Origin: an uncultured Spirochaetota bacterium
GTDB taxonomy: Bacteria > Spirochaetota > Brevinematia > Brevinematales > JAOACQ01
Length of the DNA stretch: 64,000 bases
Assembly: GCA_963768055.1 (NCBI GenBank)
Contig: CAVYGN010000002.1
Location: 1,216,001 to 1,280,000 of the forward strand
Reading direction: 5' to 3'
Positions within the stretch are counted from its first letter, which is position 1. Every line of letters starts with the position of its first letter. The notes below the pieces were generated by a model, which had not been told where the DNA came from, did not search any database, and saw nothing but the letters and a program-made list of their open reading frames with translations. Below, piece after piece: positions 1-64,000 of this stretch. The translations under genes and the position numbers were made by a program.

Positions 1-856
1 TTACCTTACATTAAGGGAAGGCAGACGGCTTAAAAACGACAGGGATATTCTCATTCCGTCGTCCCTTCTTCAAAAAATAGATATCAAAACCGGGGGGACT
101 ATCCAGGTTTCAGGCCTCAACGCTGCAAAGGCCATGAATGTTTCCGCGTTCAGGGTATGCGGTATATATAATTCCCCGGGCCTGTCATTATTCGAGAGCC
201 CCAGGCTTCTGGTAAAGATTTCGGCGATGAAATCGTTTTATATGCCGGCTGCAAGGGACATCGAGTACTGCCTCTTTTTTAAAGATGGAATTATTCCCGA
301 TACCATCAACAAAGATCTCCGCGATGCCTTCAACGACATTAAGAGGGACAAGATAGATTCGATCGAGGCGAAGAGGATAAGCTCATTCGATATACTAAAT
401 CTGGCGGTCCAGTTCAATGTGTTTCTGATAATTATGATAATACTTACAATATTTGTCGTCTCGACGGTTGTGGCCCTTGTAAATTTCAATGTCAGCCTCA
501 TCCTTTTCAGAAAACGCCAGAAGGAAATAGGCACTCTGATGGCGTTCGGAGTTCGCTCCTGGAAAATAGGGATTACATTATACCTGGAATCGGTTTTCCA
601 GCTTTTGATTTCGACCGTTGCGGCTGTAATATTTTGCGTTATCATCTCAATTGCCGCGAAACAACAGGTAGCTGGTGGATTCCTGGAAGTGCTCTTTGTG
701 CTACTTTCCGGTACCAACAGGATAGATTTTTTCATACAGGGGTACCAGGTGGTAACAGCTTTCGAATGGATCCTTACAGCGGTGACCCTGTCGCAGGTCC
801 CGATATTTCTTAGAGTGCTTATAGGCAATCCGATAGAGATAATGACGAATAAATAA
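1..856 (+). CDS. ABC transporter permease, FtsX/LolE-like (5' partial)
   Basis: Frame is open from position 2; C-terminal TM helices with KRQKEIGTLMAFG motif. Confidence 0.85.
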   Translation, partial: YLTLREGRRLKNDRDILIPSSLLQKIDIKTGGTIQVSGLNAAKAMNVSAFRVCGIYNSPGLSLFESPRLLVKISAMKSFYMPAARDIEYCLFFKDGIIPDTINKDLRDAFNDIKRDKIDSIEAKRISSFDILNLAVQFNVFLIIMIILTIFVVSTVVALVNFNVSLILFRKRQKEIGTLMAFGVRSWKIGITLYLESVFQLLISTVAAVIFCVIISIAAKQQVAGGFLEVLFVLLSGTNRIDFFIQGYQVVTAFEWILTAVTLSQVPIFLRVLIGNPIEIMTNK

Positions 857-872
857 TTAAAAGGGGATATTA

Positions 873-1631
873 ATGAAATTAATACGGATAATTATTTTTA
901 TTGCCTGGATTTCAGGTTTATTGGCTGCTTTAACTCCTGTATGGGCAGACGATATCGTGAAAACGGGAAAAGATATACTTGTCAATGCCGATAGAAGATT
1001 TTTCCCTTACGAGGGAACGTACGATTTTATCATAAGGCAGAAAGACGCCGAAGGAAATACCACCGAATACGAACTGCAGGGTTATAAAAAAGGAACATTA
1101 AATCAGACCGGGGTATTTATAAAACCCATTATTAATAAAAACGACGTGGGCATGAGAAGCGGGGACGTAATATATTATAAACCTCACGTATGGCCCAAGC
1201 CTCAGATACAGAGCTACGAGGCGCTTTTCATGAGCACCTCATTTTCATGGGGCGATGTTATGTCCAGCGACATTGCCCTTGATTATAAAACTTCGAGCCT
1301 CGACAGGACCAATGTAAACGGGACAAACGAGTGGCATTTAGTCCTCCTTCCTGTAAAGGAGAATAGATACGCGAGGATTGACATGTGGATAGACTCGGAG
1401 AATTACAATACTTACAGGAGGCTTTATTTTACCGCTTCGGGAGACAAATTGAAATCTGCCGAATTTACGGATATCCGGGAGCAGGAAGGCAAAGTGGTAA
1501 GTTACAAGGTCAGTATGCAGGATTTCATCCAGGATGTTGCGACTTACGCGGAGATCTTCAATCTCAAGGAAGAAAAGTTGCCGTCTTTTCTTTTTGACCC
1601 CCAGAATATCGGTAGAATAAGGGCAAGATAG
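873..1631 (+). CDS. Outer-membrane lipoprotein-sorting (LolA-like) protein
   Basis: Signal peptide; FMSTSFSWGD and YARIDMWID motifs; sits in an ABC operon. Confidence 0.75.
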   Translation: MKLIRIIIFIAWISGLLAALTPVWADDIVKTGKDILVNADRRFFPYEGTYDFIIRQKDAEGNTTEYELQGYKKGTLNQTGVFIKPIINKNDVGMRSGDVIYYKPHVWPKPQIQSYEALFMSTSFSWGDVMSSDIALDYKTSSLDRTNVNGTNEWHLVLLPVKENRYARIDMWIDSENYNTYRRLYFTASGDKLKSAEFTDIREQEGKVVSYKVSMQDFIQDVATYAEIFNLKEEKLPSFLFDPQNIGRIRAR

Positions 1632-1632
1632 G

Positions 1633-2883
1633 ATGGTCATGGAGAAATTAACAGTAATTATTGTTTTTCTGACCGTATCCGCCGCCGGGCTTATTTTTGG
1701 CGATAGGAATGTGACTCTGGAGGTTGATTCCGTGTTCTCTGCCCAGGAACAGCTGAAGGACAGCGATCTCGGCACTAAGTACGGCTGGACTAACCAGGTC
1801 GAGCTGGATGCGCATCTGATAGTATCTCCTGCAATGAGTTTCGGCAGCGACAATTTTCAGCCCGACGTCCTGCTTGACGTGTTTATTACCCGGGCTACCG
1901 GGACCAACGCTTTTGTTACAGCGCTGCGGGAAGCCTATGTGGACCTGCTTTTTTACAATGAATTATCGATAAATGCCGGGTTTATAAGGCTGGATTACGG
2001 CTCCGCGAACAGCTGGTACAATCCCCTTAACGTTGTCGAGCTGCTTAACCTTGAAAGCGTTTACCAGCAGATCATGATCGGGAACGCCAGACAGGGTTAC
2101 GAAGGCATCCCGACTGTACAGGTCCGTTATTCGGCCCCCGAGTTAATTGCCGATCTGAAACTTTCACTTGAGCAGGATATGATATCGACGAGCCTGACCA
2201 ACCTGCAGAATAATTTTTTCTTATCCAAATTCGAAGGAATATATGGAAATATAGACCTGGCGGCGATGATGGGTTATAACGGAGACAGCTGGAACCTAAA
2301 CGATACTAACAGGTTTATGCCTGTGTACGGCGGCAGCCTTTCGATCCGGCTGCCGTATGACTTCATGTTCTTCGGGGAATTGGTTTACAGGTCTCAAAGC
2401 TACAAACAGGTTGTGACAAACGGCGGCGGCCGTACCGGCGACTTCTTCGATACGACGGCAAAACTTAGTTATTCCTTTAAAGAGCCCTGGCTTAACAATG
2501 CTATTGCTGCATCTCTTGAATACTTTCATTACGGCGAGGGCATGACTTCCGGCCAGTACGGCGACAGCTACAATTCCCTGACCAATTCCGGCCTCATGAA
2601 TGCATACGCGCCCGGATTTTATAGATTGGACAGGGATTTTCAGGATTATATTTATTTTACCCTGACTTATTCCCTGATCGTCCCGAAAATTTCTTTAAGT
2701 TACATGCTGGATGCCGAACTCGAATCGGGTTATCTTCAGCACACCCTGTCGATCGCTAAGAATTACGATACGGTGACTCTTACGGCAAGCTTTATTTACA
2801 ACCAGGTATCCGATGTAAAATACAGCCCGGTTTTTTATGATCAGGATTTCGCAGTTTATCTGGAAGCATTAATAGCTTTTTAA
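1633..2883 (+). CDS. Probable outer-membrane beta-barrel protein
   Basis: Signal peptide, LREAYVD motif, alternating beta-strand pattern, C-terminal Phe. Confidence 0.65.
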   Translation: MVMEKLTVIIVFLTVSAAGLIFGDRNVTLEVDSVFSAQEQLKDSDLGTKYGWTNQVELDAHLIVSPAMSFGSDNFQPDVLLDVFITRATGTNAFVTALREAYVDLLFYNELSINAGFIRLDYGSANSWYNPLNVVELLNLESVYQQIMIGNARQGYEGIPTVQVRYSAPELIADLKLSLEQDMISTSLTNLQNNFFLSKFEGIYGNIDLAAMMGYNGDSWNLNDTNRFMPVYGGSLSIRLPYDFMFFGELVYRSQSYKQVVTNGGGRTGDFFDTTAKLSYSFKEPWLNNAIAASLEYFHYGEGMTSGQYGDSYNSLTNSGLMNAYAPGFYRLDRDFQDYIYFTLTYSLIVPKISLSYMLDAELESGYLQHTLSIAKNYDTVTLTASFIYNQVSDVKYSPVFYDQDFAVYLEALIAF

Positions 2884-2905
2884 TTTAGATTTTTGGAGGG
2901 ATTTT

Positions 2906-3217
2906 ATGAAATCTACATTCAGAACTGTTTTACTGGTTATCTGTGTAGTTCTCTACGTAGCGCTATTACCATGGGGCGCGTATGTTGTACTGCCTTATAT
3001 GCTCTTTACGGGGTGGGTAAAATATTTCGCGATCTATCTTGCCTTTATCATTGAAGCGGCCCTGGGGACATTTCTCACGATCAGGCAGTTTCGAAAGATG
3101 AGAGAGACAAAAAAAATATGGCCGAAGGTTATATTCGGCCTGGTTTGTATAAGCTTTGCCGCCTACCTGGTTACCGCAGTTATCTATCTTGTACAGGTTT
3201 TATTAAGTTCAATATAG
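2906..3217 (+). CDS. Small membrane protein (3 TM)
   Basis: GGAGG RBS; three hydrophobic segments. Confidence 0.7.
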   Translation: MKSTFRTVLLVICVVLYVALLPWGAYVVLPYMLFTGWVKYFAIYLAFIIEAALGTFLTIRQFRKMRETKKIWPKVIFGLVCISFAAYLVTAVIYLVQVLLSSI

Positions 3218-3226
3218 GAGAGATAA

Positions 3227-3886
3227 ATGATAAATCTAAGCGGGGTGATAAAAAACTACCAGTCGGGGAGCCTCTACGTAGAAGCCTTGAAGGGTATCAA
3301 TTTGAACATCGATAAAGGGGAGATGATCGTGATCGGAGGTGTTTCCGGAAGCGGGAAATCCACCCTTTTGAACCTTATCGGGGCGATGGACCATGTAACC
3401 GATGGAAAGATAATTATCGACGGAGAGGATATTACCGATTATTCCCAGGGCCAGCTGACAAGTTTCCGCGCACGTAAAGTCGGATTTATTTTCCAGAACT
3501 TCCACCTGATACCCGCCCTTAATATTTATGAAAACATAGTGGTCCCTATGAAACTCAAGGGGCAGCGCTTTGAAAAGGATAGGGTCCTTGAACTTATCGA
3601 AAGGGTAGGGTTAACTGAACATATCAGGCATAAACCCGACGAGCTGTCGGGCGGGCAGCGGCAAAGGGTAGCGATAGCCCGCGCGCTTGTACATAACCCT
3701 CCTTATGTAATGGCCGACGAGCCGACCGCCAACCTTGACAGCAAAACCGCGCAAAATATAGTCGGGCTTCTCAAGGACCTCAACAAAAATCTAAATGTGA
3801 CTATTATCTTTGCGTCTCATGACCAGTGGGTCCTCGATAACATAGACAGGAAGGTAAGATTAAAAGACGGGGTTATTGTACAGTAG
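3227..3886 (+). CDS. ABC transporter ATP-binding protein, LolD/MacB-like
   Basis: Walker A GVSGSGKS, LSGGQRQR, ADEPTANLD. Confidence 0.95.
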   Translation: MINLSGVIKNYQSGSLYVEALKGINLNIDKGEMIVIGGVSGSGKSTLLNLIGAMDHVTDGKIIIDGEDITDYSQGQLTSFRARKVGFIFQNFHLIPALNIYENIVVPMKLKGQRFEKDRVLELIERVGLTEHIRHKPDELSGGQRQRVAIARALVHNPPYVMADEPTANLDSKTAQNIVGLLKDLNKNLNVTIIFASHDQWVLDNIDRKVRLKDGVIVQ

Positions 3887-3904
3887 AAGAAGGAGACATA
3901 AGTC

Positions 3905-4777
3905 ATGATCAGGATTTTAAAGATTTTTATGTGGGGGCTTTTTTTTACCGCATCACTTATTGCAGTTGCATTTCCTATGGGCGGAAGGGTAAAAAATTTC
4001 CCCATGAAGACATATCCCGGGATAAATATTCCCGACGGAGAGTTTCTTCATTACATATCTTATAACGGTGGAGACAAAAGCGGAGACATATATTTTGTCG
4101 TAAGAAAGATAAATAACGGAAAAGGGAAATTTTTATACCGCATTTATCTTGATATGGTTCCCTTAGGGGAAAAACCCCCTGAAAACTTTACGAACTGGCC
4201 TGTGACTTACCTGATCGACCCGGAGCGAGCCGTTACGCTTGAATCCGATGCGCATTATGATAAAAAAATGATGGATAATCCTGTTACAGCCGCATTCGGG
4301 ATCGGGAACTTGATCTCTTTTCAATACCGTTTGAACAGGGATAAGGGCTATGTGGAATATTTATCGAAAAATGTAAAGGGTTCGGTAACAAATGAAAGCA
4401 GATATCTGATAAAGGTCAACCCTGATTTTCCGGGTGGAAAAGATATGGAATTCATGTTTTATTCTATACGCATGCTCGACGTCCGGAGCGGGGGTATTTC
4501 TTATACAATTATGCCTGAATTCATGAAAGAACCGATGGCAGGTTTCTATAAAATCGATTCTAAATTAACAGTTAAGGCAGGGGCAGGGACTTTCAGTGTA
4601 AATAAAATAATTGCCATAGGCGGGGATCCCTTCTTTGCAAAACTTTTGGAACCGATATTGAAAAAATTTGCATATTATGTAGAGGATTCCGATAGAAGGC
4701 TCGTTGTAAAAGTCAACACATTCGCCGGCGATATCGTACTGGAAGAAATATCAAACGTGAATTTAAAAAAGCGCTAG
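3905..4777 (+). CDS. Exported hypothetical protein (DUF3108-like), paralog 1
   Basis: Signal peptide; TVKAGAGTF motif; collinear with 4795..5667. Confidence 0.7.
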   Translation: MIRILKIFMWGLFFTASLIAVAFPMGGRVKNFPMKTYPGINIPDGEFLHYISYNGGDKSGDIYFVVRKINNGKGKFLYRIYLDMVPLGEKPPENFTNWPVTYLIDPERAVTLESDAHYDKKMMDNPVTAAFGIGNLISFQYRLNRDKGYVEYLSKNVKGSVTNESRYLIKVNPDFPGGKDMEFMFYSIRMLDVRSGGISYTIMPEFMKEPMAGFYKIDSKLTVKAGAGTFSVNKIIAIGGDPFFAKLLEPILKKFAYYVEDSDRRLVVKVNTFAGDIVLEEISNVNLKKR

Positions 4778-4794
4778 GGGCTAGGGGGGATGTT

Positions 4795-5667
4795 ATGCCG
4801 GCATGGAAAACATTTCTGAGGATTTTTTCATTCTTAATATCGGTTTTGATAATTATTTCGACGGTTTCATGTGCAAATCTCGGGAAGCAAAAACTACCGG
4901 CGAAGGTCTATCCGGTTGTAAATGTTTCGGACGGCGAGTATCTCGTTTACGGCTATTATGTGGGCGGGGAAAAATCAAGTGAATCGTATATGGTTACAAA
5001 AAAGGAGACTGGTAAGAATGGAGAATTATTTTACAAGGTTTACGGGGTCCAGGCTAAGTCCCCTGCCGATAGAAAGATCCCTGATAATTACAAAGAATGG
5101 CCCTCTTTTTACATTATCGATCCCTGGCAGGGTTCGGTGATCGAAGCCGTATACAGCATTAAAACTTCCGATATTAAAGATATCGACCCGGCCAATCCCT
5201 ACAGCAGTCTTATATACAGCCATTATAAATTGCACAGGGATTCGGGCTATGTGGAATACACATCTAAAAGCTTAAAAAACAAGGAATTGATCGAAAAGAA
5301 TTACAGGGTAAATATAAAAAAAGATTATCCTGTATGCGATGCAAATTCAACCTTTTATTTTCCTACCCGTTTTCTGGATGTTCGAAACGGCGGTATTTTA
5401 TACATGGTTTCCCCCGAGTTTTTAAAGGATCCTGTGCCTTTCTCTTTCAAATACGAATCAAGGGAAACGATCAGGACAAAGGCCGGACAATTCGCGGCCA
5501 TTAAAGGAGCCGTAGTATCCGGCGACCCTTTTATCGGGCAATTGGTCGGACCTCTATTAAAAAAATTCGCAATATGGTACGAGGACTCTGACCGGAGGCT
5601 TACTGTAAAAATCCAGCTTGCATATGGCGGTTATATGGAACTTGAGGAAATTTCGAACGTAAGATAA
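4795..5667 (+). CDS. Hypothetical lipoprotein (DUF3108-like), paralog 2
   Basis: Hydrophobic leader ending ISTVSC (spirochaete-like lipobox); shared YEDSDRRL motif. Confidence 0.7.
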   Translation: MPAWKTFLRIFSFLISVLIIISTVSCANLGKQKLPAKVYPVVNVSDGEYLVYGYYVGGEKSSESYMVTKKETGKNGELFYKVYGVQAKSPADRKIPDNYKEWPSFYIIDPWQGSVIEAVYSIKTSDIKDIDPANPYSSLIYSHYKLHRDSGYVEYTSKSLKNKELIEKNYRVNIKKDYPVCDANSTFYFPTRFLDVRNGGILYMVSPEFLKDPVPFSFKYESRETIRTKAGQFAAIKGAVVSGDPFIGQLVGPLLKKFAIWYEDSDRRLTVKIQLAYGGYMELEEISNVR

Positions 5668-5689
5668 CTGCCTGCCGCAAAATTTTAAT

Positions 5690-7060
5690 TCAATCGTTAT
5701 AAACAGTGTCAGGAGTAAAGCGTGCCATCCCCAATTTCCTCCATTCGAAACCTAAAAGAATGGCTATTATTATAGATACAGCGGCGTCTGAAACAGGGAA
5801 AGCGGCGACAGCTCCATAAAACCCGAAAGCAGATGATAATATCAATAAAACCGGTACTATGATCAATACCTGCCTTAAAAGGAAAAGAAAAAGGGCCTCG
5901 AGGTTTCTCCCTACAGCATTGTAATATGTCGTTCCAATGATCTGTAAACCGAGGAATATGATCATGCACTGCGAATATTTAAGGGCCGGCGGTCCCATAT
6001 TCGATATATAAGAGTTGCCGGTGGAGAAAAGTGAAATGATCTCCCTGCTGAAGAAGAAAATCGGCAGGAACCCGAAGAAACAGAAAGCGCTTGAAGCAAT
6101 CAAGGCGTATTCAACTGTCTGTTTGGCTCTGCCTATCTGTTTTGCTCCGTAATTATACCCGATAATAGGTTGACATCCCTGGCTTATTCCGGTAACAACC
6201 ATGCTGAAAAAAATGTTGACGACCGATATGATCCCGATTATCGCCAGTGCATCGCTGCCGCCAAGCCTGCTGAAGACATTGTTCATTACGATCAGAAGTA
6301 CGCAAATCGCGATCTGTAAAGCGGAAGGCCCTGAACCTGCCGATAAAATACCCAGGATAACCCTTGAATCAAAGTGCATGTTTTTAATCCTAAGACGCAG
6401 AAAATTTTCCTTTCTGATAAAATACAAAAACGTCCATACGGCTGTCGTCAAAGAGGCTAAAAGTGTGGCGAACGCAGAACCCCTTATTCCCATGTGCAGG
6501 ATGAAAATAAAAATAGGGTTCAGGATAGTGTTGACAGCCGCTCCGGAAACCATGATATAAAGGGCCGTCATCGGACTTCCTTTTGCCCGGATGGTGTTGG
6601 TCAGGACAAAACCCACTGACTGGAACAATATCGAAAAAAGGATGACCTCCATAAACTGCTCAGCGTATATCAGGGACCTGCCGCTGCCCCCGAAAAAGAC
6701 CAGCAGGGGCCTCATAAAAAAGAAGCATACGACAGGCAGAATTATTCCGGCGATTACAGATAAAAGGAACGAATTGCCGATGATCGTCCCGGCCTCCTCG
6801 ATCTTTTTTTCACCCAGGCTTATGGACAGCCTAACCGCTGCGCCGACCCCGATAAGCATCATAAATGCAAATAATATCAGCATAAAAGGCATTGTTACCG
6901 TTACGCCCGACAGGGCGTCGGAGCCTACTCCCCGGCCTACGAAAATTCTGTCTACTACATTATAAAAGGCGCTTACCACCATTCCCGTAACGGCGGGGAT
7001 TGAAAATTTAAAGACCAGTTTGCCGATCCTTTCGGTGCCGAGTATTGTGTGTTTATCCAT
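5690..7060 (-). CDS. MATE family efflux transporter (MepA-like)
   Basis: YNVVDRIFVG, QPIIGYNYGA, about 12 TM; likely start MDKH at 7060 overlapping the upstream stop. Confidence 0.92.
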   Translation of the reverse strand: MDKHTILGTERIGKLVFKFSIPAVTGMVVSAFYNVVDRIFVGRGVGSDALSGVTVTMPFMLILFAFMMLIGVGAAVRLSISLGEKKIEEAGTIIGNSFLLSVIAGIILPVVCFFFMRPLLVFFGGSGRSLIYAEQFMEVILFSILFQSVGFVLTNTIRAKGSPMTALYIMVSGAAVNTILNPIFIFILHMGIRGSAFATLLASLTTAVWTFLYFIRKENFLRLRIKNMHFDSRVILGILSAGSGPSALQIAICVLLIVMNNVFSRLGGSDALAIIGIISVVNIFFSMVVTGISQGCQPIIGYNYGAKQIGRAKQTVEYALIASSAFCFFGFLPIFFFSREIISLFSTGNSYISNMGPPALKYSQCMIIFLGLQIIGTTYYNAVGRNLEALFLFLLRQVLIIVPVLLILSSAFGFYGAVAAFPVSDAAVSIIIAILLGFEWRKLGMARFTPDTVYND

Positions 7061-8108
7061 TATTTTTCTCCGGAAGGCATTCAAGTATGGAAACTCCCTT
7101 TTTCCCTATGATCTTATTCAATCTAAAGCCCGCCCTGTTTACCAGGCGTACGAACTCTTCCCTTGTCCTCTCCTTTCCTCCCGGGCACATGACCATCATT
7201 TGAATATCATTTATCATGCCGGCAATATTTCTTCCGGTGATAACATACTCGATTATCAGCAATTTTCCACCCGGTATTATAGCCTTCCTGCAGTTTTCTA
7301 AAATCTTTATTGCCTCATCGTCATTCCAGTCATGCAGTATCCTTTTTAAAATATAGCAATCCCCGCCTGGCGGTATACTTACAAAGATATCGCCCGGTTC
7401 GATTTTAATATTATCTTTCATTTCAGAACCTGAAAGATATTCTTTTGCATCTTTTATGACCGGGGGTAAATCGAACAAAACACCCCGGCACTTCCTGTGT
7501 TTTTCTAAAATTGCCGTCAGTAATAAGCCGTTTCCCCCGGCAATATCGACTATTTTCCTGAATCCGGAAAAATTATATGCTTTCAGGATCATCGGAATTT
7601 CATATTGCGTGAATATACGCATGCTTTTGTTAAAGGCTTCTCCCGATTCAGGGTTTTTATTCAAATATTCAAATAAATTCATGCCGAAAGCCTTCTGAAA
7701 AGCGCTTTCTCCCGTTTTAACGGCATAAAGCAATTCGCCCCATGCCTTCCAGGTCGAGTCTTCCCCGCGCATTATTGCGACAGGGCTCACTGAATCGGGA
7801 TTATCTGAAATAAAAAATTTCCCTGCTCTTGTCAAATAGAATTTTCCGTTCTTTTCTTTGTACAATCCTAATCCGGCGCAGGCTCTTAAAACACGGTAAA
7901 GAGAATCTCTATGTGTATTTGTCAATTCGGCTAGCTCATCAGCCGTTTTTCCTCCATTCTCAAGATAATCGGATATCTTTAGAACCGCCGCCGCATATAA
8001 CAATTGATTTTCCCTGTAGGCATGCAGTTTCATGATCATCAGACCTCTTAATGCAAAATCCGGTAAAAATCTAAAAATATTCATTCCCTGCTCCTCCATT
8101 ATAATCAC
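7053..8108 (-). CDS. SAM-dependent O-methyltransferase (Methyltransf_2 with dimerisation domain)
   Basis: VDIAGGNG, FDLP, GDIF, LKRILHDWND, GGKERT motifs. Confidence 0.92.
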   Translation of the reverse strand: MIIMEEQGMNIFRFLPDFALRGLMIMKLHAYRENQLLYAAAVLKISDYLENGGKTADELAELTNTHRDSLYRVLRACAGLGLYKEKNGKFYLTRAGKFFISDNPDSVSPVAIMRGEDSTWKAWGELLYAVKTGESAFQKAFGMNLFEYLNKNPESGEAFNKSMRIFTQYEIPMILKAYNFSGFRKIVDIAGGNGLLLTAILEKHRKCRGVLFDLPPVIKDAKEYLSGSEMKDNIKIEPGDIFVSIPPGGDCYILKRILHDWNDDEAIKILENCRKAIIPGGKLLIIEYVITGRNIAGMINDIQMMVMCPGGKERTREEFVRLVNRAGFRLNKIIGKKGVSILECLPEKNNG

Positions 8109-8744
8109 TCATAATCTTTTATAAATCTGCATCATTATATCCTGGTATCCGGCCATAACCCCTTTTTCAATACCCAGCGTTTTTTCCAGGGAATCTATAA
8201 ACGATGTTATAAGCCGCCCAAACTCGTCCTTTGTCCAGTGGAATAGTCCCGGGTCGAAAAGGATATGCGCCGTTACGATCATAGACTCGGCGTGTTCCTG
8301 AGGATAATCCGTTTTACAGTCCCCTGATCTGATACCCTCTTCGATGATCCGGGTATAAAAAGGGGTAAGCTTGCCGACCAGGGCGGTCACTATGCGTGTA
8401 TGAATATCCGCTTCCTGTATCCTGTGAAGATAACCGAAGTTCCTTAAGTTAACTTTTATCTCAGCAAGCGCCATGCCCTCTAATTTCTTCTTGAAATCCC
8501 AATCGGGATGATCCATGCATGCCGCTGCTTCGCTTGTGAGTTCGTCGGTGTAGCGTTCGATTATCGCATTGAGGATATCCTCTTTGGTTTTAAAATAATA
8601 ATAGAAAGTCCCCTGGGCAACTCCTATTTCTTTTACGATTTCACTCACCGATGTACGGATAAAACCCTTTTCAATAAAGAGCCTCTGTGCGGTATTGAGG
8701 ATTTCGCTTCGCCTCTCCTCATGGTCTTTCGTGATCCTGGTCAT
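8109..8744 (-). CDS. TetR/AcrR family regulator
   Basis: HTH with GVAQGTFYYYFKTKEDI. Confidence 0.95.
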   Translation of the reverse strand: MTRITKDHEERRSEILNTAQRLFIEKGFIRTSVSEIVKEIGVAQGTFYYYFKTKEDILNAIIERYTDELTSEAAACMDHPDWDFKKKLEGMALAEIKVNLRNFGYLHRIQEADIHTRIVTALVGKLTPFYTRIIEEGIRSGDCKTDYPQEHAESMIVTAHILFDPGLFHWTKDEFGRLITSFIDSLEKTLGIEKGVMAGYQDIMMQIYKRL

Positions 8745-8760
8745 GCAGGCCTCCGTTCAT

Positions 8761-9228
8761 TTACCAGATTTTAGCGAAAACCGATAAGACAATCAAGGAA
8801 GCAGGTATAATCAGGTTAGCGAAAATTATCGCCGGGTTGCCGGATTTTCGATTATTATTTTTAACCAGATCAAAAATATGGATCACAGCGGCTCCAATCA
8901 GCATCGGGCAGTAAATAACAATGATCCCTATCCATAATGGGCTTTTGTACCATATGGATAAAATTCCCGCAAAGGCCCAGCCCAATTGAGAAAGGCCGAG
9001 TTCCTTCTGAAACAGATTCCCCCTTGGCCAGCCGTTTTTATCGGCTATCATAGCTGATCTGAAAATATGGCCATTGAAACACGTTATCCCGGACAGCGTT
9101 ACCGTAACCGTCATTTGATAAAAAAGCATGTTGTACGATATTGACTGCAGCGTCCTCAGCGACGGGTCGGCGACTGTAGTGATTAACCCTGTTATGATAC
9201 CTGCAATCCAAAAAAATAAAAAAATCAT
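8761..9228 (-). CDS. Membrane protein, DUF6790-like
   Basis: GWPRGNLFQKELG motif, 4-5 TM; RBS AAGGAGGAG favours the ATG at 9228. Confidence 0.65.
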   Translation of the reverse strand: MIFLFFWIAGIITGLITTVADPSLRTLQSISYNMLFYQMTVTVTLSGITCFNGHIFRSAMIADKNGWPRGNLFQKELGLSQLGWAFAGILSIWYKSPLWIGIIVIYCPMLIGAAVIHIFDLVKNNNRKSGNPAIIFANLIIPASLIVLSVFAKIW

Positions 9229-9405
9229 AGTTTTCTCCTCCTTCATTTAAAAAATTTATTATTTCATTGCCTACAACTTCATTACTGTCTGCATGGCCAG
9301 TAGTCGTCTTTCTCAGCCGAGATCAGCAGTACTCTTACTTCGAATTTCAATGTCAGTGATATTCAATTTGCCTGTAAGCGGTCATTGGAATTTTCTCAAG
9401 ATTTT

Positions 9406-9460
9406 AATATGACTGACTGTCAGTCATATTATTATATCATAATGACTGACTATCAGTCAA
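9406..9460 (-). promoter_or_regulatory. sigma70 promoter overlapped by two TetR-type operators
   Basis: TTGACT(9460-9455)-18 nt-TATAAT(9436-9431) with extended TG; palindromes AATATGACTGAC-T-GTCAGTCATATT (9406-9430) and TGACTGA-CTA-TCAGTCA (9443-9459). Confidence 0.85.
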
Positions 9461-9482
9461 GTGTTTTGAAAAATTTATTTTA

Positions 9483-9659
9483 AATATAGGGCCCTTCTAA
9501 TAACCGCCTTTTCACGCCGGGCAAGTCGGTACAAGGGCGGCAAGGTTAGGCCCATAGGGTTTATGCCCGTAGGGTGTTTATGCCCGAAGGGTGCGGTTTC
9601 ATTACGATTTGAACATTATTTATTAACAACATAGTTAGTTTTTGGAACCGCCCTATATT
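9483..9659. mobile_element. MITE-like element with terminal inverted repeats
   Basis: 18-bp TIRs matching 15/18 (9483-9500 and 9642-9659); internal 3x GCCC(A/G)(T/A)AGGGT repeats at 9550-9593; non-coding. Confidence 0.5.
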
Positions 9660-9676
9660 CCAATTAAATTGAATAT

Positions 9677-10480
9677 TTACCTTTTTACACCTGAAAAATA
9701 AAGAATGGATTTGATATTTCTGAATTCCTTGAATTCGAAATAATTGCTCCACTTGTCTTTTACCTCATCAAAATCATAAAATGGCGGTGTAAAGGATCCC
9801 AGCTTTTTGTAAATATTATTGATAAAAAAATCTGTAAACGCTCTTTCATTCTTTATGTAAAAACAACCCAATAATGATCCCCCGGGTTTTACAACCCTTG
9901 TTATTTCAGAAAGGGCTTTTTCCTTTTCAGGAAAGGCATGAAAGCCGTTCATAGTCATCAAAATATCGGCCGTGTTGTTTGCAAACGGCAGATTACCTAC
10001 GTCGCCCCGTATATATAGAACATTCTTAATGCCATCGGATTCATACCTTTCTTTTGCCTTTCTTAACATTCCCATCGAATAATCGATGGCGATAATCCGT
10101 GAAGATTCTGCGGCTTTTTTATAGAGGCCTGCGGTGAATACCCCTGTTCCGACCGGTATATCAAGGATTATCCGGTTAACGGAATCGGGAAATAAGGACA
10201 TCAATTGATTTACATAATCCGAATCGTATAATCCCCAGACAATTCTATTGTAAATACGTGTTAAAAAAGTTGAACTTGTAAGCAGTTTGTCATAGGAAGA
10301 AGAAACATGATCGTATGATTCCGAGATGTTGTCCTTTTTCTCTGAAATGAGGTCGATAATCCCTTCCTTAACCGGATATTTGATTTTTTTATCATACGAA
10401 CAGATAAAATTATTTTCACTGTCAGCCTTTAAAGGCTGTTTCGTCTTCGGACATACCAGACAATCGTAAACATTTATCAT
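9677..10480 (-). CDS. Class I SAM methyltransferase with N-terminal Trm112-like segment
   Basis: LVCPKTK...YPVKEGI, ILDIPVGTG, GDVGNLPF; GGAGG RBS before the ATG at 10480. Confidence 0.88.
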   Translation of the reverse strand: MINVYDCLVCPKTKQPLKADSENNFICSYDKKIKYPVKEGIIDLISEKKDNISESYDHVSSSYDKLLTSSTFLTRIYNRIVWGLYDSDYVNQLMSLFPDSVNRIILDIPVGTGVFTAGLYKKAAESSRIIAIDYSMGMLRKAKERYESDGIKNVLYIRGDVGNLPFANNTADILMTMNGFHAFPEKEKALSEITRVVKPGGSLLGCFYIKNERAFTDFFINNIYKKLGSFTPPFYDFDEVKDKWSNYFEFKEFRNIKSILYFSGVKR

Positions 10481-10528
10481 AAAGATCCTCCAATAATTAA
10501 AAAGCATATATTCAACTTTTTAAGTAAT

Positions 10529-10641
10529 ATAATATGAACAATATATTACATTCATATTATAATTTATGCATGAATTGTTGTCAATAATAATATGAATTAT
10601 TATTCATATATTTGACTGATCCTGTCTTGGAATGCTAAAAT
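10529..10641. promoter_or_regulatory. Divergent sigma70 promoters with ATATGAA...TTCATAT inverted repeats
   Basis: Minus: TTGACA(10584-10579)-17-TATAAT(10561-10556). Plus: TTGACT(10612)-18-TAAAAT(10636). IRs at 10529-10560 and 10590-10609. Confidence 0.8.
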
Positions 10642-10664
10642 ATCCATAGAAAGGCAGGATTTAT

Positions 10665-11276
10665 ATGGATCAAAATTTTGAAAAAACAAGGATACCTAAG
10701 CAAAAGCGAAGCATACGAACAAAAGAAAAGATACTTACCGCAGCCATGAATATTTTTGCCGGCAAGGGTTTTTATAATACTAACTCTAATGAAATCTCAT
10801 CGGCGGCCGGGGTTTCCACCGGCAGTTTTTACGCTTATTTCAGGGATAAAAAACATTTATTCCTTGAAGCAATGAACTATTATGATAAACAGATAATGGA
10901 ACAGTTAAAATCTAAATCGCCGTCCGATTATAAGAGCAAAAAAGAGTTATTGGAAAGTCAAATTAACAGCATTCTTCAAGCGCACCGGATCAATCCTGAA
11001 TTTCACCGCGAATTAAATGCGATGCAGCTTATGGACCCTGAAATAGAAAAAAGAGTTGAAGAGCAGGAAAAATTAGCGGTGGAATATATGCGTGGATACC
11101 TGGAAATTTATAAAGATCAAATCAGGGTGGAAGATTTGGAAGCAGCCTCTTATGTCGTTTACAAAACTGCGGAAAATTTGATACATAAAATAGTTTTCTC
11201 CGGCAATCATCCCGATGAAAGCAGTTTAATCAGGGAATTGCTGGATATGCTGTCGAGATACTTGTTTGAAGATTGA
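10665..11276 (+). CDS. TetR/AcrR family regulator
   Basis: PKQKRS N-terminus; GVSTGSFYAYFRDK HTH. Confidence 0.95.
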   Translation: MDQNFEKTRIPKQKRSIRTKEKILTAAMNIFAGKGFYNTNSNEISSAAGVSTGSFYAYFRDKKHLFLEAMNYYDKQIMEQLKSKSPSDYKSKKELLESQINSILQAHRINPEFHRELNAMQLMDPEIEKRVEEQEKLAVEYMRGYLEIYKDQIRVEDLEAASYVVYKTAENLIHKIVFSGNHPDESSLIRELLDMLSRYLFED

Positions 11277-11301
11277 GCAATTTCAATTGAGCAATTTCAT
11301 A

Positions 11302-11330
11302 TTGACTAATCATCCGGGTTTTATTATCAT
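11302..11330 (+). promoter_or_regulatory. sigma70 promoter
   Basis: TTGACT-17-TATCAT. Confidence 0.65.
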
Positions 11331-11351
11331 TCTTTTTTGGAAGGTTTGACA

Positions 11352-12413
11352 ATGACGGATATACCGCTTACTCTTGAGGCCGTTCGCGACAACGCCCGGG
11401 TTAAATTAAAAGGGATCTGCGGGGTTTACCGCACCTGCGACGGAATAGAGGGACGCATATGCCAGGGGCATAGCTACGGTTCCCCTATAGGCATGGGCGG
11501 AGCAGGTTCGGGGGCATCCTTTGCGAGAAATGTAGAAGCGTTAAAGGCGCTTCGTCTTAAAGAGAGGCTCTGCGGGGAGGACGCAACTCCCGATACCAGT
11601 TTCGAATTTTTCGGCCGAAAGCTTGCGATGCCGGTCATGGGAGCCAGCGTCGCCGGGGTCAACAGTTTCGGAGGGGAAACGGTCATATCTGAAAAAGAAT
11701 TCTGCAGGGCCGTCGTGCTTGGATGCAGGGAAGCTGGAACTTTAGGCTGGAGGGGGGATTCTTTCAATTACTCTATAGAGCATCCCTACGGCATCGAGGC
11801 CATTTCCGAGGCCGGCGGCCTGGGGGTCCAGATAGTAAAGCCCAGGGAGCAGGCCGCAATTATTCGATTCTTCAAACTGGCGGAAAAAGCGGGCTGTACA
11901 GCGGTAGGCGTAGATATCGACGGCTGCGGTTCATACGCCATGAATAAACACAATCAGCCGGTATTCCGCAAAACCCCCGCCGAACTCATGGAACTTGTCA
12001 AATCGACCGCCCTCCCTGTGATATTCAAGGGCATTATGAGCCTGGAAGACGCGGAAAGAGTTTTAGAATCGGGGGCCGCAGCAATCGCGGTTTCAAATCA
12101 TGGCGGCAGGGTTCTGGACCATACTCCTGGCGTAGCCGAGGTTCTCCCGGGAATCGTAAAAGCTGCCGGCCGTTCCTGCATGATCTTAGTCGACGGCGGT
12201 GTAAGGAACGGGTACGATGTACTGAAAATGCTTGCATTGGGCGCCGATGCGGTCCTTGTGGGCCGGGATATTATACGGGCAGCTGTAGGCGGTGGAATTG
12301 AAGGGGTAAGCCTGCAGATGAAGACCTTGGGCGAAGACCTGGCTAAAGCTATGAAAATGACCGGGTGTGCGGCGCTTAAAGACGTCACCCGGGAGATTCT
12401 CATCCAATATTAA
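11352..12413 (+). CDS. FMN-dependent alpha-hydroxy-acid oxidase/dehydrogenase
   Basis: SNHGGRVLD, DGGVRNG, LVGR motifs; ATG at 11352 after GGAAGG. Confidence 0.92.
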   Translation: MTDIPLTLEAVRDNARVKLKGICGVYRTCDGIEGRICQGHSYGSPIGMGGAGSGASFARNVEALKALRLKERLCGEDATPDTSFEFFGRKLAMPVMGASVAGVNSFGGETVISEKEFCRAVVLGCREAGTLGWRGDSFNYSIEHPYGIEAISEAGGLGVQIVKPREQAAIIRFFKLAEKAGCTAVGVDIDGCGSYAMNKHNQPVFRKTPAELMELVKSTALPVIFKGIMSLEDAERVLESGAAAIAVSNHGGRVLDHTPGVAEVLPGIVKAAGRSCMILVDGGVRNGYDVLKMLALGADAVLVGRDIIRAAVGGGIEGVSLQMKTLGEDLAKAMKMTGCAALKDVTREILIQY

Positions 12414-12916
12414 GCCATATCGCTGTAAGAGCCGGTCAACAGGTCGCTTTCCTCTATTTCAAATAATTTTAAATAATAACCGCATTGTTCCAGTAATTTT
12501 TCTTTTCCTAACTTGCCTGTCCGGTCTATAGCCTCTATTTCAAAAAATTTACCCAAACCCTTAACTTTGTCGATATGAAATTTTACATTTTCAATATAAT
12601 AAATTTCCCTTTTCTTATCTACAATTTTCATGATCCCCAGCGAACCGGCCAATATACTCTTCAGGATTGAAGAGGGCTCCGTCTTAAACAGGGTATAATT
12701 CGACTCCTTCGGTCCTTTTTGATCGCTGCGGTTATAAAAGATCAGATTGTTTTCAATGTTTCCTTCCCTTAATTTCAGCCTTCCATTTTGAACATTAAAG
12801 TAAGTGTCAATCTGATGGTCAATGCCCTTATAATCGGCTTTCAGGCCCTTTAAAACCGACCTGATCCTATCAGGGTCTTTTGTCCTTGCTTTAATTTCCA
12901 CATTTAAAAAATCCAT
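12410..12916 (-). CDS. CYTH domain protein (class IV adenylate cyclase-like)
   Basis: NVEIKAR (ExExK-like), QIDTYF, LKLRE, FFEIE, C-terminal SY. Confidence 0.9.
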   Translation of the reverse strand: MDFLNVEIKARTKDPDRIRSVLKGLKADYKGIDHQIDTYFNVQNGRLKLREGNIENNLIFYNRSDQKGPKESNYTLFKTEPSSILKSILAGSLGIMKIVDKKREIYYIENVKFHIDKVKGLGKFFEIEAIDRTGKLGKEKLLEQCGYYLKLFEIEESDLLTGSYSDMA

Positions 12917-12922
12917 TTAAAG

Positions 12923-14302
12923 TTAAACCATATTTTCGGGTTTGACATACCTGTCGAATTCTTCTTCAGTCAGAAGGGAGAGTTCGAGGGCGGCCTCTTT
13001 CAGGGTTATATCTTTCTCATGGGCCAGCTTGGCTATCCTTGCGGAATTTTCATACCCTATATACGGGTTAAGGGCTGTGACAACCATCAGGGTCCTTCCA
13101 AGATATTCGCCTATCCTTTTCCTGTTAGGGATTATTCCCTTCAGGCATTTTTCATTAAAACTTTCGATCGATCCGGATAAAATGCTGATGGACTGGAGCA
13201 GATTATATGCGATCACCGGGTTGTAAACATTCAATTCGAAATTGCCCGATGCTCCCGCTATTGTTATCGTGGAATGGTTGCCCATAACCTGCGTGCAGAC
13301 CATTGCCAGGGCTTCGCACTGGGTCGGGTTGACCTTGCCGGGCATTATGGAACTTCCCGGTTCGTTCTCCGGAAGAATCAGCTCTCCGATACCGCAGCGG
13401 GGGCCTGAGCCGAGCCACCTGATATCGTTGGTTATTTTCATCAGGGAAGCGGCAAAACTGTTCAGGGCCCCCGATAGGTGGACAAGATTGTCATGGCCTG
13501 CCATTAATGCGAATTTATTTCGTGCTGGCTTGAAGGGAAGATTCGTGTATTCCGAGATCAAGGCGCAAACCGCCGAGCCGAAACCCTCGGGAACGTTAAT
13601 ACCCGTGCCTACTGCCGAGCCGCCTACAGGCAATTCATGCACGTCCGGCAAAGCGCTTTTTACCCTATCTATCGAAGCCCTTACCTGCTCCGCGTATCCC
13701 GAAAATTCCTGCCCGAGCGTTATGGGGACCGCGTCCTGGAGGTGGGTTCTTCCGCATTTAATTATATCGGAGAATTCTCCGCTCTTTTGATTCAATGCGG
13801 CGAGCAGGCCCTGCGCGGAGGGCATAAGGTTCTTGTCTATCTCTATAGCGGCCGCGACCTGCATGGCCGAGGGAAACACATCGTTCGAAGATTGGGACAT
13901 ATTAACGTCATCGTTGGGATGAACCGGGTTTTTAGAACCTAATTTTCCACCCATTGATAGTATAGAAAAATTCGATACGACTTCGTTTACATTCATATTC
14001 GTCTGGGTGCCGCTTCCCGTCTGCCAGATCGACAGGGGGAAATGATCTTCGAGTCTTCCGCTCAGGATCTCGTCGCAGGCGCGGCAGATCGCCTCCATCT
14101 TTTCGGCCGGAAGTATCGAAAGTTTATTGTTGGCAACCGCTGACGCTTTCTTTATCATTGCCAGGGCGTAAATGATTTCCACCGGCATATTTTCATGGCC
14201 GATGTTAAAATTCTCAAGGGACCGTTGTGTCTGGCTTCCCCATAGTTTGTCGTTTTCAACCCTGGTTTCGCCCATCGTGTCGCTTTCAATCCTGTATTCC
14301 AT
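12923..14302 (-). CDS. fumC: Fumarate hydratase class II
   Basis: GSSIMPGKVNP, QTGSGTQTNMN, GRTHLQDA. Confidence 0.97.
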   Translation of the reverse strand: MEYRIESDTMGETRVENDKLWGSQTQRSLENFNIGHENMPVEIIYALAMIKKASAVANNKLSILPAEKMEAICRACDEILSGRLEDHFPLSIWQTGSGTQTNMNVNEVVSNFSILSMGGKLGSKNPVHPNDDVNMSQSSNDVFPSAMQVAAAIEIDKNLMPSAQGLLAALNQKSGEFSDIIKCGRTHLQDAVPITLGQEFSGYAEQVRASIDRVKSALPDVHELPVGGSAVGTGINVPEGFGSAVCALISEYTNLPFKPARNKFALMAGHDNLVHLSGALNSFAASLMKITNDIRWLGSGPRCGIGELILPENEPGSSIMPGKVNPTQCEALAMVCTQVMGNHSTITIAGASGNFELNVYNPVIAYNLLQSISILSGSIESFNEKCLKGIIPNRKRIGEYLGRTLMVVTALNPYIGYENSARIAKLAHEKDITLKEAALELSLLTEEEFDRYVKPENMV

Positions 14303-14407
14303 TGGATTACCCCCTGAAAACGGGAAAGGAACGGAGAGCTTAGTGCCTGAATAACTCCATGTGTTATTCGCTTACTTAAAGTTTATTCGCAATTGATTTA
14401 AAATAGG

Positions 14408-14436
14408 ATTTTAGTAAAATAGGGGGTAAAAGTCAA
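14408..14436 (-). promoter_or_regulatory. sigma70 promoter of fumC
   Basis: TTGACT-17-TAAAAT on the minus strand. Confidence 0.7.
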
Positions 14437-14496
14437 AATAATGAAATGTTTAAATTGCTCGTTTGTTCTTTACCGGCCGAACCACGATCCCTGCCG

Positions 14497-14775
14497 TCAG
14501 TTAGCCAGGGGTTGATCCCCCATTCCGGTAAATCCCGGCAGTTTTTCCTCGCTCATTACTACATAATCCTTGATAAGGTGCTTGATGTCGTTTATGAACG
14601 ACTGGGTCCATTCGGTATCATCGACGCCAACCATTGTCTCCAAGTTGAGTTCCCTTTTAAACTTCCTGAAACCCGTTTTGTTCCGAGGATACCTCTGTAT
14701 CTTATGAACCCCTTCCTCGATGCTATGAGCGATAAAAAAACTACTGGCGACCTTTACGGCGATTTTTTTTTCCAT
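14497..14775 (-). CDS. Hypothetical 92-aa protein, probably sigma54-driven and leaderless
   Basis: ATG lies at the predicted start site of the -24/-12 promoter; no family recognised. Confidence 0.55.
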   Translation of the reverse strand: MEKKIAVKVASSFFIAHSIEEGVHKIQRYPRNKTGFRKFKRELNLETMVGVDDTEWTQSFINDIKHLIKDYVVMSEEKLPGFTGMGDQPLAN

Positions 14776-14786
14776 AATAATACTTA

Positions 14787-14802
14787 AGCAAATATAATGC
14801 CA
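14787..14802 (-). promoter_or_regulatory. sigma54 (-24/-12) promoter
   Basis: TGGCAT-TATAT-TTGCT matches TGGCAC-N5-TTGC. Confidence 0.8.
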
Positions 14803-14922
14803 TATTTTTTAAAGTAAAATAGCCTGCGGTGAAAAATAACCGATAGTATTAAGGAATAAGGAATTAGATAAATGATCGACAGGTGCTCCCGCTTTTTATA
14901 TGTGTATTGTGAGAACGATCAA

Positions 14923-14971
14923 TGTTTAAATATTTGAACATATTGTTAATAAACTGACAATTTTTTACCAG
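14923..14971. promoter_or_regulatory. Putative enhancer (UAS) for the sigma54 activator
   Basis: TGTT-N10-AACA followed by CTGACAATTTTTTACCAG; similar array at 35941-35990. Confidence 0.65.
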
Positions 14972-15045
14972 GTTTTCATTGGATGTCAAGCTCGTTCATT
15001 TTATTAAAATGAGTTTGATAAGATATGCATCTATCGTTGTGAGAA

Positions 15046-15069
15046 GTCGGCGGGCGAAAGCCCGCCGGC
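15046..15069. terminator. GC-rich hairpin just 3' of the activator gene
   Basis: GTCGGCGGGC-GAAA-GCCCGCCGGC; strand ambiguous. Confidence 0.6.
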
Positions 15070-15073
15070 ATTT

Positions 15074-17890
15074 TTATTCTATCTTCATTTCTTTGATCTT
15101 GTAAGTTAGAGTGGTTCGTTTTATTCCGAGTATGGCAGCGGCGGCTGATTTGTTTCCTTTCGCTTTGTCGAGGGCCCATTCGATAATTTTTCTTGAGTAC
15201 TGGTTGATCATTCCGTCATAGGTATCAACGGAAGAGATCTCAAGTCCGGCTTCGGGAACGGAATCTTCCACCGGAGCGGCATCCATGATCGAGGGGAAAT
15301 GGGTTAATTTCAAAACCCTTTTGTCACCCCTGGATACTGCAAGCTGCGACATAGCCCTGATGATAAAATTCTCCATCTCACGGATATTTCCCGGCCAGGA
15401 ATAGCTTTCGATTTTCTCTATTGCCGCCTGTTCGATAGTAAGATCAGGGGGAAGATCGAATTCCCCGGCATACTTTTTAATAAGGAAATCCGCAAGAATC
15501 GGTATGTCGTCCTTTCTTTCCCTGAGGGGCGGAATATCGATGACAAAGACACTGATCCTGTAGAAAAGGTCATCCCTGAAGCTTCCTTTTATTATCATAT
15601 CGTTCAGGTCCCGGTTTGTCGCAAATACGAACCTGCATTTCGAATTAACAACCATGTTGCTTCCGATAGGACTGTATTTATTTTCCTGCAGCAGTCTGAG
15701 AAGCTTCGACTGTATGTCGAGAGGCATTTCTCCAATTTCGTCGAAAAACAATGTGCCGCAGCCCGCCGCCTCGACTTTTCCTTCCCGGCTCGACTTTGCG
15801 TCGGTGAAGGAGCCTTTTACATGACCGAATAGCTCTTCTTCCCATAAGGTTCTCGGTATTGCTGCGCAGTTTACAGTTATAAAGGGGACATCGTCCATAT
15901 TGCCGGTATAATGTATTAGCTTTGCTATCAGTTCTTTCCCTGTGCCGGTATCCCCTGTTATTAAAATCGGTTTTGAAATCATTATTGCCTGATTGACTTT
16001 ATCGATAACATCCTGCATTTTTGAGCTTTGATAAACAATGGAGCTCTTTTCATCGAGCCTTTTTTCCTGTCTCTTGGAAATGTGTGTTGTAAGTTTTTGT
16101 ACTTCGCTTTCAACCCTGTCCTTCATGTATTTCATCATGTAAAATTCGGACGTCTTTTTCTTGACCTGGTGTTCGAGCTCTTCAGTCTGTTTCTGGATTT
16201 TCTGGAACATAATCGTGTCCATCAGGTTCTCATTGATCTTTGTCCGGATTATCTCGTACATCTTGTCGTATTTCGGCCCTAATTCCATCATTATAAATCC
16301 GAGCTGAGATTCCCTGTTGAACATATTTTCAAGAATATAAGTGCGGCGTTTTTCTTCTTTAATCAATCCGGCCGGAATGATCTCGCCAGGCCTGAATGCG
16401 ATGCCTCCATGCGGTAAGTCAAGGCGGGCCCCGTTTTGATAGCCGAAAATCAGGGCGGCTTCCTGCTTCGGGTTCTCGGGGTAATTGTACATGGATATGA
16501 AACAGCTGCCTATTCCAAAGGTTGTAAGGCTGGACTGAATAATATCGAACTGTTTTTCCAGATCGAAAGTACTGCTAAGTTCCGCTCCGAAATCGCTCAG
16601 TTCCTCCAGTTTTGCGGTTTCATGGATTTTTTGGAATAGCCCGTATTTCTGCATTGCATCATCGTTCATTACTTGGGCCTTATGGAAGAAGTATTCTGCG
16701 TTTACAAGTTCAGGTCCCTCGCCGATTAAAGACAGGGTATAACTCATGAATATTAAAAGGATGTTCTGAAGATGCCGGAGATTTCCTGTACTTTCGTAGC
16801 ATTCGTCTATGGCCCGGTTCCATGCCGAAAAGAATAAATTGCCATTCCCGCTTGAAAGGGCCGCCTCAAGCCCGTCAATGAGTCCCGGGGCGACAGAAAC
16901 GACCCAGCTGTAGTCAGGGTTAAAAGATTTAATTTCATCGGTAAAAGAGGAAATTATAAACTCCCGGTCATTTTTCAGATTGTAAGGCCGGTTGGTCTTT
17001 ATGCTGAAATGATCCGCCGAATAGCATCCGCATGATTCTCTTACTACAAACTCGGTGGATAGGCATGTGACCTGAGGTATTTCCTCTCCCCGAATGTTTC
17101 TCAAAAGAAGTTCGGCGGCAGTCCATGCCTGGTTGTATGTCGGCTGCCTGACTGAAGTGAGGTTAACGCTTTTACAATAGTCGATATCGTCAAAACCTGT
17201 TATCGGGATGAAATCGGACGATATTTTTCCCCTCGACTTAATTTCATTCATTATTCCCAGGGCCATAAAATCGTTTGAAGATACTATAGCGTCGAAATCG
17301 GCCTTTCTTTTATCCAGCAATTCTATAATTGCTTTTTTCCCCGAATCGATACTGAAATCGCCTTCATAGATCAGGTTTTCGTCGCAGGGCAGTTTATAAT
17401 AATCCAGCATTCTGCGGTACGTGTCAAGGCGCATACATGAATCGGTGTTAACCGGTAAACCCGAGATAAAAGCTATTCGTTTATAGCCATGTATCTCAAC
17501 CATATGCTTCATCACATCCCTGATGCCGGTTTCGTTGTCAACAGTTACGGACGGGATATTAAGCGGGTTCTTGCCAATGCTGACTGCCGGTATTCGCCGG
17601 AGTTTGAACATCATATTTTCTACCGCTTTTTTCCCGGCATAATTTTCGAGCGATGAAGTAGTGATTAAGAAACCGTCTATCCTGTCGTAGTCGATGAAAT
17701 CGAAGAGAACGTTCCTGTTTTTCTCCCACTTGAAGGGTGAATCGAGCTTTCCCCCGACAAAGCAAATCAAATTTAAATCGTTCTTTTCAGAAAACTCGGA
17801 AACACTGGAAAAGATGTCTGAGTGATAAGGCGAATAAAGCCAATCAATTAAAAGAGCTATAGTCATTCTATTTTTAAGAATATCCGGCAC
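15074..17890 (-). CDS. sigma54 enhancer-binding protein with N-terminal LacI-type sugar-binding domain
   Basis: VTVDNETG/TGFDDI/TSVRQP sensor; Walker A GDTGTGKE; GSFTDA loop; FFDEIGE; WPGNIRE; Fis HTH. Confidence 0.93.
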   Translation of the reverse strand: MPDILKNRMTIALLIDWLYSPYHSDIFSSVSEFSEKNDLNLICFVGGKLDSPFKWEKNRNVLFDFIDYDRIDGFLITTSSLENYAGKKAVENMMFKLRRIPAVSIGKNPLNIPSVTVDNETGIRDVMKHMVEIHGYKRIAFISGLPVNTDSCMRLDTYRRMLDYYKLPCDENLIYEGDFSIDSGKKAIIELLDKRKADFDAIVSSNDFMALGIMNEIKSRGKISSDFIPITGFDDIDYCKSVNLTSVRQPTYNQAWTAAELLLRNIRGEEIPQVTCLSTEFVVRESCGCYSADHFSIKTNRPYNLKNDREFIISSFTDEIKSFNPDYSWVVSVAPGLIDGLEAALSSGNGNLFFSAWNRAIDECYESTGNLRHLQNILLIFMSYTLSLIGEGPELVNAEYFFHKAQVMNDDAMQKYGLFQKIHETAKLEELSDFGAELSSTFDLEKQFDIIQSSLTTFGIGSCFISMYNYPENPKQEAALIFGYQNGARLDLPHGGIAFRPGEIIPAGLIKEEKRRTYILENMFNRESQLGFIMMELGPKYDKMYEIIRTKINENLMDTIMFQKIQKQTEELEHQVKKKTSEFYMMKYMKDRVESEVQKLTTHISKRQEKRLDEKSSIVYQSSKMQDVIDKVNQAIMISKPILITGDTGTGKELIAKLIHYTGNMDDVPFITVNCAAIPRTLWEEELFGHVKGSFTDAKSSREGKVEAAGCGTLFFDEIGEMPLDIQSKLLRLLQENKYSPIGSNMVVNSKCRFVFATNRDLNDMIIKGSFRDDLFYRISVFVIDIPPLRERKDDIPILADFLIKKYAGEFDLPPDLTIEQAAIEKIESYSWPGNIREMENFIIRAMSQLAVSRGDKRVLKLTHFPSIMDAAPVEDSVPEAGLEISSVDTYDGMINQYSRKIIEWALDKAKGNKSAAAAILGIKRTTLTYKIKEMKIE

Positions 17891-17928
17891 TTAATACCTG
17901 CGATCTATGATTTATAAAACCCGGTATT

Positions 17929-18027
17929 ATTATAATCCCGGAGGGAATAAATATCAAAATTTTATCATCACCGGTTGCGGTGACCTTTTTTCGTATTTTT
18001 GACTTCATGCCGGAAAAAATGTATAAT
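17929..18027. promoter_or_regulatory. Divergent sigma70 promoters (activator gene / radical SAM gene)
   Basis: Minus: TTGATA(17957-17952)-17-TATAAT(17934-17929). Plus: TTGACT(17999)-17-TATAAT(18022). Confidence 0.75.
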
Positions 18028-18064
18028 TTATGCGGAAAGTTTTTCAAAAACAGGAGAAAAAAAT

Positions 18065-19225
18065 ATAAACGGTTCGATAATACTGGATAAAGAAAGGGAA
18101 TTTCAAGGGAATATAACCGATGGTAATATATCCTTCGGCTTAGTGAAAGATAATAATTGCTGCAGATTAGGTTTGAGTTTGTTTGAACATATATACCCCG
18201 AGGCTGTCCTGGAAATATCAGGAAAAAAGTTTAGCGTTCATGGCTGGTATAATGAGATAGTAGTTATAGACGACAGAAAAGAAATATCGATTAAAATTAA
18301 AACGAACGCTGAAAATGTTAAAGTCAGTTGGTGGGATGACAATTCGGATGATTATAAAGAAAAACAAACTTTTATCAAAAACATTAAGCCTAAATATGAG
18401 TACTATTTAAATTGGCACGTCACCAGGAATTGCAATCTTAGATGCGATTACTGTTTTATCGATCTTAAGGAAAGAGCTTCCGATAAAATTCCTACAATAG
18501 ATATACCCAGGCTGCGGGATGTTTTATCGAGATTCGATAAGCAAGTAAACATTAATCTATCCGGCGGAGAACCCTTTCTTATAAAAAATTTCGTGGAAGC
18601 ATGCTCTATGATGACAAAAAATCATTATATAAGTATTGCAAGCAATCTGACAAGCGACAGGGTAAAAGAATTGATCGAAAGTGTCGATGTAAAGCATATC
18701 GATTTCTTTGTTTGCTCGTTTCATCCTATCGAACTCTCCAAAAGAAACGCTGTTGATAAATTCATGAGGAATTATTACTTAATAAAAGAAGCCGGAATAA
18801 ACGCCAGGTTCTCGATAGTTCTTTGGCCCCCGATCATTGAACGCCTGCCCGAATATTTAAAAATGATTAACGATAAAAGCATCAGAATCTATTATGAACC
18901 TTTCCTGGGATTTTACAATAAGATGGAATATCCCGCAGCTTACACCGAAAAAGAACTTCGTTCTCTTGGAATAATAAAAAAGGATATTGGACAGACTTTT
19001 TACAGAAAAGGGAACTACTGCAACGCGGGTTTTAATGCCTGCATAATATTAGCCAACGGAGATGCGATCGATTGTTTCGAGAAAAAGAACAAAATCGGCA
19101 ATATCTATGAAGATATAAATTTCTTAAAAAAGATGGCCAAATGCGATCAAAGATTCTGCAAAAATCCTGTTTCCAAATTTCTTCCTATGCTCTATAATCT
19201 GGCAAAAGACCGGATATCGGATTAA
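18065..19225 (+). CDS. Radical SAM protein with N-terminal 'WW' domain and C-terminal Cys-rich twitch-like domain
   Basis: CNLRCDYC, SGGEPF, YCNAG...C...C; start uncertain (in-frame ATA 8 nt after AGGAG). Confidence 0.85.
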   Translation: MNGSIILDKEREFQGNITDGNISFGLVKDNNCCRLGLSLFEHIYPEAVLEISGKKFSVHGWYNEIVVIDDRKEISIKIKTNAENVKVSWWDDNSDDYKEKQTFIKNIKPKYEYYLNWHVTRNCNLRCDYCFIDLKERASDKIPTIDIPRLRDVLSRFDKQVNINLSGGEPFLIKNFVEACSMMTKNHYISIASNLTSDRVKELIESVDVKHIDFFVCSFHPIELSKRNAVDKFMRNYYLIKEAGINARFSIVLWPPIIERLPEYLKMINDKSIRIYYEPFLGFYNKMEYPAAYTEKELRSLGIIKKDIGQTFYRKGNYCNAGFNACIILANGDAIDCFEKKNKIGNIYEDINFLKKMAKCDQRFCKNPVSKFLPMLYNLAKDRISD

Positions 19226-20345
19226 TTCTGCCCGGCCTGCCTTTGTTTCTCATTCCTCAGAAATTCCAGCATATCCTTCCGGTCGATTCTTTTTGAAACA
19301 GGGTAGTATTTTGCGGTTATATAACCGTTCTCTTTCGGGAGCTGGATCCATATATCCAGATCAGTGTCCTCGACATAGTCATTTATGACAATTAACCGCT
19401 GTTTTTCAGGCGGTATCGCCAGTATAAGATTCTTCAAATGATCCAGCTTTTCTCTGTCCTTAAAATCTATTTCAATGTACTTCGTGCTATTATCTATATA
19501 TACTATATCTTTGTTGTTTTCACCCCTGAGTAATTCAAGGGCTTTCTCCTTAGGCAAATTCAAAGCCTCAGGGTGTTTTGTGACAAAGTACTCCGAATTC
19601 ATGTTATACCCGGGGATATTTTCTTTCTTGATTACAAGATCGCTTCTTTCTCCATGATATTGGTGGAAGACTTCAAGTCTTGAATTCACGACAATAGGGA
19701 TTTTTTTTTCATACAACATATAACCGAAGGCAATATCTTCCACTCCCCAGCCTTTGAAATTTTCATCGAATCCGCCAGCCGCTTCGAGGAATTTTCTGGG
19801 GATGGCCATATTGCAGGTAAAGACCTGCCCCCATGGAACATGATGGCGCTGTTGTTATAGGAAGCCGATTCGTAAAAAAAATATCTGTACTCCAGGATGT
19901 CGAAATTCCGGTTATCGAAGCGATTCTTTGTGAAAATATCGCCTCTTATTATTTCCTCGTAAGTGGTCGGCGTATTTAATAAAAGCCTGTTACCTATAAC
20001 GGCAATATCATTTTTCATCGAAAAGCATCTGTTCAGTTCGGATAAATAGTCCGGCCTTACGACAATATCAGAATCGATAAATACAATTATTTCACCTGCT
20101 GACTGCTTCCAGCCATGATTCCTGCATTTGGCCCGGCATGAATCTTTGCCCCTTTCCAGATAGAAATATTTTAAATCGTAATTACGGTTAACTCCTTTTA
20201 TATATTCTCCCGAATTGTCCGTCGAGCCGTCATCTACTACGATAACCTCATAATAGCCGTAACCCGGCTGGTAGTTTAGCGCCTCAAGAGTATTTTTCAG
20301 AAGAACCCTGTTGTTATAGGTTGGAATGACGAAGCTATATTTCAT
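19222..20345 (-). pseudogene. GT2 glycosyltransferase split by a frameshift near 19835
   Basis: SFVIPTYN, VVDDGS and FIDSD in one frame; PWGQVFTCN...GGFDENFKGWGVED continues in the -1 frame. Confidence 0.85.
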
Positions 20346-20391
20346 GATTTACAAACTCCCAGTTCATTGGAATATTCACTGTTAATATATC

Positions 20392-20464
20392 AGTATAAAT
20401 TATAAAAATATCCCGGTCAATCTCTCTATAATATTTTGATTATAGTGCGGTTTTATGCTATTAT
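20392..20464. promoter_or_regulatory. Divergent sigma70 promoters (GT2 / radical SAM)
   Basis: Minus: TTGACC(20420-20415)-17-TATACT. Plus: TTGATT(20436)-17-TATTAT. Confidence 0.7.
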
Positions 20465-20513
20465 AAATCAAAGTCGGAGCTTGATATGGTTAGTATTTTC
20501 AAGGTGGAATTTT

Positions 20514-21710
20514 ATGAAAGAAGATATATTTACAGCTTTAAAGCAAAGAAACGAAGCGGCTGTTTTTGAAGTTAAAAATAAAAAAACATTTTTAATACCT
20601 AAGGAAAGTATCCGGTTCAAATGGGATCCATTTATCTGGAAACCGAAAATTGTGATAGGAACTGCTGTTATAGAAGGTGATTATCACAATTTAAGCCTGG
20701 AGTACAAAGATAGAAAAGAGGATTTTGAAGGCTGGTACAAGGAATTCCGGTTTGACCTGAAAAACCCGGATGAAGATATGATTTTTACCGTTGACAGTGA
20801 AACAAGTAGCAGAAATTTAAAGATCGAATGGTGGATCGAAACCTCTGCCCCCGATGAATACGATGCGGCGCTAAGCTGGGTTATTACCGAAAAATGCAAC
20901 CTTGATTGTGAATACTGCATCTTCCATGCGCACGGGGTTTATCATACGAATAACGAGGCTATTTCCGCCATAAGGATTGAAGATTTATTGTCAACGATTA
21001 ATAAGACCGGTAAAAAGTTTTTAATAACATTCACGGGCGGCGAACCTTTTCTTGTCCCCAATTTTCTAGAGGCTTGCCAGTGTATAAGTGAAAAACATTA
21101 TATAGGGGTGGTTTCCAATTCAGTCCATCCCGACATAAAAAAGTTTGCCGAAACGATAGATCCCGGCAAAGTAGCTAATTTTTTATCATCACTGCATATA
21201 AAAGAATTTAAAAAAAAGAACCTGACCCAAAAATATATCGATAATGTCCTGCTTTTGAAGAAGAAGGGATTTAACGTCATTTCTACAGCCGTAGCTTATC
21301 CGCCCCTTTTATCGGAGATCGTTCATTACAGGGAATATTTCACCTCCAGGGGCATCGTTTTTAATACGGCATTTTTTATAGGCGAATACGATGGCAAGGT
21401 TTATCCCGAATCTTATACTCATGAGGAAATAGAAAAGTTCGGCCTGGAAGACAGGAAAATAAATAAAATTTTATCGCGTAAAGGCATGCTGTGCAATGCC
21501 GGGTACAGCGCGTTCGCAGTATGGGGCGACGGGACAGTTATTGTTTGTTATGATGTTCCTTCAAAAAGAGGTCATATTTATAGAAATATAGATTTTGACA
21601 AATATATTATAAAATGCCCTTCGGAACAATGCTCCTGTCCATTCCCGGATAATTACAAGGCGCTGTTTAACAGGGCGATAAATGAAAAGGCGCCGGTTAA
21701 AAGCGTTTAA
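20514..21710 (+). CDS. Radical SAM protein with N-terminal 'WW' domain and twitch-like C-terminus
   Basis: CNLDCEYC, TGGEPF, LCNAG...C...CPSEQCSCP; ATG at 20514 after AAGGTGG; paralog of 18065..19225. Confidence 0.9.
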   Translation: MKEDIFTALKQRNEAAVFEVKNKKTFLIPKESIRFKWDPFIWKPKIVIGTAVIEGDYHNLSLEYKDRKEDFEGWYKEFRFDLKNPDEDMIFTVDSETSSRNLKIEWWIETSAPDEYDAALSWVITEKCNLDCEYCIFHAHGVYHTNNEAISAIRIEDLLSTINKTGKKFLITFTGGEPFLVPNFLEACQCISEKHYIGVVSNSVHPDIKKFAETIDPGKVANFLSSLHIKEFKKKNLTQKYIDNVLLLKKKGFNVISTAVAYPPLLSEIVHYREYFTSRGIVFNTAFFIGEYDGKVYPESYTHEEIEKFGLEDRKINKILSRKGMLCNAGYSAFAVWGDGTVIVCYDVPSKRGHIYRNIDFDKYIIKCPSEQCSCPFPDNYKALFNRAINEKAPVKSV

Positions 21711-21773
21711 GTATTAGTCTTTTGATAAGAAGGATATATTATTATTTAAAATCTGTATCTGGAGCTGGTAATA

Positions 21774-23453
21774 ATGAAAACGATAAAATTCGACCTGCCG
21801 AATGGATATAAGATTACCGCTATAGAAAATACAAAAACAGTGTTCGACGAAATCTGGTATGATAAAATATATGAAAGAGATTTTATCATTAAGGAGGGCA
21901 TGAATATAGTCGATATAGGCGGAAATCAGGGATTTTTTTCCTTATATGCGGCAAGTAAAGGAGCAAATGTTTTTACTTTTGAACCCGAAGAAAAAAATTA
22001 TCAGCTGTTATTGGAAAATATAAAAAATAATAATCTCGAGGGTAATATTAAGGCCTATAAATTCGCCGTAACGAACCATGAAGGTTATTTAAATTTATTT
22101 GTCCAGGATTTTAATGAATATGTTGCTTCTGCTATAGTGTCTACCTCGAAAGAATTTTTAAAAAACATCAACAGATATAATAACAGGATCGAAATTCAAA
22201 AAGCGGCTTGCATTACCTTAAATAAATTGATTGATAAAATTGGAATAAACTCCATTGACCTGTTGAAGATTGATTGCGAGGGGGCGGAACTGGATATACT
22301 GAGAAGCGCCTCAATCAAGCAGTTTAAAAAAATAAAAAATATTGTTATGGAAACCCATAGTAATTATAAGGAAAAAGACTTGCTCTTTTCAATTAAAGCT
22401 GCCGGTTTTAATATTGTATCTTATAAAAGAATTTTGAAAAAATCTCAGAACGGCTATTTGTTTGCTGAAAATAATAATATAACGGAAAGGCCATCCTGGG
22501 ATTATCCGATAGGTGTTTTAAAAGGGATTCCTTATTCTAAAATATATAAAAAAGTTACCCTCGACGCCTCAGGAAGTTTTTCTACCGCTAAAAATAGCGA
22601 TAGATTGATTTATAAATGGAAGATTGACGGTGAAGCAATAGTCAAGGCTGACAAACCTGTTTTAAAGTATTTATTCAATAAAGCCGGTATGCATAATATT
22701 GAATTGGAAGTCATAGCCAAGAACGGGAAGAGCAATAAAATCAATAAAAATTTCTGGATTATTAAAAAGTCGTATTTTAATACCGGGGAAGAAGAGATTA
22801 TACAAAATGATTATAGTGAAGACAAAATATATGCTTTTAAAGGGACAAAATATTTTTCAATTAAAATCCCTGAATCGATAAATCCAGACCTGATCGGTAT
22901 TGGAATTGAATATAAAGAGCCGAAGAATTATAGCGGCATCTTAGAATTTAATGATGATAAAAAAGAGTTAAAAAATGATTTCAATGAAATTCAGTTGTTG
23001 GATTTTCCTCCCGGACTGGAAATAAAATATTCTGTAACGGCAAATGATTTCGAAGTATTTAGAATCTTCTGGTGGTGGCGTGAATTTGAAGAGAATATAT
23101 TAATTAATCCCGAAGAAATAAATCAGGAGGCGGTTTTATTAAAGCAAAAAAACAATGCGGCCCTGTATGAAGTAAATAATAAAGAGACATTTTTAATATA
23201 CCACAAATATCTTCCAAACCGGTGGGATCCCGTATTCCGGAAACAGAAAATTGTGATAGGAATAGCAGTTATGGGCGGTGATTATCAAAATTTATATTTA
23301 GAATACAAAAATCAAAAAGAAAGTTTTGACTCCTGGTACAAAGAGTTCCGGTTTGATCTTGAGAACCCTGATGAAGATATTATTTTTATGATAATAAATG
23401 AAATAAAAAGTAATATTTTGAAGATCGAATGGTGGATAAATTTAACATCCTGA
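21774..23453 (+). CDS. FkbM family methyltransferase + PKD-like domain + two 'WW' domains
   Basis: VDIGGNQG, FEP, LLKIDCEGAE; VTLDASGSF...YKWKID PKD pattern. Confidence 0.9.
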   Translation: MKTIKFDLPNGYKITAIENTKTVFDEIWYDKIYERDFIIKEGMNIVDIGGNQGFFSLYAASKGANVFTFEPEEKNYQLLLENIKNNNLEGNIKAYKFAVTNHEGYLNLFVQDFNEYVASAIVSTSKEFLKNINRYNNRIEIQKAACITLNKLIDKIGINSIDLLKIDCEGAELDILRSASIKQFKKIKNIVMETHSNYKEKDLLFSIKAAGFNIVSYKRILKKSQNGYLFAENNNITERPSWDYPIGVLKGIPYSKIYKKVTLDASGSFSTAKNSDRLIYKWKIDGEAIVKADKPVLKYLFNKAGMHNIELEVIAKNGKSNKINKNFWIIKKSYFNTGEEEIIQNDYSEDKIYAFKGTKYFSIKIPESINPDLIGIGIEYKEPKNYSGILEFNDDKKELKNDFNEIQLLDFPPGLEIKYSVTANDFEVFRIFWWWREFEENILINPEEINQEAVLLKQKNNAALYEVNNKETFLIYHKYLPNRWDPVFRKQKIVIGIAVMGGDYQNLYLEYKNQKESFDSWYKEFRFDLENPDEDIIFMIINEIKSNILKIEWWINLTS

Positions 23454-23460
23454 GCGCCGG

Positions 23461-25095
23461 TCAAGATCGTCTTTTAAGGCAGCCGTCCGCTAAATCATAT
23501 ATAATATCCATCATCTTAAGAATATCCGCGTTGTGAGTTATCGTCAGCGAAGTTATTCCCTTTTGCCGGGTATAAAGCAAATCGGTGATCTCCTTCTCCG
23601 TCTCCCTGTCCAGAGATGCTGTAATCTCGTCAAATATATAAATAGAACTATGAAAAGCGAGGGCCCGGGCAATACCGAGCCTCTGCCGCTCACCTCCTGA
23701 TATATCCACCAATCCCTCTGCAATAGTTGTATTAATACCCGCGGGCAGCCGGGCTAAAAAATCAAAAAGCCGGACCTTTTTCATCAAATCAAGGATTTCA
23801 TCATCTTTCAAACGTTTTTTAAGATCAATATTTTCCCGCAAAGTACCCGAATAAATCGGGATATCCTGGGAAATCATGACGATGCCTTTCCTGAAACTTT
23901 CAAGATCGAATGAGGAATGCGGAACTCCATCGATAAAGATACTTCCGGATGCCGGATCGAAGAGCCTGACCAGTAAAGCGGCAATTGTCGATTTACCTGA
24001 TCCGCTTTTACCGTAAATAGCGACATTTTTTCCATAAGGTATTTCAAGGGAAACATTTTTAAGTGCAAAATGGCTTTTTTGGTAAGAAAAGCTGACATTT
24101 TTGAATTCTATCTTTTGCCTGATACCATGAAATTCAAGGTCTCCGCCTTTTTCAATATCGTCGCTCAGATAATCGTATAAACGTTTTTTTGCACTTTTTA
24201 AACCCCGCTGGGAAATAAAGATGCCGGCCAGTTCATTTAAGGGTGTTATGAACCTTTCGTTAAAAAGAAGGCAGAAAACAAGCGTACCGATCGTAACGTT
24301 TCCCCGGACGACCTCGGGGATCATGAATATAAGTATGAATAATACGGGCGACCATACCATGATGTATATTATATTCCAGAGCATATTGCTGTAAAGAGAA
24401 TTTATTTTCTTTATATAGGACATTTTTGTGAGATTTTCATCCATATTTTGAATTACTTTCGATTTTAAAAGATCGAGCTTAATTGTCTTAATGCCAGAAA
24501 AAATATCCAGAAGATTTTTCCATAATACGTCGTATTCTTTCCCGATCTCGAAAGAGGTTGTTTCGTATTTTTTCCTCCAGATAAAAACCCATCCCGTAAA
24601 GGCTATAATAAAAATAAGATACATCTCGCTGATCAATGGAGCGAAATAAAGGAAAAAAACAAGCCAGAAACCTATTTGAACGAAATTCACAACCTCCATG
24701 ATCCTTCCCGACAGTCCGTCGGCGATGATCCTGCAATCTTCCATAGCCCGTTTTACGAACTCGCTGGAATTCCGCTCGAGAAAAAATGAGTATTTGTAAT
24801 GCATAACTTCAGTCAGAAAATCTTTACGTATATTTGAAACCAGATTCCTGTTGAGAAGCGACATAGTCCGGTCCCTTACAACAGTTAAAAGGTTCGTGAT
24901 GAAAACCGCGGCTATCGAAAGAACTGCTATTAGAATAAAAAGAGAGGTGTCCGGTTTTCTGAAAAGCTGGTCATAAATGATCTTCCATAGATAAAGACCG
25001 AAGGCTATGCTGACAGCAAGCAATAAAGAGATAAAAAATATAAATAAAAGAATAAAAAATTCTTTCTCAAGATATCGTATGAGATTTTTTTTCAT
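23461..25095 (-). CDS. ABC exporter (TMD + NBD)
   Basis: GKSGSGKS, ISGGERQR, IFDE; N-terminal TM domain. Confidence 0.93.
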   Translation of the reverse strand: MKKNLIRYLEKEFFILLFIFFISLLLAVSIAFGLYLWKIIYDQLFRKPDTSLFILIAVLSIAAVFITNLLTVVRDRTMSLLNRNLVSNIRKDFLTEVMHYKYSFFLERNSSEFVKRAMEDCRIIADGLSGRIMEVVNFVQIGFWLVFFLYFAPLISEMYLIFIIAFTGWVFIWRKKYETTSFEIGKEYDVLWKNLLDIFSGIKTIKLDLLKSKVIQNMDENLTKMSYIKKINSLYSNMLWNIIYIMVWSPVLFILIFMIPEVVRGNVTIGTLVFCLLFNERFITPLNELAGIFISQRGLKSAKKRLYDYLSDDIEKGGDLEFHGIRQKIEFKNVSFSYQKSHFALKNVSLEIPYGKNVAIYGKSGSGKSTIAALLVRLFDPASGSIFIDGVPHSSFDLESFRKGIVMISQDIPIYSGTLRENIDLKKRLKDDEILDLMKKVRLFDFLARLPAGINTTIAEGLVDISGGERQRLGIARALAFHSSIYIFDEITASLDRETEKEITDLLYTRQKGITSLTITHNADILKMMDIIYDLADGCLKRRS

Positions 25096-26839
25096 ACTTG
25101 TTATATTCCTTTGATTTTAAATAAAATGTATTATAACGGCCGCCTCTTTCGAGCAACTCTTTATGGCTGCCTTCCTCTACTACCCGGCCTTCTTCGAGAA
25201 CGAATATCCTGTCGGAATTCCTGGCCAGCTCGAGCCTGTGAGAAACCTCTATGATCGTAATCCCTTTTAACCTGCGAAGAGATTGTATAGTGCGGATTAT
25301 GCTTAACTCCGTTGCCGCGTCAAGAGCGGATGTTACTTCATCCAGGATCATAACCTTATTCCCGCGGGCAAGCATCCGGGCGAGAACCACTCTCTGTTTC
25401 TCTCCGCCCGAAAGGTTCTGGCCTCTTTCCAGCATGAGTGTATTTAGACCATCGGGAAGCTGTTTTATAAGAGTATCAAGCGAAACCTGTTCGCAGATCT
25501 CGTAAATTTGTTCATCGCTTAATTGACCGTCGGGATTGATATTGGCGCGAAGGGTATCGTTCAGGATAAAAGGCTCCTGGGGGACAACGCCGATGAGCTT
25601 TCTCAGGCTTCGGGTTTGAATATTGCGGATGTCCATGCCGTTGAGGAATATACTTTTTCCCGGCGCGTTGTATAGTTTAACAAGAAGCGAGATCAGGGTC
25701 GTTTTCCCTGCGCCCGAAGATCCCACAAGCGTACAGATGCTGCCGGTCGGGATAGAAAGGCTCAAATTCCTTAAAACAAAATTATCTTCCTTTACCTTGG
25801 GCATATTTCTTTTTTTTGACTTTCGTGCCGGGTATGAAAAATTCAGCCCGGTTATTTGAAGCCCTTCGCCTAACTCATTTATGATAAAGCCGTTGGTGGA
25901 TTCTTTCTTCAATCCCAGGAATGGGCGGATCTTTTCCCTGATCGGCCATAAAAAAAAACAGGCGGCGAAAGAATCAAAAAGAGTGCTGATGGGATAGATG
26001 ATAAGCCCCGCATATACAAGGTTGGTTATTATGTAACCTGGGGTATAACGGCCGGCTAAATATCCGTAGTAAGCAAAAACAAAGAAAACGACTAAACATA
26101 ACCGGACGGGCAATGATGCTCCTATGGCAAGAAGAGATTCGAATAATGCCGTTTTTACCGCCAGACGGCGTTCCCGGGTATTCAATTCCTCAAGTTGCCT
26201 GGTCTGCTCTTTATAAAGCCCGTAGCATTTGACTTCCCTGATTTTTAAAAACAGATTGTAAAAATGCTTGAAAATATCGTCGCGCCATTTCAATGAAAGT
26301 TTGCTGTAGTATGTTGAAAGTTTACTGAATAACCGGGTCCATAAAAAATACATCAGGATTGCGGACGTAAAGAGAAGGAAAATTTTAACTTCAAAAAAAA
26401 ACAGAAGGACGCCCAGTATTATTATAAGCTGCAATGCCGACATCAAAAAACGCAGAGAGCTCAAGACAAGATCCGAAAATTTTTCCATATCCGTTCCTAC
26501 CAGACCTATAATGGAGCTCGCCGAATGCCGTAGATAAAAAGAGTACGGATAATCGAGGAATTCATCCATGGAGCTCAGGCGTATGTTACGCGCGACGCCT
26601 GTACGGACATGGAATAAAAGAAACTGGATTACTACGTTAATAGCAATAGAAAAAACGCAGATCAGGATGATGATTCCGCAGAGCCTATACAACAGCAGTT
26701 CTGAAAAGCGGGGGATCAACTCGTCAAAAATAAGCTTGAATACCAATGGGCCCAGTAAGGTTACGCCCGCATAGACAATTGAAAGAAAAAAGATCAGAAT
26801 TATTAAATATGCATATGGTTTAAGAAATCGGAAAAGCAA
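25067..26839 (-). CDS. ABC exporter (TMD + NBD)
   Basis: GSSGAGKT, LSGGEKQR, ILDE, SHRL; no peptidase domain. Confidence 0.93.
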   Translation of the reverse strand: MLFRFLKPYAYLIILIFFLSIVYAGVTLLGPLVFKLIFDELIPRFSELLLYRLCGIIILICVFSIAINVVIQFLLFHVRTGVARNIRLSSMDEFLDYPYSFYLRHSASSIIGLVGTDMEKFSDLVLSSLRFLMSALQLIIILGVLLFFFEVKIFLLFTSAILMYFLWTRLFSKLSTYYSKLSLKWRDDIFKHFYNLFLKIREVKCYGLYKEQTRQLEELNTRERRLAVKTALFESLLAIGASLPVRLCLVVFFVFAYYGYLAGRYTPGYIITNLVYAGLIIYPISTLFDSFAACFFLWPIREKIRPFLGLKKESTNGFIINELGEGLQITGLNFSYPARKSKKRNMPKVKEDNFVLRNLSLSIPTGSICTLVGSSGAGKTTLISLLVKLYNAPGKSIFLNGMDIRNIQTRSLRKLIGVVPQEPFILNDTLRANINPDGQLSDEQIYEICEQVSLDTLIKQLPDGLNTLMLERGQNLSGGEKQRVVLARMLARGNKVMILDEVTSALDAATELSIIRTIQSLRRLKGITIIEVSHRLELARNSDRIFVLEEGRVVEEGSHKELLERGGRYNTFYLKSKEYNKYEKKSHTIS

Positions 26840-26848
26840 GGGATATTC

Positions 26849-28570
26849 CTATTCAGGCCACCAGGTAACCTGGTAAACCCGTTTTTGTGGAACTTCAACC
26901 CGGAATTCCATTAAGCTTTTGATGTCATTCCCGGTAAAGCCGAACTCTTTATAACCGTCATTGAGGGGGAAAAAGCGATCCCGGAATATCATTTTTCCTT
27001 CAAGCGATTTTCCCGTTGAATCGGATGAATGCACGGAGAAACATATCTTTATGCAGGCGGGTTCCCAATCTTTAGGAAGGTCCGCCAGGCTGACAACCAG
27101 AGCGGCTTCGTCTTTTATGCGGCAGATATGAGCGATAGATTTCTCACCCATGCTGCATTTCTTTGATCTGTCGCAATCAAGCTGTATCGGAAGAACTTCT
27201 TTCGGATTTTCTTTTGCAAACCAGCGCAGCTGGACATGAAAAGAAGATTTTGACTCGAGTGAAAAGCAGATGTCGCTTTCCTTAGGGAAACCGGGGAAAA
27301 ACATCTCCTGGTAAATTTCCTTTAACTCCGTCGCATTTCCATTAAAATCAAAAAGAATGCCTGAAGGTTCAGGATTTTTTGAAAAACCGGAAAGACTTAT
27401 TCCTATTCCGATAGCGCTGTAATGCCAGAAACTGGATATATCAGGAGATGGAATGACAAAATCCTCTTTTTCACGGACATCGAACTCATATCGCTGGTTT
27501 ATAACAGATAAAGGAAAAGCATTTTTCCGGGAAAAGTAGTCTTTCGAGAAGAGCCAGATCATCTTTTCGTCGCTATCACTGGCCTCATCCCTGTTTTTTT
27601 CCTTCGGGTCGATCACCTCCAGCGATACCCGATGAGAACCTTTTTCCATATTTTCAATTGTTATAACGGGATTGGGAGTAATTTCTCCCTGCAAACCGTC
27701 TATTCCGAATATGTATTGAAGATTCCCGCTGTCGGGGTTTATTACTGAAAAGCTCTGGCTTGCGTCGGCGATTATTTCACTCCCCTGGGCAGCTGTTTGC
27801 GGCAGGTTTAAGATAGCGACGGGGTTTTTACGGCTGTTTTTGACCTTTTGGGAGGCGCGAACGGCATATAAATATCCGACAGCAAAAATGTCATTATCTC
27901 TTCTTTGAATTTTATCATAAGTAACGACATCGAATCCCATATCCTGGACGCGCCGGTAGAGCGATTTCTCAGGATAGGCTTTGTGGGTTTCCATGACGAT
28001 CCGATCGACTCCTTCAAGATCATGCGAATCGGCGCCTGAAAGAATGTTTAATTCCGACCCTTCGGTGTCGATTTTGAGAAGAGAAATCCGTGGACTGTTT
28101 ATCTTATTCAAAAATCTTTTTAAGGTCAGGGCTTTGACCTTCGTTTTTTTAATCTTAGGCCTTTTATATTCCTTGAGAACATTCAGCAAAGGAAGAGATG
28201 CGGTAATGAGCCCCGAAGAGCTTAAATCTTCGAATTCGGGAATAAAGAGCGAAATAAATCCGTCTTCTTTCGATACTGCACACTGGAAAGGAGTAACTCT
28301 ATCCGAAAGTTTATTCCTCTTTATATTCGCACATAACAGATCGTAATTAAGCTTGCCGGGTTCAACTGCATAAACGAAAGCCCCGCGGTGTGCAGCGAAA
28401 AGAGAGAAGATGCCCTGGTTCGCTCCGAGATCGATAACTATATCTCCCTCGGCGATATGGTAATCCCTCTCGTAGAAAAGATTATCCCAGATCTCTTTTA
28501 TTATAGTTTCGGTATTGGGAATTAATTCGACAGTATAGCCATTCGGTAAGGAATGTATGGTTGTCTTCAT
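26849..28570 (-). CDS. FkbM family methyltransferase + PKD-like domain + two 'WW' domains
   Basis: IDLGANQG, VEP, LLKIDTEGSE, ADASQSF; paralog of 21774..23453. Confidence 0.9.
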   Translation of the reverse strand: MKTTIHSLPNGYTVELIPNTETIIKEIWDNLFYERDYHIAEGDIVIDLGANQGIFSLFAAHRGAFVYAVEPGKLNYDLLCANIKRNKLSDRVTPFQCAVSKEDGFISLFIPEFEDLSSSGLITASLPLLNVLKEYKRPKIKKTKVKALTLKRFLNKINSPRISLLKIDTEGSELNILSGADSHDLEGVDRIVMETHKAYPEKSLYRRVQDMGFDVVTYDKIQRRDNDIFAVGYLYAVRASQKVKNSRKNPVAILNLPQTAAQGSEIIADASQSFSVINPDSGNLQYIFGIDGLQGEITPNPVITIENMEKGSHRVSLEVIDPKEKNRDEASDSDEKMIWLFSKDYFSRKNAFPLSVINQRYEFDVREKEDFVIPSPDISSFWHYSAIGIGISLSGFSKNPEPSGILFDFNGNATELKEIYQEMFFPGFPKESDICFSLESKSSFHVQLRWFAKENPKEVLPIQLDCDRSKKCSMGEKSIAHICRIKDEAALVVSLADLPKDWEPACIKICFSVHSSDSTGKSLEGKMIFRDRFFPLNDGYKEFGFTGNDIKSLMEFRVEVPQKRVYQVTWWPE

Positions 28571-28587
28571 ATTTTATACTCCATTAA

Positions 28588-29556
28588 TCAGTTTTTTGCG
28601 GGCATATTCCTGTACCAATCATCCATCGGCAGGATATCTGCCGCGTTTCCATTCCTCACTTTATCAGGCCAGAAGGGATCGGAGACTAGAGGCCGGCAAA
28701 GAGCAACTAAATCCGCATCGCCATGAACAAGAATCCCTTCCGCGCTCTCCGGGGAAGCGATCCTTCCTGCGCCTATGACCGGAATATCGAGAATTTTTTT
28801 GATGGCGGAAAAATAGGGGGCAAAGCAAGCCTCCGGCTGTGTTTTATCCGGGCATTCGGAATTTTTTGGGCTCAAAGCCGTGCCGCCGGCAGAAACATCA
28901 AGGCAGTCCAGGCCGGCCTTTTGAAGCAATAAGCTCACAACCTTAGCCTCGTCGAGGATGAAACCCCCCGGAATAAGGTCTGTGGCGCTTATACGGTAAA
29001 AGAGAGTGAAACCGGAACCCACTCTCGATTTAATCGCTTCGACTGTCTCAATTTGGATAGATGACCTGGCTTCGAGCGGGCCGTTTAAGCGGTCTTTGCG
29101 TCTGTTGATCGCCGGAGAAAGGAGGTGCATGAAAAAACTATGGTGCGCGCCATGTATCTCCATTCCCGGAAAGCCTATTTCTTTAAGCTTTTCAGCGCAC
29201 TCGGCAAATGATTCGGGAATGGCGGAAATTTGAGATTCATTCATAGTGTTCACCCAGTCTCCCACGCCTGAAAAAACCTGGGGAATGATCCAGGCTCCTT
29301 GATCGCGGCATTCCGACATCAGCCTTTGCGAAGCTTCGCGAAAGGAGGGTGTATATAAATCCGAAAATCCGCCCGGAGTCGGCACAGGCATAACGATAAG
29401 ACCGGTTCCTCCCCTGGCGCGTTTTATATAGAACTCCCTGAATTCTTCGGACTGCGCCGGAATATTCAGGTATACCGGAGCGAACACGATCCGGTTGGAT
29501 AATTCAAAGCCGTCCCGAAGCTTGAAAGATGAAAAAAGCCGCCCATTTGTTTCCAA
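28588..29556 (-). CDS. Old yellow enzyme-family NADH:flavin oxidoreductase (atypical)
   Basis: NRIVFAP, RARGGTGLI, EIHGAH, NRRKD, ADLVALCRPLVSDP. Confidence 0.88.
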   Translation of the reverse strand: METNGRLFSSFKLRDGFELSNRIVFAPVYLNIPAQSEEFREFYIKRARGGTGLIVMPVPTPGGFSDLYTPSFREASQRLMSECRDQGAWIIPQVFSGVGDWVNTMNESQISAIPESFAECAEKLKEIGFPGMEIHGAHHSFFMHLLSPAINRRKDRLNGPLEARSSIQIETVEAIKSRVGSGFTLFYRISATDLIPGGFILDEAKVVSLLLQKAGLDCLDVSAGGTALSPKNSECPDKTQPEACFAPYFSAIKKILDIPVIGAGRIASPESAEGILVHGDADLVALCRPLVSDPFWPDKVRNGNAADILPMDDWYRNMPAKN

Positions 29557-29558
29557 AA

Positions 29559-30551
29559 TTAAACGCCTCCCCCATTAGTCCGAGCGGAAGGATTTATCTT
29601 TGTAACCATTGTATCGGTTATTCCCCCTGTGCACCATTCTTTACTGCAAACATGGGGTTCCGAAGGAAAATTCAATTCGGGATCGCTGATGTTGCCGATC
29701 TTTCCGGAATCACCGCACCAGCTCCTGTAGATATCTCCGCTTATATCGACGACAAGAAGTTCAAGACCTATGTAGCAGTTCCATCCTGGCCATGCATGCT
29801 TATTCTGAGTAATAATATCTCCCGGTTTAGTCAGTTCCTCGGAACCGTCGTCGTATACGAGCTTCATCAATCCGCGGTAGCTATCCCTCGTCCTTTTAAG
29901 TTTCAGCCTGCTGTTGATATCATGGCTTGCTTCAACGATCTGCTTCCTTTGTTCCGGAGTATAGGGATAAGGTTCGATAAAATCCCTCAGCACTATCTGA
30001 AGATCGATAGTTACATCGTCTGTTTCATTCAAGACCTTAAATGCGGCGTCAAGACATTCCTGAAAGTGGTCGGGATGAACCATTATGTTCACATGAGTAT
30101 AAACATCGCTTTTGATAAGGTTTATGACATTGATGAAGTGGTTAAGCTTAGTAAATTCGACGTGATAGCTTAAGCTGGCTTGAAAGAGATATTTTTTTGC
30201 CTCTTCCCAGAATATCAATTTCGGAGATCCGTTACTGCTGATGCTTACCTTCTGACCATTCTCTTTCTGACTGCGTATCAATGTGATAAAGTCCTTGAAT
30301 AGGGTCACTTCGCCGCCTGTATATAAAAAATATACTTCCTTTTTGAGTTTCTTTACGTAATGATCGATAATACGCTGGGAAAAGTCCATTATTTTATTGA
30401 TCGGCATGAAGGGGTAGGTCCCCGCATGCGTTCGCGGAGGGCAATATGAGCATAGAAAATTACACACATTGCTCACTCCCCAATCAACGATAAGTATATT
30501 CTCAGTCTTTTCGAACTGGTGCCTGAGCATAACCACATTTTTATCTTTCAT
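29559..30551 (-). CDS. Radical SAM protein with twitch-like C-terminus
   Basis: CNFLCSYC, TGGEVT, GWNCYIG...WC...C...C. Confidence 0.9.
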   Translation of the reverse strand: MKDKNVVMLRHQFEKTENILIVDWGVSNVCNFLCSYCPPRTHAGTYPFMPINKIMDFSQRIIDHYVKKLKKEVYFLYTGGEVTLFKDFITLIRSQKENGQKVSISSNGSPKLIFWEEAKKYLFQASLSYHVEFTKLNHFINVINLIKSDVYTHVNIMVHPDHFQECLDAAFKVLNETDDVTIDLQIVLRDFIEPYPYTPEQRKQIVEASHDINSRLKLKRTRDSYRGLMKLVYDDGSEELTKPGDIITQNKHAWPGWNCYIGLELLVVDISGDIYRSWCGDSGKIGNISDPELNFPSEPHVCSKEWCTGGITDTMVTKINPSARTNGGGV

Positions 30552-31621
30552 AATATAGATTCCTTATAGATCTTTACGACGCTATCCGCTTCCGTATTCT
30601 CAACCTGATGCAGGTTTATGAAATCGATATCCGCTATGATTTTATTGCTGATGAAACTATCGAATAGCTTTGGCGGGTTCGCTGTCCTGTATTTTTCCAG
30701 AAGATCGGGATAAAAACGACGGAATATTGACGTCACGATCGTTGACCGGTGCATTGGTGATTCCTCCCGGGGCTCTATAGTATTGAATTTTTGTCGGCTT
30801 TTGAGAGGGTAGAAAAAGGGACAATCAAAAAAATTCTCTTTCGGATCGGGCATACAGCTTTCAACCCCCGAAATTTTACAAGCCGCAGAAAATTCTTTGC
30901 AATATTCGAGACGCGCTGAAACTATTTCATCGATATCGCTTACCTGCTTTGTTAAAAAGTAGCATTGGATGGCGCTAAGACGATAATTGCAGCTCGCAAC
31001 CTCGAGTTTTCTCCGCGGTAAGGAAGGGCTTAATCCCCAATCTGATATAGCTTCGCATTCGGCTGCAAGCTCGGGGTCATTGGTGCTGATAAGGCCCCCT
31101 TCCCCGGAATTGATGATCTTTGAGCTTTGAAAGCTGAATGTGCCTGCATTCCCAAACGCGCCGGCCTTTATTCCATCCGCTGAACATGAGAAAGCCTGTG
31201 CGCAGTCTTCTATCAGGGCTATATTCCTGCTTCTGCAGTAATCCCTAATCTCGAAAATTTCCCGATTCATAAAACCGGAGAGATGGACGAGAATAACCGC
31301 CTTGACCCCGGACAGTTCCCTTTTTTTAAGAGATTCCAGGGTTAAACCAAAATATTCGGGGCTTACATCGGCAAAAACGGGTATCAGGCCGCAGTCAGCT
31401 ACGGCTGTCGCCGTTGCAATAAAAGACAGGTCGGGAATAATTACAAGGTCCCCCCTGTTTAATCTAAGGCCGCGCAGGGCAACTTCAATAGCAATGGTCC
31501 CATTGGTTACAGGTATAACATATTTACAACCAAGATAAGAGCTTATGCTGCTCTTGAATTCATGTATAACCTCTTCCTCAGGCTTGAAATGGGGAATAAA
31601 CGACTTAATATTATATTTCAT
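30548..31621 (-). CDS. DegT/DnrJ/EryC1/StrS PLP aminotransferase
   Basis: VTNGT, IEDCAQA, FSFQSSK (PLP Lys), GEGG. Confidence 0.92.
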   Translation of the reverse strand: MKYNIKSFIPHFKPEEEVIHEFKSSISSYLGCKYVIPVTNGTIAIEVALRGLRLNRGDLVIIPDLSFIATATAVADCGLIPVFADVSPEYFGLTLESLKKRELSGVKAVILVHLSGFMNREIFEIRDYCRSRNIALIEDCAQAFSCSADGIKAGAFGNAGTFSFQSSKIINSGEGGLISTNDPELAAECEAISDWGLSPSLPRRKLEVASCNYRLSAIQCYFLTKQVSDIDEIVSARLEYCKEFSAACKISGVESCMPDPKENFFDCPFFYPLKSRQKFNTIEPREESPMHRSTIVTSIFRRFYPDLLEKYRTANPPKLFDSFISNKIIADIDFINLHQVENTEADSVVKIYKESIL

Positions 31622-31623
31622 AT

Positions 31624-33000
31624 TTAAACCGGCATCATACGGTTTAATTCGTTTTTAAAGTCATTTAAAACGAAAGTATATTGAAGCTTGCCGTTTTTAT
31701 CTACATATGGCGGAAGGAGTATGTAAAATTGATTTTGGCCGGAAATACTGCAAACTTCCTTCGGGTCTAGCCTTATCCAGCGCTGGCCTTCATTGCTGAG
31801 AAAATAAACGGGTACAGGTAATGTGTTTACAAACTTATTCCTATCCTGGGTGCCGCGTATGCAGAGCCCGCGAATTGAATCGGAATTGAACCAGGCGAAA
31901 TGGTACTTATTATGGGGCCATTCCTGCCAGTCTTCGATCCTGATATTATAATGAATATTTTGGATTATATCGCGATAAACCGATAAAGAAGGGGTTTCCT
32001 TGAATTTGGAAAGATTGCCCTTTTCAAGGCCCAGCCCCCCGTAATCACGGAACTGATAAAGGGTTATACCCGCCAGCCATGGAAAATCGCCGCGGTTTAT
32101 TCTATCGTAGACGCTGCCCACCATCCGGGCCTGAGCTTCCGCACCGTCCACATCCGAATCTGTATTGAACTCATTGATAAATAGAGGTTTCAAGCTCAAG
32201 CCATTATGCCAGATCATATTCAGATAGCATTCTTCGATCAAACGCCACCAGTCTTCAACCGTACCTTGAAAATATGTGTTTTTGCTCTCGGGTGTAATGG
32301 TTTCTTCATAGGGCCAGGCATAGTGCAGGGATGCATATTTGTCAAGCGACCAATAGTCTGCTGTTTGAAGCGCTTCTCTCATCTCGTCCTGATTCAGGCG
32401 GAGAAACATATCGCAGACCACCTTATCCTTAACATAAAAATCGCTGCTTAAGCTGAAGACCGTAAATATGTTAGAAGAATTTGCCTTTACTATCTTGTGG
32501 CATCTTACAAAAAAATCGCTAACCTCTTTATAATTGTAGAATTTGTTGAAAGGGAACCATGTGCCGTTGCATTCATGGTTGACGCGAAGAAACACTCGTC
32601 CGAAAGTGGTGAGGGAACGGACCACCTTTTCAATATCCTGGTCGGACAGGGAAAGATCCATTGTAAGAGTCAAGTGGATATCCGAACCGTATCGTTTAAT
32701 ATCTTCGAATTGCTTTTGAGAATTCCCTCCCTCCACCAACAGGTTGAAGGGATTATAATCCTCATAATCATAACCCCAGGCAAAATTGATATCTTCGCCG
32801 TGTTCTATTTCCGATATCTTTTTATGGGGAGACCACTTTTCATGATAAGGATAATAGGCCTTAAGCACCTGGATGCCGTCGTGAATTCTTCCCAACTTTG
32901 AAAAGATATAATCCATGGGTACAAAATCGCTTCTTTCACTTTCATTAGACATTATCAGCATAGGTTTTTTTCGATGTAATGTGCATGGAAATGCCTGCAT
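31624..33000 (-). CDS. Glycoside hydrolase, GH26-like (clan GH-A)
   Basis: FLRVNHECNGTW acid/base motif and PLFINEF nucleophile motif; no signal peptide. Confidence 0.65.
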   Translation of the reverse strand: MQAFPCTLHRKKPMLIMSNESERSDFVPMDYIFSKLGRIHDGIQVLKAYYPYHEKWSPHKKISEIEHGEDINFAWGYDYEDYNPFNLLVEGGNSQKQFEDIKRYGSDIHLTLTMDLSLSDQDIEKVVRSLTTFGRVFLRVNHECNGTWFPFNKFYNYKEVSDFFVRCHKIVKANSSNIFTVFSLSSDFYVKDKVVCDMFLRLNQDEMREALQTADYWSLDKYASLHYAWPYEETITPESKNTYFQGTVEDWWRLIEECYLNMIWHNGLSLKPLFINEFNTDSDVDGAEAQARMVGSVYDRINRGDFPWLAGITLYQFRDYGGLGLEKGNLSKFKETPSLSVYRDIIQNIHYNIRIEDWQEWPHNKYHFAWFNSDSIRGLCIRGTQDRNKFVNTLPVPVYFLSNEGQRWIRLDPKEVCSISGQNQFYILLPPYVDKNGKLQYTFVLNDFKNELNRMMPV

Positions 33001-33012
33001 AATCCGCTCCTC

Positions 33013-34188
33013 TTATTGATAACGAGGCCGGGATAAAGCCTCTTTCCGGTATTCGGTCATGTTTCCCAGGTCCACTACGGGATCATCGAAAATCGGATCT
33101 TTCAAAACATCCAAGAACTTCTCGAACTCTTGATTAAAATTTTTCCACACCGCATTCGCTTCATATTCTCCCGTTTGCCAGGATTTCCAGTCATTGAGGA
33201 GGTTGAATATGAAAAGATCCACTCCAAAACTCTTTCCTATCCTGATCGCGTCGGGCATTTCGTGATAATTTTTCTTTTGCACTACGAAAGCGAGCATAAA
33301 ACGTCGTATTTTGCCCTCTCTCCTGAGAGAAGCTAAAAATTCAATATTAGAAAGAAGCTTTTCATAGGAGCCGTTAACGCGGATCTGTTTATAGGTTTCG
33401 GGGCGCGAAGCATCCAGCGATACTATAACTTCGTTTATATTCGAATGGATTTTTTTCATCTTCCGCCAGGCATCCGGTGTAAACAGGATCCCGTTGGATT
33501 GAATATTAATATCGAGGCGGGGATACTTTTCGCCGTCAAAGTTATAAAGAAAATCGGTAAAAATCTTCGAAATAAAGGGTTCGCCGGCCCCGGTCAGATT
33601 GAAACGGCCTATATTTTCAAAACCGTTTTCTTTAACCTCGCTGAGAAGTTTCTTGTGAATTCCAAGCCTGAATAAATATTCCGGGCCGCTCCTGTAGGTT
33701 ACTGTCTTTTTACGGCAGCTCGGGCAGGCCAGGTTACAGCTTTCATCATAAGCCAAATTGTAGTTGGCGGGGAATATATCCACTTTAGTATTTTCTTCAA
33801 GGATATACCGGATCCACGGAGCATATTTAGTTATCCTGCTGGCATGTACGGGAGATAATCCGGCGGGATTTTCCAGTTGTTCCCTTGTGTAAAGATAGTA
33901 GTTATCATTGCAATAAAAGGGGCATTGATGCCAGTCGCAGAAGGAATAACTGCCGTCTAAAATACTGGCCCGGATAGCCTGCAGTATATCGGAGTTCCAG
34001 ATTTCCTTTAGAGTTTTTTCAGAAAAATCGCCGATCCATTCGGGCATCCACGACTCGCTGCAGCACCTCACCCCGTAATTGCTGTGAATATCGACATTTG
34101 TAAAAGGCTGAAGGCAATATTTCCCGTGTAAATCCTTGGGTTTTTTTAAAGTCCCCTTATTGCTTTCAAATCCTCTTTTATTAATCAC
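33013..34188 (-). CDS. Radical SAM protein with N-terminal SPASM/twitch-like domain
   Basis: YCLQPF...RCC...IG...LKEIWNS...C..C precedes CNLACPSC; GAGEPF. Confidence 0.88.
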   Translation of the reverse strand: MINKRGFESNKGTLKKPKDLHGKYCLQPFTNVDIHSNYGVRCCSESWMPEWIGDFSEKTLKEIWNSDILQAIRASILDGSYSFCDWHQCPFYCNDNYYLYTREQLENPAGLSPVHASRITKYAPWIRYILEENTKVDIFPANYNLAYDESCNLACPSCRKKTVTYRSGPEYLFRLGIHKKLLSEVKENGFENIGRFNLTGAGEPFISKIFTDFLYNFDGEKYPRLDINIQSNGILFTPDAWRKMKKIHSNINEVIVSLDASRPETYKQIRVNGSYEKLLSNIEFLASLRREGKIRRFMLAFVVQKKNYHEMPDAIRIGKSFGVDLFIFNLLNDWKSWQTGEYEANAVWKNFNQEFEKFLDVLKDPIFDDPVVDLGNMTEYRKEALSRPRYQ

Positions 34189-35668
34189 TTATTATTCTCC
34201 TTCGATGGCCGGTCAAAACCGGCTTGAAAATAGTAGCGGCATTGGAATTTTCTTTTATTATTCTCCTTCGATTGCCGGCTAAAACCGACTTAAAAATAGT
34301 ACCGTCATTGAGATTTTCTTTCAGGTTTTTAACCAGATCATGGAACCTTTTTTGATGGACAAAGTGGTATTCGTATATACCTTTGAGATAATTATTCTTT
34401 CCCGAGGCATTTCTTGACTGTTCCATATGGTAAAGATTCGTCATATGATCAGCCAGGAATTCAAGCTCATGGCGGGAGAGATTCTTACATGGATTTATTG
34501 TTATGCTATTTGTGAAAGGAATGAAAAGCGACGGTTTTTTTTTGTCATCGGGTATTAAATCAATGAAATTGGGTTCATAAAAAGAAATCTTGATGCTGGT
34601 AGTGCCGATCCTTTCTGCAAGTTCGAAGGTATCCTTCACTGTCCACCAGGTATCCTGGGGAAAACCTATCATGAAAAAGGCCAAAGTAAATATATTTTTC
34701 GAATTCAGATGATTGACCAGCCTCTTTAATTTCACTTCGTCGCAAAGAGGTCTGTGAAAATACCTGTGAATTTCATCGGATGCGGTTTCTACGCCGAAAC
34801 AAATCGTATCCATACCCGCCTTGATCATTAAATCGATCAGTTCCGTATCGACCGATTCGAGACGCGTTTCACAAGACCAGTTGAACTTCAGGCCTTTATC
34901 TATGATCATACGGCAAATGGATGCCGTTCTTTCAGGTTTATAAGTAAAATACTGATCGCGGAATGATATTTTTTTAATACCCAATGAAAGAAGATACTCG
35001 ATATCTTCACAAATTTTTTCGTTAGAACGAAACGACATTTTATTTCCGTAGAAACGGGCGTATGGACAATAAGTGCATCCTATTGTGCAACCGCGGCTAG
35101 TATGCAGGGAACCGCGTAAAATCCCATCCATATCGCGGTATCCTTCATAGGGGAAAAGAGTAAAGTCGGGAGTCGGCAGATCATCGAGACCTATTTCCTC
35201 TTTACCGGAAATCATTTTGTGTACAAAGAACTCTAACGGAACAAGAGCGATTTCATCTATTTCGGGAATATTGGTTTTTATCCAATCCGCTAAAATCCTT
35301 GCAACGTATCCGGCTAATACTATCCTGGAATCCGGATAGCGTATCTTGATAGTTCTGGCTAAGTCCAGATCGCAGTGTATAGTGGGCGCCTCCGCCTTAA
35401 TAATAATGACATCGTAGTGTTCTTTCAGTTTTTCCATCAGCATTACAGGCATGATTCTATTTAAATTCGCATCGATGACATGGAGATCGATGGAAGGATC
35501 CTTACTTGCAATAGTAGCTGCATATATTAAGGATAAATCCGGGTAGATTTGGGGCTGATGATCGGAAACTCCCAGATCGCCATGCATATCTCCATGCACA
35601 GTAATACCGTAAAACGGTCTCAGAATGAGAAGTTTGGTTTTAACTTTGACGTTCTGTTTTCTGCTCAT
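34181..35668 (-). CDS. B12-binding-domain radical SAM protein (class B-like)
   Basis: TSRGCTIGCTYC, FRDQYF, CFGVET, FMIGFP; N-terminal Rossmann-type region. Confidence 0.88.
   Translation of the reverse strand: MSRKQNVKVKTKLLILRPFYGITVHGDMHGDLGVSDHQPQIYPDLSLIYAATIASKDPSIDLHVIDANLNRIMPVMLMEKLKEHYDVIIIKAEAPTIHCDLDLARTIKIRYPDSRIVLAGYVARILADWIKTNIPEIDEIALVPLEFFVHKMISGKEEIGLDDLPTPDFTLFPYEGYRDMDGILRGSLHTSRGCTIGCTYCPYARFYGNKMSFRSNEKICEDIEYLLSLGIKKISFRDQYFTYKPERTASICRMIIDKGLKFNWSCETRLESVDTELIDLMIKAGMDTICFGVETASDEIHRYFHRPLCDEVKLKRLVNHLNSKNIFTLAFFMIGFPQDTWWTVKDTFELAERIGTTSIKISFYEPNFIDLIPDDKKKPSLFIPFTNSITINPCKNLSRHELEFLADHMTNLYHMEQSRNASGKNNYLKGIYEYHFVHQKRFHDLVKNLKENLNDGTIFKSVLAGNRRRIIKENSNAATIFKPVLTGHRRRIISD
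34189..34320. repeat. 66-bp tandem duplication
   Basis: 34189-34254 vs 34255-34320, 57/66 identical. Confidence 0.9.
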
Positions 35669-35672
35669 AAGG

Positions 35673-35708
35673 TTACATCCTTTCCGGCAATGAATAATAA
35701 AAAAACAT
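35673..35708 (-). CDS. Candidate 11-aa small ORF MFFYYSLPERM
   Basis: GAGGGG RBS 9 nt upstream; lies in the sigma54 leader; 3' end overlaps the RBS of the next gene. Confidence 0.35.
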   Translation of the reverse strand: MFFYYSLPERM

Positions 35709-35794
35709 ATAAATTAACCCCTCACTATTATCAGGTATTGAAACTTTACATCCACATTTAAATTATTCGAAAAATCATAATTATACTTTTAAAT

Positions 35795-35810
35795 GGCAAA
35801 TGTTGTACCA
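35795..35810 (-). promoter_or_regulatory. sigma54 (-24/-12) promoter of the biosynthetic operon
   Basis: TGGTAC-AACAT-TTGCC. Confidence 0.75.
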
Positions 35811-35940
35811 ACCCAAAAGAACTCATAACATTCGATAGGAATTAAAATAATAATTGATTGCAGAACAATGAATTAGGATGTTATTTTTATTTGGGGACAA
35901 ATTTCCGATAAAACTTCAGCCGGCTGACCGGGAATAAAAC

Positions 35941-35990
35941 TGTTGAAAATATTCAACAAATGTTTACAGAATTCGACAATTCTTTGTCAG
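35941..35990. promoter_or_regulatory. Putative enhancer (UAS)
   Basis: TGTT-N10-AACA, TGTT-N10-GACA, GACA-N6-TGTC; resembles 14923-14971. Confidence 0.65.
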
Positions 35991-36198
35991 TGAATTATCG
36001 ACTCTTTCATTCCGGCTGTTCTTTCCAGCCTGCCGAAATATACCACGCGTCCTTCCATGCCCGAAGTCTTCGAGACCCTCACCCACTGAAATAAAGTTTA
36101 ATTTTTACTTTACTAGCGCCTTGAATATTTATTATTATTAACAAATAGAATGCATTTGTATCAGCGTCCCATAACCCGTTTAAAACCGGAGGTTTGCC

Positions 36199-38118
36199 AT
36201 GAAAGGTACAATCGCCGAAAAAATCTTAAGTTCTCATATTGTCGAGGGCAGGCTCGAATCAGGCAGCGAGATAGGAATTAAAATCGATCAAACTTTAACG
36301 CAGGACGCTACTGGGACAATGGTCTACCTGGAATTTGAAAGCCTTGGCCTTGAAAGGGTGAAGGTCGATCTTGCGGTAAGTTATATAGACCACAATATCA
36401 TTCAGACGGATTTCAAGAACGCGGACGATCACAGGTTTTTGCAGTCGGCGGCGTCTAAATACGGCGTGCTTTTATCCCCGGCCGGCAACGGCGTTTCGCA
36501 CCATGTTCACAGGCACCGTTTCGGGGTTCCCGGGAAAACCCTGCTGGGTTCGGACAGCCACACTACTACTGGAGGCTGCCTCGGGATGCTCGCAATGGGA
36601 GCGGGCGGGATCGAAGTGGCGATGGCTATGGCTGGAAAGCCTTATTACATCAATGTCCCCAGGATCTGGGGGGTTAATGTAAAGGGAAAACTCCAGGATT
36701 TTGTCTCGGGCAAGGATGTTATCCTTGAACTGCTAAGAGTATACAGGGCTAACGGGGGATTGGGGAAAATCATGGAGTTTTACGGGCCCGGCCTTGAGAA
36801 CCTCGATATGTCTGCCAGGGCGACCATAGCAAATATGGCGGTCGATATGGGGCTTACCGCCGCTATATTCCCATCGGATGAAATTACAAAAGATTTTTTC
36901 AGGATGACGGACAGGGAAAAGGATTGGCTGGAATTAAAAACGGAAGACGGCGCCCAATTTGATATGACTTCCGAACTCGATCTTTCAGCCGTCGAACCCC
37001 TTGTTGCATGCCCGTCCAGTCCTGATAATGTTATGCCGGCCAGGGAACTTGGCAATACGGATATTCATCAGGTTATTATAGGTTCATCATGCAACGGCAG
37101 TTACAGGGATTTCATGATCGCCGCTAAAATGGTCGAAGGAAAAATAAAAAACAAGCAGGTGAGTTTTGAAATAAATACCGGCAGCAGGGAAACGCTTTTG
37201 AATGTCCTGAATATGGGCGGGATCAGGAATTTTATCGAGGCCGGGGCAAGGGTACATGAACCCGGCTGTCTCGGATGCATCGGGATGGGTCAGGCCCCCG
37301 CAAGCGGTACGAATTCATTAAGGACCTTCCCCAGGAATTTCAAGGGCAGGAGCGGAACTAAAGACGACGCGGTTTATCTTTGCTCGCCTGAAACAGCCGC
37401 CGCTTCAGCATTAACGGGCAGGATCACCGACCCGAGGACAATGAAAGATTATCCGGTAGTGACCTATCCGGACAAGTTCGTTTATAGCCTGGACTGGTTT
37501 ATCAAACCCTCGGGAAAGCCGTCCGATGTAGAGCTGATAAAAGGTCCGAATATCCAGGCGCTTCCAGTATTCGAAGCCCTGCCCGACTCCCTGGAATGCG
37601 AAGTTATAATAAAAGTACCTGACAATATAAGCACCGATATCATCATGCCCGCCGGCAATAAAGCCCTGCCGTTCCGGAGCAATATCTCCAGGATCAGTGA
37701 ATTCGTTTTCGATGTAATCGATGAAAACTTTTCTAAAAGGGCTAAAGAAAAAGGAAGCGGAATCGTTGTAGGGGGTGAAAATTACGGCCAGGGTTCGTCG
37801 AGGGAACATGCCGCCCTTGCCCCGCGGTATCTGGGGATCAGGGCAAAAATAGCAAAGAGTTTCGCTAGGATCCATAAAGAAAACCTTATAGATTTCGGCG
37901 TGATACCCCTGGTCTTCAAGGATAAAGGAGATTACGATGTTATACAGCAGGGCGATAAAATAAGGCTTTTTAATGTCAGAAAATTGATAGAAAATAATGA
38001 AGTTGAAATCCCTGTCGATGTGAACGGCAGGAAAATCGCAACAGTCCTTGAAGTTTCTGAAAGACAGAGGAAGATCCTTCTTGCCGGGAGCATCCTTAAT
38101 CTTGCAAAAGCCAAGTAG
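36199..38118 (+). CDS. Aconitate hydratase (short type)
   Basis: [33 protein letters not shown]; heads the TCA operon. Confidence 0.9.
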
Positions 38119-38131
38119 AATGGAGGCCGTA

Positions 38132-39868
38132 ATGGTGCATGAATTTGAGGCCGTAATCGTAGGCGGCGGCGGAGCAGGCTTATACGCAGCCCTCGAGGCG
38201 AGCGAAAGGGGAAGGACGGCTGTAGTTTCCAAACTTCATCCCCTGAGGAGCCATACCGGAACTGCCCAGGGAGGCATTGGGGCGGCTTTAGGAAACCTTG
38301 AAGAAGACAGGCCCGAATGGCATGCATTTGACACCATCAAGGGCGGAGATTATCTTGTCGACCAGAATGCGGCTAAAATACTGGTGGAGGATGCGGTCAA
38401 GGCCGTTTACGATCTGGAGAACAGGGGTTTGCCTTTCTCGAGGACCCCTGACGGCAGAATAGACCAGCGCAGGTTCGGGGGTCATACCAGGAATTTCGGG
38501 GAGGCTCCGGTAAAACGCGCCTGTTACGCTGCGGACAGGACAGGTCACATGATCCTTCAAACCTTATATCAGCAGTGCGTTAAAAATAAAGTCTCATTTT
38601 ACGAGGAATTTTTCGTTTTAGATGTAATTATAGATAACAAAAAATGCAGCGGCGTGGTAGCACTGGAATTGGCTACGGGCGAAGTCCATGTATTCAAATC
38701 AAAATGCGTCCTTTTTGCGACAGGCGGTTTCGGAAGGATGTTCAAGACTACTTCGAACGCTCATGCGAACACCGGCGACGGGCCGGCTGTGCTCTTAAGG
38801 AAAGGGGTTCCCCTGATGGACATGGAATTTTTCCAGTTTCATCCTACAGGTATAGCTGGTATGGGAATTTTAATAACCGAGGCCGTAAGGGGAGAGGGGG
38901 GAATATTAAAGAACAGGAAAGGCGAGCCGTTTATGAAGGAATACGCCCCGAATCTGCTCGATCTTGCCCCCAGGGACCTTATAAGCAGGGCGATCATACA
39001 GGAGCTTAAAAAAGGCAATGGGATGAGGGGAGACCAAAAAATCGACGATTTCGTTCTTCTTGACGCTACACATCTCGGCAGGGACACTGTTAACTCTAAA
39101 CTCCCCGATATCGCCGAATTCTGCAAAACTTACCTGGGAATCGATCCCGCGGATGAGCCGATCCCTGTCCAGCCTACCGCGCATTACGCAATGGGAGGGA
39201 TACCTACGGATATTTACGGAAGAGTCCTCCGGAGCCCCGGCGGTGATACCTACGAAGGCCTTTATGCGGCCGGAGAATGCGCCTGCGTTTCTGTGCATGG
39301 TGCGAACAGGCTCGGCACGAATAGCCTGGTCGATCTGATAGTTTTCGGAAAAAGAGCGGGGATCGCGATGGCGGATTATATGAAAAACGCCGATTACGGA
39401 AAGGCCTCGGAGAGCGACAGCGAACAGGCATTAAAGGTTATCGGTAGCCTCCTAGACGGTAAAAAGGGCCTCCATGGAGGTAAAATCCGGGAACAGATGC
39501 AGGACACGATGATGGAAAATGTCGGAATATTCAGGAATCAAACCGATTTAAATAAAGCGGTAGAAAAACTGACGGAGTTGAAACAGTCTTTCATGGAAGT
39601 CAGGGTTGAAGATAAAAATAAGAAATTTAACACCGATCTTCTTGAAATCCTTGAACTGCAGAATTTACTCGATCTTGCCTATATAACGGCTGTTTCGGCC
39701 ATGAACAGGACCGAGAGCAGGGGAGCTCACAGCAGGGACGATTTCATGGAAAGGAATGACGGGGAATGGCTTAAGCATACTATGGTTTCCACCGGGGACG
39801 GTAAAATTACTATAGGATATAAAAGCGTCGACCTGTCATTATTTAAACCGAAGCCGAGGACATATTGA
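38132..39868 (+). CDS. sdhA: Succinate dehydrogenase/fumarate reductase flavoprotein
   Basis: [36 protein letters not shown] before 38132. Confidence 0.95.
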
Positions 39869-39883
39869 AACGGGAGTCGATTC

Positions 39884-40597
39884 ATGAAAGTCACGCTTAA
39901 AATTCAAAGGTATAATCCGGAAGAAGACAAAGCACCCTATTTTAAGAGCTATGAGATTGATGCCGAACCTAAAGACAGGCTGCTCGATTCTTTGATGTAT
40001 ATCAAGACTTACATCGACGGCTCCCTGGCGTTCAGAAAAAGCTGCGCGCATGGGATTTGCGGTTCCGACGCAATGGTAATAAACGGGATTGAAAGGCTCT
40101 CATGCAAGACCCTGATAAAAGACGTGTCGGGAGAATCTGAAATAACGATACAGCCGTTAAAAAGCCTGCCGGTGCAGAGGGATTTGCTGGTAGATTATCG
40201 TCGCTTTTTTGAAAACTATAAAGTCGTTAAACCCTTTCTGATCAATAAGAATCCTGTATCTGAAAAAGAAAGGCTGCAGAGCCCTGACGAGAGGAACAGG
40301 TTTGACGATTCGACTAAATGCATTCTGTGTGCGGCCTGTTTTTCGGCGTGCCCGGTGGAAAATGAAAAAAATCCGGATTTCATAGGGCCTGCCGCTATAG
40401 TGCAGGCGGCGCGATTTATATTCGATTCCAGGGACATGGGTTTGAACGACAGGCTCGATGTCCTTGACAAACCCGACGGGGTATGGGCCTGTGAAAACAA
40501 ATTTCTCTGCACCAAGGTATGCCCGAGAGAAATCAAGGTTACAAAGAATATCAATCTGACAAAAAACAGGATCAAAGAATTGCGGGAACAACTATGA
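39884..40597 (+). CDS. sdhB: Succinate dehydrogenase iron-sulfur subunit
   Basis: SCAHGICGSD, CILCAACFSACP, C...CTKVCP. Confidence 0.95.
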   Translation: MKVTLKIQRYNPEEDKAPYFKSYEIDAEPKDRLLDSLMYIKTYIDGSLAFRKSCAHGICGSDAMVINGIERLSCKTLIKDVSGESEITIQPLKSLPVQRDLLVDYRRFFENYKVVKPFLINKNPVSEKERLQSPDERNRFDDSTKCILCAACFSACPVENEKNPDFIGPAAIVQAARFIFDSRDMGLNDRLDVLDKPDGVWACENKFLCTKVCPREIKVTKNINLTKNRIKELREQL

Positions 40598-41727
40598 AAT
40601 TATTCGAATACCAGGCAAAGGAATTATTAGGCAATTACAGTATACCTGTCCAGAAGGGGCGGGTGGCGTTAAATGCAGGCGAGGTTTACGAGATCGCCGG
40701 CGGGATGGTTGGAAAGATCGTCATCAAGGCGCAGGTGCTGACAGGCGGCAGGGGTAAAGCGGGAGGGGTCAAACTCGTGTCTTCGCCCGACGAGGCCAGG
40801 TCCGCGGCAGAGGATATATTCATGATGAAGATCAAGGATAATCCGGTCAATAAGGTGATGGTGGTACAGGCCTTCGATATAAAAGAGGAAATTTACGCCG
40901 CTGTCGCCCTTAACAACGCTGAAAAAAGGATTGAATGCATATTAAGCAGCGAAGGCGGCATGGAAATTGAAGACACGGCAGCAAAAGAGCCGGGGAAAAT
41001 TTATAAAATCCCTTTAAGCCGGGAAATTTTTCTCGATGGAATCGCTATTCAGGAAGAATTAAAGAGGATCTTCGGCATTAATTTATCTAAAAATATATTT
41101 GAAATAATCAAGAATATGTTCGTCCTGTTTGTTGAAAACGATTGCTCCCTGGTGGAGATAAATCCGCTTGCAGTGGGGCAGGGTGGGGATTTTATGGCGC
41201 TTGATGCTAAAATAGTTATTGACGATAATGCCCTGTTCAAACATCCGGAGCTGGAGAAGCTTAAAAATCAGGAGGAATACTCCAGCGACGAACTTGACGC
41301 AAGGAAAGCCGGTCTCGCTTTTGTCAGCCTTGAAGGAAAGATAGGATGCATGGTCAACGGGGCTGGGCTTGCGATGGCGACAATGGATCTTATAAAGTAT
41401 TTCGGGGGGGAACCTGCGAATTTCCTGGATATCGGAGGAAGTTCCAACCCACAAAAAGTGGTGGACGGTTTGAAAATATTGATAAAAAACAAAAACATCA
41501 GGACGATTCTGCTTAATATATTCGGAGGGATCACACGCTGCGACGATATTGCGAGGGGGCTTGTCGAAGCCGAGCATGAATTCAGGATCGACATACCTCT
41601 TGTAATAAGGCTTATAGGGACAAATGACAGCGCCGGTATTGAAATTTTAAGGCAAAACGGTTTTACCGCTTTTTCAAGCCTTGCCGAAGCTGTAAAAACC
41701 GCAGTAAAAATGCAGGGTTTGTTATGA
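40594..41727 (+). CDS. sucC: Succinyl-CoA synthetase beta subunit
   Basis: [30 protein letters not shown] overlap with sdhB. Confidence 0.97.
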
Positions 41728-42596
41728 GCATATTGATAGATGAAAAAACAAGGGTTATAGTCCAGGGGATAACAGGCAGGGACGGAAGTTTCCATACAAG
41801 GCAGATGATCGAATACGGGACAAAAGTGATTGGAGGCGTAACTCCGGGAAAGGGCGGACAAATCGTCGAATCGAAGCCTGTTTTTAATTCCATCGGGGAA
41901 GCATTGAATAATTCGGAGGCCGACGCATCTGTCATTTTTGTCCCGGCGAAATCCGCTTCAGGGGCGATAAGAGAGGCCGCCGATAACGGAATCAAATTGA
42001 TCGTGTGCATAACCGAGGGGATCCCAATACTGGAGATGCTTGACAATTACTATTATGTCAAAGGAAAAAATTCAATTCTCATAGGGCCTAACTGCCCGGG
42101 CCTTATTTCTCCCGAAAAATCTAAAATAGGGATTATGCCGGGGAAGATCCACAAAAAGGGGAATATCGGGGTTATATCGAGAAGCGGGACATTGACTTAC
42201 GAGGTCGTTTACAATCTTACTCTGAAAGGACTGGGACAATCGACCTGTGTGGGTATCGGCGGCGATCCGATCGTCGGATCGGGGTTTATCGATATGCTTG
42301 AAAAATTCAATGAAGATCCTGATACAGACGGTGTTGTCCTGATTGGTGAAATAGGCGGCAATGAAGAAGAAAAAGCCGCCGAATGGATCAGGAGAAATTT
42401 CAAGAAGAAAGCCGTTTCTTTCATATCGGGGAGGACCGCCCCGGCGGGAAAGAGAATGGGGCATGCGGGGGCCATTATTTCCGGAAGTTTCGGTACGGCG
42501 GAAGGGAAGATAGAGGCTTTCAGGGCTTCCGGAATTCCTGTAGCGGACAGGCCTGACGAGATTCCCGATTTGATGCTGGAGCTATTGGGAGAATAA
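41724..42596 (+). CDS. sucD: Succinyl-CoA synthetase alpha subunit
   Basis: QGITG, GPNCPG, RMGHAGA. Confidence 0.97.
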
Positions 42597-45308
42597 ATGC
42601 TGAATAATAATATCAAATATCTGGAAAGTTTATTCGGAAGTTCTGAAGCCGTTGAAGCGGTTTCTAATACAGCAGTGGAAACTTACGAGATACCGGCCTA
42701 CCAATCGGATAATGCCGTCAAGCAGGGCAGGGTGGACAGCCTTATCTGGGCCTTCAGGGAGGTCGGCTATATATACGCGAAGCTGAATCCGCTTGGAGAA
42801 GATTACCAGGAGCATTATACCAATCTGCCTTTGATCCGGTCAGGCATTTTTGAAAAATTGACCCCGGAAGATTTTGGGCTTTCAATAGAGGATATGAACG
42901 GGATATTTTACGGCGGCCCCGCTTTCGAATATCAAAAAAAGACCCTGAGGGAGATCATGGAAGTATATTCCCGGATATACTGTTCTTCGTCAGGTTTCGA
43001 ATTCCTTCATATCCATAGTAAACCAGTCAGAAAATGGTTCATAGAGAATCTTGAAACCCGAAAGGATAAATTCACCCTTTCAGGTGAAGAAAAAAAAATA
43101 ATTCTCGAAGACCTCATAAAAACAAGTGAATTCGAGAATTTTCTTAACAAGACTTATATCGGCCAGAAAAGGTTCTCCATCGAGGGGGCCGAGTCGGTAA
43201 TACCTTGCCTTCATTCACTAATCAATATGGCGACTGATTTAAAAGTAAAAGAGATCGTTATAGGGACTACGCACAGGGGGAGGCTGACTATACTGAATAA
43301 CATTTTACAGCTTCCTCCGGAGGATATCTTTTACCTGTTCGAGGAAAATTTTGTCCCTGACATGGTGGACGGGGGAGGCGATGTAAAATATCATCTCGGA
43401 TATACAATGGAGCATTCCCACCCGGACGGAAGCAGTATCAGGGTCACCCTTCCGCCTAACGCGAGCCACCTGGAATCGGTCGATTCCGTCGCTGAGGGAA
43501 GGGCAAGAGGAATTCAGGACTGTATCGGGGATGACGGGAAAAAAGAGGTTATACCGGTAATCCTGCATGGAGAAGCCGCTTTCTCAGGCCAGGGGGTCGT
43601 AGCTGAAACATTGAACCTTTCAGGCCTTGAAGGTTACTCGACCGGGGGGACCATTCATATTATTATCAACAATCAGGTCGGGTTTACCACCTCCCCGAGA
43701 AGCGAACATTCGAGCGCTTTTGTAACGGATATTGCGAAAGCCATATCGATTCCCATTTTACATGTCAACGGGGACGAACCTGAGGAAACGGTCCTGGCAA
43801 TGAAGCTGGCTTTTATTTACAGGCAGAATTTCCATAGCGACGTAGTTATAGACATCATCTGTTACCGTAAATACGGCCACAACGAGGGGGACGACCCGTC
43901 ATTTACCCATCCCAGAATGTATGAAATAATCAGGAACCATAAAAGCGTTGCCGGTATTTACCTGGATAAATGTCTTCTGAGTAATTTAATCACTAAAGAA
44001 CAGGCCGACTCGATTAAAAACGATTATGTCAGGGAATTGAAGGACGCTTTTGATAAAATGCACCGGGATAAAAATTTTGAAGGCTACACGGGTTTTTATC
44101 CGAAAAAAATAGAATATTTCGACAAGGGCCTGAAGCTTAGCGTCGACGTAGGCGTCCCGAAAAATGACATTTTATATATCGCCGGGCAGATCCATAAAAT
44201 ACCGGAGGGTTTTAAAGTACATGAAAAGCTTGAACGAATTCTGGAAACCAGGTATAAAAATTTTTTAAATAACGGTACTGTCGATTGGGCTTTTGCGGAA
44301 TCCCTTGCCTTCGGGTCACTGCTTTTAGAGGGCTGCGGCGTGAGGCTATCCGGACAGGACAGCGAAAGGGGAACTTTTTCACAGCGGCACCTGGTATGGT
44401 GGGAAGTAAATGTCGATGAACCGAAATATTATATTCCGCTAAATCATATAAAAGAGGATCAGACTAAAATTTCAGTGTATGACAGCCCGTTATCCGAATA
44501 TTCCATCCTCGGCTTCGAATTCGGCTACTCAATATCATGCCCTGACAAACTTGTCATATGGGAAGCCCAATTCGGCGATTTTGCAAACGGTGCCCAGGTT
44601 ATAATAGATAATTTCATCATCGCTTCTGAAGCGAAATGGGGCGTCAGGAGCGGCCTTGTTCTGTTATTGCCGCATGGCTACGAGGGCCAGGGGCCTGAGC
44701 ATTCGAACGGCCATATGGAGAGGTACCTGCAGTTGTCGGCCCAGGAAAATATCCAGGTATGCAATGTTACCACCCCTGTTCAATATTTCTGCCTTTTAAG
44801 GAGGCAGATCAGGTTAAAAGTCGATAAGCCCCTTGTCATCATGGCCCCGAAAAGCCTTCTCCGCCATCCTCTTGCCGTTTCGACGCTGGAAGATTTAACC
44901 AGGGGGCATTTTCAATTCGTAATAGACGATCCTTATATTTCAGGGAAGGAAAATGAAATTTCGAAACTATTGTTCTGTACTGGAAAGATATATTACGACC
45001 TGATTGCCAAAAGGGAAAAAACCGTGGACAACCACACCGCAATTATCAGGCTGGAACAGCTGTATCCCCTGCCGGTCAAAGAAATAGAAAAGATCCTGAC
45101 AAAATATAAAGTTTCAGGCGGCAGGTATTGGGTCCAGGAAGAGCCGCAGAATAGGGGGGCATGGTCGTTTATCAAGTATCAGTTCGAAAATGTTTTTAAT
45201 GAAAAACTTGTATATATTGGAAGAAAAGCCAGCGCCAGCCCGGCGACAGGTTCGCTGGCCTTGTTTAAAGAAGAACAGGAAAAAATTTTGGATATGGCTG
45301 TCAAATAA
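42597..45308 (+). CDS. sucA: 2-oxoglutarate dehydrogenase E1
   Basis: KRFSIEG, HRGRL, GDVKYH, WEAQFGDF, PHGYEGQGPEHS. Confidence 0.97.
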   Translation: MLNNNIKYLESLFGSSEAVEAVSNTAVETYEIPAYQSDNAVKQGRVDSLIWAFREVGYIYAKLNPLGEDYQEHYTNLPLIRSGIFEKLTPEDFGLSIEDMNGIFYGGPAFEYQKKTLREIMEVYSRIYCSSSGFEFLHIHSKPVRKWFIENLETRKDKFTLSGEEKKIILEDLIKTSEFENFLNKTYIGQKRFSIEGAESVIPCLHSLINMATDLKVKEIVIGTTHRGRLTILNNILQLPPEDIFYLFEENFVPDMVDGGGDVKYHLGYTMEHSHPDGSSIRVTLPPNASHLESVDSVAEGRARGIQDCIGDDGKKEVIPVILHGEAAFSGQGVVAETLNLSGLEGYSTGGTIHIIINNQVGFTTSPRSEHSSAFVTDIAKAISIPILHVNGDEPEETVLAMKLAFIYRQNFHSDVVIDIICYRKYGHNEGDDPSFTHPRMYEIIRNHKSVAGIYLDKCLLSNLITKEQADSIKNDYVRELKDAFDKMHRDKNFEGYTGFYPKKIEYFDKGLKLSVDVGVPKNDILYIAGQIHKIPEGFKVHEKLERILETRYKNFLNNGTVDWAFAESLAFGSLLLEGCGVRLSGQDSERGTFSQRHLVWWEVNVDEPKYYIPLNHIKEDQTKISVYDSPLSEYSILGFEFGYSISCPDKLVIWEAQFGDFANGAQVIIDNFIIASEAKWGVRSGLVLLLPHGYEGQGPEHSNGHMERYLQLSAQENIQVCNVTTPVQYFCLLRRQIRLKVDKPLVIMAPKSLLRHPLAVSTLEDLTRGHFQFVIDDPYISGKENEISKLLFCTGKIYYDLIAKREKTVDNHTAIIRLEQLYPLPVKEIEKILTKYKVSGGRYWVQEEPQNRGAWSFIKYQFENVFNEKLVYIGRKASASPATGSLALFKEEQEKILDMAVK

Positions 45309-45322
45309 CGGGAGGACCCAAT

Positions 45323-46534
45323 ATGAAAGTTGAAGTCAAAGTCCCATCCGTTGGCGAATCTATTGTCAAAGGAATCTTATCGAAATGGCTGAAAAAAAAT
45401 GGAGACGTTGTAACCGAGGGTGAAACTATTTTCGAACTTGAAACGGACAAGGTAAATGTCGAGGTCCCCGCTCCAGCATCCGGTAAAATCGAGATCCAGG
45501 CTCCAGAGGGCGATGAGGTAAATATCGGCCAGACAGTCGCTTTTGTGGACACTGATTTTATTCCTGAAAAAACTGAAGTGAAAGAGCCGCAGGCTCCGGA
45601 AATTATTGCAGAAATAAATCCGCCGAATACCTCTCCTTCAAGCCCTGCCCCAAGCGCAGCCAAGGCAACCCCTTACAGGACAAGCCCCTCCAGGACAAGC
45701 CCATCAGTAAGAAGGATTGCCTTCGAGAACAATATCGATATCGGAGGTATTGACGGGACAGGGAAAGAGGGCAGGATCATGAAAGAAGACGTTTTGAATA
45801 GATTGAAGAGTGCAAAAGCTGATGAAAAACCGGAGGAAAGGCAAACTGTCGTTAAAATGTCCCCCATAAGGCGCACTATTGCGAAGAATCTTGTCCAGGC
45901 CAAACAGGAAGCGGCTCATGTCACCACCTTCAATGAGATCGATATGGAGCAGGTCATAGCGATACGGGCCAAAGACAAAGACGAGTTCATGAAAAAACAT
46001 GGGACCAAGCTCGGGTTCATGTCTTTTTTCGTAAAGGCTTGCTGCCAGGCCCTGAAGGATTTCCCCGACGTCAACACTATGATCAGGGGGGATGAGATTA
46101 TATACAACCATTATTATAATATCGGTGTAGCCGTTTCAGTTGACGAGGGCCTTATAGTACCGGTCATTAAAGATGCTGACCGGCTGTCATTCGCGCAGAT
46201 CGAGGCGGTATTGGGCGACCTGGCGGAAAGGGCCAGGATGAAAAAGATAAAGCTTGAGGAATTGCAGGGCGGAACGTTTACCATAACGAATGGCGGTATT
46301 TACGGTTCCATGATGAGCACGCCGATACCCGACTTTCCCCAGTCTGCAATCCTGGGTATGCATGCGATAAAGGACAGGCCTGTCGTTATAGACGGCAAAA
46401 TCGTGATCAAGCCTGTCATGTATACAGCCCTGACTTATGACCACAGGGTTATAGACGGTAAAGACGCAGTTGAATTCCTGGTTGACATAAAAAAATATAT
46501 CGAAGACCCGGAAAGCCTTCTGATCGAACTATAA
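45323..46534 (+). CDS. sucB: Dihydrolipoamide succinyltransferase E2
   Basis: Lipoyl ETDKV, E3-binding domain, YDHRVIDG. Confidence 0.96.
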   Translation: MKVEVKVPSVGESIVKGILSKWLKKNGDVVTEGETIFELETDKVNVEVPAPASGKIEIQAPEGDEVNIGQTVAFVDTDFIPEKTEVKEPQAPEIIAEINPPNTSPSSPAPSAAKATPYRTSPSRTSPSVRRIAFENNIDIGGIDGTGKEGRIMKEDVLNRLKSAKADEKPEERQTVVKMSPIRRTIAKNLVQAKQEAAHVTTFNEIDMEQVIAIRAKDKDEFMKKHGTKLGFMSFFVKACCQALKDFPDVNTMIRGDEIIYNHYYNIGVAVSVDEGLIVPVIKDADRLSFAQIEAVLGDLAERARMKKIKLEELQGGTFTITNGGIYGSMMSTPIPDFPQSAILGMHAIKDRPVVIDGKIVIKPVMYTALTYDHRVIDGKDAVEFLVDIKKYIEDPESLLIEL

Positions 46535-46570
46535 AGTATAGTCCTGTAAAGGGACTGCAAAGGAGATAAT

Positions 46571-48004
46571 ATGAACGGAAATAAATTCGATGTGGCGGTC
46601 GTCGGCAGCGGCCCCGGCGGTTATGTGGCGGCTATCAGGTGCGCCCAATTGGGCTTGAAAACAGCGGTCATAGAAAAAAACAAGACATTCGGCGGGACTT
46701 GCCTTAATGTCGGATGCATCCCCTCTAAAGCGCTCCTCGATTCGACTGAATTGTTCGCGGCCGCGAAACATAAAATGAGAGATCATGGCATACTGGTCGA
46801 TCCCGGCAATATTGTTTTAGACTTGAGCATTATGATGGCAAGAAAAGACCGGATAGTGGCTAAAATGACAGAAGGGGTCGGACTGCTTTTAAAAAGCAAT
46901 AAGGTTGAGAATTTCGAAGGTACCGGGAAATTAAAGAACGATCATACAATAATCATAGAAAAACAGGATGGCGGGACTTCCCAAATTGAGAGCGGAAAAA
47001 TAATCCTCGCGACGGGGAGCGTACCGGTAACGCTTCCGGCGTTGCCCTTCGACGGAGAAAAAATAGTCGACTCTACGGGAGCGCTCTCCTTCGACAGGGT
47101 TCCGGGGAAGCTTGCTATTATAGGCGCCGGAGCCATAGGCCTTGAAATAGCCAGCATCTGGAGCAGGCTCGGAGCCGATGTCGTTATAATTGAAATGATG
47201 GATCAGATCCTGCCCCAGTCTGAAAACAGCACCTCCGGCAGGCTCGCCCTGCTGTTGAAAAAACAGGGGGTAGATATTAAACTTTCTAGTACTGTTAAGT
47301 CGGCTGATTTTAAAGACGGGAAGGTCGTTTTATCGATAAGCGACAAAAGCGGCGTCCCAGGCGATATTTCCTGCGATAAGGTCCTTGTGGCGGCCGGCCG
47401 GAAACCCTTCACAGCCGTGCTTGGGCTTGATGAAATAGGCGTCGGATACGACAAAGGAAGCGGAAGGATAAATGTAGGGAAAAATTTCGAAACGAATATT
47501 CCGAATATCTTCGCGATAGGGGATATTATTAAAGGCCCTATGCTTGCCCATAAAGCCCAGGAAGAAGCGGTTGCCGTATCCGAATTTATAGCCGGCGGTT
47601 ACGGCGAGGTAAATTATGACGCTATCCCTTCAATAGTTTATACCTGGCCCGAATACGCTTCGGTTGGTAAAACCGAGGATGAATTAATTAAAAGCGGTGT
47701 ACCTTATAAAACTGGGAAATTCCAGTTCGGCGCGAATGGAAGGGCGCTTGCCGGAGATAACACCGAAGGCTTCGTGAAAATTATTTCATCCGCCCAAACG
47801 GACGCCTTGCTGGGGGCGCAGATCTTAGGGCCCTGGGCGTCGGAACTCATCGCGGAGATATCGACTGTGATTAACTTTAACGGCAGTTCCGAGGATATAG
47901 CACGTACTGTTCACGCCCATCCGACTTTATCTGAGGTTGTAAGGGAAGCCTCCATGGACGTGTCTGGCCGGTCTATCCATTCCCTGCCGAAAATAAAAAA
48001 ATAG
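46571..48004 (+). CDS. lpdA: Dihydrolipoamide dehydrogenase
   Basis: GGTCLNVGCIP, HAHPTLSE. Confidence 0.97.
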   Translation: MNGNKFDVAVVGSGPGGYVAAIRCAQLGLKTAVIEKNKTFGGTCLNVGCIPSKALLDSTELFAAAKHKMRDHGILVDPGNIVLDLSIMMARKDRIVAKMTEGVGLLLKSNKVENFEGTGKLKNDHTIIIEKQDGGTSQIESGKIILATGSVPVTLPALPFDGEKIVDSTGALSFDRVPGKLAIIGAGAIGLEIASIWSRLGADVVIIEMMDQILPQSENSTSGRLALLLKKQGVDIKLSSTVKSADFKDGKVVLSISDKSGVPGDISCDKVLVAAGRKPFTAVLGLDEIGVGYDKGSGRINVGKNFETNIPNIFAIGDIIKGPMLAHKAQEEAVAVSEFIAGGYGEVNYDAIPSIVYTWPEYASVGKTEDELIKSGVPYKTGKFQFGANGRALAGDNTEGFVKIISSAQTDALLGAQILGPWASELIAEISTVINFNGSSEDIARTVHAHPTLSEVVREASMDVSGRSIHSLPKIKK

Positions 48005-48018
48005 AAGGGGAGGTACAT

Positions 48019-49164
48019 ATGGCTGATATTACTTATTCCAAGGGCCTTGAGGGAGTGATCGCCGGTGAGACGACAATTTGTAAAATCAACGGCCTGGAAG
48101 GGAAACTATACTACAGGGGTTACCCTATCGATGAACTTGCTGAAGGCTCCTCGTTTGAAGAGGTAACATACCTTTTGCTGTATGAAAAATTGCCTGTAAG
48201 AAATGAACTGGATGAATTCACAAAAAATATGAGGAAGAGTAGGGGATTGGCGGCGCCCGTCATAGATATGATAAAGAAATTCCCTCCCGGGGGGAAACCC
48301 ATGGAACTTTTGCAGTCCGTGATAGCCTACCTGAGCGGATATGTCGAACATATAATAGAACATAATGCTTTCTGCAATTGCAGGACAACTCTTCACCAGG
48401 TGGCCCAGCTAGCCAGTGTTATCGCGGCATACCAGAGAATAAAAGAGGGGAAGGATTATGTGGAACCCGATGATTCGCTCTCCCATGGAGCGAATTTTCT
48501 CTATATGATGAGGGGGGAAAAACCCGAGGATTATGAAGGTAAAATTATGGACAGGTGTTTTGTGCTTCATGCGGAACATGAATTTAACGCTTCTACTTTT
48601 ACAGCCAGGGTAGTGGCATCAACAATTTCGACATGTTATTCGAGCATTTCAGCCGCTATAGGGGCTTTGAGGGGGCCGCTTCATGGAGGAGCTAACGAAG
48701 AGGTGCTGAAAATGCTTGAAAATATCGGCAGCCAGGACAATGTAGAAAACTGGCTGAACAGGGCCCTCGCTGAAAAACAGAAGATAATGGGTATGGGGCA
48801 TCGTGAATACAAAGCCATGGACCCGAGGGCTGTCATAATGAAAAAATTGCTTGAAGAACTCTCCCTTAAAAAGAATAACGATAAAAATTACAAAATGCTG
48901 CTCCTGATAAATGACATAGTAAGAAAATATATGGACAGCAAGGGTAAGCCGATTTATCCGAACGTCGATTTTTACTCCGGATCGGTTTATTCCCTGTTGG
49001 GAATTCCCACTTATTTATTTACTCCTATATTCGCGGCCGCCAGGGTTTCCGGCTGGCTTGCCCATGTGCTTGAACAGAGGAAAGACAACAGGATTTTCAG
49101 GCCCGAGTCCCTCTACAAAGGGCCGATAGATTTAAAATATATCCCTATTGATGAAAGGAACTGA
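48019..49164 (+). CDS. gltA: Citrate synthase (short type I / methylcitrate synthase family)
   Basis: HAEHEFNAST, GPLHGGANE, MGMGHR, PNVDF. Confidence 0.9.
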   Translation: MADITYSKGLEGVIAGETTICKINGLEGKLYYRGYPIDELAEGSSFEEVTYLLLYEKLPVRNELDEFTKNMRKSRGLAAPVIDMIKKFPPGGKPMELLQSVIAYLSGYVEHIIEHNAFCNCRTTLHQVAQLASVIAAYQRIKEGKDYVEPDDSLSHGANFLYMMRGEKPEDYEGKIMDRCFVLHAEHEFNASTFTARVVASTISTCYSSISAAIGALRGPLHGGANEEVLKMLENIGSQDNVENWLNRALAEKQKIMGMGHREYKAMDPRAVIMKKLLEELSLKKNNDKNYKMLLLINDIVRKYMDSKGKPIYPNVDFYSGSVYSLLGIPTYLFTPIFAAARVSGWLAHVLEQRKDNRIFRPESLYKGPIDLKYIPIDERN

Positions 49165-49180
49165 CGGATGTAATCGGGTT

Positions 49181-51898
49181 TTATCCGGTATTTCTCAATC
49201 CTGAAGCGATGCCGTTAATTGTTATTACAATTATCTCCCTCAGGACTGAGGCTTCAGAGCCTTCAGGGTCGCTTTGCGCTCTGAGGCGCCTGAGCATCTC
49301 GACCTGTAGAAAATTTAGAGGATCGACATAGGGATTGCGCAGCCGTATGGATTTTTGCAGGCGCGGGTCGCCGTCTAGAAGGACGGAATGGTCCGTTATC
49401 TTAAGTATAATCTCTTCGGTCTTTTTATATTCTTCCAATATTATTTTGAAAATACCCCCGGCAATTTCCCTATCGGGTATCAGTGTCGAGTACATGCCGG
49501 CGATTTCCATATCTGCAATGGCAAGCGATACCTCGGTATTATTTATCAGTGTTGTAAAAAACGGCCATCCGAGGTACATTTCTTTGAGCTCTGAGATCCG
49601 GTATTCTCCGGATAATCCTGAACCGAAGCCGTACCATCCCGGAAGGTTGAAGCGGCTCTGCATCCAGGAGAACACCCATGGTATAGCGCGGATATTTTTT
49701 ATCGAATCTTCCGCCTGATCCCGGTCTGCCGGGCGCGATCCTATCCTGAGCCTTTTGATCTCGTCTATCGGGGTAGCAAGGCGCCAGAATTCTGAAAATC
49801 CGGGCGTATCAAATAATAGCGACCTGTAAACGGCATGCGAATTCAGAGACATGCCGGATAAGGCGGAATGCCATTCTTCCGATACAGGTTTAAAGCTTGT
49901 TGTTTCTTCAAATGAGGACAATAGTACCGCATGAACTATCTCTTCGATATGTCGCCGGCCAAGGTAAAGGTTCGAATAATGCGAGGAAATTACTTCGCCC
50001 TGTTCGGTAAGGCAAAACCTTCCGTTGACTGTGCCGGGCGGCTGAGAGCGTATTGCCTGGTTTGACGGGCCGCCCCCCCTGGCTGTCGTGCCCCCGCGGC
50101 CATGAAATATAGTAAGCACAATTCCATATTCGCCGCATATGCTTGTGATTTCCTCCTGCGCCTTGTACAGCGCCCAGTTCGAGGCAAGGTAGCCCCCATC
50201 CTTATTCGTATCGGAATATCCGATCATAACCGTCTGATGATTATTGTTAACCGACAGATGTTTCCTGTATGCCTCGTTTGTGAAGAGGTCTTTTAATATC
50301 CGGGGGGCCGCGTTAAGATCTGAAATGGTCTCAAAAAGCGGAACTATGGGTAAACAATCGGAGCATCCGGTCCATTTAGCGAGAGTGAGCACGGTAAGGA
50401 CGTCGGCAGAGCTTTTTGTCATCGAAATGACAAACGGGCCTATTAAATGATTGCCGAAGATCGAATGGGCTTTTGTAACAAGCTGAAAAAGGGACAGGGT
50501 TTCAGCCGCCGCAGAAGTGACTCCGGGATGCCTGGCAAGTTCAGGCGGCGATTTATCAAGGAGAAATGTGAGAAGTTTTTCCCGTCCGTGTTCATCCATT
50601 CCTGTAAAGTTCATTTCGATCTCGAGGCCCCTGAGAATTTCTCCCAGGGCCCGGTTCAGCCTTGAAGATTCTTCGCGGAGATGCAAATTGGCGCTATGAA
50701 GGGAAAATATCTCCATCTGCCTCAATACTTTTGCGGGCTGCCTCGAGGCTAACGGCTGAGGGAGTATCTTGATCAATGTTTTTAGAAAATCCGTCAGGTT
50801 TTCCGGCTGAAGGTGAGAGGTTTGGGGCAAGTCCGATAAAAGCTGGGAAAGCATATCGGACTGAGAGGCCAGGGCCAGGTCGTTTGAAACAAGGGAAAGG
50901 GCGAGCCTGTAAGGTTCTCTCTTGTATCTTTCTTCTATATACGCGACATGCTGAGGGAAAGGCCGGCGGCTGTCTATCCAGGCCTGAAGTTCAGGGGGTG
51001 GCGGCAGCCTGCGTATGCTTAAAGACAAACGCCGGGAGAGATCCCGGAGCGCCGTCCGGTATTTTTCAACAGCCAGCCCGCGATGCAGGCGTAAAGTTTC
51101 AGCTGTGACTTCTGTTGAAACATTGGGATTTCCGTCGCGGTCGCCTCCAATCCATGAAGCGAGTCTTAACCATGTCGGCGTCGAAGAAAGGCCCTGATAA
51201 TACTTTGCGAGCGACAGGTCGAGAGTATCATAAATCTGCGGTAAAAGGGTCCAGAAGATTTCATCGATAAAATAAAGGCCTGTCCTTACTTCGTCGGTCA
51301 CGGCGGGTCTCTCAGTCCGGACACGGTCTGTAAGCCAGAGCGCGCTAATCTCCGCGCGGAGATCGGCTGAATATTCATCAATCTGAAGCGGCGGCAGGTC
51401 GGGACGCTTAAAATTTTGCAGAATTTCCGCAATACGCTGGAGTTTTGACAGGATTGTGCGTCTCTTCGCCTCGGTAGGATGAGCTGTGAGTACAAGCACA
51501 ACACTAAGGCTTTTCAGGAGGGACTCCATCTTCTCTTTTGAAACGCCGCTCTTTTTTATAAAAGCGACAGCTTCCCCGATCGATCCGGGGACTGGTTCGG
51601 GATAAAGGTCTCTTTCATTCTTCTGCATTCCCCGGACCCGGTCGTCCTCTTCCGCCAGATTGACAAGGTCGAAAAAAATCGTGAAAGCGGAAGCGACAGC
51701 CCGTGCGTTATCGGGAGCAAGGGCCGACACGAGTGTTGTAAGGGTTTTAAGGGCCGTTGCATCGCCCGACCTCCGCGCTTTCGATGCATGCCGTATACTC
51801 TCTTCGATATTTAACAGATCGATCGATTCGAACATTGTGATCGTTTGCCCCAGAATATCTCCAAGCAGATGGATCGTCCCGGATAAATTATCAGCCAT
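49181..51898 (-). CDS. ppc: Phosphoenolpyruvate carboxylase
   Basis: LTAHPTE, GGDRDGNP, FHGRGG, RAIPW, C-terminal RNTG; start at 51898 lies downstream of the predicted promoter. Confidence 0.96.
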   Translation of the reverse strand: MADNLSGTIHLLGDILGQTITMFESIDLLNIEESIRHASKARRSGDATALKTLTTLVSALAPDNARAVASAFTIFFDLVNLAEEDDRVRGMQKNERDLYPEPVPGSIGEAVAFIKKSGVSKEKMESLLKSLSVVLVLTAHPTEAKRRTILSKLQRIAEILQNFKRPDLPPLQIDEYSADLRAEISALWLTDRVRTERPAVTDEVRTGLYFIDEIFWTLLPQIYDTLDLSLAKYYQGLSSTPTWLRLASWIGGDRDGNPNVSTEVTAETLRLHRGLAVEKYRTALRDLSRRLSLSIRRLPPPPELQAWIDSRRPFPQHVAYIEERYKREPYRLALSLVSNDLALASQSDMLSQLLSDLPQTSHLQPENLTDFLKTLIKILPQPLASRQPAKVLRQMEIFSLHSANLHLREESSRLNRALGEILRGLEIEMNFTGMDEHGREKLLTFLLDKSPPELARHPGVTSAAAETLSLFQLVTKAHSIFGNHLIGPFVISMTKSSADVLTVLTLAKWTGCSDCLPIVPLFETISDLNAAPRILKDLFTNEAYRKHLSVNNNHQTVMIGYSDTNKDGGYLASNWALYKAQEEITSICGEYGIVLTIFHGRGGTTARGGGPSNQAIRSQPPGTVNGRFCLTEQGEVISSHYSNLYLGRRHIEEIVHAVLLSSFEETTSFKPVSEEWHSALSGMSLNSHAVYRSLLFDTPGFSEFWRLATPIDEIKRLRIGSRPADRDQAEDSIKNIRAIPWVFSWMQSRFNLPGWYGFGSGLSGEYRISELKEMYLGWPFFTTLINNTEVSLAIADMEIAGMYSTLIPDREIAGGIFKIILEEYKKTEEIILKITDHSVLLDGDPRLQKSIRLRNPYVDPLNFLQVEMLRRLRAQSDPEGSEASVLREIIVITINGIASGLRNTG

Positions 51899-51932
51899 TA
51901 TCAGCGCCTTTTTATAAAATTGGAATATGATA

Positions 51933-51961
51933 ATAATAGGGAAAATCAGATTTCTCGTCAA
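51933..51961 (-). promoter_or_regulatory. sigma70 promoter of ppc
   Basis: TTGACG-17-TATTAT. Confidence 0.7.
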
Positions 51962-52161
51962 GGGGCCGTTCAAACAATATACCTCTGGATGAAGTCAATT
52001 TTTTTTCTCACAGGATTCGCAAGCTTAAGCTGCAACGGCTCAAACTGCGGCGGGACATGTGCCCGCTGATCGCCGTTTTTCGCCGGCAGCTTCTACGCTT
52101 ACTCATTAGGTTTGAAAAAAAATTGCTTCATCAGGATTTATATTGTTTTGAATCCGGCTTT
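51961..52161. other. ~200-nt rod-shaped inverted-repeat element (structured ncRNA such as 6S, or MITE)
   Basis: Nested pairing along the whole length with a central bubble and G-U pairs on the + strand. Confidence 0.55.
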
Positions 52162-52253
52162 AAAGGGTAGGTAATTCTGTTTTTTGACCGGCCCTAATGG
52201 TTAGATTAAGGGATTTTCTGGAAATTTCCATAGCTATATATTATATTTCTACT

Positions 52254-52946
52254 ATGAAATTGACAATAGCGGAATTGGGGCTTGTCGGGTACAAAGAAGC
52301 TCTCAAGCTCCAGGAGCATTTAAGGGATTTGAGAGCTGCCGATAAAGTTAAAGATACGCTGCTTCTCCTTGAACATAATAATGTCATAACCATCGGGAGG
52401 AGGGGCAAGTATTCAAATATTAAAATTCCTATTAGCTTCCTTGAAAAGGAAAAAGTAGATATTCACGAAGTGACAAGGGGAGGCGACGTTACTTATCATG
52501 GCCCCGGCCAGCTTGTCGGTTATCTTATTTTCGACCTCAGGGATCATGGCAGGAATATCAGGGATTTTGTCTGGAATATTCAGGAAGTTTTCATCAGGAT
52601 GCTGAAAAATCATTTTCATATCGAAAGCAGCCGCGGCGAGGGTTTATATACGGGCGTATGGGTTGGAAATGAGAAGATAACGGCAATAGGCCTGTCCGTA
52701 AAACGCTGGGTAACAATGCATGGATTTGCCTTCAATATCAATACGGACCTGGACAATTACAAATGGATAAATCCGTGCGGCATCACTGATAAAGGAGTTA
52801 CTTCGCTCGAAAAAATTACAGGCTTTAGGCAGGATTTTAAAAATGTCGCCGGTTTTGTTTCGGATTCATTTTGCGAGGTCTTTAATATGGAAAGAGATAA
52901 AATTACCGGGACAGTGCAGGAAATATTTAGGGATTTAAATAAATGA
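52254..52946 (+). CDS. lipB: Lipoyl(octanoyl) transferase
   Basis: [28 protein letters not shown]. Confidence 0.96.
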
Positions 52947-53815
52947 TCAATAAAAAACCGGACTGGTTAAAAATAAGGGTCCGAAGCTCGAAAGAAAAGG
53001 CTGAGGTTGAAGAAATATTGAACAGGTTTTCACTGAATACAGTTTGCGAAGAAGCCGAGTGTCCCAATCTCATGGAATGCTACAATAAAAAAACGGCCGC
53101 ATTTATGATCCTCGGGAGCGTATGCACGAGGAACTGTACATTTTGCGGCGTATCCAAAGGACAAGTTTCCGAAGTCGATAAAAACGAGCCCGGAAATGTC
53201 GCCGCCGCTATTAAAGAACTGCATCTGTCGCATGTGGTAATTACTTCCGTTACAAGGGACGATCTTTCCGACGGCGGTGCAGCTCATTTTGCCGAAGTAA
53301 TAAAAAACATAAGAAATCTTGGGAAAAAAATTGTAATTGAAGTGCTGGTGCCGGACTTCTCCGGCAGCCTGGAATCGCTGAAATTAATTGCCGGCGCCGG
53401 TCCGGACATCATTAATCATAATGTGGAAACCGTGCCCAGGCTTTATCCGGAGGTAAGACCCGCAGCGGTTTATAAAAGGTCTCTCCTTCTGATAAAAAAT
53501 GTCAAAAGATTAAACAATAGAATTTATTCAAAATCCGGGATCATGGTAGGGCTCGGGGAAAAGCGGAAAGAGGTTATCCGGGTGATGTCAGACTTACGAA
53601 AAGCCGGGTGCGAGATGCTGACAATTGGACAGTATCTTGCTCCCTCTAAGAAGCATCATGAGGTCGTCGAATATATCAGCCCGGATATTTTTGAAATGTA
53701 CAGGAAAACCGGACTCAAGCTCGGATTTATGTCAGTCGCTTCCGGTCCTTTCGTCAGAAGTTCTTATAATGCCTGTGAATTTTTCAGTATGATGGATACT
53801 TCTTATGAATTATGA
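52943..53815 (+). CDS. lipA: Lipoyl synthase
   Basis: [25 protein letters not shown]. Confidence 0.97.
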
Positions 53816-55517
53816 AGAAGAGATCCAGTCTACCCTTATCTCCATCCCCGAACAATTATTACAAATAATCGGAGTCGTTTATACCCACCATAAAACCGGC
53901 GACGGCGGGGATATTTATCTGACCCAATACGGCCTGCCTTATTCGCGCCTTCTTGAAATTGAAAATTGGTACGAACAACAATGGTTTGAAACCCACAGGG
54001 AAAGGCTTGAAGGCACAAGCGCTGTTTTTAAAGTAAAAACCAAAGAAATGGAAGGAAAGAGCCTTGAGCTGGTTGTTAAAAACTCGCGGTTCGGAGAGGA
54101 TGTGCCGCTTGAAACGCGTACGCTCATAGAGTTTATAAACGCCGAATTTAACAGTCCCTGGGAAGAATTTTCGATGGTTTTTGAACTGAGGGAAAGCAAA
54201 TACGGCCCTGACGGCATCAAAGTAAAAACACAATACCCCCTGGCAATATATGTTCCTCCGGAAACCATGCAGCTCTGGCAAAGCGGCAGGTCCGCATACA
54301 AGGTAAGCCGCATAATCGACAGGCATCCGGGCATCGATATCGATATTCTCAAACAGTATAAATTGATTTACGGATGGATAAAGGGAAAAAATATAATAGA
54401 AGTTTTCAATGAGATCGGAATAGCAGGGGCCGAGCTTGAAATGAATCTGGCGCCGATTACCAGAAAAGTGATAGCTGACCTTGATAAAAAGGGGTACGCG
54501 GTAGCGGATATGAAACCATCCCATATAATAATCGATGAAGATAATATCAATAAGCTCGATGTAATGGGCGATAATAGCGATCATAAATCCCGGGGGAAGA
54601 AATTTACTTATATTCTTGACTTGGTAAACAGCGGGCAATATTCGATAGTAGATTATGAACTATTGGTCCGCACTCCGTCATATGACGAATATGTAAAGAA
54701 TATCCGCAGGCATACATATCTTGACGATCAGAGGGACAGGTATTTAGCCGCTCCTCTGCCGTCATACCTTTCTGAAATGGAAATTTTCAACGTGCCCTAT
54801 ATATATGGTCATGTGGAAAGCACGGGAGGGTTACTATGGGTAGTGGGAAGAAACCCGAACCTTTACGATTATTTCCTGCCTGAAAGGTGGAGGACCACCC
54901 ATAACTGGAAACTATCGGTTAAGAACGAAGTTTTTTATACAATCACGAAGGACAATATCCATATTGTCTGGAAGGATTCCCGCGTAGGGGAAAAGCCTTC
55001 GGCTTCTCCAATGATCGAATACGGTTACAACAGCCCGTTCGAAGAGTTCTCGATAGCCGAATACCTGAATAATAACGGGGTTCCGACCGTATATATGCGC
55101 GCGATTTATATGACCGGCAGTTCCAAGCAGGAACACTCGGAGGATATGAGGCGGTATGAGGCCCATGGCAGGCTTAAATGTCCCGACGGCCGTCCCGTAT
55201 TAAGCGCTCTGCATAATTATATCACGATCAGGGGATATTATAACGGTCCCGATGAATGGGTAGCTGAGCAAAAAGGGCAGCTGTACAGGCCCGTCGATCT
55301 GGCAAAAGCGCTGAATAGCGGCGTTTTCACTGAAACTGAAGCTTACGGCCTCATCGGCAGGGTAATCTCATCAATGAAAAATATAGGCTACGACGGCTCC
55401 CTTCTCCAGGCAAACGATATAATAATATCCTATAATACAAAAGGCGATATCGTAAAAGACAATGAAGGATATCCCGAATTACGCATAACCAACCTGGAAT
55501 TCATCAGAAAAATTTAA
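53805..55517 (+). CDS. Hypothetical protein with two tandem kinase-like (RIO/Kdo-WaaP-like) halves
   Basis: VVK, NSPWEEF/NSPFEEF repeat, DMKPSH, DYE. Confidence 0.6.
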
Positions 55518-58500
55518 GTCTGGCTCCCCGCAAGTTTCTTTTGCTGCGCCCTGCGGACTCTCCACCTGTCAAGCCTCCATTCCACCGCCTCGTAAACCAC
55601 CGGAACGACCACAAGGGTGAAGAAAGTCGATGTGAGCACACCGCCGATGACCGCTACAGGCAGAGCCTGTCTTCCCCTGGACCCTTCGTTGAGTCCGAGG
55701 GCCATCGGCAGCATTCCGAAGATCATGGCGAAGCTTGTCATTAAAATAGGCCTCAGTCTTATAGGCCCGGCATGAAGCAGGGCTTCCCTGATAGTCATCC
55801 CCTCGACCCTTTTTTTATTGGTAAAGTCTATCAGCAGGATCGCGTTCTTGGTGACCAGCCCCATTACAAGAAGGATCCCTATGAATCCGTAGATGTCGAT
55901 ATCGACTTTTGTCAGCAGCAGGAGTAGCGATGACCCAATTAGAGCCAGAGGTATCGAGATCATCAGGATTATCGGCTGTATGAAATTATTGTAAAGCGAG
56001 GCCAGGATCATGTATATAAAGAGCAGGGCAAGAACCAGGGCCAGAGCCATCTGCGGCACCAGCTCGTTGTAATTTTTCTGCTGTCCGGCGAAATAATAAT
56101 AGTATCCGGGAGGCATCGGCACGGTCGTATCGATCTGTTTTGAAATATTTTTCAAAACCTCCTGCAGGGAATGGCCCGGCGCAAGATTGCCGAAGATCCT
56201 CACTATGCGCTGTTTGTTTTCCCTGCGTATAGCAAGCGGGGAGGATGAATAGGTAAAGTTGGCTATCGCCGAGATAGGGACTTTCGTGCCGTTCTGGGTC
56301 GGTATCATGATATTCCTTATATCTTCAGCCTTCTGCCTGTCCTTTTCATCCATCCTTATTACGATGTCAAAATCCTGGTCGCCCAGGGTATATTCTGAAA
56401 TTATATTGCCCTGTATGAGGTCCTGGAGTGTCTGCCCGAGATATTGGGCGGTGATCCCCATCTGCTGGGCCTTGATATTATCCACCTGGAGGACGTATTC
56501 AGGCTGTCCCGGTTTATAGGTCGTGTTGATATCTATAGCTCCCGGAGTCTGCGCTACTATCCTGAAAATTGAAGTGGAAATATCCGCGAGAATGTTCAGA
56601 TCGGGGCCCGCTATATTCAGGTAGATAGGCGAACTTCCCCCACCCGAAGCGCCGCCTCCGCCCCCGCCGTACGAGGCCTGGGTTGTCCTGGCGATGATGT
56701 ATTTTCCGAATTTCATCTGAATATATTTTCTTACCTGGGCCATGAAATCTTCGGTGTTGATATTCCTTTTGCTTGAGTCTTTCATGTCCACGTAAATAAA
56801 CGCCTTCTGGCTGTCCGAAGAGGTCGGGATGCTTCCAGTAGACCCGATAGAGGTATAGACGGTTTCGACAGGCTGTTGTTTAAGCAGATATTTTTCAAGA
56901 TCGTCGGCAAAATAGGCTATTTTGTCGAGGGGCGCGCCGGGATATGTCTCCATGTAAACATTGAACGATCCGGCGTCTCCCGGGGATATGAAATTAGCGC
57001 CTATATACCCTCCCGCAAAAATGTACATGCTGAAAATAAACAACCCCAGTGTAGATATTAAGACCTGCCATTTGTGATTAAGGCTCCAGCGCAGGATTTC
57101 ATGGTAGAGATTGTTCATATAATGATAGGCCTTGTTCCATCCTCCGCTCAGGTTGTCGAAAAACCTCATAACTCCCTTTGATTTAGCTTTATCGGTTTTC
57201 TTGAACCAGTAGGCTGAAAGCATGGGGGCCGATGTAAAGGCGTCGAGAAGCGATATCAAAAGGGCGAAAGCCACTGTAAGGCCGAATTCCCTGAAGAATT
57301 GCCCCGTGACCCCTGTAAGGAATGATATCGGTATAAACACGGCCAGAATAGAAAGGGTTGTCGAAAGCACGGCCATGCCCACCTCGTTAGTCCCGTTTTC
57401 CGCCGCTGTTTTCGGGTCCTGTCCCATTTCAATATGCCTGAATATATTTTCCCTGACGACGATCGAGTCGTCGATTAAAAGCCCTATTGCCAGCTGCAGA
57501 GAGAGCAGCGTCATCGTGTTAAGGGTGAAGCCGGCGATGAAGACCAGGAAAAACGCGCCCAGCAATGAATTGGGCAGGGCCATCGCCGTTATGATAGTCG
57601 AACGGAAATTCCCGAGGAAAAGCCACACTATGACTATAGCGAGGATAGCGCCGAGCAGGATATCGTTTTCCACCCCGGTGATGCTCCTGTGGATGAATTT
57701 CGACTGGTCGCTGACCATTCTAAGGCTGACTCCCTTCGGAAGGATTTTCTGGATGGAAGGCAGGGCCCTGCGCAGATTATCGGATACCGCGACCGTGTTC
57801 CCCCCGCTCTGCTTGAGGATCTGGAACATACAGGCGTTGTTGCCGTTGACCCTTGCCCTGGACAGCTCATCCTGTAATTTAACCTCGACCTTTGCTATAT
57901 CTTTAATGCGCAGTATCTTTCCTGTGGAACTTGTAAGGGCTATGTCCCCGAGGTCCTTTACTTCCTTGGCCAGCCCGAGGACCCGCACGTTTACCCATTT
58001 CTCATTTTCATATATTGTTCCTGTAGGAAAGGTTATATTCCTCTGCTCCAGGGCGTTGACAACCTGCTTGTAGGTCAGGCCTGTAGCCGCAAGCAGTCCC
58101 TTGTTAACCGTAAGGTTAACGACCTTTTTCTGGGCGCCCAGGATATCCACCTCACCGACCCCGTCGACAGCCTCGACCCTGGGTTCGGCCATTTCCTCGA
58201 AAATCTGGCGCAGGTCAGCGAGGCTTTGCTTGCCTTCGATGGACATGTAAATGATAGGAAAATCATCGGTGGAAAAGCGCCTGATAATGGGCTGCTGTAT
58301 GTTTATCGGGAGCTGGTTCATTGTCTGGCCCACCTTGTCCCTGACCTCCAGTTCGGCGAATTTGACGTCTGCGGTCGAGGTGAACTGTATTATAATTATA
58401 GATACGCCTTCTTCGGATTGGGACGAAAGAGTATCGAGGTCCGAAACGCCGCCGAGGTTGTTTTCAAGCGGCTTGGTGACCAGCTGTTCGATCTCTTCGG

Positions 58501-58666
58501 AGGAAGCGCCGTTAAGCTGCGTCACTACCGTTACGACCGGGAAATCTATGTTGGGCAGCATATCCATAGGGAGCCGCATATACCCGACTAGACCAAGTGT
58601 TATAATAGATACTATGATCATTACTACGAACACAGGCCTGTTTATAGCAATTTTAACGATTTTCAT
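55514..58666 (-). CDS. RND efflux permease (AcrB/AcrD/AcrF family)
   Basis: GLLIDDSIVVREN, KNAILLIDF, RLRPILMT. Confidence 0.96.
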   Translation of the reverse strand: MKIVKIAINRPVFVVMIIVSIITLGLVGYMRLPMDMLPNIDFPVVTVVTQLNGASSEEIEQLVTKPLENNLGGVSDLDTLSSQSEEGVSIIIIQFTSTADVKFAELEVRDKVGQTMNQLPINIQQPIIRRFSTDDFPIIYMSIEGKQSLADLRQIFEEMAEPRVEAVDGVGEVDILGAQKKVVNLTVNKGLLAATGLTYKQVVNALEQRNITFPTGTIYENEKWVNVRVLGLAKEVKDLGDIALTSSTGKILRIKDIAKVEVKLQDELSRARVNGNNACMFQILKQSGGNTVAVSDNLRRALPSIQKILPKGVSLRMVSDQSKFIHRSITGVENDILLGAILAIVIVWLFLGNFRSTIITAMALPNSLLGAFFLVFIAGFTLNTMTLLSLQLAIGLLIDDSIVVRENIFRHIEMGQDPKTAAENGTNEVGMAVLSTTLSILAVFIPISFLTGVTGQFFREFGLTVAFALLISLLDAFTSAPMLSAYWFKKTDKAKSKGVMRFFDNLSGGWNKAYHYMNNLYHEILRWSLNHKWQVLISTLGLFIFSMYIFAGGYIGANFISPGDAGSFNVYMETYPGAPLDKIAYFADDLEKYLLKQQPVETVYTSIGSTGSIPTSSDSQKAFIYVDMKDSSKRNINTEDFMAQVRKYIQMKFGKYIIARTTQASYGGGGGGASGGGSSPIYLNIAGPDLNILADISTSIFRIVAQTPGAIDINTTYKPGQPEYVLQVDNIKAQQMGITAQYLGQTLQDLIQGNIISEYTLGDQDFDIVIRMDEKDRQKAEDIRNIMIPTQNGTKVPISAIANFTYSSSPLAIRRENKQRIVRIFGNLAPGHSLQEVLKNISKQIDTTVPMPPGYYYYFAGQQKNYNELVPQMALALVLALLFIYMILASLYNNFIQPIILMISIPLALIGSSLLLLLTKVDIDIYGFIGILLVMGLVTKNAILLIDFTNKKRVEGMTIREALLHAGPIRLRPILMTSFAMIFGMLPMALGLNEGSRGRQALPVAVIGGVLTSTFFTLVVVPVVYEAVEWRLDRWRVRRAQQKKLAGSQT

Positions 58667-58691
58667 ATTATACCTCCAGAGTCCCTGCGAG

Positions 58692-59651
58692 TCAGTTCCC
58701 GGGGGATGTCTTTATCTGGTCCCCGTCATTGAGCTTGAAGGCTCCCGCTGTGATAACCTCGTCTCCCTCTTTAATGTCTCCGCTGATTTCAACCATACCA
58801 TGGTATGAATAGCCCCGGGATACGTTGATCTGCCTTGCCCTGCCATGGTTGTTGACGAAAATATAAATGTTGTCAAGGTTGGCTATGACCGATTCTTCAG
58901 GAACGCTGAAATCGTTTGTAACCCCTATAATGATATCGACGACAACCGACATCCCTATCTTAAGCATCGTGTTAGTAAGGGGCGCCGTTGCGGTAACGGT
59001 CCCGGAAAGGGTTTGACTTTCTACGAAAGGGGTTACTTCATCGACCGTCGTATTCATTGTTATGTTTGAGTTGTTTTCATAATAAACTTCGGCCTGCATC
59101 CCCTTTTTTATTTTAAGAAGGTCGTCAACACCGAGGTTGACGTCGACCTTTATTTTTTTCGGATTCGCGACTTCGGCGACGGGTTTATCCATGGTGACCA
59201 GAGTCCCCCTGTCTATATAATATAATTTAATAACTACTCCCTCGATCGGCGACCTTACAGGGGCTAAATTGTAAGTCTGCCCCACTATGTCCCTGTAAAT
59301 ATAGGCTATAGGCTGGTCATAAGCGATATAAGCACCTTCGGTTACCGTATTGTACTGGAATTTTCCGGTGACCTGGGGATAAACAAGGACCTGGGGATCG
59401 CCCTCTACGATGCCTTCCCCTGAAACGGTCATCGTCAGCGGCTGTTTTTTCAGGGTCATGGAACCCACCTGGTATGCAAGGGGGGGAGTCTTTTTGCTGT
59501 TTTCAATGATCTTATCGACTATCCGGAGAACTGCCACCCCGAGAATCAATGCGGAAAAACCGATCGCAATGTATATCAGCAATCTTTTCCTGGATTCTTT
59601 TTCTTTATTTCCTTTTTTAGCCATATGCGGCATAATAGTCAGCTTTGCCAT
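58692..59651 (-). CDS. RND membrane fusion protein
   Basis: N-terminal TM, VRSPIEGVV, GIKEGDEVI-like C-terminus. Confidence 0.9.
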   Translation of the reverse strand: MAKLTIMPHMAKKGNKEKESRKRLLIYIAIGFSALILGVAVLRIVDKIIENSKKTPPLAYQVGSMTLKKQPLTMTVSGEGIVEGDPQVLVYPQVTGKFQYNTVTEGAYIAYDQPIAYIYRDIVGQTYNLAPVRSPIEGVVIKLYYIDRGTLVTMDKPVAEVANPKKIKVDVNLGVDDLLKIKKGMQAEVYYENNSNITMNTTVDEVTPFVESQTLSGTVTATAPLTNTMLKIGMSVVVDIIIGVTNDFSVPEESVIANLDNIYIFVNNHGRARQINVSRGYSYHGMVEISGDIKEGDEVITAGAFKLNDGDQIKTSPGN

Positions 59652-59661
59652 GTAAAACTCC

Positions 59662-61005
59662 TTATCTGTTTTGTTCCCCTGTCAGTCTCTTCAATTCCAG
59701 CGCGCTTGAAAAATAGTCGAATATGGCCTGCAGGTAATTTCCGGACGCCTGCGTGTAAGCCGTTTCGGCGTTGATAAGATCAAGCGACGACGCCTGCCCC
59801 GCTGCGAATTGTTCATTGGCGATCCTTACCCCTATCTGTGAAAGCCTTAAGCCCTCTTTCTGGCTGACAAGGTTTTGCACGGCCTGGTTTAACTGAAGCA
59901 GGAGGGCTTTGATCTGCAGGTCCAGGGATTCTATGTATTCATCGCGGCTGAATTTGGTTTTCTTTATAGTTTCATCGTACTCTTCATCGGTTTTAGAGGG
60001 CCTTGAAATAGGTATCCAGCTGTCGACCGAAAAGCTCAGCTGCAGGCCTGCGCTCCAGCTCGGCCACCAGTTCTGGTTTGTATCCGTAAATTGACGCTTA
60101 TAATTGTAATCGTAATTGAAAAAAGCGGAAAGTGTAGGGTCGAAATTAGCATCGTTGATGCCCTTTGTTAGAGCCAGGCTTTTTAACGCGACGTCGTATG
60201 AAAGCAGGACGATGCTGTTAGACGCGGCCTTTTCCATGATATCGGTCTCGTTAGTGTTTGTAAAGACCACATTGGTATAATCCATCAAGTCCCCTATGAA
60301 TTCTATGTTGGTTTGATCTATGCCGATAGCATTGCATAAGGAGATCAGCGCCACCTGATAGGCGTTAGAGACCTGGACCAGCTTGGGCTGGTTATTCATA
60401 TACAAGACCTCGACGCTTATATAATCGTACTGCGATGCTATCCCCTCACGGTAATTGATCTTCGAGGAAATAAGCTGGTTCGAAAGTTCCCTGTCCAGAT
60501 CCTGGTCCAGCCTTATGTTTTCTCTTAAAACGATAAGGTCGTAGAAAGCGGTTTCAGTCGAATAGATCGTTGCCTGTTTTGCATCCTCGTATTTTTTTCT
60601 TGCGAGAGCAAGGTTGATCTCTTTTATCTGAAGCGCATCGAGGTTCCTGAAGCCCAGGAAAAGGGCCTTGCTTATAGTCAGCCCCGCCGAGTAGTTATTC
60701 GGGAAAACGTTCGATGTCTGAGAGAACCCAGAACCGGATGGAGTATTGATAATACCGTTAGATACAGTCAGGGGATCCAGCATGGTATAAGTTCCGCTCA
60801 CGTTAATGCTGGGAAGCCAGAAATCGGCGAAATTCTCCCCGTATTGGGCTTCGGCGATAAAAACGTCTTTCTCGGCCTGCTTGAGGTCGAGGTTGTTATT
60901 TAAGGCCATTTCGACTGCGTTGGAAATAGTGATTGTTCTTATATTTTCAGCGTAAGCGGATAACGACATAAAAATCAGCAAAAGCGCTGAAACAGCAAAC
61001 CTCAT
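59662..61005 (-). CDS. TolC family outer-membrane efflux protein
   Basis: Signal peptide, AVEMALNNNLDL, repeated halves, AGQASSLDL. Confidence 0.9.
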   Translation of the reverse strand: MRFAVSALLLIFMSLSAYAENIRTITISNAVEMALNNNLDLKQAEKDVFIAEAQYGENFADFWLPSINVSGTYTMLDPLTVSNGIINTPSGSGFSQTSNVFPNNYSAGLTISKALFLGFRNLDALQIKEINLALARKKYEDAKQATIYSTETAFYDLIVLRENIRLDQDLDRELSNQLISSKINYREGIASQYDYISVEVLYMNNQPKLVQVSNAYQVALISLCNAIGIDQTNIEFIGDLMDYTNVVFTNTNETDIMEKAASNSIVLLSYDVALKSLALTKGINDANFDPTLSAFFNYDYNYKRQFTDTNQNWWPSWSAGLQLSFSVDSWIPISRPSKTDEEYDETIKKTKFSRDEYIESLDLQIKALLLQLNQAVQNLVSQKEGLRLSQIGVRIANEQFAAGQASSLDLINAETAYTQASGNYLQAIFDYFSSALELKRLTGEQNR

Positions 61006-61646
61006 TGAATACCTCCGATTCCATTATAACCTATTGCCCTGTAAATGTAATGTTTAAGATCCTCGATCGGCATTGCGGCCTTTGTTTGATTAAGTCCGGC
61101 GTCATAATCTTTAATATAGTTAAATATCATCATTATGGTTAGCTGAGCGGACATCACCGGTTCGACTTCTTCCAGGATTTTTCCCTCTTTTTTACCCTGA
61201 TCGATAATATTTTTAAGGGAATTAACGAAATATTCCCTTGCCTTGAGGAAATACTTATACGGTTCCTTTATATTTTTATCATGATAAGCCTTTTTTATTA
61301 AATAAAGATGCTCTTCGAAGAAAGTACTGATAAAATTACCGGAAATGCGGGTCATATTTACCAATTTTTCGATAAAAAAATCCAGTTTGCCTTCGAATGA
61401 ATCCATTGAATCTATTTTTTCAAGGTATTTTTTGGTATCTTCCAATATATTCAGAATAATAGAGAGGAAGAGCATGAGCTTATTTCCGAAATGCCTGTAA
61501 ATCGTACCTTTGCCAATGGAAAGGGCCAGCGCGATTTCCTCGATGTTGGTCTCGTAATATCCTTTTTTTTCGAAGGCCTTTTGAGAGGCGCCGAGGATTG
61601 CCCTATCCAGTTCGGTCAGGCTGCCGATCTTTTCCAGAATCGTCAT
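61002..61646 (-). CDS. TetR/AcrR family regulator
   Basis: IGKGTIYRHFGNK HTH. Confidence 0.93.
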   Translation of the reverse strand: MTILEKIGSLTELDRAILGASQKAFEKKGYYETNIEEIALALSIGKGTIYRHFGNKLMLFLSIILNILEDTKKYLEKIDSMDSFEGKLDFFIEKLVNMTRISGNFISTFFEEHLYLIKKAYHDKNIKEPYKYFLKAREYFVNSLKNIIDQGKKEGKILEEVEPVMSAQLTIMMIFNYIKDYDAGLNQTKAAMPIEDLKHYIYRAIGYNGIGGIQ

Positions 61647-61660
61647 TTAGGTTCTCCACT

Positions 61661-61684
61661 AACGGACGGACCGGACCGTCCGTT
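61661..61684. promoter_or_regulatory. Probable TetR operator of the efflux operon
   Basis: AACGGACGG-ACCGGA-CCGTCCGTT between a minus-strand TATAAT (61696-61691) and the RBS. Confidence 0.75.
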
Positions 61685-61736
61685 TCAAGCATTATAATAT
61701 TAAGCATAAAAATTGAAAAAATCAAATTATGGAAAA

Positions 61737-62186
61737 TTATAAATTACCTTTTGGAAGCCTTACTATAGTGAACCAGAAATTATCGATCGATTGCACGACA
61801 TTCATAAGCCCGTCAAAATCCACGGGTTTTTTGATGTAGCAGTTGGCATGCAGGTCATACGCTTTCACCACGTCCTCCTCGGCCGATGACGAAGTGAGCA
61901 CGATTATAGGGATCGATTTCAATCCGGGGTCATTTTTAATATCCGATAATACTTCCCTTCCGTCTTTCCGCGGCAGGTTCAAATCCAGAAGGATCATATC
62001 CGGCCTCGGCGCGTTTTTATATGAACCCTCTTTTTTAAGGAATTGCATAGCCTTTTCCCCGTCGCTGACATTTTCCAGGCTGTTTAAAATCTTAAAGTTT
62101 TTGAAAGCCTGCCTGATAAGCTCTACGTCGCCGGGATTATCCTCAATAATCAGTATTACTGCGGGGTCAGCATCTTTTCTGTTCAT
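61737..62186 (-). CDS. Single-domain response regulator (Rcp1-like)
   Basis: IEDNPGD, LLDLNLP, LTSS, YIKKP. Confidence 0.93.
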   Translation of the reverse strand: MNRKDADPAVILIIEDNPGDVELIRQAFKNFKILNSLENVSDGEKAMQFLKKEGSYKNAPRPDMILLDLNLPRKDGREVLSDIKNDPGLKSIPIIVLTSSSAEEDVVKAYDLHANCYIKKPVDFDGLMNVVQSIDNFWFTIVRLPKGNL

Positions 62187-63636
62187 AAAAGTCCTCCAGA
62201 TTATCCGGTACTGTAAAAAAGAATGTGGAACCTTTTCCAACGCTTGATTCCACCCAGATCCTTCCGCCATGGCTTTCGATGATCTTTTTACATATGGCTA
62301 ATCCCATACCTGTTCCTTCATATTCCTCATGCGTATGAAGGCGCTTGAAAATTATAAATATTTTATCAAAATGTTTCGGATCGATCCCGATGCCGTTGTC
62401 TTTTATTGAAAAAACCCACTCGCTGTCTTTATGAACCGATGATATCTTTATCCTCGGGGCAACGCTGCCGCAGAATTTAACTGCATTGGATATAATGTTC
62501 TGGAATACCTGGGATAGCTGGACAGCGTCGTAATCAAGAGTCGGCAGATTTCCGGATTCTATTACCGCCCCGCTTTCCTCCAGGAGGACTGAAAGATTAT
62601 TTTTAACCTTTTCCAGAAGCTGTCCGCAGTCGTTAGGCGTAATGCTTCCGCATTGCGGATTTATCCTTGAATAAGACAGCAGGTCGTTTATCAGGTCCTG
62701 CATCTGCCTGGCGCCCTCGATTGCGAAATGGATGAACTTATCCGCTTCAGGGCTTAATTTTCCCTTGTAATGCTCGGAGAGAAGCTGGGTATAACTTGAG
62801 ACCATCCGGAGGGGTTCCTGAAGGTCATGAGAGGCGACATAAGCGAACTGTTCGAGGTCCATATTGGACCTCTGGAGTTCCCTTACCGTCTCTTTCAGTT
62901 CCTTTTCAACCTTCTTTCTTTCAGTGATGTCCCTGATTATATTTATAAGGGTCCGCACCCCTCCTATTTCCGCCCCTTTGGAACTGGCTTCCACCGGGAA
63001 AATGCTTCCGTCTTTCCTGCGGTGAACCGTTTCGAAGATTATGCCATGAAGATCGGCCTCTTCCATCTGCTCGGCGGTTAATTCCCGTTCGCTCTCGGCG
63101 CGGATGTCGGGAAGGGAGAGTTTTAAGAGTTCATCCCGGCTGTATCCGTACTCTCTAAGGGCCGCATCGTTCCCGTCAAGAATGCGGAGGTCGGACTTTC
63201 TCAGGAAAAGGATTATATCCCTGCTGCTTTTCACGAGCAAATCGAACCTGGATTTTGTTTCTTTCGATTTTTTGTTTTCAGTGATATTTTCAAAGACCGC
63301 GGCGAAATACCCCTTTTCAGGGCAGTACACAGAAATATTGAACCATATATTCAACTGTTCCACATATGTCTCGAATCTTTCTGGATTTCCGGTCGTCGCG
63401 CACCGTCCGTATACTTCGAAAAGCTCCGGATTTGTTTTCCGGATTCCGGGGATCACTTCCGTCACCTTTTTCCCCGCAACATTTTCAAGGCCGGTCAATT
63501 TCAAGAAAGCCGTGTTGACCATAACATATATAAAATTCACCGGCCTGCCTTTTTTGTCATAAACCATTTTGCAGTAGGCTATCCCGTTAAGCATATTATC
63601 GAAGAGAGAGCGTATCGCTAACGATTCATCGATCAT
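62167..63636 (-). CDS. PAS-PAS sensor histidine kinase
   Basis: FAYVASHDLQEPLR, NAVKF, DNGIG, GTGMGL. Confidence 0.95.
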   Translation of the reverse strand: MIDESLAIRSLFDNMLNGIAYCKMVYDKKGRPVNFIYVMVNTAFLKLTGLENVAGKKVTEVIPGIRKTNPELFEVYGRCATTGNPERFETYVEQLNIWFNISVYCPEKGYFAAVFENITENKKSKETKSRFDLLVKSSRDIILFLRKSDLRILDGNDAALREYGYSRDELLKLSLPDIRAESERELTAEQMEEADLHGIIFETVHRRKDGSIFPVEASSKGAEIGGVRTLINIIRDITERKKVEKELKETVRELQRSNMDLEQFAYVASHDLQEPLRMVSSYTQLLSEHYKGKLSPEADKFIHFAIEGARQMQDLINDLLSYSRINPQCGSITPNDCGQLLEKVKNNLSVLLEESGAVIESGNLPTLDYDAVQLSQVFQNIISNAVKFCGSVAPRIKISSVHKDSEWVFSIKDNGIGIDPKHFDKIFIIFKRLHTHEEYEGTGMGLAICKKIIESHGGRIWVESSVGKGSTFFFTVPDNLEDFYEQKRC

Positions 63637-64000
63637 TACTGGGTACCCTCCCCGGCAATGGGCAGGATTATAAGAAATTCCGTCCCGCTTTTATTTTTTA
63701 TTTTCAGTGTCCCGTTACTGCTTTTAACCAGGTCGCTGACAAGCTGTAATCCAATGGAGCCGTTTTTCATGGGGTCAAAGGCATGAGGAAGACCGATTCC
63801 GTCGTCGCTGATTGAGTAGAGGTAATTATTCCCTTTATTTTCAAACCTGATCTTTATATTTCCATTACGATCCCCTGGAAAAGCGTGTTTTACGGCATTT
63901 GTCACGATTTCATTCATTATAAGCCCGCAGGCTACTGCCGTTTTCGCGTCGATTAAAATATCTTCAATATTCTTACTAATTGTTATTTTTTTTATATCCA
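63636..64000 (-). CDS. Histidine kinase C-terminal HATPase (partial, HisKA_2-like)
   Basis: NEIVTNAVKHAF, DDGIG, SIGLQLV; runs off the window end. Confidence 0.88.
   Translation of the reverse strand, partial: DIKKITISKNIEDILIDAKTAVACGLIMNEIVTNAVKHAFPGDRNGNIKIRFENKGNNYLYSISDDGIGLPHAFDPMKNGSIGLQLVSDLVKSSNGTLKIKNKSGTEFLIILPIAGEGTQ

Follow-up and report, generated by a model that had tools for sequence, protein, structure and literature searches.

The best explanation of the nine-gene minus-strand operon described here and its satellite genes is a pathway, spread by horizontal transfer, for tailoring a molecule of carbohydrate origin; a beta-linked glycoside or short oligosaccharide, or a derivative of either, is the most likely candidate. 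The operon lies in a 64,000-nucleotide stretch of DNA from an uncultured Spirochaetota bacterium, referred to here as the window. In its fuller form, an accessory pathway that acts on a glycoside or oligosaccharide by oxidation, amination, methylation, or deoxygenation, exports the product, and is induced through a sugar sensor, the proposal is one that we regard as evenly balanced. The chemistry, the product, and every reaction step are those that we infer.

Gene organization, distribution, and control

The operon runs from 35668 to 23461, with gaps of -29 to +17 nt between neighbours, and encodes, in order, a B12-like radical SAM (rSAM) enzyme, an N-terminal-twitch rSAM enzyme, a GH26-like protein, a DegT aminotransferase, a small rSAM enzyme, a short OYE, an FkbM methyltransferase, and two ABC half-exporters. 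The tight coupling of these nine genes in the original prediction is borne out, and every gene that it listed is present where it had been placed. The features are as follows:

35795..35810, minus: sigma54-type -24/-12 element TGGTACAACATTTGCC, ~127 nt 5' of the first ATG of the operon
34181..35668, minus: B12-like (class-B architecture) rSAM enzyme, 495 aa (PF04055, 70.5 bits)
33013..34188, minus: rSAM enzyme with N-terminal twitch/SPASM-like Cys domain, 391 aa, the signature gene (Pfam SPASM and rSAM)
31624..33000, minus: GH26-like (clan GH-A) cytoplasmic enzyme with C-terminal beta-sandwich (profile, fold, motifs)
30548..31621, minus: DegT/DnrJ/EryC1-family PLP aminotransferase (PF01041, 196.5 bits)
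29559..30551, minus: small rSAM enzyme, 330 aa (rSAM330), with five further invariant Cys (PF04055)
28588..29556, minus: shortened OYE-family FMN oxidoreductase, 322 aa (PF00724, 117.8 bits)
26849..28570, minus: FkbM methyltransferase with C-terminal PKD-like and two CBM-like 'WW' beta-sandwich domains (TIGR01444, model)
25067..26839, minus: ABC half-transporter (TMD-NBD), exporter type (ABC_membrane and ABC_tran)
23461..25095, minus: second ABC half-transporter, probable heterodimer partner (ABC_membrane and ABC_tran)
21774..23453, plus: second FkbM methyltransferase (FkbM559), tail as in the operon FkbM (paralog, 29% identity)
20436..21710, plus: satellite rSAM enzyme (rSAM424) with N-terminal 'WW' beta-sandwich module (PF04055)
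19222..20345, minus: GT2 glycosyltransferase with one frameshift near 19810-19838 (domain search)
17999..19225, plus: satellite rSAM enzyme, rSAM424 paralog, 29% identity (PF04055)
15074..17890, minus: sigma54 enhancer-binding protein with LacI-type effector domain lacking an HTH, middle region, AAA+, and HTH_8 (Pfam)
14787..14802, minus: sigma54-type element TGGCATTATATTTGCT, membership in the system uncertain
14497..14775, minus: orphan 92-aa ORF, membership in the system uncertain

The assemblage goes beyond chance, because the same genes co-occur in other genomes. The operon is collinear in three Spirochaetota MAGs at 47-82% identity; its complete nine-gene order is found in loci L001 and L002, and likewise, minus the ABC pair, in L003. 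The heart of the operon, comprising the twitch rSAM, GH26-like, and DegT genes, occurs in 9 of the 80 loci fetched, and these nine span Spirochaetota, Bacillota, and Gammaproteobacteria. While DegT is present in all nine, the B12-like rSAM accompanies the heart in seven, rSAM330 and OYE in six, an SDR that is absent from the window in five, and FkbM in four. A failure of the homologs to co-occur elsewhere would have counted against the original prediction, but they do co-occur.

The activator contains Sigma54_activat (2.4e-61), HTH_8, and N-terminal Peripla_BP_1/3 domains, and a Walker A motif and a GSFTDA loop are visible by eye in its translation. Promoter-like -24/-12 elements are present in both of the expected upstream regions, and TGGTACAACATTTGCC keeps GG and GC with two mismatches to the 16-mer. 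The weight of these elements rests on position, not frequency: sigma54-like matches are not enriched across the window (3 observed vs 7.15 +/- 2.7 in 100 simulated sequences), nor are matches to a looser pattern (20 observed vs 36.75). No shared upstream activator site was found. L001 carries an activator and the element TGGCATATATCTTGCA before its operon, and L002 has a classical LacI repressor at the position of the activator. The predicted sigma54 control is particular to this genome and L001 and is not a family-wide trait, while the predicted sugar signal is backed by both the LacI-type sensor and the L002 repressor. Binding of a sugar to the LacI-type domain of the activator would switch on the sigma54 promoter at ~35800.

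Enzymes and their predicted roles

All five rSAM ORFs exceed the PF04055 cutoff of 29.5 bits (39.0-70.5 bits) and display CxxxCxxC by eye in their translations, which confirms the number originally counted. None of them reaches a curated NCBIfam cutoff, and no rSAM, GH, or DegT protein reaches an equivalog cutoff in that collection. The best NCBIfam matches of the B12-like rSAM are PhpK, HpnJ, and AprD4, all far under cutoff, and AprD4 is also its nearest solved structure (4e-17, over the rSAM core only); a GDMHGDLG motif is invariant at its N-terminus. The label 'B12-type' given to it earlier is sustained by the class-B architecture but not by the B12-binding Pfam family PF02310, whose match to the N-terminal 185 aa falls under cutoff (16.5 bits, E 0.0075). 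This enzyme may catalyze C-methylation or dehydration.

The twitch rSAM has its SPASM match at residues 25-89 and its rSAM domain at residues 151-313, scores 79 bits on N_Twi_rSAM (cutoff 170), and retains the invariant cysteines C25, C42, C43, C84, and C89 along with C151/C155/C158. In a BtrN-like reaction, it would oxidize a sugar hydroxyl to a ketone, which the DegT enzyme would convert to an amine; the logic of combining an rSAM enzyme with a DegT enzyme has precedents in BtrN/BtrS, DesI/DesII, AprD4/AprD3, and GenK. The solved structures nearest to DegT are perosamine synthetase (8e-39), followed by 2-deoxy-scyllo-inosose aminotransferase (6e-34). The small rSAM330 is always paired with an OYE-like gene, as in six of the nine related loci, and the two products might jointly perform a dehydration and reduction that amounts to deoxygenation. 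The PF00724 match of the OYE-like protein spans only profile positions 140-339, and its N-terminal 100 aa match the family weakly.

A Pfam search of the GH26-like ORF, whose database gene call begins at 32961, returned no match, PF02156 included. The GH26-like identity originally proposed nevertheless holds despite this silence. The family profile matches the GH26 lichenase of C. thermocellum (E 2.3e-8), chains of GH26 lichenase occupy ranks 2-7 in a Foldseek search with the AF2 model (pLDDT 91), and the motifs NHE..NG.WF and NEFN align with HEANGDWY and AEF of the lichenase, so that the fold and both catalytic glutamates are retained by profile and model. The translation has no signal peptide, which points to a cytoplasmic enzyme that could trim, transfer, or dehydrate a glycosidic intermediate. 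The cluster-linked GHs come together as one split (SH-aLRT 100) in a quick ML tree built from 81 GH homologs. Weighing against the proposal, 71 of 80 GH homologs are solitary, in unrelated contexts.

The twitch-rSAM gene lies directly upstream of the GH gene in the window and in all nine related loci, where its product is 56-75% identical, and its top NCBIfam matches are 'maturase' families (tungsten-cofactor oxidoreductase, 84 bits; metalloenzyme, 80 bits; both under cutoff). These observations would suit a maturase that modifies its GH26-like neighbour after translation, in the manner of anaerobic sulfatase maturases; however, the DegT, SDR, GT2, and CBM-like modules all point to sugars. A variant of this idea, a RiPP system, could draw on the NHLP bacteriocin exporters among the best NCBIfam matches of the ABC proteins, again under cutoffs. 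It is opposed by a comparison of 362 intergenic ORFs, in which no small ORF was shared across lineages and the near-identical L004-L006 trio accounted for all matches; by the 92-aa ORF, for which no relatives were found; and by a domain search that detected neither RRE/PqqD nor peptidase domains. No conserved precursor peptide was found. We consider the maturase reading and its variant very improbable.

The two FkbM methyltransferases score 87 and 98 bits on TIGR01444 (cutoff 37.7). Their tail is a rare three-domain beta-sandwich comprising a PKD-like and two CBM-like modules, and its model (pLDDT 90) is closest to PKD-CBM44 and a mixed-linkage-glucan binding protein; since the Foldseek TM-scores are low (0.24-0.33), a carbohydrate-binding function is a lead only. 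One module of the tail is also fused to both satellite rSAMs, and natural fusions of the types FkbM-tail-rSAM and rSAM-FkbM-tail were found. FkbM would perform O-methylation, with the CBM-like tail possibly anchoring the enzyme on the glycan.

The satellite genes of the original prediction, i.e., two rSAMs, a GT2, and a second FkbM, are all present, but the GT2 gene is split by its frameshift. Its N-terminus matches NodC (2.6e-9, far under cutoff), and intact homologs of 358 and 392 aa lie within the L003 operon. FkbM559 has a low GC3 of 0.33, and its residues 456-559 are 60% identical to residues 35-138 of rSAM424; a DNA repeat connects 20538-20836 with 23139-23437. The 'WW' module is absent from homologs of the rSAM424 core, one of which is fused to a GT8. 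The satellites may represent a genome-specific extra tailoring set.

Substrate, export, and competing readings

Both ABC proteins combine ABC_membrane with ABC_tran, and a domain search found no peptidase domain in either; the first is 56-59% and the second 59-62% identical to its counterparts in L001 and L002. Eight of the nine related loci contain an exporter (ABC-2 in six, a half-transporter pair in two), and these genes, with those of the window, back the export step predicted earlier, in which an ABC heterodimer would release the product. The ABC-2 ATPase is DrrA-like, and its match to NodI (~1e-30) is far under cutoff.

The carbohydrate nature of the substrate is backed by the GH26 fold, the CBM-like modules of the methyltransferase and two rSAMs, and twitch-rSAM homologs in glycan loci. 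The natural fusions of rSAMs with the FkbM tail, the GT8 fusion of an rSAM424-core homolog, and GH94, GH5, and GH116 genes within or adjoining L007, L008, and L009 add to this link. One such remote twitch-rSAM homolog, on Paracoccus pPZ01, adjoins a GT25, another GT, and a nucleotide-sugar dehydrogenase; another, on Brachyspira pBHWA1, occurs with rfbF, rfbC, an epimerase, a GT, and seven rSAM genes. These loci also suit a reading in which the enzymes decorate the sugars of an envelope polymer, such as LOS, capsule, or flagellin glycan, instead of a free exported molecule, and the transporter moves either the glycan once decorated or an intermediate linked to lipid, as do the proximity of DegT to perosamine synthetase, the match of one FkbM relative to the RfbT family, the GT2 genes in the L003 operon, and the CBM-like tails, which suggest a polymeric substrate. 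However, a scan of the window and six of the loci detected neither a nucleotidyltransferase nor an initiating transferase, polymerase, flippase, or Wzm/Wzt pair, GT2 occurs in only one of the nine related loci and the other eight have no GT within +/-10 kb, the ABC-2 ATPase resembles DrrA, and the GH is cytoplasmic; envelope decoration is judged unlikely.

Catabolism or salvage of an uncommon sugar from plant or algal glycans, in which release by the GH is followed by anaerobic oxidation, deamination, or deoxygenation by the rSAMs, OYE, and DegT, would likewise be sugar-induced through the LacI-type sensor, and the LacI repressor of L002 fits it as well. The hosts of the related loci are polysaccharide degraders according to database records, the wider GH family is frequent in fibrolytic Firmicutes, the L007 operon includes a GH94 gene, and L008 and L009 are flanked by three GH5 genes and a GH116 gene, respectively. 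Against this, neither a solute-binding protein nor an importer is present, and the transporters are of exporter types, either PF00664 half-transporters or DrrA-like ABC-2; catabolic pathways do not typically include methyltransferases or a B12-like rSAM, and the operon has no kinase, aldolase, or other funnel into central metabolism. We rate this reading as quite improbable and retain the tailoring and export of a carbohydrate-derived molecule.

As for the product classes first suggested, a glycolipid is not supported, and an aminoglycoside-type pathway stands by analogy only, since the window has no carbocycle/inosose synthase, sugar nucleotidyltransferase, or intact GT.

Comparison with known systems

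The locus was originally described as matching no characterised cluster, in agreement with which no collinear match was found in NCBIfam, the PDB, or the literature searched. Butirosin BtrN with BtrS/BtrR, apramycin AprD4 with AprD3, and GenK are tailoring enzymes of aminoglycosides and aminocyclitols. Similarly, a twitch-type rSAM adjoins DegT here, another rSAM has a reductase partner, and a B12-like rSAM is present; 2-deoxy-scyllo-inosose aminotransferases are the second-best solved relatives of DegT (6e-34), and AprD4 is nearest to the B12-like rSAM (4e-17). However, the operon lacks an inosose/carbocycle synthase and a pseudo-oligosaccharide GT, the similarity does not extend beyond superfamily cores, the twitch domain lies at the N-terminus, and the host bacteria belong to Spirochaetota, Bacillota, and Gammaproteobacteria rather than to actinomycetes or Bacillus. 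DesI/DesII of desosamine biosynthesis is a deoxygenation pair in which a DegT-family enzyme and an rSAM act on the same sugar carbon; the operon shares this combination, but its DegT scores 113 bits on PLP_DesI, far below the 650-bit cutoff, and dTDP-sugar genes are absent.

In Nod-factor systems, the GT2 NodC, the FkbM-type methyltransferase NoeI, and the ABC-2 exporter NodIJ act on a decorated oligosaccharide. The present loci likewise contain a GT2, an FkbM-family methyltransferase, and an ABC(-2) exporter, with the NodC and NodI matches under cutoffs; however, equivalents of NodA and NodB are absent, and the rSAM-DegT-GH core has no Nod counterpart. CtLic26A (C. thermocellum endoglucanase H; PDB 2bvd, 2cip, 2vi0) shares with the GH26-like protein the (beta/alpha)8 fold, at TM 0.65-0.70 normalised by target, and the HE.NG.W and.EF. 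catalytic motifs, but identity is ~14%, and the protein described here has an extra C-terminal beta-sandwich, is cytoplasmic, and is encoded in an rSAM operon.

The rSAM-rich rfb/glycosyltransferase block of Brachyspira hyodysenteriae plasmid pBHWA1, to which PMC4267127 relates, is also a spirochaete locus that mixes seven annotated rSAM genes with sugar-nucleotide and GT genes. However, identity between the two twitch rSAMs is only 24%, over 68% of the length, and the block lacks an ABC pair as well as GH26-like, DegT, OYE, and FkbM-tail genes. According to PMC12983305, the pyrrolamide 'man' cluster uses a GH-like enzyme, a DegT enzyme, and NAD(P) oxidoreductases to convert a sugar to an exported small molecule, and shows that a GH-like protein can serve as a dehydratase in a biosynthetic cluster. 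The likeness is one of gene types: as described there, 'man' is actinomycete, has no rSAM set, and starts from a nucleotidyltransferase-made GDP-sugar.

Gene content and genomic setting

The gene set that the original prediction placed at 14.5–36 kb is present in full, as judged by ORF listing and by Pfam and NCBIfam scans, and all five radical SAM (rSAM) ORFs carry CxxxCxxC and score over the PF04055 cutoff. Nine genes form an operon on the minus strand, in which adjacent genes are spaced by −29 to +17 nt, and four satellite genes are found between the operon and the regulator.

Features of the locus (window positions)
35668 to 23461 (−): operon, genes 1 to 9
Gene 1 (−): B12-like rSAM, 495 aa
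Gene 2, 33013–34188 (−): rSAM with an N-terminal SPASM/twitch segment (twitch rSAM), 391 aa
Gene 3, 31624–33000 (−): GH26-like protein without a Pfam match (GH), 458 aa
Gene 4 (−): DegT aminotransferase
Gene 5, 29559–30551 (−): small rSAM (rSAM330), 330 aa
Gene 6 (−): shortened OYE-family protein, 322 aa
Gene 7 (−): FkbM methyltransferase (FkbM573), 573 aa
Genes 8 and 9 (−): ABC half-transporters, 590 and 544 aa
Satellite (+): rSAM408
Satellite, 19686–20345 and 19222–19809 (−): GT2, two overlapping ORFs
Satellite, 20436–21710 (+): rSAM424
Satellite (+): FkbM methyltransferase (FkbM559)
Regulator: 938 aa, with N-terminal Peripla_BP_1/3, a sigma54-interaction AAA+ domain and HTH_8

The locus is bordered on the left by fumC (12923–14302) and on the right (36199–53815) by genes for aconitase, sdhAB, sucCD, 2-oxoglutarate dehydrogenase E1/E2/E3, citrate synthase, PEP carboxylase and lipB/lipA; its 22 kb look like an island set into a TCA-cycle/lipoate housekeeping neighbourhood. 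The GC3 of the satellites (17999–23453) is 0.33–0.40, lower than that of the operon (0.42–0.53) and of the flanking housekeeping genes (0.49–0.59), which suggests that the satellites have a separate and more recent origin. The GT2 gene is present as predicted, but it is split into two ORFs; alignment with two intact homologs of 358 and 392 aa, both from a related spirochaetal locus (L003), places a single frame change directly after '...NSAIM', near 19810–19838, consistent with a pseudogene or with an error of assembly. Outside the locus, a separate unit at 5690–8744 comprises a MATE efflux gene, a class-I O-methyltransferase with a dimerisation domain and a TetR regulator, and 55514–61646 encodes an RND efflux system and a TetR regulator belonging to it. 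A defence system was considered with PADLOC and rejected, the matches being partial rSAM-core matches to pVip (32–59 bits) and AAA/HTH matches to RtcR-type models only.

Core enzymes and the shared beta-sandwich module

GH has no Pfam family at E ≤ 0.001 and does not reach the PF02156 cutoff; therefore, it is GH26-like and not a filed GH26 member. Its homologs at E ≤ 0.001 number 78, all 78 of which have an empty Pfam annotation and nearly all of which are named hypothetical. About 66 clusters (90% identity; P0001–P0066, the window's own included) are at least 40% identical to the window protein, and 12 further, more distant clusters lie beyond them. A profile of 26 homologs matches the GH26 lichenase of C. 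thermocellum (E 2.3e-8), and in the profile alignment with 2bvd, NHEaNGnWF lies opposite HEANGDWY, and lnEfN opposite AEFAS. All 26 sequences retain Glu130 and Glu264 of GH, and the lichenase glutamates aligned with them, in the HE.NG and.EF motifs, are those that we take to be the catalytic acid/base and nucleophile, respectively. The AF2 model (pLDDT 91.1, pTM 0.92) comprises a TIM barrel and a C-terminal beta-sandwich, and together with Foldseek it predicts a (beta/alpha)8 fold of clan GH-A. GH26 lichenase chains take Foldseek ranks 2–7 (E 2e-11 to 1e-10; target-normalised TM 0.65–0.70), other clan GH-A enzymes follow below rank 7, and rank 1 is chain 6zpl_C, filed under a glycine-transporter entry. 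By eye, no signal peptide is seen at the N-terminus of GH or of two stand-alone homologs, and the protein has no match on plasmids.

The first operon gene had been labelled a B12-type rSAM. Its rSAM core is confirmed (PF04055, 70.5 bits; Cys194, Cys198 and Cys201 invariant), but the B12-binding domain stays under the cutoff, with a weak match of the N-terminal 185 residues to PF02310 (E 0.0075; 16.5 bits, cutoff 32.1), so the label is architectural. The nearest solved structure, for the rSAM core only, is AprD4, which is not known to use cobalamin. Near the N-terminus (residues 26–33), GDMHGDLG is invariant in seven of seven family members; it resembles DxHxxG, the cobalamin-binding motif, without being identical to it. 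A 66-nt tandem duplication at 34189–34321 (2.0 copies, 86% match), whose end coincides with the twitch rSAM start codon, corresponds to a repeated 22-aa C-terminal tail; the homologs align to about residue 471 only, and protein P0237 has no real similarity to the enzyme.

In the twitch rSAM, a SPASM Pfam match (residues 25–89) precedes the rSAM core (151–313), and five N-terminal cysteines are invariant. The protein scores 79.1 bits against NF033640, the NCBIfam model of an N-terminal twitch subfamily, under the curated cutoff of 170, and no curated NCBIfam model claims any core protein. The phage collection holds no match to it, and its plasmid matches are remote only; in the ESM Atlas, the look-alikes of this protein and of rSAM330 belong to unnamed rSAM clusters, many members of which are viral. 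Remote homologs of the twitch rSAM are located in glycan loci, as would be expected if the system decorated surface glycans, yet no genes for polymer assembly were found in the window or in the six related loci scanned, and this explanation is unlikely. rSAM330 contains five additional invariant cysteines, and the shortened OYE is always its partner. A circular permutation linking rSAM330 to the twitch rSAM was rejected, the profile-profile comparison giving generic core similarity only (probability 15%). The nearest solved relatives of DegT are perosamine synthetase and 2-deoxy-scyllo-inosose aminotransferases.

Both FkbM proteins exceed the cutoffs of TIGR01444 (87.1 and 98 bits; cutoff 37.7) and PF05050 (62.8 and 67.8 bits; cutoff 22.7), and each ends in a CBM-like 'WW' beta-sandwich tail. 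A search of 1.84 billion representatives with the 343-aa tail of FkbM573 gives 55 proteins at E ≤ 0.001, almost all being FkbM proteins of the same build and about 560 aa. Its AF2 model (pLDDT 90.2) contains three beta-sandwich domains, with a WW motif closing each of the last two; the best Foldseek match is the PKD-CBM44 pair of a C. thermocellum cellulase (E 4e-10), and ColG collagen-binding domains and a mixed-linkage-glucan surface binding protein are also among the best. The TM-scores are low (0.2–0.3) because the query is multi-domain, and a single PKD domain reaches a target-normalised TM of 0.78. Residues 35–138 of rSAM424 share 60% identity with the C-terminal 104 residues of FkbM559, and a DNA direct repeat (20538–20836 and 23139–23437; 76–82% identity) joins the 5' end of the former gene to the 3' end of the latter, which points to recent domain shuffling within the locus. 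Homologs of the rSAM424 core lack the module (the closest is 47% identical across 66% of the query), and one of them is fused to a GT8 domain; natural fusions occur in two representatives, FkbM-tail-rSAM (913 aa) and rSAM-FkbM-PKD/tail (842 aa). The beta-sandwich module would be a substrate-holding domain, probably for a glycan.

Recurrence and regulation

A scan of the genome collection with the GH alignment gave 243 relatives, and 16 window proteins were compared by tblastn with the best 80 of the 243 loci. The homologs do co-occur in other genomes: in nine of these 80 loci, the twitch rSAM gene lies directly upstream of that for GH, and DegT is present. They belong to three Spirochaetota MAGs (L001–L003), three closely related Bacillota MAGs (L004–L006), [Clostridium] polysaccharolyticum DSM 1801 (L007), a Steroidobacteraceae MAG (L008) and a Marinimicrobium MAG (L009). 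The nine-gene order is complete in L001 and L002, and L003 has it without the ABC pair.

Identity to the window proteins in L001–L003, and occurrence among the nine loci
B12-like rSAM: 55–62%; 7 of 9 loci
Twitch rSAM: 75–76%
GH: 66–69%
DegT: 59–67%
rSAM330: 72–82%; with OYE in 6 of 9 loci
OYE: 62–68%
FkbM: 47%; with the tail in 4 of 9 loci
ABC half-transporter pair: 56–62%, L001 and L002 only; 2 of 9 loci
Extended SDR preceding the operon: 5 of 9 loci; absent from the window
ABC-2 transporter (DrrA-like ATPase and two PF06182 permeases): 6 of 9 loci
GT2: 1 of 9 loci (L003, two copies)

The remaining 71 of the 80 loci carry a GH homolog alone, at 31–39% identity; 31 of them have the full ±10 kb, and the absence of partners is therefore real there, while the twelve scanned with Pfam have varied, unrelated contexts. 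A quick ML tree of 81 GH sequences gathers the ten cluster-linked proteins in a single split (SH-aLRT 100, branch length 2.25), and the window joins the three Spirochaetota with a support of 100. The operon genes are the sole basis in this analysis for assigning the window organism to the spirochaetes. The operon of L003 is extended (290–7364 and 16167–18826) and has seven rSAM genes in one run, the additions being an rSAM/SPASM protein, two GT2s, an ABC-2 transporter, another rSAM, a second B12-binding rSAM and a 414-aa family-less protein. Just upstream of the cluster, an Hsp33 chaperone gene is found in L002 (4230–5177; a Spirochaetaceae MAG) and in L007 (2251–3135), an adjacency that may be a coincidence or mark a linked gene. 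In L004 (4241–6720), as in L005 and L006, the minimal cluster is immediately preceded by genes for a YjjI-like glycyl radical enzyme, its activase and a MerR regulator.

The strict adjacency of the rSAM and GH genes would also suit a maturase or RiPP system, in which the twitch rSAM would modify the GH protein or a peptide. However, none of the 362 intergenic small ORFs of the window and the nine loci is conserved between lineages, Pfam gives no RRE/PqqD or leader peptidase, and the ABC proteins begin directly with the membrane domain; such a system is highly improbable.

The activator matches PF00158 at 2.4e-61 and HTH_8 at 5e-11, and its GAFTGA-type loop reads GSFTDA in translation, a variant that may be functional. 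Residues 1–290 match the effector-binding part of LacI/CcpA/RbsR-type repressors (best match 9e-23) but lack the HTH that these carry, and residues 290–610 have no match. A GG-N10-GC element with two mismatches, TGGTACAACATTTGCC, precedes the operon at 35810–35795 (−), and another with one mismatch, TGGCATTATATTTGCT, lies at 14802–14787 (−), 12 nt before a 92-aa ORF. This ORF, at the left edge of the predicted locus, is an orphan that matches itself only in a search of 5.8 billion clusters; translation from an internal ATG, which has GGAG 4 nt before it, would yield 45 aa. Sigma54-type matches are not enriched in the window (3 against 7.15 ± 2.7 in 100 simulated sequences; 20 against 36.75 expected for a looser pattern), and the promoter argument is therefore positional: two of the three matches fall inside the two upstream regions concerned, which together comprise 828 nt and for which about 0.05 are expected from the simulated rate. 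As an activator site, these two regions share only AT-rich 9–10-mers, and rpoN was not found among the ORFs of the 64-kb window. Since no terminator-like site is listed on the same strand in the stretch from the 14802–14787 element to fumC (14303–14802 for the stretch as a whole), the element might also drive fumC. Rfam gave no match in the window and one tRNA only in seven related loci; thus, no riboswitch or leader RNA is seen in either.

In L001, a different activator (kinase-TPR-GAF-AAA+) is followed by TGGCATATATCTTGCA and then by the SDR and the operon, and in L002 a classical LacI repressor takes the activator's place, with no sigma54-type element. Thus, LacI-type sugar sensing recurs, and sigma54 control would be a local solution. 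The LacI sensor, along with the GH94, GH5 and GH116 genes in or next to L007, L008 and L009, would be in keeping with sugar catabolism; transporters of the exporter type and methyltransferases are out of place in this role, which is quite unlikely.

Proposed function and relation to known systems

The conserved heart of the system combines an auxiliary-cluster rSAM with a sugar aminotransferase and a protein of retaining-type glycosidase fold, and an exporter almost always accompanies them. Analogous pairings are known: BtrN and BtrS, a twitch rSAM dehydrogenase and a DegT aminotransferase, convert a hydroxyl to an amine without oxygen; DesI and DesII combine DegT and rSAM in a deoxygenation; and AprD4 and AprD3 are an rSAM dehydratase and a reductase. 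Because of this rSAM/DegT logic, the solved relatives of DegT and the rSAM330–OYE pairing, we favour a pathway in which a glycoside or oligosaccharide undergoes oxidation, amination, deoxygenation and methylation and is exported. We infer every chemical step of this pathway and give it an even chance. Work on pyrrolamides describes a GH-like enzyme that, with DegT, turns a sugar into a non-sugar heterocycle (PMC12983305); therefore, the final product of the tailoring pathway need not be a sugar.

A more specific form of the tailoring pathway, which is rather unlikely, would be an undescribed pathway of polysaccharide degraders, anaerobes and others, in which rSAMs act directly on oligosaccharides. 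Here, the new CBM-like 'WW' module common to rSAMs and methyltransferases would recruit the enzymes to oligosaccharides, and beta-glucan- or mannan-type fragments would become aminated, deoxygenated and methylated decoy sugars, which, once exported, could serve as glycosidase inhibitors or signals in plant-fibre competition. Fused with a LacI sensor domain, the enhancer-binding protein would then have rewired the pathway to sigma54 control in this bacterium.

If the model holds, the locus represents a small, phylogenetically scattered pathway family, with at least three rSAM subfamilies without assigned chemistry, a GH26-like enzyme working within a biosynthetic-type operon, and a rare substrate-targeting module common to rSAMs and methyltransferases. 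The family is rare, given its approximately 66 plus 12 GH clusters and the 55 representatives of the FkbM tail among 1.84 billion proteins. Radical SAM sugar chemistry has so far come mainly from actinomycete antibiotics; under the model, it would also occur in polysaccharide-utilising spirochaetes, clostridia and gammaproteobacteria of marine or soil habitats, and a new amino sugar acting as an inhibitor or a signal is one candidate for the product. Since the host of L007 is listed as a strain, DSM 1801, the question is directly testable.

The full-text literature searched holds no description of the cluster, although subscription journals or unsearched PMC articles may have one, and uncharacterised rSAM clusters in general are many. 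Aminoglycoside and aminocyclitol clusters have a carbocycle synthase and pseudo-oligosaccharide glycosyltransferases, whereas Pfam and NCBIfam give neither a carbocycle-forming enzyme (2-deoxy-scyllo-inosose or inositol-phosphate synthase) nor such glycosyltransferases in the window and six related loci. Radical-SAM-assisted sugar tailoring with export is a kind of system already known; the gene combination, the pair of an N-terminal-twitch rSAM with a GH26-like enzyme, and the shared beta-sandwich module appear to be undescribed.

Follow-up and report, generated by a model that had tools for sequence, protein, structure and literature searches.

Six copies of one domain, here called D, were found on four enzymes of a gene cluster in the window, the 64,000-nucleotide stretch of DNA from an uncultured Spirochaetota bacterium that was analysed. 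The carriers are two radical SAM enzymes (rSAM1 and rSAM2) and two FkbM-type methyltransferases (FkbM1 and FkbM2). The structural and evolutionary description given below, that of a rare all-beta domain of about 105–115 residues, is very probably correct as a whole. D most often occurs in an accessory cassette, PKD-like–D(A)–D(B), appended to the C-terminus of FkbM-type methyltransferases that should be cytoplasmic, and the module appears to have been passed to small STM4011/viperin-like and N-twitch radical SAM enzymes, a CE4-type deacetylase and a family 2 glycosyltransferase (GT2). We propose that the tailoring enzymes that received D belong to one kind of pathway.

Six copies of D in the window

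Four copies lie on the plus strand. The N-terminus of rSAM1 (gene 17999/18065–19225) carries a divergent copy at 18065–18334, that of rSAM2 (gene 20514–21710) a B-type copy at 20514–20855, and FkbM1 (gene 21774–23453) has copies A and B in tandem at 22740–23090 and 23091–23450. FkbM2 (gene 26849–28570) is encoded on the minus strand, with copy A at 27197–27553, ending in WF, and copy B at 26852–27196, ending in a WW two residues ahead of the stop codon.

The rSAM2 copy (rSAM2-N) and FkbM1-B form a strong pair. Ungapped alignment of positions 20538–20837 with 23139–23438 reproduced the 62 of 100 identical amino acids reported in an earlier note on this DNA and gave 219 of 300 identical nucleotides; by BLASTP the pair matched at E 4e-38, with 50% identity over 132 aa. 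The four weak copies also lie where that note had placed them, as judged from motif positions and ORF coordinates: their closing WW/WF motifs end at 18334, 23078, 27218 and 26858. One alignment block takes all six copies, with IxIG, [WY]Yx E[IF] and IxWW in common.

When 456 stop-to-stop ORFs of the window were searched with an HMM of the strong pair, FkbM2 (E 1.5e-4) and rSAM1 (E 4e-3) ranked top, and no seventh copy was found, the best other ORF having E 0.63. An external HMM was composed of 92 domain instances from proteins outside the window, relatives with at least 40% identity being left out; since these instances had been gathered with a six-copy profile, the test is not fully independent. 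Against the same 456 ORFs it gave E-values of 1.8e-22 for FkbM2-A, 3.7e-22 for FkbM2-B, 3.9e-20 for FkbM1-A, 4.3e-22 for FkbM1-B, 2.7e-21 for rSAM2-N and 4.3e-6 for rSAM1-N, the best ORF after these being at 0.056. Together with the common alignment block, this bears out six copies. That the weak four are chance resemblances and one recent duplication alone is real has practically no probability: the strong-pair HMM by itself did miss FkbM1 copy A (domain E 15), but the external profile reached 1e-20 to 1e-22 for FkbM1-A, FkbM2-A and FkbM2-B and 4e-6 for rSAM1-N, and FkbM1-A was modelled confidently with the eight-strand topology of B. A lack of common fold among the weak copies, which by the earlier note would have left a single recent duplication, is contradicted by the external profile and the FkbM1 tandem model.

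Sequence family and architectures

The FkbM catalytic region of FkbM1 occupies 21774–22547 on the plus strand (PF05050, E 1.7e-18, residues 47–199; NCBIfam TIGR01444, 98 bits versus a cutoff of 37.7). It is followed at 22548–22739 on the same strand by a weak PKD-like domain (PKD_4, E 5.1e-4, residues 259–322, under the gathering score), directly upstream of the D tandem. PKD_4 was found in 17 of 45 D-family members at E ≤ 1. D itself was rejected as a PKD domain, the PKD_4/PKD_3 matches being at residues 259–322 of FkbM1 and D beginning at about residue 323.

No Pfam family matched the six copies at E ≤ 10, and none matched D within the 45 family proteins at E ≤ 1 among the first 25 of the 48 families listed; PF04151 and the CBM families were absent within these same scopes. 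The tandem D fragment alone gave 0 Pfam families at E ≤ 1, and no PDB sequence matched D better than E 0.13. The domain is therefore unassigned, as had been claimed.

A search of 1.84 billion (1.84e9) proteins at E ≤ 1e-3 yielded 55 representatives with D, of which one was a spurious repeat protein. The others comprised 33 FkbM–(PKD)–D–D proteins, 3 FkbM proteins with a single D, 3 D–rSAM, 2 N-twitch rSAM–D–D, 1 FkbM–D–D–N-twitch rSAM, 1 deacetylase–D–D, 1 GT2–D, 1 M43 peptidase…PKD–D and 9 short proteins without a catalytic domain. The fusion protein, P0010, is a natural FkbM–PKD–D–D–N-twitch rSAM. The sole peptidase carrier, P0083, is a large protein with marginal similarity (E 3.7e-4). The occurrence of D on two enzyme classes was thus confirmed and extends elsewhere to N-twitch radical SAM enzymes, a polysaccharide deacetylase and a GT2. 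In the one related genomic locus examined (L001), a frameshifted orphan FkbM–PKD–D–D gene stands in a different context, with no further D-bearing gene within 13.6 kb.

The family signature is LPxxWxP … FNG … L..WYxEI … D..F … IxWW. Conserved aromatic and proline positions hold over 110 D instances, the aromatics including W42 (83/106), Y78 (79/109), W108 (101/107) and W109 (92/106).

Origin of the copies

In the tree, A and B types are split with a support of 0.935. FkbM1-A lies in the A clade, as does FkbM2-A, and FkbM2-B in the B clade; copies A and B of FkbM2 adjoin copies A and B, respectively, of P0044. The paired copies within the FkbM enzymes represent an old tandem (A, B), inherited as the PKD-like–D–D cassette seen in 33 of the 55 representatives, and separate captures of D in the window are those of the radical SAM copies only. 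The earlier description of a domain shuffled six times is thus an overstatement.

The rSAM1 copy is the weakest; its match to the external HMM is limited to the C-terminal ~60 residues (profile positions 47–110 of 112). It was aligned with A6 by hhalign (probability 78.8%, E 1.7e-5, 59 columns) and grouped inside the A clade with copies at the N-termini of P0058 and P0075 (support 0.83). This copy would be an older, eroded one of A type.

The rSAM2 copy was sister to FkbM1-B (0.976) inside a B clade of FkbM1 orthologues (0.967), and identity in the rSAM2/FkbM1-B DNA alignment stops exactly past the WWI codons. Between the two, dS was 0.99 and dN/dS 0.25, and therefore both copies are maintained by selection. 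The rSAM2 core has many relatives: 119 non-self matches were listed, each covering only 55–77% of the query, which we read as the core without D. FkbM1-B is the likely donor. At the DNA level, about 300 nt encoding this B domain would have been duplicated from FkbM1 into the adjacent rSAM2 gene.

Predicted fold and comparison with known domains

AlphaFold2 models of D were all-beta with eight strands and a pLDDT of about 89 (FkbM1 tandem, 89.7; eight-stranded rSAM2-N, 89.4 with pTM 0.81), and DSSP assigned to each domain eight strands and one 4-residue helix. In Foldseek searches, the solved folds closest to the single-D model were ColG s3b (TM 0.61) and the PPC domain of Bacillus anthracis collagenase (TM 0.59); PPC/collagen-binding domains together gave TM 0.57–0.62, rmsd 3.1–3.7 Å, E 1.9e-3 to 7e-3 and 9–11% identity, and no PDB match of this model reached E ≤ 1e-3. 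The p24 GOLD domains followed at TM 0.52–0.57, GOLD and CUB scoring almost as high as ColG. The tandem-D model matched tandem ColG s3a–s3b (5iku), tandem CBM51 and CUB pairs. As a prediction, the beta-sandwich supposed earlier is upheld by the eight-strand models and their neighbours. The resemblance of its models to the PPC/collagen-binding domain therefore points to a familiar fold in a sequence family that is new.

PPC/collagen-binding domains belong to secreted proteases, and in ColG a PKD-like s2 is followed by collagen-binding domains s3a–s3b. The best single-domain neighbour, the PPC or clostridial collagen-binding domain (ColG s3a, s3b; PDB 1nqj, 5iku, 5sv5), is, as D is predicted to be, a beta-sandwich of about 110 residues. 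Like D–D, the ColG domains stand in tandem after a PKD-like domain at the C-terminus (5iku; excerpted text of PMC4356367), and P0083 has PKD and then D C-terminally. The excerpted text of PMC6168687 describes the collagen-binding domain as a non-catalytic substrate-binding segment. In contrast, the carriers of D are FkbM, radical SAM, GT2 and deacetylase enzymes, likely cytoplasmic.

CBMs are accessory beta-sandwiches on carbohydrate-active enzymes or transport proteins, as D is predicted to be on its enzymes, and tandem CBM51 was among the matches of the tandem-D model. No Wzt chain was among the Foldseek matches listed for the tandem-D and single-D models; in Wzt the module is on a transporter, whereas D is on tailoring enzymes. 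GOLD domains (p24/TMED, Sec14-like proteins), the second group of neighbours, are eukaryotic and share neither sequence similarity nor a Pfam match with D; we regard their resemblance as generic to beta-sandwiches.

RiPP recognition elements (RREs, PqqD-like) are likewise small non-catalytic domains repeated on tailoring enzymes of one cluster. They are often N-terminal to radical SAM enzymes and have a winged-helix fold built from three helices and a sheet of three strands. The RRE fold was rejected for D on the basis of the eight strands and single 4-residue helix of the models, and the RRE-like module of the earlier note is at odds with the all-beta prediction.

The surrounding gene cluster

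ORF, Pfam and NCBIfam analysis delimited a 14-gene cluster at 17999–35668, comprising rSAM1, a frameshift-split GT2, rSAM2, FkbM1, two ABC exporter half-transporters, FkbM2, an OYE-type flavoenzyme, rSAM3, a DegT-type aminotransferase, a 458-aa protein, an N-twitch/SPASM radical SAM enzyme and a B12-type radical SAM enzyme. GC content at 18–24 kb is 35–37%, versus 41–50% in most other 2-kb windows. On one side the cluster borders on fumarase and a sigma-54 activator with a LacI-type sugar-binding domain, and on the other side on TCA-cycle genes. The aminotransferase is DegT/LegC-like, of sugar type. The ABC pair resembles MsbA/HepA/glucan/PglK exporters and also bacteriocin exporters; its best NCBIfam matches were the NHLP bacteriocin exporters TIGR03796/03797, and in Pfam the ABC proteins of the window matched ABC_membrane, ABC_tran and generic P-loop/AAA families only. 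All NCBIfam matches of the radical SAM enzymes, the aminotransferase and the ABC proteins were under the curated cutoffs. By inspection, the D carriers have no evident signal peptide; with their SAM or Fe–S chemistry, they should therefore be cytoplasmic.

Possible function of D

Our preferred reading, held tentatively and at somewhat less than an even chance, is that D is a non-catalytic module targeting tailoring enzymes to a glycan-type substrate. It would keep the tailoring enzymes bound to a single common substrate that is large or anchored in the membrane; the most probable candidate is a glycan or glycoconjugate, assembled on the cytoplasmic side and carried out by the ABC transporter of the cluster. 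D would act as CBMs and the PKD plus collagen-binding segments of collagenases do on their enzymes.

Several observations point to a glycan. Elsewhere D is fused to sequences annotated as GT2 and polysaccharide deacetylase. V. cholerae RfbT, which we take to be an O-antigen methyltransferase, was weakly matched by 16 of the 45 family members. The sugar aminotransferase and GT2 of the cluster, the likeness of the ABC pair to MsbA/HepA/glucan/PglK exporters, the LacI-type domain on the adjacent activator and the strong conservation of the aromatics of D are also suggestive. By analogy, the cytoplasmic CBMs of Wzt ABC transporters may serve as a precedent: they read the glycan end, binding the nascent chain where a methyltransferase or kinase has terminated it (PMC11231755, excerpted text). 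Against glycan targeting, D has no sequence match to CBM or PPC Pfam families; the fold match of the models is moderate and extends to folds that bind protein or lipid (GOLD, CUB, viral jelly rolls); the single glycosyltransferase of the cluster is frameshifted, and no priming transferase or polymerase was seen among the window ORFs scanned with Pfam; and five radical SAM enzymes (SPASM/twitch) together with NHLP-type ABC matches would be just as typical in a RiPP pathway.

A bolder form of glycan targeting, to which we give about one chance in a handful or slightly better, would make D the recognition module for a new cluster class in spirochaete-like and uncultured bacteria. A PKD–D–D or D tag would send radical SAM, FkbM, glycosyltransferase and deacetylase enzymes to one non-peptide scaffold, with types A and B each recognising a different feature of it. 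If this is true, D would do for a glycan or glycolipid what the RRE does in RiPP pathways.

D might instead be an assembly module that binds another D, the ABC exporter or a protein serving as shared scaffold, gathering radical SAM enzymes and methyltransferases as docking or cohesin–dockerin-like modules do. We consider this unlikely. Several enzymes of one pathway do bear D, P0010 shows that in at least one organism FkbM and N-twitch rSAM work side by side, purifying selection keeps the rSAM2 copy similar to FkbM1-B, and the structural neighbours include GOLD and CUB, which are protein-interaction modules. However, nothing points to partner D-proteins beside the nine short D proteins and the many FkbM–D–D proteins, the orphan FkbM–PKD–D–D of L001 lacks a second D-bearing gene within 13.6 kb, and the old, divergent A and B types fit two binding specificities as well as homotypic contacts.

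It is quite unlikely that the cluster product is a RiPP and that D recognises a precursor leader in place of a winged-helix RRE. The five radical SAM enzymes, including SPASM/twitch and B12 types, and the below-cutoff NHLP matches of the ABC pair would suit such a pathway, and an FkbM enzyme, EreM, works in one (PMC9259500, excerpted text). In the same excerpt, PfamScan matched EreM to the FkbM family only, and EreM therefore has no other recognised domain, which speaks against this role. No precursor gene was found: small ORFs in the 530-nt gap at 35669–36198 were unremarkable, and a 92-aa ORF at 14497–14775, without a Pfam match at E ≤ 1e-5, lies outside the cluster. The predicted all-beta fold, the fusions to GT2 and deacetylase and the sugar aminotransferase also argue against a peptide substrate.

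Improbable, in our view, is a passive appendage, a stabilising or spacing domain without specific ligand that spread by duplication and fusion. The N-terminal half of the rSAM1 copy is no longer recognisably similar and three FkbM representatives have one D only, but the duplicated pair is under purifying selection, aromatics and prolines are conserved over the 110 instances, and at least five catalytic families gained D independently. Were D only a generic beta-sandwich spacer, the finding would shrink to a new Pfam-type family entry.

Significance

The duplication of about 300 nt between adjacent genes, FkbM1 to rSAM2, would be a clear example of domain capture, and the fusion proteins P0010, P0061 and P0069 link FkbM with N-twitch radical SAM enzymes. 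The PKD plus PPC-like accessory segment, familiar from secreted proteases, appears to be reused on presumably cytoplasmic enzymes. RREs eased the discovery of RiPP clusters, and a D profile could likewise serve to mine a rare cluster type with five radical SAM enzymes. Where several tailoring enzymes have a non-catalytic domain in common, that domain strongly hints at how their pathway recognises its substrate.

Six copies of domain D in four enzymes

Domain D, approximately 110 residues long, was found once at the N-terminus of each of the radical SAM enzymes rSAM1 and rSAM2, and twice in tandem (copies A and B) in each of the FkbM methyltransferases FkbM1 and FkbM2. The strong pair, the N-terminal copy of rSAM2 (20538-20837) and copy B of FkbM1 (23139-23438), had been reported in the earlier note as identical at 62 of 100 residues; this identity was reproduced, together with identity at 219 of 300 bases. 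The four weak copies were also located at the sites claimed for them, with WW or WF ends at 18334, 23078, 27218, and 26858, and one common alignment block held all six copies. An HMM built from the strong pair only and searched against 456 ORFs of the window ranked FkbM2 (E 1.5e-4) and rSAM1 (E 4e-3) at the top, did not pick up copy A of FkbM1, and detected no seventh copy in the window.

An external profile was then built from 92 domain instances, all from non-window proteins and with relatives of at least 40% identity left out. With this profile, five window copies were matched at E values of 3.9e-20 to 1.8e-22 and the rSAM1 copy at 4.3e-6, the next-best window ORF reaching only 0.056; the test is partially circular, as the 92 instances had themselves been collected by the six-copy profile. 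Chance resemblance of the weak copies is ruled out by these E values. In the rSAM1 copy, similarity was confined to the C-terminal 60 or so residues (external profile; hhalign probability 78.8%). The longest ORF of rSAM1 starts at a TTG (17999), an AGGAG is present at approximately 18052-18056 ahead of an ATA at 18065, and P0058, a relative 80% identical to rSAM1, starts exactly at the residue encoded at 18065. The AGGAG and the P0058 start therefore raise the possibility that translation in fact begins at 18065, on a non-standard codon; this copy of D would then be shorter.

Sequence searches with domain D

The domain had been described as unassigned, and this description holds: Pfam gave nothing for the six copies at E ≤ 10, and in 45 proteins of the family it left the D region unmatched at E ≤ 1. 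Identity with a PKD repeat was ruled out, since the PKD matches fall upstream of D. When the six-copy profile was run against PDB sequences, nothing above noise came back; the hits were to HIV protease and an AP2 factor, none with an E below 0.13. In the ESM Atlas, the best score for the rSAM2 N-terminal copy was 0.81, within the shuffled-sequence range, and an NPCBM-containing cluster (0.78) was set aside. Among the papers listed in literature searches on FkbM enzymes with radical SAM and PKD domains, or with PPC, CBM, and beta-sandwich domains, none described D. The family is also rare: among 1.84 billion representative proteins, 55 matched its profile at E ≤ 1e-3, of which 36 were within E ≤ 1e-10 and 4 within E ≤ 1e-30. 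The observation is genuine, and as a sequence family D is new.

Predicted fold

AlphaFold2 modelled the FkbM1 tandem (pLDDT 89.7) and the single rSAM2 copy (pLDDT 89.4, pTM 0.81) as eight-strand all-beta domains. Together with Foldseek neighbours of the same kind, these models bear out the beta-sandwich proposed in the earlier note; the likeness to a RiPP recognition element (RRE) suggested there was not borne out, and the all-beta fold rules out that D is an RRE.

Foldseek searches of the PDB with the single domain gave no match at E ≤ 1e-3. The nearest neighbours were ColG s3b and the pre-peptidase C-terminal (PPC) domain of Bacillus anthracis collagenase (TM 0.57-0.62, E 2e-3 to 7e-3), followed by p24 GOLD domains (TM 0.52-0.57), CUB domains, and viral jelly rolls. 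The tandem model matched paired beta-sandwiches, namely the SID1 ectodomain, tandem ColG s3a-s3b, tandem CBM51, and CUB pairs, but TM stays low (about 0.3) owing to differences in how the domains are oriented. In FkbM1, a weak PKD-like domain (residues 259-322) precedes D–D, an order that matches the accessory segments of ColG (PMC4356367; 5iku). From the structural neighbours and this ColG-like order, D is therefore regarded as a sequence family that is new but has a familiar fold. On the models, it is possibly a very distant PPC relative, and its fold and probable accessory-binding role are of a known kind.

Architectures carrying domain D

The 55 representatives were classed from their Pfam content, their length, and the positions matched. 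Most (33/55) were FkbM–(PKD-like)–D–D proteins of 553-577 aa, and 3 had FkbM with a single D. Three were D–radical SAM proteins (rSAM2 itself, the 80%-identical rSAM1 relative, and P0075) and two were N-twitch radical SAM–D–D proteins. Single representatives included a polysaccharide deacetylase ending in D–D, a GT2–D protein, a 1867-aa M43 peptidase/VWA/PKD protein with D at its end (marginal, E 3.7e-4), and P0010, a 913-aa fusion of FkbM–PKD–D–D with an N-twitch radical SAM enzyme. The remainder were 9 that lack a catalytic domain (fragments or short proteins) and one spurious repeat protein. The radical SAM part of P0010 was 26% identical over 345 aa to the product of the window gene at 33013-34188; because of this relationship, the fusion ties together two enzyme types of the cluster.

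The catalytic core of rSAM2 has many relatives (153 at E ≤ 1e-3), and among the matches listed, each of the 119 non-self ones spanned only 55-77% of rSAM2. From these sequence matches, rSAM2 can be read as one of a type of enzyme that normally stands alone, with D acquired here. For two FkbM relatives, P0006 with two D copies and P0008 with one, the longest contig was 57151 in both cases. The shared length hints that FkbM paralogues occur in pairs elsewhere too, as they do in the window.

History of the copies

A FastTree tree was built from 110 domain instances on profile-aligned columns; as the domain is short, only the supports given here are to be trusted. Copies in the first position (type A) were split from those in the second (type B) with a support of 0.935, and the tandem is therefore old and was passed on as a unit. 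The B clade also held both copies of P0061 and of P0069, and the first copy of P0072. The rSAM2 copy was sister to FkbM1 copy B (0.976), within the B clade of the closest relatives of FkbM1 (0.967); the copies of rSAM1, P0058, and P0075 formed one group (0.83) inside the A clade.

DNA similarity between the 5′ end of rSAM2 and the 3′ end of FkbM1 extended from approximately 20538 up to 20837, where the WWI codons lie, and went no further; a weaker similarity is present ahead of the rSAM2 ATG. The strong pair had a dS of 0.99 and a dN/dS of 0.25, indicating that the duplication is not very recent and that purifying selection acts on both copies. The in-frame sequence upstream of the rSAM2 ATG (20470-20537; …LIWLVFSRWNF) faintly resembles the end of FkbM1 copy A (23060-23138; …FRIFWWWREF). 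The duplicated segment may have included the A/B junction, with a linker of about 30 nt lost later.

The gene cluster and its surroundings

ORF listing with Pfam and NCBIfam scans delimited a cluster of 14 genes at 17999-35668. On the forward strand lie rSAM1 (17999/18065-19225), rSAM2 (20514-21710), and FkbM1 (21774-23453). On the reverse strand lie a GT2 gene in two overlapping ORFs (19222-20345), two ABC exporter half-transporters (23461-26839), FkbM2 (26849-28570), an OYE-type flavoenzyme (28588-29556), a 458-aa protein without a family match (31624-33000), and a radical SAM enzyme with an N-terminal SPASM/twitch domain (33013-34188). The radical SAM enzyme rSAM3 and then a DegT/LegC-like aminotransferase are listed after the flavoenzyme, and a B12-type radical SAM enzyme occupies 34181-35668. 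None of the NCBIfam matches obtained with the radical SAM, aminotransferase, and ABC proteins reached its curated cutoff, and the pathway is therefore not a known one.

The N-terminal ORF of the GT2 gene (19686-20345) holds Glycos_transf_2 and the C-terminal ORF (19222-19809) holds the GGFDENF…WG.ED part; the frame changes near 19800-19835, and a run of five G on the coding strand is found at approximately 19826-19834. The split gene is either a pseudogene or the result of a sequencing error. In the flavoenzyme (322 aa), Oxidored_FMN was matched at profile positions 140-339 of 342 only, which means that the protein is either shortened or divergent in its N-terminal part. The 458-aa protein had no Pfam, NCBIfam or PDB sequence match; in the ESM Atlas it grouped with unnamed Bacillota and Spirochaetota clusters (score 0.95), a GH26 cluster at 0.89 being a lead only. 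The enzyme at 33013-34188, with SPASM/twitch N-terminal to its core, scored 79 bits against N_Twi_rSAM of NCBIfam, below the cutoff of 170. Its relatives elsewhere have C-terminal D–D (P0061 and P0069) or, in P0010, follow FkbM–PKD–D–D in one fusion protein.

The cluster is flanked by fumarase and a sigma-54 activator on one side and by TCA-cycle genes (aconitase, SDH, succinyl-CoA, 2-oxoglutarate dehydrogenase, and citrate synthase) on the other. Its left part (18000-24000) has a GC content of 35-37%, compared with 41-50% in most other 2-kb windows. This low GC and the interruption of central-metabolism genes suggest horizontal acquisition.

Scanning of species-representative genomes, a collection in which the window's own genome was not found, gave a single related locus, L001, in an uncultured Spirochaetaceae MAG. 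Its FkbM–PKD–D–D gene (1962-3644), 48% identical, is broken by two frame changes and lies close to a contig end. Around it are a GH8, a ricin-lectin protein, a STAND ATPase, and a LacI/AraC regulator; neither a radical SAM partner nor any other gene of the cluster is nearby.

Possible role of domain D

Domain D may serve as a targeting module that would bring its enzymes to a shared substrate, for which a glycan or glycoconjugate is favoured; targeting of tailoring enzymes to a glycan-type substrate is put forward tentatively. A glycan is favoured because D carriers elsewhere include GT2 and deacetylase proteins, 16 of 45 methyltransferases show weak RfbT-like matches, the cluster has a sugar aminotransferase and GT2, and a regulator of the sugar-sensor type adjoins it. 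The conserved aromatic positions of D (W42, Y78, W108, and W109 among them), its predicted fold resembling collagen-binding domains and carbohydrate-binding modules (CBMs), and the precedent of cytoplasmic CBMs carried by Wzt transporters (PMC11231755) argue in the same direction. Counting against a glycan are the lack of any sequence match of D to CBM families (Pfam; six copies and 45 family proteins), the fold match, which is moderate only, and the single GT of the cluster, which is broken.

The radical SAM and ABC gene content (NCBIfam) fits a RiPP pathway equally well, and an FkbM enzyme is described as acting in such a pathway (PMC9259500). Less likely than glycan targeting is that D gathers the enzymes into a complex; prediction of a complex between the FkbM1 D–D tandem and the rSAM2 copy scored 0.00 against a mark of 0.32, a result that, obtained without controls, speaks neither for nor against binding. 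Aside from the tentative glycan targeting, D is a conserved, selected, non-catalytic domain, predicted to be a beta-sandwich, that has been acquired by at least five catalytic families.
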